Notes under the pieces: model-generated
Seen by the model: only the letters and a program-made list of their open reading frames with translations
What the model was told of the DNA's origin: nothing
The model's database searches: none
Assembly: GCA_024137785.1 (NCBI GenBank)
Contig: JAHRHZ010000009.1
Span: 27,867,912-27,931,911 of the forward strand
Length of the DNA stretch: 64,000 nt
Reading direction: 5' to 3'
DNA from: Ginglymostoma cirratum
Taxonomy: Eukaryota
Made by a program: the position numbers and the translations under genes
Shown here: piece by piece, positions 1 through 64,000 of the stretch
Layout of the letters: every line of letters starts with the position of its first letter
Position numbering within the stretch: position 1 is the first letter of the stretch

Positions 1-128
1 GAAGAAGGGTCTAGGCCCGAAACATCAGCTTTCCTGCTCCTCTGATGCTGCTTGGCCTGCTGTGTTCATCCAGCTCTACACCTTGTTATCTCAGATTCTC
101 CAGCATCTGCAGTTCCTACTATCTCTCA
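1..128 (+). mobile_element. Penelope-like pseudo-LTR fragment (family A) with hammerhead motif truncated by the window edge
   Basis: gaagaagggtctaggcccgaaacatc...ctgcagttcctactatctc is near-identical to copies at 24724-24830, 39658-39755, 40771-40865, 52042-52100 and 52998-53168. It starts with (CT)GAAGA-A-GGGT/CTAG/GCCC-GAAA. Confidence 0.8.
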
Positions 129-129
129 G

Positions 130-235
130 ACCTGATCTGAGTTTCTTCTGCAGGTTAGTGTGATCTCAGCCACCTGGAGGAATACCCAACAATGCAGAAA
201 GTAAGTCAACACCCTCTCCATTCATTCAGCATAAT
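130..235 (+). pseudogene. Decayed Myb/SANT-like domain, probably from a PIF/Harbinger accessory gene
   Basis: The frame from 130 reads T*SEFLLQVSVISATWRNTQQCRK*VNTL, resembling the W.EVA..VS......R...QCRKK.NDL consensus of Harbinger Myb-like proteins. It has two in-frame stops. Confidence 0.5.
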
Positions 236-984
236 TGCCATCATGTTCTCTCAGATACTTCTATCTCTGCTACCATTCCCACCAAAGTGCATGCTCCATC
301 CATCCCTCTCACTATTATCTGCAAAATCTTCTCTCACTCACTCTCACCCATGCCATTCCCCACAACACCCAAACCCTGCATGCCTTCAGTGCTACCTACT
401 CACTCATTTGAGACACCTCCCCAAGTGCACCAAAAGTAACAAGTGTGCCACCCATTTTTATTTTCCATAATACTTGCCTCCGTCTCAATGGAGGAGGAAC
501 ACTGCCCCCAGTAGAGCAAAAAGAATCAAGAGAGGTGATGAACTGCCCAATGTTCAGCTCCTCCCCCTTAATGTGGATGCTGCCCTGTGTGGTTGGCTGA
601 CTGTGTCCAAGTTCCTCAACTTATATTGGAGGCTGCCCTTGATTTACTGTGTTGGGAACACCCCTGAATGAAGGCATTCCTCGTGACTTGATTTAGGCCT
701 ACTTACAATCATGACAAACTTCAAGCTTTTGTACATGCATGAAAAGGCAAGGCAAGAAAGATTTGATGTAAGTCTGACTGAGGATGAAAATCCAAGACAA
801 GGCAAAACAAGGCAGGGTTGTGGATGCTGTGAGCATTCAAATAGACTCAAAGTAAGTGCGCTGTGGCAGTGAGTGAAGAGTTCAGAGATACAGCCTGATC
901 TATTCCATCAATTCGGTATGAGTCCCTGAGCATTAACTTCTTTTCTGTGATTGTTCAAATACAGTTGCTTGTGTAGAGCGAGTT

Positions 985-2105
985 CTTAGAGGTCTATAGC
1001 ATGGAAACAGGCCCTTCAGCCCAACTTACCCATGCTGCCCAGTTTTCACAATTTAAACTAGTCCCATTCGGCTGTGTTTGGACCATATCCCTCCATACCT
1101 ATCCTATCCATGTACCTGCCTAAATCTTCCTTAAATTATGAAATTGTACTTGCTTCCACCATTGCCTCTGGCAGCCCATTCCAGACACTCACCACCCAGT
1201 GTGGGAAAAATCTTTTGTATCTCTCCCCTCACAACTTAAACCTAGGACCTCTAGTTTTAGACTCCCCTACCATGAGGAAAGGCTGTCAGCTATCCACTTT
1301 ATCTATGCCACTCATTATTTTATAGACCTCTATAAGGTCACCCATCAGTCTCCTACGTTCCAGGGAAAAATGGTTGGATAGGTTGGAGCTATCTTTATAA
1401 TGCAAATCTCCTGCTCCAGGCAGCATCCTAGTTAATCTTTTCTGCACTCTTTCTAGTTTAATAATATCCTTTCTATAAAAGGGTGACCAGAACTGCATGC
1501 ATTACTCCAAATACAGACTCACCAACACTGTTGACAGCTGCAACAAGACATCCCAATTCCTATACTCAATGCTGATGAAAGCAAGCATGCTGAAAGCCTC
1601 CATCACCACCCTGTCTACCTGTAACTCCATTTCCAAGGAGCTATGAACCTGTACCCCCAGATCTCTTCATTCTATAACACTCCCCAAGGCCCTACCATTG
1701 ACTGTGTAAGCCCTCCCCTGGTTTGCCTTACCAAAATGCAACACCTTGCATTTATCTAAATCAAATTCCATCTGCCATTCCTTAGCCAACGGGCCCAGTT
1801 GATAACGATCTTGCTGCATTTCCAGATAACGGTCTTCATTGTCCATTATGCCACCAATCCAAGGTATCATCCACAAATGTACTAAACATACTTCCTAAAT
1901 TCTCATTCAAATCATTAATATAAATGATGAATAACAGTGGACCTGCACTGATCCCTGTGGTACACCACTGGTCACAGGCCTCCAGTCTGAAAAACCACCC
2001 TTCACCACCACCCTCTGTCTTCTACCATCAAGCCGAATTTGTATCTAAGTGGTTAGCTCTCCATGGATCCTGTGAGATTTAACCTTAGTCAATGACCTAC
2101 CATAC
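985..2105 (-). mobile_element. CR1 LINE, 5'-truncated (RT C-terminal part and 3' UTR), decayed
   Basis: ORF pieces QFWSPFYRKDIIKLERVQKRLTRMLPG and WQMEFDLDKCKVLHFG; CR1-type 3' end near 985-1030. Confidence 0.92.
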
Positions 2106-3183
2106 AGTGCAGTATTGATGTACAGAAGTGTACAGTAAATGGATCAGAGATGTGTCATGAGAGTTCTTAGAGCTGGCCAAATGCCAACGTGGCCAGTGCC
2201 ATTGTATATGATCTCCAACAGAGCAACGTATTCTCAGTACTGCACTGGGCTGAAATGATTCAAGGAACCAAGGGTACCAAACACAGTTGAGAACTAAGCT
2301 CTGTTCCAAACTACGTATCAGGAACATATTTTAAGCATTTGCGTCACAGAGCAATCAATCCTCTTCTCAGAAATGTGACTGTATTTATTGAAACACGGAA
2401 CTACATTGTCCTGTGCAAATTGACCATGTTTGACAGTTTCATCATTAGTCCTAATTTTAAAAAGCTATGTGCTATCTGTGAGGTATTTGAATAAGAGACA
2501 TACTATAGATAGGTGCATGTTGGTGACATAAAGAACCCTGTTATGAAAGAAGTAAAATTTGGTAATGTTTGTTAATATATGAAACAATATTTTGATTCTG
2601 AGGCGGAATGACTTTGAAGTCAATGCATAATGCGTACCAAGCAGACCGAGAGAAGTACTAACTGGCTTCAATCCAGATTCACTCCTACCATCCCTGATGA
2701 CCCCATTATGAGCAGTTTAGTTGATTGAGCCAAGGTATGCAGTGTTTCACAGATCCACTAACTCCATTATGTTTCCCTGCTGATGACAGCTGCAATATGT
2801 TAATGGAATATGTTTGGATGCTGTGGTCTTGGTACCACTTAAGACGTAAGACTAATTACCATAAGTTGGTGACAACAGGCGCAAGTGTCACTTCTTGTCA
2901 ATATCATTTGTGCCAGACCCTCCAATGTTATACGAGAGCATCATTTTATGATTTCAAACTCCCATGAACAGAAAGAGCTGCAAAAAAATTAAAACGTTAA
3001 TCTGTCAAACCACTCAAAGCTAGTATTCAACATTACCAGTATAATGTAATTTAAAGTATTTGTTTTCACAAATAATAATTTCAATACATAAATATCAGAT
3101 GCATAATACACAGTGCAAAAATAGCTAGCACTCTGTATGAAACTTATTAACCCTTTGAAAATTATGGCAACGTTTTTACAAGC

Positions 3184-3390
3184 AAACAGAAATTGCTGTT
3201 GAAACTCAGGAGGTGTGGCAGCTTTTGGGGAAAGGAGGCAGAGTTAACATTTCAAGTCCAATGACTCTTCTTCAGTCACTGGACCTGAAAATATAACTGC
3301 TTCCTTCCCACAGATGCCGATAGATGTGTTAAGTTTCACCAGCATTCTGTTTTTGTTTCAGTTCGCCAGTATCTGCAGTTCTTTGGTTTA
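3184..3390. mobile_element. Short inverted (fold-back) pair of PLE pseudo-LTR fragments (family B) with hammerhead motif
   Basis: Left arm aaacagaaattgctgttgaaactcag is reverse-complementary to right arm ttaagtttcaccagcattctgttttt. The minus strand at 3243-3275 reads CTGAAGA-A-GAGTC-ATTG-GACTT-GAAA-TGTTAAC. Confidence 0.7.
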
Positions 3391-3784
3391 TTGTAGGCAA
3401 GCTTTTAGATTTATTTTCTTGTTGTGGAATATTGTTCAGGAAGACAAGTTCCATAGTTGGTGATTTCTATTTTGCTAATTATATATAGCTGATACAAAAA
3501 CATAATTCTACATGTTAGAAAATATACCTTGAGAGAATTGGACAACAAGAGATCTAACTCAAACAGGAAGAAGGATAGATATTATAGAAAACACAAAATA
3601 AGATTTGTTCTGGCAATGTATTGTCTTCTTTGAAAGTTTGAGTTGACCACACGTATAATCAAATGTATAACCAAACGTTATACTTTGCATCCAATATGAG
3701 CAAGAAATATGTGTCACTGGCACTGGATGATGAATACTGGGTGGAAAATTATTCTGTTTTGCAACACTGATAGTCTATATTTAG

Positions 3785-4545
3785 ACTCAGAGTCATAGAG
3801 ATATACAGCACAGAAATAGACCCTTCGGCCGAACTCGTCCATGCCGACCAGATATCCTATATTGACCTAGTCCCATTTGTCAGCATTTGGCTCATGTCCC
3901 TCTAAACCCTTCCTATTTATATACCCAACCAGATGCCTTTTAAATGTTGTAATTGTACCCCCCCCCACCCCCACCACTTCCTCTAGCAGCTCATTCCAAA
4001 CATGCACCATCCTCTGCATGACAAAGTTGCCCCTTATCTTTCATCTCTCATCTTAAACCTTTGCCGTCTAGTTTTGGACTCACCTACCTCACGGAAAAGA
4101 CCTTGCCTATTTAACCTATCCATGCCCCTCATGATTTTATAAACCTCTATAAAGTCCCTCCTCAACCTCCGCTCCAGGAAAAATAGCCCCAGCCTATTCA
4201 GCCTCAGCCTATAGCTCAAACGCTCCAACCCTGGCAACATCCTTGTAAACCTACTCTGATCCCTTTCTAATTTCACACATCCTTCTCATAGGAGGGAGAT
4301 CAGAGTTGCATGCAATACTCCAAGAGTATCTGAACTAATGTCCTGTACAGCTGCAACATGACCTCCCAACTCCTATACTCAGTGCACTGACCAATAAAGG
4401 CAAGTATACCAAATGCCTTCTTCACTATCATATCTACCTGCAACTCCACTTTCAAGGAACTATGAACCTGCACTCACAAAAGACTTTGCTTAGCAACATT
4501 CTCCAGGACCTTACCATTAAGTCTATAAGTCCTGCCCTGATTTGG
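3785..4545 (-). mobile_element. CR1 LINE 3' fragment
   Basis: ORF KLERDQSRFTRMLPGLERLSYRLRLNRLGLFFLERRLRRDFIEVYKIMRG; CR1 3' tail at ~3785-3850. Confidence 0.92.
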
Positions 4546-6469
4546 ACAAACACAAAACAATTTCGCATTTTTTTAAAAAATGGTCATGCCAGAATGGAGG
4601 AAGCTGATTTGAGAGTGTAAAGTTCTAATAGCCATCCTTCAGTAATAACATAATTAAAAAGGTGTTATGATCAGCTCTGCCACACACTCAATGTGACAAC
4701 CTTTTCAAATTTAGTTCCCCCAATTGTACCATTGTTTAATTTTTTTTTTAAATGTAACATGAAGATGTTAAATCAATTGCAAAAATAATTTGCCATTAGA
4801 ATTTTAAGAGTAATGTTAAATCATGCAACTATATTATTAACTAATAATTTGTATATGTATTTCTCATACACTTTATTGGTAATACAAATATTTCTGGGGT
4901 GTCAAATGAAGCGACTGTTTTCTTCAGATCAGCATCAAAATAAGGTATAAAATCATCTGAATGAAAGATAATTTATCAGAAGATAATCCAGACAATTATC
5001 TTGTATCAATATTTCTTTAGCATATTAGGTATTGCCCTGTACTTGGTGGTAGAATATTGCATTCACCTTAAGGATATATTGTTATCACAGATAATAACTG
5101 CACCATGATAATTATAATTAATTATTCAGTAGGATTTAAAACAGAATGGGGTGTTTCTAGTATTCGTACATATGGAGAGGTCTTTCAGTGCTTGACTATG
5201 TTATTCAATAACAAAAGAATAGTTCAATTGGACCAATATTTTCCACTACTTTTATTATTTTCTTATTATTTAATATTATGTCAATTTACTGGCAGATCTG
5301 TGGCATAAGCAGGTTTTCTTGTATAATCCTGTACGAAATCAAGTCAGAGTTTTGTGGTTGTAGCGGTGACAAAGGAGGACTACAGCTATGGGCTTGAGCA
5401 CCTCAATGTGGACTTTATGAAAGCAATAAATTTTTATGTGTATATTGAACTGGCAAGTTTGCTGAAACACACGCAGCTTAACTGCACTGTGTAAGATGAA
5501 ATGCATAGGTAGCATAGCAATGCATAAGCAATTATGGATTTAGAACAGAATAATATTAGTGATATATTAAATAGTAGCAGCAATAATCGTAATAGAGAGG
5601 ATTTATTTATTTAACTTTTTAATGCATTTTGCTTTAAATCAACTGGGGGTGGGGGAGGAACATAGCAAACATTGTCCATCTTAACTGACAAAAATTAGCT
5701 ATATAAACCATGTCTGAAATCAAGCTACCCATACATGAAAAAGTGTTGTTTTTACAGTTTGATCAATGTGTACTTTTTTCTAATACAGTAATAACACTCA
5801 TTCTGACATATTCATTTGAAATTCCTGATCATTTTATGGACCGAGTGAATAGCAGTCCATTGTGGATAATAGAAAATCCTCGAGCTCCATTCCATTTGGA
5901 TTCAGATGTGTACAGATTTTAGTCTGAATTTTGTCCAGTTTGGATGATCTTTGGTGACTCAGATTTTGAACTTGCCCCCACGCCCTGAATTTTTCCGAGA
6001 GCTACGTGGAAAAAATACCAGCGCTGCCTCAAAAACAGGCGAGCCCTGAAATTGGATGGTGTGGTCCCCATTTTCTCATTGCTACACAGGCACCAAAGCT
6101 TTACATGTGGTGGGCAGGAAGTACAGACACATTGCACTTCGGAAATGCACTGGGATCCCAGCCAAGACCAGTAAAGATGTGGGTATCTCATTTTCTAAAT
6201 TAAGTGAATAGTAAACTTTCCTTGAGATCTTTCAGTGGTTGTAATAAACTGTACTTTCTGCCATCCCTTTTGGCAATATTGAGAGGTGTGAAGCATTTGA
6301 AGCCTCAGTTATTGACGCTTCAAAGGTCTGTCAAATAAACACTTTTAAGGGTTGTAAGAAAAGCAGTCATTCAAAACACTTCTAATATGACTGTGGCTTA
6401 TCTTAAAGTTGCTCAGCATTCCTGTTTATAAGATAATTAGATTAGAGAGAGGTGGATAGAAAAGGAGGA

Positions 6470-7125
6470 GAAGGTTGCATTGTTGATCAAGTAATCACAT
6501 ATTGTAATGAGGGGGGATGATATCTTGGAAGGGTCATTACATGACTTTTAGTTACTCAGATTTTAAACTCAGACTTTCAGGAAGTAATAAGGATAGAAGA
6601 AGAAAACATAAGAGTGGTCAACAAGGTAAAGTAAAGGTCCCTAAACAGTCAGGGAGAGATAGAGGATCAAATATGGAATCAAATTTCAGAGAAGCGTAAG
6701 AATAATAAGGCCGTAATAGATGATTTTAACAACCCAAATACTCAATGGGATAATTTTATCATCAGAGGGCAGGAATAATCAAAATTCTTAAATTACAACT
6801 TTTTTAGCCAATACGTAGAAAACCCAACAAGGAAGGGGGCAGTTCTGGACCTAATTCAAAAATAAGCCCAAGCAGGTGGAAAGCATATCAATAGGGGAGT
6901 ATTTCGGAGAAGTGACCATACTCGCTAGGATTTAGGGTAGTTCTGAAAAAAGATATGGATGGGCCAAGTTTAAAAGTTCTAAACAAGGGAAGGGTTAATT
7001 TTACTAAGTGAAGATAGAACTTGGCCCAAGTAGAATCGGAAATGCTACTTGCAGATCAAACAGTGTCAGATCAGTAGGACACATTCAAGGAGGAGATAGC
7101 GAGAGTAGAGGGTAAATGTGTTTCA
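6470..7125 (+). mobile_element. Old CR1 LINE ORF2 (AP-endonuclease region), first segment of an interrupted copy
   Basis: Degenerate GDFN-like (gatgattttaac), PTR.GA.LDL (ccaacaaggaagggggcagttctggaccta) and SDH (agtgaccat) motifs, colinear with the younger copy at 50520-50750. Confidence 0.7.
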
Positions 7126-8902
7126 ATTTTGGCTGTCAATGAGCGGGACAGCCTCAGAATGAAAGTTCTCATTCAGGTGAAGATGGCGTGGGCATAAGGG
7201 ATGCCAATCTATGGGCAAATATCCTCTGGGTGATGAGTTGTTGTGGGAAAGGTGCATGGCAAGAAATCAGATGTGAGAGACACCAACGGGGCATGGCAGG
7301 TAAGTAATGAGGAAAATTTAAAATAGGGTGAGAAACTCATGAGGCTTCGCACAACGAACCCTTCAGAAAACTTGATGCAACTTGGACTTATTCAAAACAG
7401 CGAAAGATACAAATCAAAGAGTGGTACAAAGAGAAATCTGGGTGTAAAACCATAAGACCATAAGACTTAGGAGCAGAAATAAGGCCATTCAGCCCAATGG
7501 GTCTGCTCTGCCATTCAATCATGGCTGATAAGTTTCTCAACCCCATTCTTCCACTTTCTCCTCATAACCCTTGATCTCTTTGATAATCAAAAAACTATCT
7601 ATGTCTGTCTTAAATATACTCAATGGCCTCTGCAGCCTTCTGTGGTAATGAATTCCATGATTCACCACTCTCTGGCTGAAGAAGTTTCTCCTTAACCCAG
7701 TTCTAAAGGGTCTTTCCTTTACTCTAAGACTGTGTCCTTGGTTCCTAGTTTCTCCTGCTAATGGAAACATCTTCTCAATGTCCACTCTGTCCAGGCCATT
7801 CAGTATTCTGTAAGTTTCAATTAGCTCCCTCCTCATTCTTCTAAACTCCATCAAGTATAGGCCCGAAGTCCTCAAAACCTCCTTATATGTTAAGCCTTTC
7901 ATTCCTGGGATCTTTCGTGTGAACCTCCTCTGGACCTGCTCCAGGGTCAGTACATCTTTCCTGAGGCATGGGGCCCAAAACAGCTCACAATATTCTAAAT
8001 GTGGTCTGAACAGGGCTTTATAAAGCCTCAGAAACATATTGCTGCTTTTACATTCTCGTCCTTTCGAAATAAATGCCAACATTGTATTTGCCTTCCTAAC
8101 TACCGACTCAACCTGCAAGTTTACATTAAGGGAATCCTGGACAAGGACTCCCATGTCCCTTTGCACTTCAGATTTCTGAATTTTCTCCCCATTTAGAAAA
8201 TAATCTTTGTCCCTCTCCTTCCTACCAAATTGCATGACCCCACATTTTCCCACATTGTATTCCATTTGCCACTTCTTTGCCCACTGTCCTAACCTGTCTA
8301 AATCCTTCTACAGCCTCCCCACTTCCTCAATCCCACCTGTGCCTCCACCTATCTTTGTACCATCTGTAAACTTAGCCAGAATGTCCTCAGTTCCTTCATC
8401 TAGATCATTAATGTATAAAGTGAAAAGTTATGGTCCCAACACTAACCCATGTGAAATGCTACTAGTCACTGGCTGCCATCCTGAGAAAGACCCCTTTATC
8501 CTCACTGTCTGCTTTCTGCCAGACAGCCAATCTTCTATCCATGCTAATACCTTTCCTCTAACACCATGGGCCCTTACTTTACTCAGCAGCCTCTTGTGCA
8601 TCACCTTGTCAAAGGCTTTCTGGAAGTCCAGGTAGATAACATTCATTGGCTGTACTTGGTCTAACCTTTTTGTTAACTCCTCAAATAATTCTAACAGATT
8701 TATCAGGGATTTTCTCCTCTTGATGAAACAGTGCTGACTTTGCCTGTTTTACCATGCACTTCCAAGCATTCAGAAATCTCATCCTTCACAATGGACTCCA
8801 AAATCTTACCAACAACCAAGGTAAGGCTAATCAGTCTGTAATTTCCTGTTTTTTGCCTTATTCCCTTCTAAAACATTAGCAATTTTCCAGTCCCCGCACA
8901 CA

Positions 8903-9240
8903 GGGGAGGCAGTGGCCTATTGGTATTATCACTGGACTGTTAATCCAGAGACCCAGATAGCATTCTGGGGACACTGGTTCAAATCCTGCCATGGTAGATT
9001 GTGAAATTTGAATTCGGAATTAAGAATCTAATGATGACCATGAATCAATTGTCAGGAAAACCCCATCTGGTTTGCTAATGTCCTTTAGGGAAGGAAACTG
9101 CCATCCTTACCTGGTCTGGCCTACATGTGACTCCAGACCCACAACAATGTAGTTGACTCTTAACTGCCCTCTGGGCAATTAAGGATGGACAATAAATGCT
9201 GCCTGATCAGTGACACCCTCATCCTGCAAAGGGAAAAAAG
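8903..9240 (+). mobile_element. tRNA-derived SINE inserted into CR1 ORF2
   Basis: Pol III A box tggcctattgg (8913-8923), B box ggttcaaatcc (8976-8986), 3' tail gggcaattaaggatggacaataaatgc and an A-rich end. A second copy lies at 39067-39430. Confidence 0.88.
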
Positions 9241-10917
9241 AACACCATCCCTGATTCCAGTGATACCTGAAAGATCACCACTAACACTTCTACTATCTCC
9301 CTCAGAACTCTGGTGTATAGTTCATCTCATCCAGGTGATTTATCCACCTTCTGACATTTCAGCTTTTCTAGCACTTTGTCCTTGGTAATGGCCACCATGC
9401 TTACCTCTGCCCCCCCACCTCCTACCCCGACTCTCTTGAACTTTTGGTATATTACTCTTGTCTTCCGCCATGAACACTGACGCAAAGTATTTGTTTAGTT
9501 CCTCAGCTATTTCATTGTTACCCGTTACTACTTCCCCAGCGTCATTTTCCAGTGGCCCAATGTCCACTTTTGCCTTTCTTTTGCCCTTTATATACCTAAA
9601 GGAACTCTTGCAATCTTCTTTTATATTTCTGGCTAGCTTACCCTCATATTTAATCTTCTCCTGCCTCCTTTTTTCAGTTGTCTTCTGTTGGTCTTTGTAG
9701 GCTTTCCAATCCTCTGGTTTCCCACTGCCCTTCGCCACATTATATGCTTTCTCTTTTGCCCTTATGCTGTCCCTGGCTTCCCTAGTCAGCCATGGTTGCC
9801 TCATCCTTCCTGCTTCTTTTTCCTAGGGATGAATTTTTGCTGTGTCTCCCGAATTACTCCCAGAAACTCCTTGCCATTGCTGTTCTACTGTCTTTCCTGC
9901 TAGGCTTTTCTCCCAGTCAATTCTGGTCAGCTCCTCCCTCATGCCTTAAAGTTGCCTTTATTCAACTGTAATACCATTACATCTGATTCCACCTTCTCCC
10001 TCTCAAATTGCAGAGTAAATTCTATCATGTTATGGTCACTGCCTCCTAAGGGTTCCTTCACCTTAAGCTCCCTTATCAAGTCTGCCTCATTGCATATCAC
10101 TAAATCCAAATTGCCTGTTCCCTAGTGGGCTCTACCACAAGCTGCTCCAAAAAGCCTTCTCATAAACATTCCACAAAATCCCTTTCTTGCGATTCACTAT
10201 CAGCTGGATTTTCTGAGGCCACCTGCATATTGAAATCCCCTCTGATCACAATAACCTTGCCTTTCCTGTCTGCCTTTTCTATCTCCTGGTGTACTTTGTG
10301 CCCTAAATCTGACTACTGTTTGGAGGCGTGTACGTAACTCCCATTATAGTTCTTTTTTTAACCTTTTCACTTCCTCAACTCTAACCACACAGGTTCTATA
10401 TCATCTGACTCTACATCATTTCTTGCCATTGATTTAATTTCATTTCTAACTAATAAGGCAACCCCACCCCCTCTTCCTACCCACCTGTATTTTCGATAGA
10501 TTGTAAATCCTTGGATATTTAGTTCCCAGTCCTGGTCCCTTTGCAGCCATGTTTCTGTGATGCCAACAACATCATACCTGCCAATTTTGATCAGCGCCAC
10601 AAGCTTAATTACCTTCTTTCATATTCTGGGTGCATTCAAATACAGCACTTTCTGTCCTACATTGACCATCCCTCTTGTCATTGTCATCCCTTTATCCAGT
10701 GTGGTGGGGGTTACATTCCTAACCCTTTCCAAACACTCTGTCCTATTTTGTGTGTTGGAGACTTTAATAACTGCTCCTGAATTCTCCTTTCCTTTCATTT
10801 ATTTTTCATACTTTTCCATGCAGTTGAATACACACCCACAGAAGTTAACCTGCTGTTTTGTATGCAATTGACCATTATACTTCTTAGAGTTTTATCCTTC
10901 CCTTGCCCCCTAACTTT

Positions 10918-11874
10918 CTAGTTTAAAGTCCTGTTGACCACCTGATTTACCCTTTTCGTGAAAACATTGGTCCCAGCTCAGTTCGGGTAGAGACCATCCC
11001 AATGGTACAGATCCCTCCTGTTCCAAAACTGATGACAGTGCCCATGAAAAGGAACCCCTTTTTCCCACACCATTCCTTTACCCACCTGTTTCCTTCCCTT
11101 ATTCTCGCATCCCTGTAGCAATTTGCATGTGGTTTAGGTAATAATCTGGAAATTATAACCCTTGAGGGTCAGTTCTTTAATTTATTTCCTAGTTCCTGAT
11201 AATCCCTAAACAGGTCTTCTTTCCTAGCCTCGCTTATGTTGTTTGTCCTAACGTGGACCATAACAATCGGATCCTCCCCCTCCCTCTCTAATATCCTTTC
11301 AAGCTGGTCAGAGATGTCCCTCACCCTGGCACCAGGCAGGCAACACACCATGCAGGAATCTCGATCCTGCTTACAAAGGATGCTATCTATTCCCCTAATT
11401 ATAGAATCCCCTACAACTACCACTTGCCTTTTTGCTCCTCCCTTTTGAATGGCCTCCTGTACCATGGTGCCATGGTCAGCTGGCTCATCCTCCCTGCAGC
11501 CCTTTTATTCATCCACATAGGGAGCAAGTACCTCGTACCTGTTGGACAAGGTCAAGAGCTGAGGTTCCTCTGTTCCTGACTGCAGGATCCCTCTACCTGC
11601 CTCACTTGCGGTCACACCCTGCTGTCCCTGGCCACTGTCCAAATTTGTGGCACTTTAATCTACCAGGTGTGACTGCTTCCTGAAACAAAGCGTCCAGGTA
11701 ATTCTCCCCCTCCCAGATGTGCCGCAGTGTCTGAAGCTCAGTCTACAGCTCATCAATTCTGAGCCAAAGTTCCTCCAGAAACCAACACCTGCAGCAGATG
11801 TGGTCACTGCAGTTCGCAATGAAATCAGCCAGCTCCTGTATCATACAGCTACAGCACATCATCTGCCCAGCCAT
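10918..11874 (-). pseudogene. CR1 ORF1 (zinc-finger/leucine-zipper N-terminus plus SGNH/GDSL-like esterase), disrupted
   Basis: ATG at 11874 reads MAGQMMCCSCMIQELADFIANCSDHICCRCWFLEELWLRIDEL*TELQTL. Track ORF 11169-11465 contains VVVVGDSIIRGID...CCLPGARVRDI. Confidence 0.85.
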
Positions 11875-12254
11875 CTCTAATTAGCTAATTAATTTATTAG
11901 TTAATCATTGGTTAATTTATTATATATAAATTAGTTTTGCGATTTTTTTTTCAAATTTAAGACAGATTTCCTACCAGCCAATCAGGTCACAGCCGTCCTG
12001 TCACTGTTTTCTTCAGTTTGATTTCAGTTATTCGATGTGCTTCTCCCTCTGACTCTAATCCTCGAAACTAGGCCGTGAATCCCCAAGATAAGTTAGATTT
12101 ATACTAACCATGCTCCGGGCGCTCCTCCCTCTGACTCCACTCCCTGGAAAGAAGGACTTAAAGGTTAACAGTAAGAATTAAATAAAAAGCATATGGCAGA
12201 TCCTGAGGGCTCAATACATTAGAGTAAAGAAAGTACAAGTGTGAACTTTAACTG

Positions 12255-12840
12255 GGACATCATATTGAGGTGATATGATACAGTACGTTGGTGAGGCCTC
12301 TTCTGGAGTATTGTGTTCAGTTCTGGTCTCCCTGTTACAAGAAGGATATTATTAAGCTGCCGAGTGTTCAGAGTGATTTACCAGGGTTTTGCTGGGAATG
12401 GAGGGTTTGAGTTACAAAGAGTGGCTGGATAGGCTGGGACATTTTTCCACAGGGACATGGGAGATTGGGGGGAGACTTATAAAGGTTTTCAAAACAATGA
12501 GGGGTATAGATAAGGTGAATAGCAGGTGTATTTTCCCTAGGATGGTGGGGGGGGGAGGTTTTCAAGACTAAGGGGCATATTTTAACTTGAGAGGTGAAAA
12601 ATTTTAAAAAGACATGAGAGGCTTTTATTTTACACAGAGTGGTTCGTGTATGGAATGAACTGCTGGAGACATTGGTAGATGCAGGTACAGTTACGACATT
12701 TGGAAGACATTTTGATCAGTACATGAATAAAAAATGTTTGGAGGGATATGGGCCCAGTGCAGACAGTTGGAACTAGTGTAGTTTTGGATTATGGTTGGCA
12801 AAGGGTCTGTTTGCATGTCGTACGACTATGTCTATGACTA
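12255..12840 (+). mobile_element. CR1 LINE 3' fragment nested in an older CR1
   Basis: [15 protein letters not shown]-coding sequence at ~12288-12332, [18 protein letters not shown], and short-repeat tail gactatgtctatgacta. Confidence 0.88.
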
Positions 12841-13690
12841 CAAACAGGAAGTTAGAAAAACAAGAGAATGGATAAGAAAGCTTTTGCAGATGAAATAAAG
12901 GAAATTACAAAGAAGTTTTGTTAAATATGTAAAGAGCAAGAGAATAACTAGGGAAAGAGTAGGGCCCATAGGCCGTAACCTATGTGTGGGCTGAGAAAAT
13001 GTGGAGACATACCTCAATGTACACTTTGCATTGGACCTCACAATGGAAAAGGATGATACAGGCATAGACATCAAGATGAAGGGCAGTGAAATATTTGAAG
13101 GTATTCAAACAGACAGAGAGAGAAGTAAGAGAGGGTTTAACAGCATTTAATGTGGGTAGATTTGCAGGCCCAGATGAGATATATCTCAGGCCGTTGATCG
13201 CACCAAGAGAGACCTCGTAGTAATTTTTAAATGCTCTCTGGCCCCACATGCGATGTCAGGACTGGACGGCAGACAACATTGCCCCATTACTTCAAAAGGG
13301 AAAAAGGGATAGACCAGGAAATTACAGGGCAATCAGTTACATCCTGGTGGTGGGAAATTATTAAAAAGCGTTCTTAAGGACAGAATATTGCTGCGCTTGG
13401 AGAGACATGGATTAATCAGAGACAGTCGTCATGAACTTGTTAAATGAGGGTTGTGTTTCCTAAATTTGATCAAAATCTTTGAGTTTATCAGGAGTGTTGA
13501 TGTGGGTAGTGCACTTAATGTGTCCACATAAACTTTAACAAGGATTTTGATAAGATGTCTCATGGTTGGTTAAGAAAATAAGAGCCCATGAGATCCAAAG
13601 CAAAGTGGCACACTGGAGCAAAAATTGATTGACAAGCAGGAAGTGATGACTGATGGATGTTTCTGTGACTGGATGTCTGTTCCCAGTCAG
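12841..13690 (+). mobile_element. Old CR1 ORF2 (tether/RT N-terminal region), likely continuation of the 6470-7125 copy
   Basis: aagagcaagagaataactagggaaagagtagggcc, GPDEIY-like, PGNYR (ccaggaaattacagg) and decayed DF.K.FDK motifs in the expected ORF2 order. Confidence 0.8.
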
Positions 13691-16600
13691 CCCTGCAGAT
13701 CAAATGTAACCAGTCAGGAGATTAGCAGTAAGTCAGTCAGAGAACTGCACAGATATCAGTAGTTCAGTCAGTCAGGATAGTGGTTCACAGTCAATCCTGG
13801 GAGTCTGTTCACCAGAAGTCAAGGAGTTATGAGAGGCAACTACGGGAAGTTTGGGGACTGGAGGCATCATGCTAGAATGCAGATAGGATAATAATCGTGA
13901 GAGTGGAGCACAATTCATCATATAAGGGTAAAGCATGGGGGTACTGTGGGAAGGGAGATCATCAACAGTCAGCACCACTCTGGCTTTGATGGGTGTGACG
14001 GTGCATAACAATGTTTGGGATAATTAGGATGCCTGAGGGTCAGGGGGTAACATGCAGAGATGAAGAGTTAAGCAAAAGTGTTGGGGTGGGAATGTGACGA
14101 AGATCCAATCTAATGGGGTTGACAGGAAGAACAAGGCAGAAAGGAACATGAAGGTTTGGGAGGTCACCTAGGTTGATAGCTGTGTCTGTGACTCAACCCA
14201 TGAAGTGCTATTTGTGTCGCCTCCAATTGTCGCCTGCAGCAACCAAGGCAGGACTTGTTCAGAAATCACGTTCAATGGAACTCTGTTAGCCAAAATCATC
14301 ATTCACTCATTGTAAATGTGTTAATGTTGCAAAGACCACATCCCCTGTTTAATCTCAACTATAAATGCAGTTTAGCAGTTTGTTCTGTCTTCACTTTTCC
14401 TATTTAATAAAAGTTATGGTTACAAACTGATTGGAACCTTCACTATACTTTGTGCTCCCTCACTGAGGCATGACAAAGTTTGATGTCGGTGTTGGCACTA
14501 TAGGAAAAAAAATGTTATTGCTTAGACAGTGGCAAGACATCATGTGGTGCTAAAGTTAGTTAGCCTCCGTAGTTTCATTCTCCTAGCTGCAGCCAAAGTG
14601 GCTTTCGATCACAGAACTGATGAAGAAAACTGAATATATATTTATAAATGTAGCAATCCATTTACCATTAATTTTCACCATGCCACCTATATAACCAAGG
14701 GTCTTCTTTCCCTCTTTTCCTTCTTTTATGTCTAGATTCAGTCGATGGTCTGCAAATGGGGTAGAGGGAGTCTGTCTAATAGTGGAGAATATTAGCCTTG
14801 GAGTTTTGAGAGGTCACTCCTGGGTGTTTGTGGCTAGAAAGTCCAGACATGCTGAGAGCGTCCTCCAAAGATGCAGGTTCACCCCACTCAACTAGAGTTT
14901 CCACTGGGTTGAGGATAATGGGAGGGTAAAGATAGGAAGCCCACCTCTAGAGTCCAGAGGGAAGATTTCTGAGGCACATATATGTAATCCCTCTTCCAGC
15001 TATGTACCTACTGACACTACCTAGTCTTCTTGTGAGGAAGGGGGAATACGGAATGAGATCAAAATCCCTCATCCAGTTGTTACCTTGCAGTTGGTGCAAT
15101 GGAGTGCAAGTCTGGGATCGTATACAACAGACATTGTGTGTGCTACAGTGGACTCTCCTGGCTGCTGCCAATCTGTCCTTAAGATAGACAGATGCATGCA
15201 TGCTGGAACCAGCATGGTACAGATAGCATGCGTGGACTCCGCTAACCCTTAATCCAGTCTCTGAGTGTTCCCAACTAACCTGTCTTCTGCTCCCTTGTTA
15301 GCTTGTGTATTTTGACAATGTCAATAATGGCTGACACCATAGGTCCTCACCTGCCCTGGGGCTGAGCAGTTGTCTGGTATCTGCCAGTCTTCTGAGTGTC
15401 AGAGATCTGGGATGTTTCTTCTTTGGCCAGCTGCAGGGATGTATCAGTGGCGTGTTCACCAGAATGTCCTCACAAGTCTAATACTGCTAACATACCCACT
15501 GAGTCATCATTATCTGAGCTGGTAGAGGATGCAGGAGACAGCCTTGCCAGTGCTTAGTGTGAGGATTATGTGTCTTTTTCTCAGGTAGATGGGAAGATGT
15601 TAGCCGGAGGCGTTGCTTTCTTCAGTGCCAAAGACTGCAGGATGCTCAGTGCTGTGGACAACAGCAAAGGAAATGAATGTGCAACAGGAGTAGACTCTTG
15701 AATATGTTAAGAATACTTTCACAGTGGTGGCAATAGGAGAGCAATACAGCCGTTTGCATTGAATTTTTCTTAGTTCCTAGCTTATGAAGACCTCAATATT
15801 GCCACATGTATGATCTCTATCCTCTCTCACTCAAGGATTCTCATTATATATCTCATGCCTGTTGCAGAAGATTATTCTGGATAAGTAACAATTAATAAGT
15901 AATATGCAGACAGCACCATTCAAATTCCAGATTTTTAAAATGGCAATGTGAAAAGTACACAAGAGACCTTCTGAATTGCAGAAAGAGAAAACCCATATTG
16001 TGTCAGTTTTGTGTAAAACGTAACTCATGAAATGTCCTAAAATGCTGGTCTTTTGTCTTTACAGATGAATTGACCTATGAGCTTCTCCAATATTTTCTAT
16101 TGTTAATTTAAAATGTCTTGCATTTTCCTTTTATTTTGAGGTGTGGGGCCACAGCTACTCAGCAATCGCATTGTGATACCACTGAGTTTACAACCAAAAG
16201 TTATGAGGTGAAATTCCAGCTCTAGGCATAGCCTGCCTTTGTTAGATTCACTCTAGTCATTCTTTTCTGGCTTTTTGAAGCAATTGAATATTTCTCAGGA
16301 GAACGCAAGGGAGAGTTGGCAGAATCTGACTCCAGAAGCTCCTTCTCTTGTTGGGTCGATCACAGAATTAAACTATTAACATCAAATAAAGGAAATGGTC
16401 GGAAGTGAGACCACCTTCCTCTTTAGCGAATGTGGAACTGTGGTGGCAGGAAGTAATGTGGTGGAGCTGTAATTTTAATATTGTCATGATCTATTTTCCT
16501 CCAGTCTTCCTTTATCCTTTTCTCAAATATAGACAGAATTAAAAATATCCTATTTTGTTTTCATCAAAGTAATACAAAATTTTTATTCTGAGCTACAACT

Positions 16601-17785
16601 TGATAAGCAACGTTTATTTACAAACTTTAATCTTTTTTATATGAATCGTACTTAGATTCCAAACATGATTGGCAATGGAGCCTTTGTCTTTTTTGCTTAA
16701 GCCACTACAACATGATGTGTACTAAAATATACAGATGTGCATAGTTAATGGGGATTTGCTTTCCTCTTACCCCCATATTGTTGTCATTTTCTTCCCTTCG
16801 TTTTACTTACCTGCAATATGCTATATCCTCATTGTGATTCTTGCTATACCCAACCAAAAAGAGTTGTGTGAAAATGATCTGAGAGTATCTTTTTCACTCC
16901 TTTTCTAACCTTTCTCTCCTTCAGGATGGCCTGGCAGAATGAAAAACTCACCATGGGGTTCATCATTGGCACCTTAAACTTTATTAGTTTACCGTCATAG
17001 CCCAATGCAATACTGCCACTGTGTATTCCCCAATCCCCCATTTATTCCTTATTCTTTATTCTTTATTCCTTTTGGCAGAATCTTATCTTCACTTTACTGT
17101 ACTTTTACTGAGACTATTTACATGACATGATACACAAAGACACTTCTTTGGTGAAATATGTTTTGCAGCTTTGCTCATGTACATTAAAGAAACATCACTG
17201 CACAATTCTGAAAGGGGTGTATAGTTCACTAATACTTCAGCACTTGGATAGATACTTCAACAGAAGGGAAATATCAATTGAATTTAACTGATGTCAGTAT
17301 CTGTCAAACTATCCTGAAGGGATTGCAGTTTTGATTTCATTGATGCCAGCTGTGAATGTTTCCACATGCTGTATTTCAATGCCATTCAACAAAACAACGA
17401 GTTTTTTTTTCTTCAACATGAACATATTTGTTATCCCTCAGGTGCATCTTATCTCAGAACATCTGTACAAATTCTGAAAAAAGTAAACAGAGTTCAATTA
17501 AAAATGACATCATATAAATACAAGAGAAGGGAAGAAATCTGAAAACATCTAGCTCTCAAACATATCGACTTTTACAGTGACATTTTCAAAATAAAACTGA
17601 TTAACTCTTATGCTGATTTCCCCTTAATGGTATTGGTGTGCACCATTACTCTTTTGATTTGGACAGATCAATGAATCTCTTTTAATGTGGAGATGTATAT
17701 AAAGATCACATGTGTTTATGCTATCTATGGAAGATACATCAGAACTATCTCACTGTACAGCAACAGATATGTTGCAGACAGGCTG

Positions 17786-18684
17786 TGTTATGGTTTATTT
17801 ATCACATTATAAAATGGAGGTTGACCCCCCCACCTCAGAGAACTAAAGCAAAGAGGGTGCCTCGCCCCATAATCCTTAAAAGGAGCGTGAAAACTGGCAT
17901 AACCTGCCTTTCAGCAACTTCTAGTGATTAAATAAAATAAATCCCTGACACTGACTTTAAAATCAATAAGTAACACTTTACTTATCTAACTCTAACAGTG
18001 AACGAACTAACTAAACTATTAACAAACCAAATAAATCCCTTCTAACTACTAACTACCACCAAATAAAACAAGATTTTAATGGAATGCTGTTCCAATAAAT
18101 ACGGGTCCCACTTAGAGGTAAAAAAGAGTTTAGTCTCTTGAAATTACAGCCAGGTTACATGTCTTTGGAAATGTTCTGTGCCTTCTCCTTCAATTTTTCT
18201 GCCAGGAATATTAACTAGTTGTGCCTTTGGCACTGTTGTTAATTAGATACTGCTTACTCTAATACATAGAGGAGTTTGTGAGAGCCAGCGATTCTCTCTT
18301 GAGAGCTGAGGGCTGCTAGTTCTGGCTGACGGCAGTTAGCTGTGGGATTTTTTTTCAACTGTCCCCTTGTTTTATAACCTTAATGACATATCAATATTTC
18401 TTACAATAGGATTGGCCCCATGTTGTCAAAACCATCAGATTTAAATTTAATAGGTTTTTGGTACCTAAGAATTGATTGGCTAAATTCAAAAGCTTGTTGT
18501 CTTGGTAAAAACTACTGCTTGGCCTGCTAAGAATACAGCCTTTTGATACAAATGTTTCAATTCAATTGCTCTCTGTGTACTTGCACTTCCAAGCTGCTGC
18601 TCACAGACATCCCTATTAAATATCAAAGCATAGACAAAGCACATCATCTTTTAAAGGCACCATGCAATGCTTTCCTCCGTAGCA
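17786..18684 (-). mobile_element. Probable solo LTR
   Basis: About 900 bp bounded by TGTTA...TAGCA. On the minus strand, CCAAT boxes (plus gattgg at ~18474 and ~18410) precede TATAAAA (~18370), with AATAAA near the distal end. No convincing TSD. Confidence 0.4.
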
Positions 18685-19229
18685 TTTTACAAGCACCAAA
18701 TTCTAACTTCCTGCCTCCCAACCCACAAGCACTCTACCCAACTTTGCAACAATTGTTAGAAAGGCATAAACAATACATGCTATACCAGAGGTCACAGGAT
18801 ATCAGAGAGTATTCTGACAGAGTTGTTGTACATGCAGTTGTGCAAAAAGTAAGGTAATCTGAGCTCACTTTGCTTTATCCACACTAAACAGAAATGTTAA
18901 TCCCAAAACGTTTTAGACAAATTTCTTGAATTGAGGATATATGATAGAATTCTAATGTCAAAATCCAATTCATGCGTTGGAAAACTGAAACTTTAATGGC
19001 GATCTTCGACAGACTATTCCTCGTCTCATAAAAAAATGAGAAAAAGGTGTGTTTTTGTCTAATAATCAAAAAATTCTAATGAAGTAATTGGAGTCTTCCC
19101 AATATTCTTTGATCCCCCGTGCTTAACACCTAACTTGGTACATAATTAGATGCTGTCATAAATAGATATTGGATTGTCATACCTGAAACACCTCAATTGC
19201 CTTATATCAAAGATTACAGAAATATTGGA

Positions 19230-19432
19230 CCTCTCTCCCACAAAAAGCTGTTGAGATTGAAGCCAATTCAAATTTCAAAACTGAGATATGCAGATTTTTG
19301 TGAAGTACAGGTTTCACAGAACAAGAACCCAAGGTAAGGTAGATAGAGTAAACTCTGAGGTTAGGTGTATTCTAATTGAATATCATAATAGTTTCAAGGG
19401 GCTGAATATCCTACAGCTGTTCCTGTTCCTTA
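19230..19432 (+). mobile_element. Very old CR1-like 3' end remnant
   Basis: Ends in aggggctgaatatcctacagctgttcctgttcct, resembling the other CR1 tails in this window. Confidence 0.5.
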
Positions 19433-20194
19433 AAAGAGAACGTAGTAGTTATATGAGTTGGGAGAAGGGAATCTGAGGGGTGGCATGCTGGAGCTTAGAA
19501 GATCTATGATGTAGAACCTATTAATTATATATCAATGGTTGAGTTTAAAACCATTTAAGTTCACAGGTACTTCTCAAACACTACCAGCAATTGGCTTTCA
19601 GGATGTCCATAGTTCATTGCCTTGAAACCTTGCCACAGCATAACTCCAATCCTTCAAACAGCTAAACTAGCTAATCAGTTATCAACAGCCCTTCAAAACA
19701 CCGTGGGTTTGCTTAATCTCCACTCCTAGGTTATTGAATCCATGGAAAATTGACTTGGTTCAAAACTCCAGTTGCATGTCATGACTACAATGAGGCACAT
19801 AATTTACCTCTCCTCAAGGAGGAGAACCATTAGTTTGTCATTAGACAACTGGTAAATGTGAAGTTGAACAGCAGGACCCAGGGGTTCCTCCCAAACACTC
19901 AGAGCAACTATAAGTAACATTACAATCAAGTTAGTTCCTCACAAAAGACATTCATACAGCATGGGCATACATAATACCATTGCTGTTTGCTTCCTCAACC
20001 CCATCAAACTAGTGGTCAGCCTCCATATATATGTGAGCACGTGACTTGATGCCTTTCTTCCTAGTAATACCTTCCAACAACTGAATTTTCCTATCAGGTT
20101 CTGAATAAATGCTTTCAGAGTGGTAAAAGGACTTTTCAAGAATGCTTTCGGATGTGCCGTTCATCTTGATATGGTGTCAACTGCGGCTCAACTC

Positions 20195-20568
20195 GTAGTG
20201 CATTGCATCTGAGTCAACAGGTTATATTCTAGACACTTTCCAGAGACTTGAGTGCACCATTTCAGTGGGTACTCCAGTGTGTTTCTGAGCGGGTGTTGCA
20301 CTTTGGACGTGATGTTAAGCCCAGTTACTCCTTTAAGAGGATGGGAAAGATTCCATGCCAATATTTCAAAGAAGAACATAGAAATCATTTCCATCATCAA
20401 TAATTAACTTTCAACCAAGAGAGTATGGTTCTTGTGTCTAAGGGACCTTGTTGTGTGCTATTGTGCTTCTTAATTACCATACTGACTACATATGAATAAT
20501 AGTTAATTGGCTGCCAAGTTTCAAATGACAGTGTAAGGTTGTGGCGAGTATTATATAAATGCAAGTCA
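20195..20568 (+). mobile_element. Deu-domain SINE (SacSINE1/AmnSINE-like), decayed
   Basis: Central gatgttaagccc...aaagattccatgccaatatttcaaagaag and terminal tatataaatgcaagtc resemble Deu-SINE body and tail. A related minus copy lies at 34445-34670. Confidence 0.6.
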
Positions 20569-20569
20569 T

Positions 20570-22240
20570 TGTATCAGTCTTTGGTAAGATTTTTGAGCCC
20601 ATTATTAAGGATGAGATTTTGGAGTCCTTCGAAGTGCATGGTAAAGTAATGCCTGACAAATCCGTTAGAATTCTTTGAGGAGGTAACAAGCAAGTTAGAA
20701 AAAAAGAGAGCCAATGGGCGTAATCTATTTGGATTTCCAGAAGGAATTTGACAAGGTTCTGCACAAGAGGCTGATGAATAAGATAAAAGCCCATGGTGTT
20801 AGGGACAAGGTAAGAGGATTGGCTGATTAGCAGAAGGCAGAGAGCAGGGATAAAGGGATCTTTTCCAGGATGGCAGCCATTGACTAGTGGAGTTCTGCAG
20901 GGGTCAATGTGGGACCACAAATATTCACCGTATATATTAATGCAGATGACACAAAGGTAGGTGGAGGGACAGGTAGTATTGAAGAAGTGAAAGGCTGCAG
21001 AAGGTTTGACAGGCTAGGAAAGTGGGCAAAGAAGTGGTAGATGGAATATAATGTGGAAAAGTGTGAGGTTATACACTTTGGTAGGAAAAGTTATAGCATA
21101 GACTATTTTCTAAATGAAGAAGAATTTGGAAATATGAAGGTCAAATGGACTTGGGAGTCCTAGTTCAGGATTCTCTAAAAGATAACATGTAGGTTCAGTT
21201 GACAGTTAAGAAGACAAATTGCATTGTTAGCATTCCTTTCAAGAGGGCTAGAATACAAGAGCAGACATTTGCTGCAGAGGCTGTATAAGCCTTTGGTCAG
21301 AATGCATTCTGGAATATTGAGGGCAATTTTAGGCCCCACATCTAAGAAAGGATGCGCTGGCATTGGAAATGGGCCAGAGGATGTTTACAAGGATGATCCC
21401 AGGGACAAAGGGGTTGTCAGAGGAGGAGCTATTGAGGTCTTTGGGTCTGTATGCAATGGAGTTTGGAAGGATGAGGAGGGATCTAATTGAAATTTACAGA
21501 ATATTGAGCGTTGTGGATTGAATGACTGTGGAGAAGATGTTTCCGCTTGTAGGAGAGACAAGGATTCAAGGATACAGCCTCAAAGTGAACGGACAACCCT
21601 TTAGAACTGACATGAGGAGGAATTTCTTCAGCCACAGGGAGTTATAGAGTCACAGAAACATTGGCAGCTCATTCCATGCACACATCACCCTCTGCATGAA
21701 AAAGGTGCTCCGTAGGTCCCTTTTAAATCTTTCCCCTTTCACTTTAAACCCATGCCATCTAAATTTGGACTCCCTGCTCTGGGGAAAAGACCTTGTCTAT
21801 TTGCCCTGTCCATTCCCCTCATGATTTTATAAACTTCCATAAGGTCTCAGGCTCCCATGCTCCAGGGAAAATAGCTCCAGCCTATTCAACCTCTCCCTAC
21901 AGCTCAAACCCTCCAACCCTGGCAACACCTTTGTAAATCTTTTCAAGTTTCACAACATCTTTCTTATAGCAGGGAGACCAGAACTGTATGCAGTATTCCA
22001 AAAGTGGCCAAACCAATATCCTATACAGCTGCAACATGACCTCCCAGAGGTCATGAGGGCCAAGACATTCAGTGTATTTAAGACAGCAATCAATAGGCTC
22101 CTGATTAGTAAGGGGATCAAGGGTTTTGGGGAGAAAGCAGGTGAATGGGTTGAAAAACACCTTAGACATGATCAAATGGCAGCGCAGACTCGATGGGCCA
22201 AATGGCCTAATTCTCCTCCTACATCTTACAGTGTCTTGTT
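20570..22240 (+). mobile_element. CR1 LINE RT/3' part, interrupted by an antisense CR1 fragment
   Basis: IYLDFQKEFDKV, LAFLSRGLEYKSR..L.LYK.LVR.H and 3' UTR gatgggccaaatggcctaattctcctcctacatctt. Confidence 0.9.
21640..22046 (-). mobile_element. CR1 3' fragment inserted antisense within CR1
   Basis: The minus strand encodes [34 protein letters not shown]; the sequence resembles 3990-4370. Confidence 0.85.
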
Positions 22241-22254
22241 CATAAGTCTAAGGA

Positions 22255-22356
22255 CTTTGTACTGCAGTGGTAGTGTCCTTAACTCTGGGCCAGTAGGCTC
22301 AGGTTGAAGTGATGCCTGCTCCAGAGGTGTGGCTGAACACGTTGATTAAAATATCT
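22255..22356 (+). mobile_element. Short tRNA-head SINE remnant
   Basis: gtactgcagtggtagtgtcc...caggttgaagt gives decayed A/B-box spacing. Confidence 0.45.
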
Positions 22357-24723
22357 CTCAATGCAAGTCTGTCTTTCTTCCTGCCCAGGTTCGGGAATAT
22401 ATATGATACTCATCAAAAGCGCTTGCCACAGAACCTCTTGAGAGGCATTTGGTAAAGAGCTTGGTTTCTCTTGGTTTCACCCATTGCAGTGTTCTTGAAT
22501 AAATAATATGAAAATTACTGTTACACTAAAATAATTTACACAAATCTATTGTGTATTCATTTCTTATGTAAGTGTCATTTTAATGATTTTTAAAAAAAAC
22601 TTTTGTGTTGAAATAATCAGGATCAGGTGCAATTGAGAGTTCCAGACACTGTCTGAGAAAGGTGATTTGCTGTTTCCAGAAATTATATGAAGCGTCAGTC
22701 TTTTACTATGCACCCGCAAAGGGGTCAGCTAACAAAAGAAATGTTAGTATATGTTGCTAATGAATTTATTATTTTATTAATTTATTTTTAATTGTAAAAT
22801 TTATTTGGGGTAAACTGTTGATACACACATCCTAACATTGATGATTTATCCACCAACAATGTCAAAATAATGCATAAAACCATTTTAAATGAGACATGCT
22901 TCACAATGCATTATTAATATTGTTGTGACTTAATCTGTACTGCTACCAACCACAGTAAGACATAGGCCTTTGTTTGGCTTCAGACAAATTTGGATATCAC
23001 TTCATGCGTTCAATGTCACATGTTAGCATTCATAAGGTGCATTCAAAGTACAAAGTAAAAACTTTCATTCATAAGGGGTGGAATCTATTTTCATGATATA
23101 TGTTCCTCAGTTTTTCATGCTTTAACCTGTCTTGTAGCAAAAATTGTGATATTGTCTCTCATGTAATAAATAATAGTTGAAATACAAATGGATGCCTGAG
23201 ATAGCTCAGTAGCTGCTGGCCTTTCAACAAGCAGAGGCAAGTTCAAACCCAGCTTTGACTGACAATCACACTGTGTTTAACCCTAAAGGCTGAAATTAAT
23301 GGTGTTGGGCAGGTCATCTTGGGAAGGGATGTAAAAGTGACCATCTAATTTTCTAATATGTACTCCTTCAATACATATTTGTCAGCTGGATCATATATTC
23401 TCATTGTTCGCTGCATGATGGGATGAATGTTTTAGATTAGACGAGATCACATGATAAAATGCAATACGAGCAAATCTGACACATTAGAGGTTGTAGTTTG
23501 TTGATTTATACTGAAATTATTTCTTCTGTTGTGTTCTGTTGTGCTGTCAGTGGCCCTTAGACAAGAAGTGTTGCAAACAAGCCTTTAAATTTGACTGGGA
23601 ATATCCTGCATAAGTACCTTTAACAAATAAATAAATGGCAAGATGAAAAGATGGCTGGTTCACATTTACACATCTGATTTTTTTTCATATCTCTGAGAAG
23701 TTAATGCATCATTTTGCCTAGAGCGCATATTTGCTTTCACTATTTTCAGATGGTGTTGTTGAAGATACTGATGTTTATCAGGACACCTCCAAAGAGATGG
23801 GAGAACCGAAATAATCCTGATTGCTGATTTTCTTTATCATTGCGTTACTAAAAAGAGCAGAGTGTGTAATTGGGGGTTTTGGAGGGAGAAACAACAAAGC
23901 AGAACAATGACACAAGAATCAGTCCTCTGGTACATACTGCCATAGAGACTGTAGGCTAGATTTTATCAGCCCATGAATGATGTGAACAATAATGAGCATG
24001 ATGGAAAAGTATGACGAGATTGGACATATGAGGGTCTCAATGCCAAGAAATAAAAATCTAATTTTCGACCCAAGGATTAAAAAACAAAGTGAGATTCTTG
24101 CAAATGAGTTGTTAGAGGCCTACGTGCATGCATTTACATCTCATTAGCACCTAATCTTACAATATTTATAGCAATTTGCTATTCTCTCATAGGCTGATCA
24201 GAATCAAGACAACAAGAATTCTTGACATGAAAGTGAGAGTGAGTAGGAGGTAACTCCAGCTTGCTGTTTGCTCCTCTGGGCTTCCATCTTGGACAACTGA
24301 CCCTACACCTCAGTGTATGATCTAAGGGCAGCAACTGGCCAAATTCCTCTCCCCTAGTCCATGTAGGCATTGGATATTTACCAGGTTCACTACATCACAA
24401 TGGCACATTTCAGACTAACATGGAGCATAGTTGTTCACTTCAATGCTACAATTCATAATGCACCGACACCTTACATAGCAAAGCTGCTCCAATTTTGTAG
24501 TCAGGACTGACATCAATCTCATGCATTGGAGCAGGGTCCATCTTACAGCTCCTCGCTTGCTCTCTTAATGCTCACTCATTTTGCACCTACTTTGGATGTT
24601 CATAGCATCTCAGCTTTGCCAATTTGCATTTATCCACATTGTTCAGGATCTAAAAGCTCACAGTACTTCTGTCTAGTCTTGCTGTTTAGTGCAGATACAA
24701 ATACAGACAGATTGGTATAGTTG

Positions 24724-24830
24724 TATCAGAGATAAAAGGTACTGCAGATGCTGGAGAATCCGAGACAACAAGCATGGGGCTGGATGAACACAGCAGGTCA
24801 AGCAGCATCATAGGAGCAGGTAGGAGCAGG
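24724..24830 (-). mobile_element. PLE pseudo-LTR 3' fragment (family A) with a 12-bp TSD
   Basis: Reverse complement of positions ~32-128. It is flanked by the perfect direct repeat ttggtatagttg (24712-24723 and 24831-24842). Confidence 0.85.
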
Positions 24831-24849
24831 TTGGTATAGTTGCCAGCAA

Positions 24850-25620
24850 TGATCCGTTGATTGGACGAACATGTTATTGTATGGCAATGTGCTACATCAA
24901 TGTCACACCTACAGCATGTGCCAACCACTTTTGGAGCAAATGCATGGAATGTGTTTCAGCCAAATTGCCATGTCTATAAGTCTTAGGGGAATAGTTCTCA
25001 CACAAGTCAATGAGGACTGTCTTCAGACAGGATAGGTTTTCACTGTCAGTCCAAAGGCTTTGACAGAGCCAATCGGCTACATGGGGTAACTAGGGTCATG
25101 GGTCCCCAGGCACAGTTCCAGGGAGTGACTACAGTCTGTACTATTGGTAGCTGGCTTTCCCAATGTGCAGGGCACTGTGCATGCAGTACATATCATAACC
25201 TGGCTAACTTCAGCAACAGGAAAGAGTTCCATTCCATCAATGTACAAGTCATCTGTGATCATCAGTACTGTATCTTAGAAGTCTGCATGAGAAACCCCGG
25301 GAATTATGTCTATATCCTTGAGAACTCCTACGTTCCTGCTTCATTTCAAGAGTTGGATGCCTTACAAAGTTGATTATCGTGATACAAGGGCTAGCCTCAA
25401 GACCATGGCGGATGACTCTGTTACACAAGCCCTTGACTGAGAGCCAGAAGGAAACAATGCAACACATTTTTCCCACAATGCCATTGTGAGCAGACAATAG
25501 ACCTCCTGAAAGTGTGGTTCCAATGCTTGGATTGGTCTTGGGAAGGTCTTGCAGTACAATCCAGGCAGAATGGATTACGTAATCCTTTCAAGTTGTGCTT
25601 TGCACATTTGGAACAAGGAA
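24850..25620 (+). pseudogene. PIF/Harbinger DDE transposase (HARBI1-like family) fossil
   Basis: GFPNVQG (ggctttcccaatgtgcagggc), FSNRKEFHSINVQVICD...NPG, decayed KGY.L.PW.MT and EQTIDLLKVWFQCLD..LQY.P motifs; frameshifts and stops. Confidence 0.85.
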
Positions 25621-25914
25621 TGCTGATGATCTGGGAGAGCAGCAGCAGTCTTCTGAAAAAGAAGATGAGGGCATTGATCAGGAGGAACATCACCTTCAGC
25701 ATGATAGAGCAGTGCCATGTTGGTTGCAACAAGCCAGACGAGAACTAATTGATACCCATTTCCAATAGACGCGACCTGGATGCAGCGATCATTCATTGAC
25801 TGTAAATTGATTTTGCTTGAAAGATACACAAGCCCTCGGGGCAAACACAGGTATCTTTATTTGTTTGCTTGTCTCTGCTTAGGCTTTTTTCAATAAATAT
25901 TAACCTTTTTGTAT

Positions 25915-38204: not shown

Positions 38205-39625
38205 AAATAGAGCCACACAGCATGGAAACAGATCCTTCAGTCCAACTCATCTGCACCAACCAACCATCCCAATCTGACCTAGCCCCAGTTGCCAGCATTT
38301 GGCCCATTTCCCTCTCAACACTTCTTATTCATATACCCTTTCAGATGCCTTTTCAATGTTGTAATCACACCACCCTCCACCACTTCCTCTGGCAGCTCGT
38401 ACCGTACATGCGCCACACTCTGTGTGAAAAAAATTGCCCCTCAGGTCTCTTTTGAATCTTTCCTGTCTCAACTTAAACCTATGACCCCTAGTTTTTCACT
38501 CCCCTGCCCTGGGAGAAAGATCTTGGCTTTTCACCCTATCCATGTCCCTCATCATTTATATACCTCTGTAAGGTCACACTTCAGCCTCCAACACTTCAGG
38601 GAAATTAGTTTCAGCCTATTCAGCCTCTACCTATAGCGCAAAACCACTAGCCACAGCAACACCCTTGTAAATCTTTTCTGAACCCTTCTAATATTAACAA
38701 CATCTTTCCTACAGCAGGGAGACCAGGATTGAATGCAATATTCTAAAAAAGGCCTCACCAATGTCTTGTACAGCCACAACATGACATTACAAGTCTTATA
38801 CTCAATGCATCAACCAATGAAGGCAAGCATGTCAAACACCTTCTTCACCACCCTGTCTACCTGTGATTCCACTTTCAACGAACAGTGAATCTGCACCCCT
38901 AGGTCTCTTTGTACAGCAATACACCCCAGGAAACTACCATTAACTGTGTAAGTCCTGCTGTAGTTTGTCTTATCAAAATGCAACACATCACATGTACCTA
39001 AATTAACTCCATCTGCCACTCCTCGTCCATTGGCCCATCTGATTGAGGTCCTATTGTACACTGAGATTTTTTTTTCTTAATTCATTCTTGGGATCGGGGC
39101 ATCACTGGCTAGGCAGAATTTATTGTTCATCTCTAATTGCCCAAGGGCAGTTAAGAGTCAACCACATTGCTGTGGGTCTGGAGTCACATGTCGGCCAGAA
39201 ACCAGGTAAGGATGGCAGCTTCCTTCCCTAAAGGACATTAAGTGAACCAGATGGGTTTTTCCAACAATTGACAATGGATTCACAGTCATCATTAGATTCT
39301 TAATTCCAGATATTTATTGAATTCAGATTCCACCATCTGCCGTGGCGGGATTCGAACCTAGATCCCCGAAACATTATCTGGGTCTCTGAATTAACAGTCC
39401 AGCAATAATACCGCTGGGCCATTGCCTCCCCAATATTCACTGTCCACTACTCCACCAATTCTGGTGCTATCTGTAAACTTACTAATCTCCAATATACACA
39501 TTCAAATCATTTATATAAATAATGAAAAACACTGGATCCAAACTGAACCATATGGCACAGCGCTGGTCAAAAGCCTCCAGTCCGGAAAACACTCTTCTAC
39601 CACCACCCTCTGTCTCCTACCTTCT
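38205..39625 (-). mobile_element. CR1 LINE 3' part with a SINE insertion
   Basis: CDVLHFDK...QRDLGVQIH.SLKVESQVDRVVKK on minus; homologous to 985-2105 and 3785-4545. Confidence 0.9.
39067..39430 (-). mobile_element. tRNA-derived SINE (same family as 8903-9240)
   Basis: Minus-strand A box TGGCCCAGCGG (39411-39421), perfect B box GGTTCGAATCC (39348-39358) and a poly-A tail at ~39067. Confidence 0.9.
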
Positions 39626-39657
39626 CATACAAGCTCACTGAGCTAAAAGACGACATT

Positions 39658-39755
39658 GAGATAACAAGGTGTAGAGCTGGATGAACACAGCAGGCCAAGC
39701 AGCATCATAGGAGCAGGAAGGCTGACGTTTTGGGCCTAGACCCTTCATCAGAAAA
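39658..39755 (-). mobile_element. PLE pseudo-LTR fragment (family A) with hammerhead motif
   Basis: Minus: TTTT-CTGATGA-A-GGGT-CTAG-GCCC-AAAA-CGTC (G12 mutated to A). Possible TSD acRacatt. Confidence 0.8.
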
Positions 39756-39959
39756 ACAACATTTTTGAGCTTGATTTAATCCAGGAGTTCGGGCCCCTAA
39801 CTAGAGCTGACAAGTACCACATGTCATCTCATTTGGGCAATACTCATTGTATTAAATGCCATTAAAATAGCCAGCAGTTGGCCAGTGAAATCCCTTCCCT
39901 GAGAAATACTGACCATTGAGAGACCATGATCCTTCCAGCCCCAGACTCAATCAGGGCAA

Positions 39960-40440
39960 AACTAAAAAGAGAAAATGTTGGAAAATGTTAGCAGATCTGG
40001 CAGCATCTGTAGAAAGAGGAGCAGAGTTAATGTTTCAAGTCCAGTATGACTCATCTTCAGAACTGAAAGGAGCTGGAAAATTGGTGTGTTTTTTATGCTG
40101 TTGACAGAGATGGAGGAGGAGCAAGTGAAACAGATAGTGAAGCTGTCCAGAGCAAAATACAAAGGGAGTGTTAATGGTGGTGAATGAAAGATAGAGATGT
40201 AAAATAGGTCTAAATGAAAAGGAGAAAATTGGCCCATTCTGCAGAGAGTGAAACCAACAAGGCACAAACAAGACATGGCTGGGAAAAGAGAAGGATGGAT
40301 GTTCATAATTAAAATAGAAAACTAAAGTTATGCTCTGAAGTTATTAAACTCGACAGAGTCACAGAGGCTGTAAGGCATAAGAAAATGAGGTGCTGTTCAT
40401 CCAGCTTGTGTTGTTTTTTGTTGGAATACCATAGCAGGCC
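39960..40440 (-). mobile_element. Old Penelope-like element 3' end (GIY-YIG C-terminus plus family-B pseudo-LTR)
   Basis: The minus strand from ~40412 reads QHKLDEQHLIF...LQP...EFNNFRA* (PLE endonuclease end). Hammerhead CTGAAGA-T-GAGTC-ATACTG-GACTT-GAAA-CATT at 40027-40062. Confidence 0.75.
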
Positions 40441-40770
40441 CAGGATGCAAATGGTAAAGTGGGACCAGGGATGGTTTACTGACATACCATTTGCCAGATG
40501 TAAATCTCATGCAGCAGGAGGCTTGTCTATCTAATGCCAGGAAAGTTCAACGCTGACTTGAAACTGGCAGCAGAATCTTGTGTTGCTCCTGGGAGTAGAA
40601 AGAAAGATGGATGGGGATATGTAATTGGGCAAGAGGCTAAACTTTGGAATCCCAAGAACAGGATAAGTTTGTCAATTAAGTTCTCAAAAATTTAAAGGTG
40701 ACTGGAATTTCTCAACAGTGAGCATCAGGAAGCCCTTTTTGACGTATTTGTGTCACATGACTTCTCATTA

Positions 40771-40865
40771 GAAGGGGAAGAAGGGTCCCAACCCAAAACG
40801 TCAACTTTCCAGCTCTTCTGATGCTGCCTGGCCTGCAGTGTTCCTCCAGCTCCACACTGTTATCA
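40771..40865 (+). mobile_element. PLE pseudo-LTR fragment (family A), decayed hammerhead
   Basis: gaagaagggtcccaacccaaaacgtcaactttccagctcttctgatgctgcctggcctgc matches 1-90. Confidence 0.75.
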
Positions 40866-41816
40866 ATAAAAATCAAGCTCCCCTTTCCATGAAGTTCACC
40901 ATGAGTGAGAAATACCACATGCACTTAGATAACCAACTGGATATAAGAGCCGAGCATATGGCAAGGTAAATATCTTCTTGGGCTTTGGAGTGAGCAGCCA
41001 TTGATTTGTCCTCTTCAAAGGACGTTCATCTGTGCCATGATATGACTGAGATCAGGTGCACAGAGTTTTGAGGGTGGGAGAATGGATTGTAACAGGCATG
41101 GGCCATGGAAGCTAGTCAAGGGTGGAAGCCTGTCTGGCCAAGAGTGTCATGTTGACCAGGGAAGGGAGACAAACTGACTGAAGAAGGATGGAAGCGGCAG
41201 TTTAATTACAGTTGGCCACTCTGAAACTTTGGCTTGCCAGGAATGAATGAGTGCACTTTGGCAGAAGGCATTCAACTCCTTCAATCAAAGATGGAGCTAA
41301 TGACTTCCTGCACACCCAGTGATCAGATTCATAGTTCTATCCGTGTATACATAACTAATGAGCTGAGCTGCCCATGATTGCTTGACAAAACCTGGTCCAT
41401 CTTCCAGAGGGTAAAACATAATGTTTGGGTCTCACGGCCTAACTTTGATTGAAGCAAGGAAGATCCTGCTGAAATGTAGAATTTGTACTCACAATCAATG
41501 CATGCAGCACTAATGCATTTTCAGGAACTATTCAAAAGCACATGCAGGGCTATGCCTTCTTGTATGATCTTAGGGTGACTTTATTCTTTCTTTAAATTTG
41601 CCTTTTCTTAATCCACTGCTTTTCAGTCCGGGCAATCGATTTGAGATGCCTTTTGAGGCTTTGCAATTCTTTCCCTCATACTGTGTTATCCCCCTTTTAA
41701 TTGTCCACATCCCTTTAAGAGTTACTCATGTGCAATTTTCTGCTCACAGCAACATTGTTTACTGTGGCCATTCCACTTTGAACATAAAGTCACCTTTGGA
41801 ACATTTATTAAGGTGT

Positions 41817-41953
41817 AAAATCCAAAAGAACTACGGATGCTGTAAATCAGGAACAAAAACAGAAGTTGCTGGAAAAACTCAGCAGGTCTGGCAACATCTG
41901 TGAAGGAGAAAACAGAGTTAACGTTTCAGGTCCGGTGACCCTTCCTCAGAACT
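41817..41953 (-). mobile_element. PLE pseudo-LTR fragment (family B) beginning at a hammerhead
   Basis: Homologous to 45868-46007, 39960-40065 and 3184-3390. Confidence 0.8.
41916..41953 (-). ncRNA. Minimal type-I hammerhead ribozyme motif
   Basis: AGUU-CUGAGGA-A-GGGUC-ACCG-GACCU-GAAA-CG-UU-AACU: intact core, stem II, palindromic AACGUU, and perfect stem I AGUU/AACU. Confidence 0.78.
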
Positions 41954-42157
41954 ATTAAGGTGTGTTGCTTCATAATAAGTAAAAAGAAGAAAACTCTTGG
42001 AAAAGACGGGCTCAAGTTGTTTGTGTTGGCCTCTGCGTACAGTGCAAATGATTCCATTGTGGTGTCAAACATAGTTTTTAAAGTACACATGTGGCCTTTG
42101 GAATTCCCCAACATTTTTCAAAAGTTATCCACATCTAAACAAATGTTTCAAGGGTTA

Positions 42158-42410
42158 AAATCATAGAGACCTACAGCAGAAAAGGGCCCTTCAGCTTATC
42201 ACTTCTGCACCAGTCAAAAGCAACCACATAGTTATTCTAATTACATTTTGCAGCATTTGACCCATAGCCTTGTATGTATTTAAGTACACTTAAATGTGCA
42301 TTTCTTAAATGTTTTCAGGGTTTCTGCCTCTACCACCTTTACAGACAGAGTTCCAGATTCCACTACTCACTGTGTAAAAAAGCTTTTTCTCACATCTCCT
42401 CTAGATCTTG
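42158..42410 (-). mobile_element. Old CR1 3' tail remnant
   Basis: atcatagagacctacagcagaaaagggcccttcagc... matches the minus-strand CR1 3' ends elsewhere in the window. Confidence 0.6.
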
Positions 42411-44289
42411 CACTACTTCACGACTTTTCGTGTTGTCTAAACATTTATTCTTTTTTGACTCAGTGCAAAGAGCTGTATTCAGGGCAGGGGAATTGTAATT
42501 GGTATCTGTTGGGATAAACATGTACTGCCTGATTAGAACCAATGCTGTTGCAATTTATCTCATATTGGCGAATTGTCTATAATGGCAGCTTAATACCCTC
42601 AACTATTTAAGAGTAAGAAGCCAAGGGATACTTTTTGTTTGTGGCTGACAAACTTCTAACTTCGACTGGTGACAGACTGAATATGATCCATATCATTAAT
42701 GTATGTCTCCATGGACCTTCAATGTCTATCATACTCTTTTCCAACTTATCATAAAGCACTCTGAAAAATGTTGCTGCTTATGAAGAGAACTACTGCAGAT
42801 AACAGCAAAAATCAAAATCGTGTCTGAGACAACCAGTTTTCCTGGCCCTAGCAATCACATATTTACATACACTCAGTGTTGAACCCTATACAGGCATGAA
42901 AATATCATACAAATTAAAGGTGTATTTGTTAAATGGGCACAGAAGCTTTTAGTATTACTCTTGGATATTCTGTCACTTTGTCAGTACTAACTCCAGACAG
43001 ACCTGAAACTCAGGCCAAAACCTAATTGCATACTGACAATCACAGCCTCTCGTACAATTCATAAATCATAATTCATAAATTAATTACTCCTTATGTTCAG
43101 GATACATCAACAACAAACAATTCACCATGAGCAATAGATACATCAAAACTTAGTGTGTGTTAGTCAAATATGAATTGGATCTCATTGACTTTTCATTGTA
43201 TTGTGGTGATTCCACATCCCAAACACAAACACCTTCACTGTCTGAAACGCCCAGGGCTTCGAAAACCACAATACAGGATGTTGACTTGCTTAGTGCAATG
43301 AATTGGAAAAGTACTTTGGACTATCACAAGGTCTAATGGATAAAAGCTGCCCTGTTCACCCTCAAAAATTGCCAGCAAAAGCTATTCAGGCTCAGGAACA
43401 CTGGGCAGAAATCTAACAGCTGCTGAGAGATTTGGGCATTGATGAGGAAGTTGGAAGGACCACGTGAAATAGGCAGTAAGGTGATTTCAAATCTTATGAC
43501 CAAAAAGTTCCACTTTCCAAACAAGTATTCACTGGCAAGAAGCAAATCTCACTAGTGAGTAGCAAAAGACTTATTTGCATGCATCAGAGCATCTAGCCTT
43601 ACTGATATGCAGTTTCCTATTCTCCCATCCTCCAGAGAGAAACTAGACACCAACAATTCCTGACATGGAAGTAAGAGTGGCCACCTGGTGATTCCAGCTC
43701 GCTGGTTGTTCCTGCACACCTCCAATCTGGACAGAAGTAACCAAAATCTCAGGGAATGTTCTGTGACAGCACCTTCGTGCACCACTCATCCACCCCATTC
43801 TCCAGGTCTCAGTCGATGAAGTAGTGCTGCATTTCCCTCTGCCTGACATATCTGGAGGTGACAGGAGCCATGTAGGGCAGTTTGCACTTGACCAGGTGCA
43901 TGGTTACACTTTAAAGTTGGCGCCAGTATCAGGAAAATCCCAAGAGATCATGGCAGTGTTAAATACTGCAGAGCGTCATGGAGGCACGAGGCACAGTTAA
44001 TGAGAAGAAGATAACAAGAGAAAACTCACAAGGGCCCACAGAGAAAAATCCTCCATGAAATTCGTCCAAGTTGACACTTAGCCAATTTTTGGTAAAATTC
44101 AGCTCACTATGTTGGACCTTAGTTGAGACACCACATCAAAAGCCATTAAATCAGCTGCAAGACAATTAGTCAAAATAAGATAGCTTTACTTTGAAAGTGG
44201 GAGAAGGACTCTGCTTGCAGTTTACTAAGAACGCTCTGTTTTTACAAGGCCTCCATTCCAGCTAAAGCACCAATGCAAGTAAGAAACAG

Positions 44290-45372
44290 GGGCCTGCTAA
44301 GAAACAAACTAAAATCATGACAAATCATTGCAAGAAAATACAGAGTAGTGGTCAACAGATATTTTTTGTGCTGGAAGAAGGTTTGTTGAAATCCCCAGGC
44401 ATCAGTATTGGGACCCTTGCTTTTCATGATGTATATTAATGGTCAGGATTTTGGTGTGCAGTGGACAATTTCCAAGTTTTCAGATGAGACTAGTTGCGGA
44501 AAAATTGTGAACTGTGCGGATGACAATGTGGTACTCCAAAAGGACATTGAAAAGTTGATACAGTGAGCAGATAGGTGGCAGATAATGTTCAATGCAGAGA
44601 AGTGTAAAGTGATTTACTTTGGTCAAAAGAACACTGACAGACAAGATAAAATAGGCGGTACCAATCTAAAGGGGGTGCAGGAGCAGAGGGACTTGGGTCT
44701 GTATGTGCACAGATCATTGAAAGTGGTAGAACAAGTGGAGATAGTGGTCAATAATGCATAGAGTATTCTCGGCTTTATTAATAGGGGCGTAGAGTACAAG
44801 AGCAAGGGAGGTGAACTCATACAACGTATTTTTTTGATTTCAACCTGAGTATTGCCTACAGTTGTGGGTGCCACATTGTAAGAGGGATACAAATGCACTG
44901 GGGAGAGTGCAGATGCAGTCTACAAGAATGTCTCAGATTCTGAGAAACCTTGGTTATGAGGAAAGATCGAAAAAGTTGTGACTGTTGTCCCTGGACAAAA
45001 GAAGGCTGACAGGAGATTTGATAGAGGTTTTCAAAACCATGAACGGGCTGGACAGATTAGGCAGGGTGAAGATGTTTCTTCTTGCAAAAGAGAAAGGAAT
45101 GAGACAGCATTGATTTAAGGTGATATGAAAATAAAACAAGGGTGATGTGAGACAACAATTTTCACATGGCGAGTATAGAATGCACTGTCTGAAAATGTGG
45201 TGGAGGCACGTCCAATTGTGGCATTCAGGAGGATAGTGGATTTTTTTTAGATGGTAATGGTGTAAAGGGATAAGGAGAAAAGGCAGGAGACTGGCACTAG
45301 GTCATAGAGCTGGTGTAGGCGTAATGGGCTGATTAACCGCCTTCTACACTGTATTAATTGTTTGATTCCGTG
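44290..45372 (+). mobile_element. Older CR1 RT/3' fragment
   Basis: [39 protein letters not shown] and GDLIEVFK motifs; CR1-like tail. Confidence 0.85.
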
Positions 45373-45867
45373 AAATTGTAATTTCTTTTTCTCTGTCTGT
45401 TTCTAACTTTGCACATGTGACAGTATGAAACAGTGACTTAAAAACCTCTAGGACAAGTCTGTGATAACAATTAATCTGCTTTATTTTTAAATTTGCAGTT
45501 TGCTGTTAAAATCATTTAAATTAAAAAGTCTCTCTGGTGGTAGGAAAGTACATACTTCACTTATTAAAAATATTTTGATCATAGGCAATAATAAAATTTA
45601 TAATCTCTGTCTGCGGCACTCAGTATATAATGCTGTACTTGCATTAGTCTTCAGCTTTAATTTTTTTGTCCATAAATGTACGTTTTGCAAGTCATATAAC
45701 CACATACAATGGATCAAACAGGTGAGAAGAGCCATGTTGCGAAGATGTGTGAGGGTTTGAGACATGTTGACACAAACAAGCTCTACATGGCAAACAGCAA
45801 TGACAAGTTGTTCTTCCAGCAAAAAAAATGAAGAATAAAGCTGGTTTCAAGCTAGAAAATTTGTTAC

Positions 45868-46007
45868 AAAATAAAAACTGAAAGAATTGCGGATGCTGTA
45901 AATCAGAAATAAAAACCAAAATTACTGGAAAAGCTCAGCAGGTCTGGCAGCATCTGTGGAAAGAAATCAGAGTTGATGTTTTGGGTCAAGTGAACCTTCC
46001 CCCAGAT
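45868..46007 (-). mobile_element. PLE pseudo-LTR fragment (family B), decayed hammerhead
   Basis: Closely matches 41817-41953; the core is mutated (CTGGGGGA...CCCAAAACATC). Confidence 0.75.
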
Positions 46008-49000
46008 TTGTTAACTCATTAAGTGACTGCACTACGCAAAGAGAATTCAGTGCTGGTGAAAAACCAGTGTGAGAAAATAACCCATCCTGACGAAGAAACT
46101 CAGTACCGAAGAGGCCACAAGAGCTGGGACCAACCAATGTTATATATGGGGATAGCTTCTCAAAAATCTGAGAATAATTTCACCATCACCAGAAAGGCAT
46201 TAGAATTATGCATGAAACAGGGGGCAACTCCTTGAGTCCAGCAAAATATTCAATTTAATAGATGAAGAGAAAGAAGATTTGTTGTGGTGGGACAATTCTG
46301 ATCTGAAGACACCAAAATCTGATCCTAATGGAATCTGTACTATGTTGCCAGAACCCAAGTGTCTCAGAATGAATTAAATTAACTTTTTGTCAGATTGTGA
46401 ATGCAGTCAATCTAGAGGATTTTAAAATGCCTTTAGTGTGGTTAAAGGTATTTTTGTATGATTAATATATTCAATAAACTAAACCACATGATTTAATATT
46501 AATTACCATTGTTATATATTTTCTCCATATTTCAAAATGGCTACCACCCACATTGTTCATTCACATTTTGCACTCATTGTATAAATTGAACCCACATTTT
46601 GGAATGAGTTTTGAGCATTTAAGATTAAGGTTGACTTATGTTGCAGAATTCATGGCATATAAGTTTCATGCAGTTGTAACTATTCGGAAGTATAGATTTG
46701 TTTTCAGTCTCCTAGTTAGCTCTCAAAATTAAAACAGAATTCATTTCTAAATGACAGGAAAACATTTGACAGAAATTATCTTCATGAATTGGTAAGGAAT
46801 AATATTATGCTACAAATGTTTTCATAATACTAATGAACAAAAGCTAATGATTGAGAGTAACATTGGCATTAAGCTATCCCACAACAATAATCTTGTCTGT
46901 AATGCTTCAATAGAATACTTGCAAATCTCAAGGCACATGTTCCATTTGCTTTCTTATGTGTTATTGTAACTGCTGTGGTAAGTTACTGCTACGACTCTCT
47001 GGGTACTCACAAGGTCACTAGCAGGGCATGATGCACTATTTTGAGGCAGTATGATAAATGCTCTTAAGCTCATCACAAATGAGGTAATCATTAACTCTAG
47101 ATCTTGCAGTACAAATGACATTAATATCCATTGGACAGGCAAGACTAATCCTTGCTTTTGCAGACAAAGTAAAATGTGTGCTATTATCCATCAAAATAGC
47201 AGTGTCCCGACCTACAGATCTATATGTATCTATATGTCTTAAAGTATAGATTTGTACATGTTATAATGAAAGCATTGTTAACATTACTTTGGTGTTCCAT
47301 CATTAAGTTCAATGATTATTCACGACATATCTTGTCCAAAGACACAGGACAATTCATAGAAAATGAATTCTATTAAATGCAAGAAAAGACTAATGTCAAA
47401 ACCTATTCCTGCACCAAGGACTCTAATGAGAACTTTCTCAAATAAGTATAATGCTGTCAAACTTTGCTTAATAAATTGTAACTGTGAAGGCAATAAATTC
47501 ATATACTTGAGTACTGACATCAGCGGTAGCATCTACTGCAATCATAGCATGGCATACAAATAATGTAGGCCAACACAAGTACAGCATTTCCAGGGTCACA
47601 GTAGGTTAAAGAAGACACGAGATGTCAGTCAAACCATGACAAATCACTGCCTGTAACTGTCAGTATCAAGATGACATCATTACATCTAGATAGCATTGAG
47701 CTCTGAAATAATTCTTCAATTCAAAATTGTCTGGGCAGAGTTACATTTGCAGAGTTGACATATGCTGAACAATCCAAGCATATTAACTGAACAGGCCATG
47801 CCACTATATATGTCACAACCAGTTTTCTGCCTATTTTGCAAAATTCCATTAAACTGGTTGTCACAGCCCAGCTTGGAAATCCAGAGTACAAATGTTAAGT
47901 GTGCCTTCGTGGTTTTTTAGTCACATGTTGCCATGACTTTAAAAGTGTGAAGCTCTCAGTAAGTGATGAGAGCTTGACAGAATCCACATCTAAACGCAGC
48001 CAGCTTTTACTGATAGAGTCATGCTGCTGTATTTTAAGAAATAGAGTAACATACTGGAAAGCATTTTTGGTTATATTTATACAAACTGTCACCTTAATTT
48101 CAGGAATGAAATCATGGGGAACAGTAAAGTGTCGACCTCTCCTCAAGAGATCCAAGTTCCATTTGCACTTTTGTCTGACATTAACACTCAGTATTGCTTT
48201 TAAGAGATTGACTTACCGGTCCCAACCAACCCAACTGGGAAAGGGAGCTCAAACGCACTCTTCCTACTTCCTGCAAGTTGCTATCTTAGTCAATTGTCCA
48301 AACAGTGGCAATGATAGCATCTAGTAAATTATCCAATGGTTGGACCTTCTTGGGGTCAGGAAGTAGGGGTGGGAAGAACTTAAAACAAGTTAAATAGAAA
48401 ATAAAGACTAAATGTTATGTCGTTTAGATAACGTTAGATGCTAAATACTATCTGAATATTAAGCACTTGTTAAAGTGACATGTTACTCTCAACTTATTAT
48501 ATGCTGCTGGAAGTTCAACTGACACCTCAGACTCTAGCAATTTTTGAAACATTGGATCAGAAATTCACTCATAACTCAAATGTTATGTAACTTGGACAGA
48601 TGTGAGTGATACAACTGGTATTGCAGTGTGTTGGTATGTTTCCAACTTACATATTATAACAAATAATCAAAATTTTGGTAGATATTCACTTTTTCATATA
48701 GTATTTGATTAGAAACTATTTTGCCCTTCCTTCTGCATTTGCTGAAATTCTTCGCCTCTGCAACCAACTGCAGCAAGAAGATGGGAGAGCAGCACCTAGA
48801 TTTCCAATGACACCATTCTTGATCTTTGCAGTATCCTTTCATTCCCTTCTCCATCAAGGAGCAGGTGGTCTCCTCAATGTGGCACAACTGAGATCAGTAA
48901 CTCAGTGGTGTGATCTAATCACATGCTGAGATCCATATTTCACCATCATTGGGGGGTCATGCATTTGAAGTGCTTCATGACTCAGGGGAGTGAGATTAAT

Positions 49001-49169
49001 TGAATAGCTGCACCAAAGAACCAGTTCAGGCATGAAAGGCAGAATAGTTGTCTCCTTTGTTTCATTATTTTATGATGCTATAGTATATTGTATTTTTAAA
49101 CTTTCTGTACTACAATGTCCTTAGCCATAACCTTTTACCTCCTCTGAAATGATCAATGCAAGAGATCAA

Positions 49170-49315
49170 TGTAAGATTCCCACATCGGCTGAGGCTACCA
49201 TGAAGGATTCTATTTCTCAGCCTCTCCCCTTACCTCAGACATGGTAACCTCAGGTTAAGTGACCACCCATTACGCTAATGAGAGAGCAGTCCCATTTAGA
49301 AAGTTTACCTTTAAT
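49170..49315 (+). mobile_element. Short SINE-like remnant
   Basis: ggctgaggctaccatgaagga...ctcaggttaagtgaccacc...taatgagagagcagtccc...tttaccttt resembles a short interspersed repeat I recall from sharks; not verified. Confidence 0.4.
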
Positions 49316-52300
49316 ATATGTGAGTAAACTTTTATCCCTATCCTGTGTGCTGCCAGTGAGTAGCATGTGAGCAAAGAATTATTACTATAGGATGTTGATG
49401 TCATTCATGTTAACAATGGTAGCTCTGATATTAATTATAATATCTCTGTAATAAAATGCCTCATTTATTTTATCATTAAGTTAGGACTCACTGGATGCAC
49501 ACAGACAGTGCAGCTCTGCATAATACGACCCATAAGATCCTGGAGAGTTTTGGCACATGTATTGCATGAGAGCAAATTTACACCATCAAGTTGAATTTTC
49601 AAAAGAATTCTGCATGTAGCTTTTTCCACAATCATTGAAACTGCACATGAATTTCTTAAATTGGTTGTGTCACTCCCAAGTTGCATCCATCCATGCAAAA
49701 TACTAGTTTATGTGTATTTCCTGAATGAATGATAATATAGAATTCGCCTGGAAAGTCATAGGTCCACTCAGGTCCAATGTCACTTGATGTCAACAAGGGA
49801 GTTTTCTGGGCCTGGGTATCCATTTTTATCTTCTTTCTTATCTAGCCACAGCATATTTTGTCTAGGGGCATGCAAAATCGGTTCCAGACATTGGTTGAAG
49901 GAATTAAACAATGCCCTAGGGGGTGCTTTTGCTAACGCTGTTGGGGAGGTTATAAACTAATGTGGCAGGGGGACGGAAAGCAAATGAGGAGGTTAGTGGA
50001 CAGTAAGGAGGTAGTAACTACAGCCTGTAAGGGACTAGATAATGAAGTCAGTATGACTAAGGGGAAGAGTAGGCAGAGAGCAGATGATGAACGCAAAGGA
50101 ACAGGTGGTCTGAGGGGCATTTGTTTTAATGCGAGAAGTGAAGTAGGTAAGGCAGATGAACTTAGGGCTTGTATTAGTACCTGGGAGTATGATGTTATTG
50201 CTATTACTGAGACTTGGTTGAGGGAAGGGCAAGATTGGCAACTAAATATCCCAGGATATAGGTGCTTGAGGTGGGATAGAGAGAGAGGTAAAAGGGGTGG
50301 AGGTGTTGCATTACTGGTCAAAAAGGATATCACAGCTGTGCTGAAGGAAGACACTATGGAGGACTCGAGCAGTGAGGCAATATGGGCAGAGCCCAGAAAT
50401 AGGAAGGGTGCGGTAACAATGTTGGGGCTGTACTACAGGCCTCCCAACAGCAAGCATGAGATAGAGGTACAAATATGTCGACATATTATGGAAAGATGTA
50501 GGAACAACAGGGTGGTGGTGTTTGGAGATTTTAATTTTCTCGACATTGACTGGGATTCACTTAGTGTTAGGGGTTTAGATGGAGCAGAATTTGTAAGGAG
50601 CGTCCAGGAGGGTTTTATGGAGCAGTTTGTAAATAGTCCAACACGGGAAGGGGCCATACTGGACCTGGTGTTGAGGAATGAGCCCAGCCAGGTAGTTGAA
50701 GTTTCAGTAGGGGATTACTTTGGGAATAGTGATCACAATTCCGTAAGTTTTAGAATACTCATGGACAAAGATGAGAGTGGTCCTAAAAGAAGAGTGCTAA
50801 ATTGGGGGAAGGCCAACTATAGCAAGATTTGACAGGAGCTGGGGAATGTGGATTGGGAGCAGCTGTTTGAGGGTAAATCCACACTTGATATGTGGGAGCC
50901 TTTTAAAGAGAGGTTGATTAGAGTGCAGGACAGACATGTCCCTGTGAAAATGAGGTATAGAAAGGGTAAGATTCGGGAACCATGGATGACAGGTGAAATT
51001 GTGAGACTAGCAAAGAGGAAAAAGGAAGCATACATAAGGTCTAGACGACTGAAAACAGACAAAGCTTTGGAAGACTATCGGGAAAGTAGGACCAATCTGA
51101 AATGAGGAATTAAGAGGGCGAAAAGGGGTCATGAAATATCTTTAGCAAACAGGGTTGAGGAAAATCCCAAAGCCTTTTGTTCATACATAAGGAGCAAGAA
51201 GGTAACTAGAGAAAGGGTCAACCCACTCAAGGACAAAGGAGGGAAGTTATGCGAGGAGTCAGAGAAAATGAGTGAGATTCTTAATGAGTACTTTGCGTCG
51301 GTATTCACCGAGGAGAGGGACGTAATGGATGTTGCGGTTAGGGATAGATGTTTGATTACTCTCGATCAAGTCGGCATAAGGAGGGCGGAAGTGTTGGGTA
51401 CTCTAAAAGGCATTAAGGTGGACAAGTCGCCAGGTCCGGATGGGATCTTGCTGAGGGAAGCAAGAGAGGAAATAGATGGAGCCTTAACAGATATCTTTGC
51501 AGCATCCTTGAGCACGGGTGAGGTCCCAGAGGACTGGAGAATTGCTAATGTTGTCCACTTGTTAAAGAAGGGTAGCAAGGATAATCCAGGTAATTATCGA
51601 TACCCGATGTCAGTGGTGGGGAAGCTGCTGGAGAAGATACTGAGGGATAGGATCTATTTACATTTGGAAGAAAATGGGCTTATTAGTGATAAGCAGCATG
51701 GTTATTTACAGGGAAGGCCATGTCTTACCAACTTGATAGAATTATTTGAGGAAGTGACAAAGTTGATAGATGAAGGAAGGGCTGTAGATGTCATATACAT
51801 GGCATTCAGTAAGGTGTTTGATAAGTTTCCCCATGGTAGGCTGATGGAGAAAGTGAAGTCGCATGGGGTGCAGATGTACTAGCTAGATAGATAGAGAACT
51901 GGCTGGGCAACAGGAGGCAGAGAGTTGTAGTGGAAGGGAGTTTCTCAAAATGGAGAACTGTGACCAGTGGTGTTCCACAGGGATCTGTGTTGGGACCACT
52001 GTTGTTTGCAATATACATAAATGATCTGGAGGAAGGTATAGCAGCATCATAGGAACAGGAAAGCTTGACGTTTTGGACCTAGACCTTTCATCAGAAATGG
52101 ACATCATCTATGGGTTCTCCGACAGTGGCCTCATGGCCAATGACAGCGGGTACATTGTGGGAGATGTCCTGGATATGGCTGGGGATTTGGCAGGTGGGGG
52201 AAGCCCATTTTGGGTGGTGGGCACCAGTAAGTTTACTGTACTTACGGTTTTTAGTGACCAATAAAGCTGAGTAGAATTGTGAGTTCAAGTTGTGGATCCT

Positions 52301-52597
52301 ACGGAGAATAAAAAACAGGAGAGGCCCTTTGCAGGTCTGGGAGAGGGAGGCTTTGAGCTGGGGTAGTCTTGATTGTAGTGCCTGGAGATGCCAGCGCATT
52401 GCTGCAAGTGTGTGTTTCAGGAGTCGCAGGGAGAAACGCTTCTGAAGGGTCTCAATGTTCTGAATGTAGATATTGTCACAGTTGGGGCTAAATTGGGAAG
52501 GCTTGAATGTGGACTGTAGTCCATTGGGGATGATCTGGTTCCGTAGGCAGGTACTAAGAAAGGTGATGTGGCTGTGGTACCTGGTTTGCTTCAGGAC

Positions 52598-52997
52598 NNN
52601 NNNNNNNNNNNNNNNNNNNNNNNNNNNNNNNNNNNNNNNNNNNNNNNNNNNNNNNNNNNNNNNNNNNNNNNNNNNNNNNNNNNNNNNNNNNNNNNNNNNN
52701 NNNNNNNNNNNNNNNNNNNNNNNNNNNNNNNNNNNNNNNNNNNNNNNNNNNNNNNNNNNNNNNNNNNNNNNNNNNNNNNNNNNNNNNNNNNNNNNNNNNN
52801 NNNNNNNNNNNNNNNNNNNNNNNNNNNNNNNNNNNNNNNNNNNNNNNNNNNNNNNNNNNNNNNNNNNNNNNNNNNNNNNNNNNNNNNNNNNNNNNNNNNN
52901 NNNNNNNNNNNNNNNNNNNNNNNNNNNNNNNNNNNNNNNNNNNNNNNNNNNNNNNNNNNNNNNNNNNNNNNNNNNNNNNNNNNNNNNNNNNNNNNNN
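52598..52997. other. Assembly gap (400 N)
   Basis: Run of N. Confidence 1.
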
Positions 52998-53005
52998 CAG
53001 GAAAG

Positions 53006-53039
53006 CTTGACGTTTCGGGCCTAGACCCTTCATCAGAAA
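53006..53039 (-). ncRNA. Minimal type-I hammerhead ribozyme motif (core intact)
   Basis: UUU-CUGAUGA-A-GGGU-CUAG-GCCC-GAAA-CG-UC-AAG; GUC cleavage triplet and ACGU palindrome. Confidence 0.8.
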
Positions 53040-56000
53040 TGGTTGATGAAGGATCTAGGCCTGAAACGTCAAGCTTTCCTGCTCCTATGATGTTGATTGG
53101 CCTGCTGTGTTCATCCATCTCCACACCTTGTTATCTCGGATTCTCCAGCATCTGCAGTACCTATTATCTCTGGAGGAAGGTGTAGATGGTTTGATTAGCA
53201 AGTTTGCAGATGACACTGAGATTGGTGGAGTAGCAGATAGTGAAGGGGACGTCAGAGAATACAGCAGAATATAAATAGATTGGAGGGTTGGGCAGGGAAT
53301 GGCAGATGGAGTTCAATCCAGGCAAATGCGAGGTGATGCATTTTGGAAGATTCAATTCAAGAGCAAACTATACAGTAAATGGAAAAGCCCTGGAAAAAAT
53401 TGATGCACAGGGAGATCTCGGTGTTCAGGTCCATTGTACCCTGAAGGTGGCAATGCAGTTCAATAGAGTGGTCAAGAAGACATACGGCATGCTTTCATTC
53501 ATCGGACGAGGAATTGAGTACAAGAGTTGGCACGTCATGTTACAGTTGTATAGGGCTTTGGTTCGACCACATTTGGAATACTGCCTACAGTTTTAGTCAC
53601 CACATTATCAAAAGGATGTGGATGCTTTGGAGAGGGTGCAGAGGAGGTTCACCAGGATGTTGCCTGGTAATGAGGGTGCTAGCTATGAAGAGAGGTTGAG
53701 TAAATTAGGATTACTTACATTAGAAAACAAAGGTTGAGGGGGAACCTGATTAAGGTCTACAAAATCATGAGAAGTATAAACAGGATGGATAGCAAGAAGC
53801 TTTTTCCCAGAGTGGGGGACTCAACTACTAAGGGTCACTATTTCATGGTGAGAGGGGAAAAGTTTAAGGGAGATATTCATGGAAAGTTCTTTACGCAGAG
53901 GCTGGTGGGTGACTGGAACGTGTTGCCAGCAGAGGTGGTAGAGGCGGGCACGACAGCATCATTTAAGATGTATCTAGACAGATACATGAATGGGCAGGGA
54001 GCAGAGGGATACAGATCCTTGGAAAATAGGCAACAGGTTTAGATAGCTGATCTGGATTGGTGCAGGCTTGGAGGGCTGAAGGGCCTGTTCCTGTGCTGTA
54101 ATTTTCTTTGTTCTTTGTTCTAACCACTTCTTCATATTCAGAAACCCTGAGCAGCTAGGGCAGTCTTCTCGTTGGACATAAACTTTGTCTGAGTAAGAAT
54201 GGAAGAGAATGAGATGTCATGGCAGAGGATTTCAGATTTCCTTGCTATTACTCCTATCAATGACTTTATATTTCATTTCAGCTGCACATTCTTCCTTGAG
54301 CAAATGAGCTTGACAGGAAATTTTCGTATAAGCCTCCAAACGTGCAGGAATCAGTATAGATTTTAGTAATGTCTGAGTAAGTGCAAACCAGAACATGTGG
54401 AGTCAGTATTTCCTCTTCCTGCTGGTGGATGACAAAATAGCCAAAATGCAGTCATGTAAATGTCTACTGTCTTGAACGTCTGGTCCATCAGAGAGGCAAG
54501 CCCTTGACCAAGCTGCACAAGAAGAAACAAATTGAATGGCAATGGTAAAGGTAGAGATTGTAATGCTTCCTAATTCAGTAGCAACCTGCAGTTTCAACAC
54601 TGAGACAGTAATCATTACTACTTTTCCTACAGTAAAGATAAAGATGTGAAGCTCAGTTCCTGAAGGGGTGATGCACTTCTGTCAATGTATATCAACTTTG
54701 GATAAGAACAAACATAGATCCAAAGAGCAAAGTTATACAGCCTTCACATTTCAGAGTAGATATTCTGTCTGTTGGTACTCAAGGATTCTGTAGCACTTAA
54801 ATAATTAAAAATAACACATTCAAGACACTTTCTATGAAGTCAAATGTTGATTGCAAAGCTTTGTTTGTAGAGTACTGATTAAATGGCAATTCTGGACTGT
54901 GACTAAAGTAGGTTTATGACAAGGGCTAGTCTATTTAGAGTCCAAAGGCTGTACATCGAATGCATTAGGTATTGTTTTATAAAAGACATTCACAGAAGCT
55001 TTAGAAGAAATTTAAAACTCAAAGATTGACATTCAATAAAAGAGGTGCATTGGTTATGGATATTTTTTGTATTAAACTATCCTTAAGTTAAACAAGACTT
55101 CAAATGAAGAAGATAAAATGTAATCTCTTATCCTCAAGTTTATTGAAGTCTTCAAAGCATTTGAAATGCTGACCTGACGGACAAGGAACAGGAGTACAGT
55201 ATCACTGTCATTGAATCTAGAAAGTGATATTTTGATACCTGAATGCACTGGGAGGATGTTAATGAAGGTGCTTAATGCTGTCATTGACAGTAAGACAATC
55301 CAGGACACAAAGAGAAACAGAACTCGGATGTGGCTTGCCATGTGGTTTATAATATTCAATTTGAAAAAAAAGCTCAGGCCTCCAGAGGGGCTAGTCAGAA
55401 AAGCTGTAGACAGATGCTATGAACCCTGGAGTCCACTGCAAATGCACTCAGGTCAGGCAGGAAGGTTAGAGCCACGTTGCTGTATAGAAATGAACAGAAG
55501 AAGAAATTTGGACTTTTATGGCCTCAACAGGAAATACGTATATTATTTCTTTTTATAATCGCAACTTTTGATTATACTCGGAAACAATGAATTTTCTGTA
55601 AAATAAAATTTTGAAGTAACATTTTGATATCTAACTGTTGAGTATGCAGTAAATTATGGTTTTGTGGACTGATTTTTAAGAAAATAATAGGTTAAATTAT
55701 TGCAACTAATGTTTTCCACCTGTCAGTAAATCAAACATTTTTGTAAAAATTAACAGGATTCGATATTACAGTGTTTACATATCAAATTTGTGATTTAATC
55801 ATTAATGTTACAAGATAATTGAAAAAAATTAGTGCAATTATCTAATCTTACATCATGAGCCAGATTCAGCTGCATGTCTGATATTGGTTCAATGTAAGCT
55901 CTGGCCAATAGCATCAAATTTAAATAAACAAACTGCAGACCTTAATGTACCAGTTACTATTGTACATCATGGGCAGTATACAACAATTAGGTGAAATGTA

Positions 56001-59000
56001 TCAGGCACTGAATTTTGGTACCTGCTAGTTAAATGAATCCAATGCAGCTACCATACTGGTCATAAAAAATGCAGATAGTAAAAAGGTTAAACCTTTTGTT
56101 AGACAAATGTGTTTTACTTTGCAATAGCTTTGAATTGAAGTTTTATTCAATCTGTGTAATTCCACTTCATGTTGCTGTCATTCTCCACATCGCTTTCCAT
56201 GAAACGACCTTTCATTGAGAGAAACAATTCTTGAAGCTTTTAGATCGTAGCAGTCACTTTAATTACAAGTCTCTGATTCATGCACACTGTGAGAAAAAGC
56301 CATGTTGAAATGTGATTAACATTTTTTTGCAGTATCTTATTTTTTTCCACTGTATTGATTTTAGTTATGAATATTATATAAGGTGGGCTAGAAATGAAAC
56401 ACAATGAGTAAAGTAGTAGGAATAGGTAAGAATTTTGATTATGTTTGTTTAGCATCTTCCCACTTGAGAGACTGAAACACTGTCAACCACCTTCTTAAGT
56501 GCTGATGTTCTTGGATAACCTTTTCAGGATGGTGGTGGCATTTGTTTGCTGGCATTATACACAAAAATGGAGCAAGTAAATTGGAAATGCTAATTAGAGG
56601 GCTAAAGTGTATTGTGTTATACACTAAAGCTCACTGCCAGATTTACTGCATAATGAAAATAAGCTGCATGGAGGTACAATATCTAACAATAAAACTGCTA
56701 CTGCAAGGTCATGTTATTTTTTCATGTCTTTACAACTTCATCAGATAAGATAGAAAGGTATCAATTCTAAAGAATATAATTTCTATATTTTTTGTGGGAA
56801 ATCAGACATATCAATAATGCAGAAATCTTCATCATTTGTTTTGTTTCCCTACTTACTCTAATCTCTGATGATCACCATTTTGAAGGAAGCCGAAACAGGG
56901 AAAACTGAGAGTGTGAACTATTTTTAACAAAAAACAAAAGGAGGATAAAGTGTGCTTCGCTATTTAGTGAAACAGAATTATTTTGAAGTTTTAACATGTC
57001 ATACAACGTGCAAGATTTGTGCCTGCAGTAAAATAATTCACCACATTGAATAGTCAGTCTTTTGGTAAGCTGACTCTGTTTTCCCTTGAATATAGGAATC
57101 CTGATTGGATACTGATATCATTTAGTTTATTTTATTCCTATGCTCATGTAAAGTAATTCAAATATTATGACCTGCAAAAACATAATATGTTAAATAAGGC
57201 ATCAGCATTGTGAAAGGATCCTTTTTGAGTATGTTCTATTTAATTCGACTAAGTAAAATGTAATAAATGTAATACCGTTATAAAAGTGGTAACATCTATA
57301 TTTATTTAGCTATCCCATTGCTTTGAAGTGTTGATTTAGTTTAATTATTAAACCACTAAGGTAGTTCTTGAGTGCTGCATCATTCCCAGCACCAAGATTT
57401 ATTACATCAACAACATTCATTAAATGTTCAAAAAGGAATCAGCTAACCACAAAAAAAATCTCAAGCAAGCTCATTAGTGCAAAAATGTTTTTTGAGCCTG
57501 ATACTAAGCTAACAGTATATATTATGAACCGGGATTTCACACAGCCGAGAGAGAGAAAGAGTGTCACCTTTCTGACCACCTTCTTTTCTCTCTTCTGTGG
57601 ATCCTCATTAAATATTTACTGTTGATTCTGAATGACCATCCTCATTATCCTTAGAATTCCACACAGATTCCCCAATGATGTCATGGAAATGTTAGACCCA
57701 TTATGTTAAGGTAAAACTACCAGCTGCATTGTACTCCCACCCCCTACCACTCCCCATACCTCATCATGGGATCTTCTGGAGACAATATAAGAATTTCATC
57801 ATGATACACGATTGAAATATACAACCCATAAGTTACTTATTAATTCAGCATAAAGACCGAACTTTAATCTACAATATTAAATACTGTACAAATCTGAAAA
57901 TAACGACATTGATATGTGATACTTGGGAGTCCACAAATAAACCTGTAACTGTTCTCCTCTGAAATCATTTCTTCTATTTCATACAATTAGTAAAAGTATC
58001 ATTTATTGCCTATTTACATGTGTATGTCATTGCTAATTCCTCAAACCATTGCATCTCATTAAAACTGACCGATTAGCTGAAGAAATAAGTGGATTCTGAG
58101 CCAATGCATTTTTTGCAAGGCTGGTTTTGTACCAGCAAAGAAGTACATTATAGGCATTGGATCACAGTAGTGGAAAAATATGCAGTAAGTTTCCACTTTC
58201 AAACCAGTTTCAAGCTGCACCAGATTCCCTCAATCACAATTCTGTTGAAGCGCAAAGAGTACATTATTTACATGTGACCCAATTTCTCGTGCAACTAGGT
58301 CTCTTTACACTTTCACCGTAATTGTGGAAAAAGCTGCAAATTAACTGGTATATGTAAAACCTGGTGCGAAATTTATACCTGTATATCTTAGTGAAGAAAT
58401 TTTATGTTATGCTTATTTAACATTACTCGTTCAGTGATCACAAACTCATTAAACTTGTTAAAAGTGGTACTTCAATTATGCAATGCACAAAAAGTAGGAG
58501 GATGTTTTGGAGGACATGCTCTGTATACTAGGTACCAAGTAATTTATTTGAATATAATAAGTGTGCAAGTGGGACAGTTGATATCTTTTTTGGAGAAGTG
58601 GACACGTTTAGAAGGTACAAATTTAAAGGGTCCTTCCAGAGTTTATCCTGACAATAAATTGATTCAACGGAGTAGACAGATCCTAATACCATCTCTGGTA
58701 TCTGCTGACCTGGCTCGTCTGAGGAAGCATCTGGGAAGGGAGAATAGTTATAGGTTTGGAGAAGTACCGTCTAGGCTTCTAATCCTCACTGTTATCCAAT
58801 GATTTTTGTTGAAAGTCTTTCTGTGGCTACTTGGTAAATATTCCCCAGGAGGTATCAGAGTGTGACTGGCATCCTTTAAACTTTACACTAGTAATGAGTC
58901 AGTGACCTCAGAAGAAAATAAAATGAGCAACGTTCACAATGCAAAACACGACTCTCACACATACATCATTATAAGATAGAACAGGAGAAACATTTAAATT

Positions 59001-62000
59001 AGTATTGACTTTGATAAATGTTTTAGAAAGGCCTTTATGCAGTTCTTAGAAAATACTTTAAACAATGTGAGACAATAATTGGGCCAAACCTTTGTGTAAT
59101 AATAATAATGAGCTCAATATGTACACCAATAGTAATTCACAAATCGGCCAGCAATTAAGGGGAATGAAGAGATGCATCATCAGTTGTAAATCTCCAAAAT
59201 ATATCAAAATCAGAAGGACACTTCCAAATGTTGCCAGGATAGACTGGGAGATTTCAACAAAAGCATCATTTTAAAGTTATTGTGCGCAATTAAATGCTCT
59301 GATCTACATTTGGAAGCAGTTTATCTGGATCTCATCCCTACCAAATTAAAACCTTGTGTCTCCTTTCCAGGTATATATTGTACTTCAGCTAACTGTTGGG
59401 CTGTACCACAATATATTATGTGGTCAAATCTCACTGGAACATTTCAACAAACTTTTAGGCTTTTGAAAATGCTGAGAAAACAAGACTGTGTATTACATCT
59501 TGCCAAATTATTCATTACCGCTGGCTCACTACTGTTCCTAATAAGCAAGATAAAGGAAAAAGTTTCATTTCACAGGAAATGCTTCCCATGTAAACAATGA
59601 ATCTTAAGCATGCTCAATAACATATGACCAGCAATTTACACTATCTTACCCTGCTTCTATTATAATATTTTAGAAGAATACACTCTGATTTCAAAGGTTG
59701 TAAAAGTTGTCAATAAATTGATGGTCCACAAACAAGTAAAGCAGCAATACAAACAGTTCCATTTTAGTTCATTTGCATCCCATAAAACAATGAATCGAAG
59801 GGTAAATTATTAATGTCTGCAGCAATTATCACATCCTGTTGCTTTAAATGCTTTTACAGTGATGGCTTAATTAGAGTTCAAAGACTTTTAAAAAAAACTG
59901 ATCACAATGTTCTCAGCAGCATGTTTCTATTGCTGTATTGAGTTTGAATCTAAACTTGCACAGGCAAAACAGGTTGATTTTGTAAATAAAACTGAAGTAC
60001 CAAAGATACCTCTGCTCTTAAAGCAGTGTAATAGGGACTAAGCTCGATCTGAAGTTTTATACTTATTGTATTCATTTACTCTACATTACAAAAAAGTAAA
60101 GCCACATTCATGCATACATGCGAAATGTAATAGTATTTGTTTCACTTTGGCATGAGTGGAATGATAAAGTATTTTAAAAATGAGAATATAATTATGGTCT
60201 AATTAGATCTAATATAGATGACAACCCAAATAGTTATGCTAATTGATGCATTGATTACCAGGTTGGAAAGTAGATATCCTCTGGCAATATAGCAGTGATA
60301 ATGATAGACAGTAGTCTTCATCATGAGATCACTCTTTTCACTACATGTTCAAAGGGAGCTTTGCTGAAAATGTCAATATGAAGATGCAATTTAATATTGA
60401 CTATAAATGTTTCATTTATGACTAATGATTTAATAATACCTACAGCTTGAAATGTTTAGGCTATTATATTGACTTATTCAAATACCAATTGTTTTCATGG
60501 CAGTTAAAAATGGTTATTCACTTATATAAGCTCTCTGACCATATAATGTCACAAACCATAAATGCACATACAACTAATATAATCTTCAGCAAGAAAGTTT
60601 GTTATATAATGAATTTTTAGTATCTGTTTAAAAGGGAACACATGTCTAGTCTTGTTTGCTCTATTCTGCTCAAGTCCCATTCTCAAACTTAAATAATAAT
60701 AATTTATGCATATCATCTCAACTGACATTTTAATGTAACATGGTGGGATTGGAGTAAGCTTTAGATGAAGGATTAAACAAAGCCCATTTCCCCATTACCA
60801 TTTGTTGGAATCTGTTAGAAATTTTATGGCACTTTTTGGAAAAGAGCAGGGTGCTTTTTGTTTTGTCCTGGCCAGGAAATGTCTCTCAATTAATGTCACC
60901 AAAACAAAAATCGGAGGTAATTGTGTTACTGTTGTGGGGTATTGACCTATGCATATGACAGTCATATTTCTCTGCATAACACTTCAAAATAATTTTTTCT
61001 ATATGAAACATTTTAAGAACTTTTCAAAAAGTACAATAGGCATATAAATTTCAGCCATTCTTTATTTTTCAGATGTGAGGTACACTATCTTGTATCTGTG
61101 TTCAGTTCATGTACCCTCGTCAATACTGCATTATAAGTGAATGAAGCTGAACAGCCTGATATGCTTAATAAACAACTGGTACTTCAAGACAGAACACTTC
61201 TACTTATACCATGTTGTACTTCATCATTAAACTGTGTGGTCATATAGTGCGATAATGAGAAACATTCATTTCATAAACTAATTTTATTCCTTAACCTTTA
61301 AATATAGCTCTTTTATCTTTTCAGAAACTTGATGCATAATAAAAATACGCTGTCTTTACAGAAGCAAAGTGTTTAAATGGGCAAAATGCATTGTTTTAAT
61401 AATGGCTCAATTACTGAGGGTCTTATTTTCCTCAGTTCAAATAAGTAAGGTGAATTACTATTTTACTTCATAATTTATGGCTTGGTAATGAAATTGTGGC
61501 AAACAACAGTTTCAAAATGTCTAATTTCGGCATATATAATTTCATGAATAATAGTAACAATTCTGCCCTTAGCTATTTCAATATAGGATGGTATTCAGTC
61601 CTTGGTAATAGGGTCATTAAACATTTTCAGTAATTATCTATCTAATAGTCAAAATTGGTAAAGTGTTCATTTACTTATTTATTTTAATTAAATGAGTTAT
61701 AACCAAAGTTCAAATCCAAACAATGACCTGGCAATCCTGGCAGTTATTGTCAGATTATACCCACTCATACTATCCAGCTTTGACTCCAACAGAGTTTGTT
61801 GCAACCAATGTTGGTAAGTTAAGTTAATATGAGGCCAATGGGCTCATATATCATTATGGGAGCACTTCCAACACCCACCTACACCACTTCACTTGAAAAG
61901 TCTATTTCCTAGATACCATCTGACATAGATCCACTTATTTCATCACTGGACATAAATTCTTCACCACACTAGAGATGCCATGAATTCCACTCTCATTCCT

Positions 62001-62964
62001 TGTCTCTGGGTGCCAATCATTTATTTTAAAAATTCTATATTATCCTCAGGACTTCAAACTTCCCTTATATGGAATTCTCTGGTGTGCTGGTGTTTTCTCT
62101 TACCTGTGCCTCCTCAGGATTTGAGAAGTGATTCTCACTGTAAAGTCTATGACCCAAGCTTTACCTACTTATTGTTATTGTTCTCGTAAATGATATGTAG
62201 AGATTTTGTGCATTCTAAGGCCAACCATGAACTCCACATATTCATCAGGTTTGATGAATTTTGGCCCCTTGCTATCACCAGACATTTCAGTGGTCTACAG
62301 ACATAACCCCTTAAGGAGAGTGATGGAACTTCAAAGTTAAAAATCCTATAGCCTTCCGAAAGATCCAGTCTTACTTATTTGAACTCACACAACAATAACC
62401 AACACCATACTGTGAACTAAATGACTGTGCATCAACACTTATCTATAGTATTTATGTGCACCATCAATTACGTTTTCTTCACGCCATTTCATTTCCTGTT
62501 TGTCCTGCACTATATATTGTTCACTACCGCTGATGTTGAACTAATATACTGTATTCAAATTTATTTAACCCAAAATAATTCCACATTACAATTGAATACT
62601 ACAGCATAAAAACAAGCTATATGATCCATCAAGTCTGCAAGAATGTTTATTTCTTCTTGATGCAGCTAGTCCAATGTACATCCCTGCTTGACCTAAATTT
62701 CCTTTTATAATAATTTTAAACCAACTGTTTTGCTTTCAAAGGAATTTATAGATTTTACAAAAACTTAATTTACTACTGGAAGTCTCCTTGGATTTGTCAC
62801 ATTTGTCCACTGTAGGATGATCTTTTGAGTGATAATGATGCCAACAAAAAGGGAAAATCTATTTTTGCCCTATAAAAATCTAGGTGGTGGTTATTTCATT
62901 TACACAGAAAAAAAGTAGAGTAATAACAAACTCTTAATTCTTTCAAAAAAGCTCATGAGCAACT

Positions 62965-63735
62965 TTAAGAACATAAGAATGAACAAGAGCATAAAGAAAA
63001 TTATTTCAGCTCATTTGGTTACTTATGCCAACAATGCAGAATTCAGAAATCATTGCCTATATCCTGTAATTAATTTTGTTTAAAATCTCTATGCAATGCA
63101 TTTTAAAATCACCAATGTTCTAAATATTTACCACTCTGAGTGTGAAACATTTGTATCCAATTTCTTCCTTCTTTTGAGCTTCATCCAATGTACTCTGTTT
63201 GTCAGTTTGTTAGGTTCAAATAGCTGATCCTGTCAAAGTCTTGAGCATTTTAATAACTTTACTGTCTTCATTTCCTTTTCTGTAGTGTAACAAATTTTAC
63301 ATCTCTCGGACTAGTTATCAGATATTAGTCAACTGTTGTGATATTATTTCTCTATTAAAGTGAACAGAACTGCATTCAGAATAGATTAGAAATGGATGTT
63401 TAGACTCTGTATCATAAACTATTGCTTCTGTTTTATTAGTTTGTGCTTTGCAAATCAAGATCCTATCTGTTTATTTATCAACAATAAATTCAACAATTTT
63501 AGAAAATATATAAATGTTATAAAGTTTGCTGATCTAGAGCTTTCTTCAATAATTTTGCAATTTTGAAGGAATCCGTCTTAATAACAATTATTTTGCCAAC
63601 CATTTTCTACTCATTCCAATGAAATTCTTAATACATAATTTATAGTATATCTAAATGATAGTCCCAAATCTGAAATTAATGTGACAAATTTAGTAGTTTG
63701 TTAATGAATGAGTCAGTGTAATGCAAACACCTTGG
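62965..63735 (-). mobile_element. Very old CR1-like remnant
   Basis: Starts agaacataagaa (tail-like) and retains cagaactgcattcag and tgcaaacacc in the order expected for an antisense CR1. Confidence 0.35.
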
Positions 63736-64000
63736 TAGAATTCACAAAAGATCAAAAGTTGCTGTTGGTCTTAAAGAAGAACTCAAAGAAAACATGAGTA
63801 ATATAGGAGCACAGTGAGGTCAACCATACATATGTAGAAAGATTTAAAAATAATTGCCTAAAGACCATGATAACAGAGAAATGTTAAATGATATACAAAG
63901 TGAGCAGATGAAATGAAAATCCTGAAGGGCTATGCATAGGATATTATACACAGGCTGATGAAAAGTAAGAAATCAAGAAATTGCCATGGATGAAATGTCC

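Follow-up and report, generated by a model that had tools for sequence, protein, structure and literature searches.

Hammerhead ribozymes in Penelope-like elements (PLEs) are already known. In the accessible parts of the report by Cervera and De la Pena 2014 (PMC4209133), metazoan PLE hammerheads share with the motifs analysed here a minimal core, a bulged base before stem II, G10.1-C11.1 and a palindromic 15.2-16.2, and occur mostly as single remnants or as opposite-strand pairs 100–700 bp apart. Their numbers were ~4,000 in coelacanth and ~9,000 in Xenopus compared with at least 48,985 exact cores here, counted with different descriptors, and no treatment of 5′ copy ends was found in those parts of the report. 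The Poseidon element PAc of Anolis (Frangieh et al. 2024, PMC11167929, in its accessible sections) is alike in that two internal reverse transcription starts bound the tail and both strands are cut, with uncut RNA as the main template in vitro. The PAc ORF starts inside the ribozyme, whereas the AUG of family A, one of the four families described below, lies at +166 (position 0 is C3 of CUGANGA, the scale used for all family termini). No description of run-off to the cap, of an extra G or of jumps to RNA 3′ ends was found in those sections.

In the available text on Drosophila virilis Penelope (Schostak et al. 2008, PMC2377424), the start and an Initiator lie in the terminal repeat, with a 34-bp tail, partial tandems and inverted arms, as here. 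There, transcription begins 46 nt ahead of an intron of 75 nt, the end of which meets helix I (PMC4209133, same parts), whereas in family A the putative start is the first base of the ribozyme itself. The Neptune clade, as far as the sections seen of PMC8557442 describe it, resembles our elements in its RT, Zn-finger-like linker, C-terminal GIY-YIG, tail, inverted 5′-truncated copy and hammerhead. Non-LTR retrozymes (PMC7229834; bioRxiv 10.64898/2026.07.22.740005; both in part) also reach very high counts (126,247 in axolotl) and originate from PLE ends, but form tandem 170–400-nt repeats, unlike the dispersed or inverted termini found here; family A does not consist of tandem non-coding hammerhead repeats. 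Passages of PMC2377424 and PMC8557442 pose PLE terminal-repeat regeneration and the role of the hammerhead as open questions, and Schostak et al. 2008 saw no evident way in which the pseudo-LTR could be regenerated.

Four families of PLE termini with minimal hammerheads

All 14 hammerhead motifs of the original prediction were found, at the predicted coordinates and strands, in the window (the whole 64-kb stretch of DNA analysed), and blastn sorted them into four families, as expected: A (motifs at 1, 39722, 40776, 52064, 53006 and 53043), B (3243, 40027, 41916 and 45971), C (26129 and 26630) and D (29311 and 29754) (Table 1). A strict minimal-hammerhead descriptor gave five matches in the window, whereas 100 dinucleotide-shuffled versions averaged 0.12 and never exceeded 1. 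Although the predicted 'about a dozen' motifs are present, they represent fewer separate insertions, about 10. The family C pair is one insertion event, as its target duplication shows, and the motifs at 52064, 53006 and 53043 share another; the family D pair is probably one event, judging from its inverted arms, with no convincing duplication. Core mutation is likewise present but more extensive than the supposed half, since only five of the 14 motifs (3243, 29311, 40027, 41916 and 53006) keep both CUGANGA and GAAA-NN-UH, and only two of these (41916 and 53006) keep the ACGU palindrome as well. A core-box match at 52064 was spurious and was not counted. CUGANGA sites at 32150, 46087 and 56865 had no relatives in the window by blastn and failed the descriptor. 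A core-less family A copy at 24726–24820 had been overlooked.

Table 1. Termini of Penelope-like families and associated features in the window
Feature	Position	Strand	Details
Family A terminus	1..126	+	Core cut by window start; reaches full tail end (+127)
Old family B terminus	3184..3279	-	Core boxes intact, palindrome lost
Family A copy without core	24726..24820	-	5′ end +35, just beyond predicted cut; 16-bp target duplication, one mismatch
Family C head-to-head pair, one insertion	26044..26721		Motifs 26129-26165 (-), 26630-26666 (+); 11-bp target duplication at 26033 and 26720
Family D head-to-head pair	29254..29834		Motifs 29311-29351 (-), 29754-29793 (+); spacer is C-terminal end of endonuclease frame, Poseidon-type by domain features
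Short family A copy	39657..39754	-	-3 to +93, without tail; G12 mutated
Old family B terminus	39957..40064	-	Palindrome lost, core boxes intact
Older family A copy	40777..40864	+	5′ end within core; G12 mutated
Short family B copy	41817..41952	-	Motif fully intact; begins at -4, the 5′ strand of stem I; cut predicted after 41920; target duplication of 11 bp
Short family B copy	45867..46003	-	Core mutated; ~10-bp target duplication
Composite family A insertion, whole			17-bp target duplication (52025, 53169; one mismatch); sits in a LINE
Composite, 3′ piece	52042..52100	-	-6 to +54; ORF fragment joined upstream
Composite, family A ORF N-terminal fragment	52100..52597	-	tblastn 52416-52100, E 3e-38
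Composite, assembly gap	52598-52997		Directly after ORF fragment
Composite, 5′ end	52998..53042	-	Fully intact motif from -6; predicted cut after 53009
Composite, inverted arm	53044..53168	+	+1 to tail

At family level the termini show the features of a minimal type I hammerhead (CUGANGA, stem II, GAAA, NUH, stem I and palindrome). Stem I, stem II and the palindrome (ACGU in A, B and D; AGCU in C) vary between families yet pair, as had been predicted, in a comparison of four families rather than a formal covariation test. Among 248 family A copies, subfamily-level changes fall at N7, in the loop and at one U-G/U-A pair. The Rfam search suggested with the prediction gave no hammerhead match in the window even at E≤5; the minimal form lacks helix III. 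Stem I of family A is weak (G-U pairs); its hammerhead fold has -4.0 kcal/mol, whereas a stretch longer by 3 nt has another fold at -9.3 kcal/mol, and minimum-energy folding of monomer and dimer did not give the hammerhead. Low activity has been reported for minimal PLE hammerheads (PMC4209133); alternatively, cleavage has been reported to need the element's own protein (PMC11167929), both in the parts of these papers cited above.

The view that these repeats are PLE termini was upheld, as all four families are linked upstream to GIY-YIG-bearing Penelope-like ORFs. For family A, RVT_1 scored E 9e-8 and GIY-YIG E 2e-5, and a 906-aa open frame holds both domains; the family B terminus lies 300–325 nt downstream of related frames at seven loci. 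For family C the link was absent by tblastn in the first loci examined, and was found in two of three further stretches, in one of them only weakly, with the relative L369 (E 9e-24) as the link. The tblastn matches between the family B and C ORFs and the family A protein span RT and endonuclease. In family D, GIY-YIG scored E 0.0017, below the Pfam cut-off, and the RT core was not recovered; with that exception the families have the single ORF with RT and C-terminal GIY-YIG of EN+ PLEs. A Zn-finger-like linker between RT and endonuclease (CxxxxCxxC-type) occurs in A, B and C, and none was seen in the family D frames. By domain features, A, B and C appear to be Neptune-type and D Poseidon-type.

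The arrangement of the copies is also PLE-like. Direct 5′ repeats (partial tandem, pseudo-LTR) were found in family A, an inverted copy abuts 80 of 267 family A copies, and the inverted C and D pairs in the window fit the PLE inverted 5′-truncated copy too. Family A 3′ ends cluster near +93 and +127, delimiting an optional tail of 30–40 bp, and family B has two 3′ end classes.

The very large genomic load that had been predicted is confirmed by the exact-core count given above, and intact-looking cores are estimated at 150,000–200,000 genome-wide, which would equal or exceed the largest report found (axolotl). In stretches picked by position, totalling 598,152 readable bases, the strict descriptor gave 55 matches, compared with 0–2 in 10 shuffles. 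Close direct tandems of the family A core are rare (100 matches genome-wide). The interest of the original prediction rested on this density; where the copies end is more unusual.

5′ ends of family A copies and an extra G

Most family A copies stop just before the ribozyme core. The 220 5′ ends analysed, part of them from clusters on one contig, comprise 53 beyond -20, one at -20..-8, 81 at -7..0 and 47 at +1..+17, and the pile-up coincides with an Initiator-like motif. The modal end is -3 rather than -4/-5, and a T precedes 33 of 41 such ends, which we read as trimming and microhomology. A G precedes the junction in 10 of 18 ends at -5/-4, compared with 11 of 68 at +1..+46 (p 0.0013). Genome-wide, hand counts of the first 100 ends in each class gave G before 50 at -4 (1,495 ends in all) and before 52 at -5 (1,146 in all), with ~27 expected in each; when possible head-to-head partner rows were set aside, the figures were 39 of 66 and 37 of 68 respectively. 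Of eight insertions that have a duplication as well as extra bases, six carry G as the last extra base. In family B, 25 of the 30 loci picked by core have, by eye, an end within a few bases of it, and G before -4/-3 ends (8 of 20) shows no clear excess, in a family whose unbiased set is mixed with family A; the 5′-end patterns are those of families A and B.

An untemplated G has been taken as cap copying in LINE-1 and SVA (PMC4859970, in the part available), and we infer that the extra G is likewise a cap signature. Because ends pile up before the core, an extra G precedes them and a G also stands at joints with ORF fragments, the RNA likely begins at the ribozyme. We did not find this end pattern or its cap reading in print. 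Three other readings were rejected: a splice acceptor at -5, because there is no terminal AG in the upstream bases of the element itself; an origin of the short copies by later deletion, because they are flanked by target duplications; and a G fixed in the master sequence, because it stands before -4 ends as well as -5 ends.

Copying from the 3′ repeat in the ordinary LINE manner, in which a pause or nick at -5..-3 would be unrelated to the RNA 5′ end, could draw on the C-rich tract just upstream in family A and on the ATT at -4, a sequence preferred by the Anolis enzyme (PMC11167929, same sections). We regard it as highly improbable: it explains neither the extra G nor the jumps at A-runs described below, just one of 220 ends falls at -20..-8, and family B has the same boundary with a different upstream sequence.

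Jump junctions, long copies and a route of replication

In internally deleted family A copies, a G joins the ORF fragment at nine of 10 junctions, and five of the 10 have A-runs of 3–12, with unique flank after the tail. At two of the nine (L186 and L188) the G could be ORF-side or due to chance. Copies running on into the ORF (L186, L189, L193 and L197) also start at the -5/-4 end. These structures bear on the idea that the short copies derive from a separate 130-nt non-autonomous SINE-like RNA rather than from run-off on full-length RNA. The short copies are indeed very numerous and have target duplications of their own, but the ORF-continuing copies and the 10 ORF-fragment junctions begin at the same end, the G, found before -4 ends as well as -5 ends, is no fixed first base, and short and long copies have subfamily marks and both tail ends in common; a separate RNA thus seems improbable to us.

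We consider it probable that the motifs are minimal hammerheads in the termini of four PLE families, and that the RNA of family A, the youngest, is capped 4–5 nt before the core and copied uncut from an internal start to the cap. Pol II would start at -5/-4, where the Initiator-like motif is also the 5′ strand of stem I, and the endonuclease would nick the target to give the 9–17-bp duplications observed. Reverse transcription would start at +93 or +127, where the 3′ ends lie, an internal start being suggested by the Anolis element (PMC11167929, same sections). On reaching the cap, the cDNA would copy it as an extra base, to which the pile-up and the G point. The 100–130-nt cDNA may then insert alone, join a second cDNA head-to-head, or jump to the RNA 3′ end and extend, and all three structures were observed; a homology jump into the 3′ repeat would rebuild a full-length copy seamlessly and without trace. 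The ribozyme would need a partner copy, its cutting is predicted to take off a capped 32–33-nt leader, and most RNAs copied would be uncut.

More tentatively, PLEs in general may replicate by target-primed strong-stop synthesis, in which cDNA primed close to the RNA 5′ end would run off at the cap and be transferred to the RNA 3′ end, rebuilding the pseudo-LTR, and the cap-adjacent dimeric hammerhead may be a switch through which only transcripts with room for two copies are decapped. Minus-strand strong-stop DNA of LTR elements is likewise primed near the RNA 5′ end, runs off at the cap and undergoes first strand transfer to the RNA 3′ end; here nicked target DNA would take the place of the tRNA primer, and the short cDNAs would mostly be integrated as such. 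The near-identical copies of this recently active vertebrate family, tens of thousands in number, record replication intermediates at base resolution, and the model predicts an exact start site, a short cDNA with one extra base and the capped cleavage product, all assayable.

A start in the 3′ repeat would account just as well for the 53 copies that run seamlessly beyond -20. Five of the long copies carrying a direct 5′ repeat reach past -100, for which a circle, a second jump or a tandem read-through RNA is needed. In the scheme proposed in PMC4209133 (same parts), paired ribozymes would cut the transcript to unit length and the circularised or bridged RNA would be the main template, with short copies as by-products. 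Over-unit-length copies are present, and family A ends fall to a trough at +18..+27 (six ends, with +23..+27 empty) and rise from the predicted cut, at +28..+37 (24 ends; p 0.0007). In an independent list (hand count, 71 of 100 rows) the intervals +15..+26, +27..+37 and +38..+47 contained four, 18 and 10 ends, and at 100 direct tandem junctions the commonest 3′ end was +27/28 (12 of about 85 loci, hand count). However, this second end cluster is flat and in simple insertions lies mostly at +32..+38, as for a stall before folded stem I; the cluster at +28..+37 fits cleavage or stalling. The tandem-junction peaks at +19 and +23, of similar height to that at +27/28, come from microhomology, family B, with old copies and mixing with A, shows no clear step at its predicted cut, and cut-class ends number 24 of 220 compared with 128 at -7..+17. 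We therefore think it unlikely that cleaved and circularised RNA is the main template, although, as re-ligated circles leave no trace, long copies may have taken that route.

Among the matching sequences listed, none is on record as RNA. In the poly(A) run X18, 36,879 of 12.9 million reads matched, without a pile-up of starts or ends, the reads being unstranded and the signal mostly from embedded copies, so that this run bears on neither the start site nor cleavage; in run X19, 11 reads matched. In 45 RNA reads there is a joint of the kind found at the ORF-fragment junctions, again with G between.

Hammerhead motifs and the elements that carry them

All 14 stretches of the original prediction were found at their places in the window, and blastn grouped them into four families (A to D), much as had been proposed. 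The expectation that about half of the copies carry core mutations stood as far as damage is present, but both core boxes survive in just five of the 14, two of which additionally keep the palindrome. Searching the window with a strict descriptor, which required CUGANGA, four or more pairs in stem II and GAAA-NN-UH, gave five matches against a mean of 0.12 in shuffles, and an Rfam search of the window returned no hammerhead match. Judged by target duplications and inverted arms, the motifs represent ~10 insertions, of which the composite one (see the table) contains three motifs. A lone CUGACGA...GACGAAAC stretch at 32150-32185 (+) looks hammerhead-like and fails the descriptor; no relatives of it were found within the window. 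Several of the insertions are located inside LINE fragments, which we take to be CR1-like. Judged by its LINE and SINE repeats, the host is probably a cartilaginous fish.

Composite and repeat features of the window
Feature	Position	Details
Composite insertion	52042-53168	inverted arm, 5' end, N-terminal ORF fragment, second ribozyme-bearing end
LINE fragments (many)	986-2056, 3795-4583, 7542-8812, 20581-22149, 34900-36100, 38207-39624	
tRNA-related SINE-like repeat, two copies	8903-9170, 39144-39431	weak tRNA match; inverted pair

The assignment to Penelope-like element (PLE) termini was borne out by the RT, cysteine knuckle and GIY-YIG upstream of the family A termini. With C3 of CUGANGA as position 0, the family A ORF starts at +166 and spans ~1,030 residues, as estimated from overlapping copies. 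Family B termini lie 300-325 nt behind related frames in seven loci, family C was joined to an ORF through locus L369, and the family D terminus closes a GIY-YIG frame without a cysteine knuckle. The motifs of the window are real and belong to an already known kind of element. Family A was active recently, since in most cases its long copies share 98-99.9% identity and no stop codon occurs in any of the 115 scored matches to its RT.

Where copies end

An alignment was made of 267 copies of family A, taken from loci picked by position or by the tail and from loci next to these; removal of duplicates and of ends at gaps or locus edges left 220. The 3' ends gather around +93 and around +127, where the tail has its two ends. 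The 5' ends fall beyond -20 (53 copies), at -20 to -8 (1), -7 to 0 (81), +1 to +17 (47), +18 to +27 (6), +28 to +37 (24), +38 to +47 (4) and further in (4). The cliff coincides with CCATTTC, which fits the Initiator consensus YYANWYY; family B has TCAGTTC at the matching position, where copies end in 25 of 30 loci. An inverted copy adjoins 80 of the 267. Assembly gaps lie between inverted arms at window 52598-52997 and many other loci; as a result, insertions of the head-to-head type are under-resolved, and some of them appear twice.

Family A RNA likely starts with ribozyme stem I, and reverse transcription likely begins at the tail of the RNA's 5' copy, by analogy with the Anolis element, for which such internal initiation at the tail is shown in vitro (PMC11167929). 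The cDNA would get to the cap after ~100-130 nt, and this short product would then insert by itself, pair with a cDNA started from the opposite DNA end, or jump. A jump by homology into the 3' repeat would yield seamless long copies, which an RT start in the 3' repeat explains equally well. Templates of copies ending before the ribozyme were uncut, because they still carried the whole ribozyme.

The base preceding ends at -5/-4 is G in 10/18 family A copies, and in 11/68 for ends at +1 to +46; genome-wide hand counts gave 50/100 and 52/100 (first 100 of 1,495 and of 1,146). Forty junctions were retrieved, comprising the first 20 of the genome-wide list of 1,146 and 20 of the first 31 of the list of 1,495, the latter set being G-leaning because one junction already sampled and ten head-to-head or duplicated rows were left out. 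Eight of the 40 had a duplication plus extra bases, ending in G in six. Ten family A copies join ORF fragments directly to -5 to -3, with a junction G in nine, A-runs of 3-12 in five, and unique flank after the tail. Such G and A-run junctions would be the expected trace of RT copying the cap and then jumping to an RNA 3' end. Several jumps (loci L183, L193 and L195, and window 52100) fall within ~10 nt of one ORF position, near which RNA-read joints also recur; this is possibly a hot spot at which RNA 3' ends arise early. Short bare-ribozyme tandem arrays with units of ~35 and ~43 nt (G000:C87:27750052-27750238 and G000:C222:31293687-31293872) look like the outcome of repeated jumps, or like retrozyme-type repeats in the making.

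Earlier papers (PMC4209133, PMC8557442, PMC11167929 and PMC3846280) already describe PLE ends with hammerheads, as well as inverted pairs, tails and internal initiation. Full-text searches of the open literature turned up no report of a cap-adjacent PLE hammerhead, of run-off to the cap or of such a hammerhead load in a cartilaginous fish. The end pattern is thus new as far as that literature goes and renders two open questions testable; Figure S2 of PMC11167929 plots genomic copy ends and could bear on this novelty.

Possible cleavage and conservation of the ribozyme

Family A 5' ends show a significant trough before +28 followed by a rise (p 0.0007), the predicted cut lying between +27 and +28. 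The pattern recurs in a second list (71 of 100 rows counted, after exclusion of 26 full-length copies out of register, two duplicates and one internal deletion; first 30 rows script-checked). In-vivo cleavage is a tentative explanation, which we hold to be slightly on the doubtful side: the rise after +28 is flat, simple insertions end chiefly at +32 to +38, direct tandem junctions show only a slight excess at +27/28, and the step is absent at the family B cut. Alternatively, a stall at the folded motif would produce the rise. Family B copies (e.g. window 41855-41915 (-)) carry 3' of the cut a pyrimidine tract ending in CAG, much like a 3' splice site, although the RNA-read joints listed included no splice joint to match it. 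In a poly(A) RNA read run (X18), ~0.29% of the reads examined match the element's end (L185:814-2300); both strands are represented, and most of the matching copies sit within other transcripts.

Among 248 copies of family A that each differ by five changes or fewer, the common variants lie at N7, in the loop and at one U-G/U-A pair, and core changes exceed a few percent at CpG sites only. Stem I (AGUU/AACU, UCAC/GUGA, GCA/UGC) and stem II vary between families, and so does the palindrome, which is ACGU or AGCU; pairing stays intact in all of them. The family A 5' leader at locus L199 (-5 to +166) has four upstream AUGs, none in the ORF frame; one lies within the ribozyme core and the other three share a frame with a stop just before the ORF start, and cleavage would take away the first only.

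Genomic hammerhead load

Genome-wide, exact patterns matched 38,979 cores in family A, which they cover in part, and 10,006 in family B (reversed-pattern controls, 0); tail patterns matched 90,622 and 55,940 respectively. From 91 position-picked stretches, 29 of them without readable sequence, the 62 used (598,152 bases) contained 55 strict motifs, of which 43 also had palindrome and stem I. The large load anticipated from the window is upheld by both the core counts and the sampled motifs. When these were scaled up with the help of four exact patterns (55 matches in the sample to 195,547 in the genome), the result was ~195,000 strict motifs and ~150,000 with palindrome and stem I, estimates good to an order of magnitude because the scale factors of the individual patterns vary by more than fourfold. 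Published counts are 4,000 (coelacanth) and 9,000 (Xenopus) for PLE hammerheads (PMC4209133) and 126,247 hammerheads for axolotl (PMC7229834).

Follow-up and report, generated by a model that had tools for sequence, protein, structure and literature searches.

An Internally Deleted PLE Derivative Inside a LINE of the Shark Ginglymostoma cirratum, Possibly Shortened While Inserting

Introduction

The usual layout of a PLE consists of two direct pLTRs, an inverted pLTR, and a target site duplication (TSD), and one derivative of that form with a deletion has already been published. This is the Adineta vaga Pen2 derivative on scaffold 304 (PMC3846280, Fig. 2a/2c), in which an internal deletion goes together with a pair of direct pLTRs, an inverted pLTR next to them, a tail at one end, and a short TSD; a related copy sits in a non-LTR retrotransposon, as does the shark element described here. 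Pen2 belongs, however, to the Penelope/Poseidon clade and its deletion was described as microhomology-mediated, whereas the shark deletion ends exactly at the 5′ edge of a pLTR and has taken all of the reverse transcriptase (RT) and endonuclease (EN).

Vertebrate EN+ PLEs of the Neptune clade carry a minimal hammerhead in the pLTR and encode proteins with an RT, a CX4CxxC linker, and a GIY-YIG domain. The N-terminal region of the shark element is homologous to these proteins, but RT, linker, and endonuclease are missing and the tails at its two ends differ in length by 73 nt, compared with the usual 30–40. Metazoan non-LTR retrozymes (PMC7229834; 10.64898/2026.07.22.740005) likewise carry type I hammerheads on the same strand within a repeat derived from a PLE, lack an RT, depend on a PLE in trans, and, in vertebrates, span 51–972 bp, a range that includes the nominal length of the shark unit. 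In contrast to them, the shark element is a single unit with one intact ribozyme, a minimal hammerhead, an ORF remnant, and an inverted pLTR. Nonautonomous Chlamys PLEs such as MRC1 (PMC8557442) are also pLTR-bounded, enzyme-less, and mobilized by an autonomous PLE; those are multicopy, often head-to-tail, and have a 3′ end in common with the autonomous partner, whereas the shark element keeps the 5′ portion of its ORF and is known from one copy.

Results

The window analyzed here is a stretch of 64,000 nt from Ginglymostoma cirratum (GCA_024137785.1, contig JAHRHZ010000009.1:27,867,912-27,931,911, forward strand). An insertion of 1,127 nt, including a 400-N gap, occupies 52042-53168 within the reverse transcriptase of a decayed LINE that we take to be CR1-type from its motif likeness (Table 1). 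When the insertion and one copy of the TSD are excised, the RT frame of the host is continuous across the RT domain. The single insertion of a PLE derivative proposed in the initial annotation is supported. The 17-bp TSD reported there is present (16/17 identical), but its length is 11–17 nt, since the family's own continuation also matches 4 nt of the right copy and 2 nt of the left one. Two nested insertions were ruled out on inspection, as no inner duplication flanks 52101-53168. The window carries several other PLE remnants. A scan for bacterial promoters and terminators was empty, which is irrelevant for vertebrate DNA.

Table 1. Features of the PLE insertion and its host element (positions in the window)
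Feature	Position	Strand	Details
Host element: decayed LINE ORF2 (AP endonuclease + RT)	49936..54120	+	Exo_endo_phos 9e-18; RVT_1 6.6e-06; right boundary approximate
Left TSD copy	52025..52041	+	17 nt at most; the element's continuation matches its last 2 nt too
Downstream direct pLTR	52042..52100	-	CCATTT, decayed minimal type I hammerhead (C3 52094, predicted cut site 52067), short tail ending at 52042
Deletion junction	52100..52106	-	ORF side ends UGAUGUC; last C (52100) common to ORF and pLTR
PLE ORF fragment, 168 codons	52597..52091	-	N-terminal helical region and start of Thr/Ala/Asp-rich linker
Assembly gap, exactly 400 N	52598..52997	.	Expected: rest of pLTR tail, 5′ UTR, first 36 codons (at least 202 nt)
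Upstream direct pLTR	52998..53042	-	CCATTT and only intact minimal hammerhead (C3 53036, predicted cut site 53009, 3-bp helix I, 4-bp helix II)
Inverted 5′-truncated pLTR, long tail	53043..53168	+	Hammerhead core without C3, two stem II changes
Right TSD copy	53169..53185	+	The element's continuation matches its first 4 nt too

The layout of an EN+ PLE (direct pLTRs, an optional inverted 5′-truncated pLTR, a tail, and a variable TSD) is present in the insertion. We recover the direct repeats noted initially (45 nt at 52056-52100 and 52998-53042, 93% identical, 942 nt apart, both starting with CCATTT on the minus strand), together with the two same-strand hammerheads and an inverted plus-strand pLTR at 53044-53168. 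Of the three hammerhead copies, one is intact: Motif and folding at 53036 give the minimal type I form typical of EN+ PLEs, with an intact core and a 4-bp helix II. The G12A change previously seen in the downstream copy (52074) is not its sole damage; C11.3U (52077) and G10.1A (52086) accompany it, the latter disrupting the conserved G10.1-C11.1 pair. Stem II of this copy is predicted to be unfolded (0.0 vs. −3.9 kcal/mol for the intact upstream copy), and all three damaged positions are private to it. The inverted copy has a T at the C3 position. Differences among the three pLTR copies amount to 3/38, 2/38, and 5/38 sites, and those between the TSD copies to 1/17, which fits an old decayed copy. 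An extra A after GUC is common to the three and absent from window copies 1-123 and 39658-39754.

Rfam gave no hits at gathering scores over the whole window; with E up to 10, there were eight matches in 52000-53250, none to a hammerhead. Seven of the eight are microRNA models lying on the inverted-repeat hairpin, all far under gathering, and a microRNA identity was rejected. With Rfam silent, the hammerheads were called by motif inspection against the published description of minimal HHRs.

The ORF fragment is open over its 168 codons, and the TGA that ends it doubles as U4-G5-A6 in the hammerhead core, both as initially described. ORF-derived sequence reaches ∼52100, the final two codons and the stop being supplied by the pLTR, so that the N-terminal frame passes directly into the pLTR without RT or GIY-YIG, again in line with the first description. 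The intact RT and GIY-YIG of an autonomous PLE are absent, tblastn of the window with six longer relatives returning the N-terminal piece only, and the 168-aa ORF matched no Pfam family. Since the unit encodes neither enzyme, mobilization would need the protein of an autonomous PLE in trans, as had been proposed.

One homologue (P0003) has the same N-terminus at 55% identity with RVT_1 downstream, and four homologues of 882–919 aa carry GIY-YIG (E = 3e-06 to 5e-04). The CX4CxxC linker occurs in all four full-length relatives, in a region deleted from the shark element. Ten homologues span the junction; every one of them reads on into the linker, and an HF-stop ending is seen in none. Because the homologues extend beyond the fusion point into RT and GIY-YIG, the element is, on this homology, an internally deleted derivative of an EN+ PLE. 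Its relatives suggest that it is probably Neptune-type; the Neptune criterion combines a CX2-5CxxC linker between RT and EN with RT phylogeny, and Nematis also bears a CX2-5CxxC-like motif. In a CpG-decay check on the ORF, against expectation, none of 20 differences was CpG-type; the comparison proteins are other copies, at least partly from other species, and neutrality of the ORF is not established by this test.

The gap, the only one in the window, is located upstream of the N-terminal region; an RT inside it would have to be part of a separate tandem copy. The ∼0.94-kb unit length first given holds as a nominal repeat spacing of 942 nt, which depends on the nominal gap size (the literature on 400 N as an assembler placeholder is uninformative); if the tail and ORF start are uninterrupted, the minimum is 744 nt, of which 542 nt are sequenced. 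The round gap adjoins a 38-bp, 95% inverted repeat, and tandem and inverted PLE structures trouble short-read assemblies (PMC8557442), so the junction could in principle be a misassembly beside the gap in repetitive DNA. However, 497 nt separate it from the gap and 59 nt from the boundary with the target, both contigs are joined by the TSD and the continuous host RT frame, and the extra A sets all three pLTR copies apart from the two family copies lacking it. We regard a misassembly as very unlikely.

The initial annotation had read the locus as a retrozyme-like unit released by two ribozymes. In such a model, a dimeric hammerhead would excise a monomer of ∼0.75–0.94 kb, to be circularized and reverse-transcribed by an autonomous PLE. 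The nominal spacing of the same-strand hammerheads falls within the range of vertebrate non-LTR retrozymes, which derive from PLE pLTRs (10.64898/2026.07.22.740005). The three changes in the downstream ribozyme, being private, could postdate the insertion, and that copy may have qualified as a retrozyme ribozyme at the time. The claim is nevertheless unsupported, with the downstream hammerhead broken at two conserved positions and no second copy in 64 kb. There is no tandem array in the window, and the unit bears a protein-coding remnant, whereas retrozymes are defined as having no protein-coding region (PMC7761336). No canonical type I hammerhead with contacts between loop 1 and loop 2 is present (helix I has 3 bp and there is no helix III stem), and the forced dimer folds at +0.9 kcal/mol, compared with −22.6 for the best alternative. 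Characterized retrozymes carry canonical motifs, and the 2026 preprint (10.64898/2026.07.22.740005) also admits minimal ones; minimal PLE hammerheads are poor cleavers in vitro (PMC4209133), and eight of nine Xenopus dimers tested in that preprint showed no cleavage. The inverted third copy, once taken to cap the unit, does exist, but as support for a retrozyme it falls away, since an inverted copy with a TSD is ordinary PLE layout (PMC3846280 Fig. 2a/2c; PMC8557442 Fig. 2). Finally, the upstream pLTR has its entire core preserved on the 5′ side of the cut site and ends 6 nt ahead of the core, at the junction, where a circle would permit read-through; an uncut linear template therefore fits better than a circle. 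Excision and circularization appear highly improbable, and we infer that the ends of the unit are not defined by ribozymes.

Both direct pLTRs have the same 5′ edge. This favors shortening at insertion, as random later deletion would rarely recreate the edge. Many Adineta Penelope copies were disabled by deletion at the DNA level (PMC3846280), and here too a full-length copy might have inserted and then lost RT, endonuclease, and 3′ UTR through a microhomology-guided event; homologues have DDV-T/I-S past the break, making an imperfect short match to CATTTC possible. Such a deletion must, however, end ≤1 nt from the independent truncation point of the upstream pLTR. We judge later deletion unlikely. 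The common edge is less discriminating if copies commonly stop near the core anyway: The window's other solo pLTRs include four whose 5′ end can be placed; three of these begin between about −5 and +2 relative to the core (39751, 41949, and 40777, the last with a weak TSD), one (24820) begins ∼34 nt in, and none begins at the cut site. This tally (n = 4) mixes subfamilies and omits 3200-3400, 1-123 (at the edge of the window), 40060 (5′ end not delimited), and a long 29.3-kb element. The pLTR copy at 24.8 kb has a 12-nt TSD found directly and missed by the automatic TSD search; for 3200-3400, the suspicion of an inverted structure was not borne out.

The break point itself is the only one of 89 U-H sites in the sequenced ORF that can form a helix III of ≥5 bp with the hammerhead strand ACGUCA. 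Six base pairs are formed, compared with four in the normal dimer, and the duplex is more stable than at the natural site (−5.4 vs. −3.1 kcal/mol), although this match was noticed post hoc. It might record an in vivo event in which the hammerhead of the PLE, through its intact core, cut the ORF of the same element: ACGUCA would pair with UGAUGU, the cut would fall after the GUC at 52100, and the resulting end would be joined to the 5′ end of the RNA, either by ligation or by an RT jump from end to end. In vivo cutting by minimal PLE hammerheads has been called still a mystery (PMC7761336), and we consider such an origin doubtful. A homology-driven template switch at the common ACGUC motif was rejected: It would have deleted the hammerhead core, yet the core is present.

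The junction might instead be inherited from a parent copy, the element belonging to a recurring nonautonomous, internally deleted PLE subfamily that is propagated in trans, with an uncut linear transcript as template. In cis, a PLE protein requires the pLTR and the start of the ORF (PMC11167929), pLTRs alone mobilize unrelated DNA in trans (PMC3846280), putatively nonautonomous PLEs are known in Chlamys (PMC8557442), and the 168-codon frame is still open. Against this, neither blastn nor tblastn finds a second copy of the ORF piece in the 64-kb window, a weak test. No ORF-to-pLTR read-through occurs among 72 retrieved proteins, also a weak test as gene models rarely record a stop-creating junction, and a similarly weak protein search with the pLTR peptide, for an upstream pLTR or junction read-through of other copies, gave no hits from one candidate. 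The 72 proteins produced two short chance-level tblastn matches to the three pLTR pieces (E up to 0.05). We think a recurring family rather unlikely, though worth keeping in view.

Discussion

What is directly observed is a single TSD, a pair of direct pLTRs that begin at the same 5′ edge, a third pLTR in inverted orientation, and an ORF that breaks off in the linker, ahead of the RT. We favor, with a probability of roughly 0.55, a one-off, dead-on-arrival insertion of a Neptune-type PLE in an orectolobiform shark, shortened while inserting. The PLE protein would nick both target strands, and cDNA would be primed on each strand at internal sites of the pLTR tail, giving the ends at 52042 and 53168 (primer matches of 2 and 4 nt). 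Priming at internal sites on both strands has been shown, and hammerhead cleavage is unnecessary in vitro (PMC11167929). One cDNA would run 59 nt, as far as the template's 5′ end or to a preferred stop, ∼6 nt before the hammerhead core. The RT would then jump to the end of a shortened RNA, lying in the ORF linker, rather than to the true 3′ end, and copy the ORF start, 5′ UTR, and pLTR back to the identical 5′ point. The long cDNA would be joined head-to-head with the short cDNA of the other strand, and the three pLTR copies would subsequently decay neutrally. We infer template jumping at the 52100 junction; for the PLE RT, such jumping is proposed, not demonstrated, in PMC3846280, where the same layout with an internal deletion is described.

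At present the locus has little significance: It is a PLE fragment in decay whose structural type is already published. If its junction recurs, the element would represent an intermediate form linking full PLEs to the pLTR-derived retrozymes described in 2026. Recurrence of such junctions at helix-III-compatible GUC sites would imply that minimal PLE hammerheads are active in vivo and would point to a route to short nonautonomous PLEs, possibly retrozymes; a preference of deletion junctions for ribozyme-pairing GUC sites would thus provide a genomic test of in vivo cutting by minimal PLE hammerheads.

Structure and identity of the insertion

The Penelope-like element (PLE) occupies the interval first proposed for it, between 17-nt duplicated flanks (52025-52041 and 53169-53185; 16 of 17 identical). 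Counted strictly, the target site duplication (TSD) is 11 nt, because the continuation of the family of the element's terminal repeat (pLTR) likewise matches 4 nt at one end and 2 nt at the other. When the flanks are joined without the insertion, they form a continuous reverse transcriptase (RT) frame in a decayed LINE ORF2, which we take from motif likeness to be of CR1 type. A stop-to-stop scan found LINE ORF2 remnants elsewhere in the window, and no host gene exon was recognized within its 64 kb.

The initial annotation was also right that two minus-strand direct repeats (45 nt each, 942 nt apart as assembled) both open with CCATTT and hold a hammerhead core, that the open frame ends at the TGA of the second core, and that a plus-strand pLTR adjoins the upstream repeat head to head. 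This head-to-head junction forms a 38-bp hairpin (95% complementary) with weak scores against several microRNA precursor models; if transcribed, it could give double-stranded RNA. The layout is ordinary for a PLE, matching both the typical Penelope insert in PMC3846280 (two direct pLTRs enclosing an ORF, plus an adjacent inverted pLTR, a tail, and a TSD) and the same scheme in PMC8557442. The former also records an internally deleted Penelope derivative of this organization. Within the window, the inverted-arm element at 29271-29834 is a second case of this layout.

Features of the insertion and of other repeats in the window
Feature	Position	Strand	Remarks
PLE insertion	52042-53168
Downstream direct pLTR	52042-52100	-	core 52094
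168-codon frame	52091-52597	-
Gap	52598-52997		400 N; only gap in window
Upstream direct pLTR	52998-53042	-	core 53036
Inverted pLTR	53043-53168	+
Hairpin	52998-53081
Inverted-arm element	29271-29834		220-nt arms, 84%
Hammerhead-like core within it	29348	-
Solo pLTR fragment, same or close family	1-123	+
Solo pLTR fragment, same or close family	24724-24830	-	12-nt TSD; 10-nt duplication at 5' junction
Solo pLTR fragment, same or close family	39658-39754	-
Solo pLTR fragment, same or close family	40777-40864	+
Minimal hammerhead, other PLE family	41949	-	helix I 4 bp; perfect 11-nt TSD; starts 3 nt before core
Minimal hammerhead, other PLE family	40060	-	helix I 4 bp; pyrimidine tract and CAG just before helix I, resembling a splice acceptor
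Minimal hammerhead, other PLE family	3275	-
Possibly a decayed hammerhead	32150-32190	+	two CTGACGA motifs, GAAAC nearby
LINE ORF2 remnant	7540-11504	-
LINE ORF2 remnant	35094-36067	+
LINE ORF2 remnant	21900-22247	-
Probable Harbinger-type transposase remnant	25014-25370	+	weak DDE_Tnp_4 match, E 0.002

Frames in the inverted-arm element at 29271-29834 presumably resemble the C-terminus of a Penelope/Poseidon-type endonuclease; Pfam gave no match to these frames backing the resemblance.

Between the direct repeats lie the gap and the 168-codon frame, which matches named proteins of Rhincodon typus (90%), Stegostoma tigrinum (85%), and Hemiscyllium ocellatum (63%), pointing to an orectolobiform host shark. 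One homologue, P0003, shares this N-terminus (55%) and continues through a low-complexity linker into RT. Nine of the 67 matches from an exhaustive search were scanned: four, 882-919 aa long, carry GIY-YIG, RVT_1 is present in two of them as well, and all four have a CX4CxxC linker. Such a linker marks Neptune and Nematis (PMC8557442), and Neptune and Poseidon are the PLE clades reported from vertebrates (10.64898/2026.07.22.740005). All 10 close homologues covering the break, where the ORF is fused to the downstream pLTR, run on into the linker, six via the same DD-V/I motif, with none stopping at the break. These homologies identify the element as an internally deleted PLE, probably Neptune-type. 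The PLE N-terminal frame also occurs inside gene models of three homologues (P0001, P0002, and P0038), probably annotation artefacts; the frame makes up the end of a whale shark acid-phosphatase isoform, while the epaulette shark entry named "mucin-2-like" is a PLE with a frameshift.

Hammerheads and the retrozyme reading

Only the 53036 hammerhead is intact, with a helix I of 3 bp; in the inverted copy, C3 is missing and stem II carries two changes. G12 is important for hammerhead catalysis. The downstream copy carries the G12A change previously noted, together with G10.1A and C11.3U, and its stem II fails to fold. Since G12A falls at a CpG lost in four of six related copies covering the position, it probably arose by decay after insertion. 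Rfam gave no match to these motifs, either at gathering scores over the whole window or at E up to 10 over 52000-53250.

The initial annotation held that a retrozyme-like unit had formed from a PLE derivative without RT or GIY-YIG; the derivative stands, and the retrozyme reading is not supported. It is highly improbable that a hammerhead dimer releases a monomer of ~0.75-0.94 kb, circularized and reverse-transcribed by an autonomous PLE. The nominal unit length does fall within the published 51-972 bp, vertebrate retrozymes derive from pLTRs (both 10.64898/2026.07.22.740005), and both direct hammerheads may have been intact when inserted. However, a single unit with one intact ribozyme is present in the window, versus tandem units bearing two or more complete hammerheads in that source, and the unit holds an ORF remnant; absence of a coding region is a retrozyme feature in PMC7761336, and canonical type I motifs and circular RNA are further published features. 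A forced hammerhead dimer is disfavored, at +0.9 versus -22.6 kcal/mol for the best alternative fold (rough calculation, 45-nt pieces). On a circle, RT could have passed through the junction once more, which it did not do here. Unit length depends on the gap estimate, as had been stated: homologues start 36 residues before the sequenced part of the frame begins, which requires at least 202 nt in the gap and gives a unit of at least 744 nt.

Origin of the shortened element

The ORF side of the break ends in UGAUGUC, and in a scan of 89 ORF U-H sites the break site alone can pair by >4 bp in helix III with the ribozyme strand ACGUCA (6 bp, -5.4 kcal/mol, versus -3.1 for the natural site). The frequency of such sites across the window is 7.2e-4 per nt (91/127,200). 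The pairing would suit a cut of the ORF by the element's own ribozyme, but such a cut is very doubtful: the pairing was spotted post hoc in a single event, and the next residue in homologues, Thr or Ile, implies a helix I of only ~1 bp. A literature search, with most subscription journals outside its coverage, found no report of a PLE ribozyme cutting its own ORF and, in titles and abstract openings, none on shark PLE deletion derivatives.

The two direct pLTRs share their first base, 6 nt ahead of the core. Among four other solo pLTRs in the window with a locatable 5' end (the 3275 region, 1-123, 40060, and the 29.3-kb element being omitted), three begin between about -5 and +2 relative to the core, whereas the cut site is the start of none. 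Together these edges suggest that transcripts start, or RT prefers to stop, at about this position, with templates uncut. The four tabulated solo pLTR fragments of the same or a close family have their 3' ends at two sites separated by ~31-38 nt, as in the published PLE tail; the element's end at 52042 falls ~42 nt short of both.

A pre-existing non-autonomous PLE subfamily is the main rival to shortening at insertion, and an unlikely one. We found no second copy of the ORF piece within the window, and no ORF-to-pLTR junction among 72 proteins or by a protein search with the pLTR peptide, all weak tests. Loss of RT and endonuclease through DNA deletion after insertion is less likely again, as the deletion would have had to end just where the other pLTR was independently truncated.

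The PLE protein of an anole, assayed in vitro, nicks both strands, extends them, and primes inside the tail, and hammerhead cleavage is dispensable for it (PMC11167929). We favor, with a probability of roughly 0.55, shortening of the shark element during insertion by an RT jump. One cDNA would copy 59 nt, up to the template 5' end, and jump to an RNA end that had been shortened and lay within the ORF linker; copying would then return to the same 5' end, and this cDNA would be joined to a short opposite-strand cDNA.
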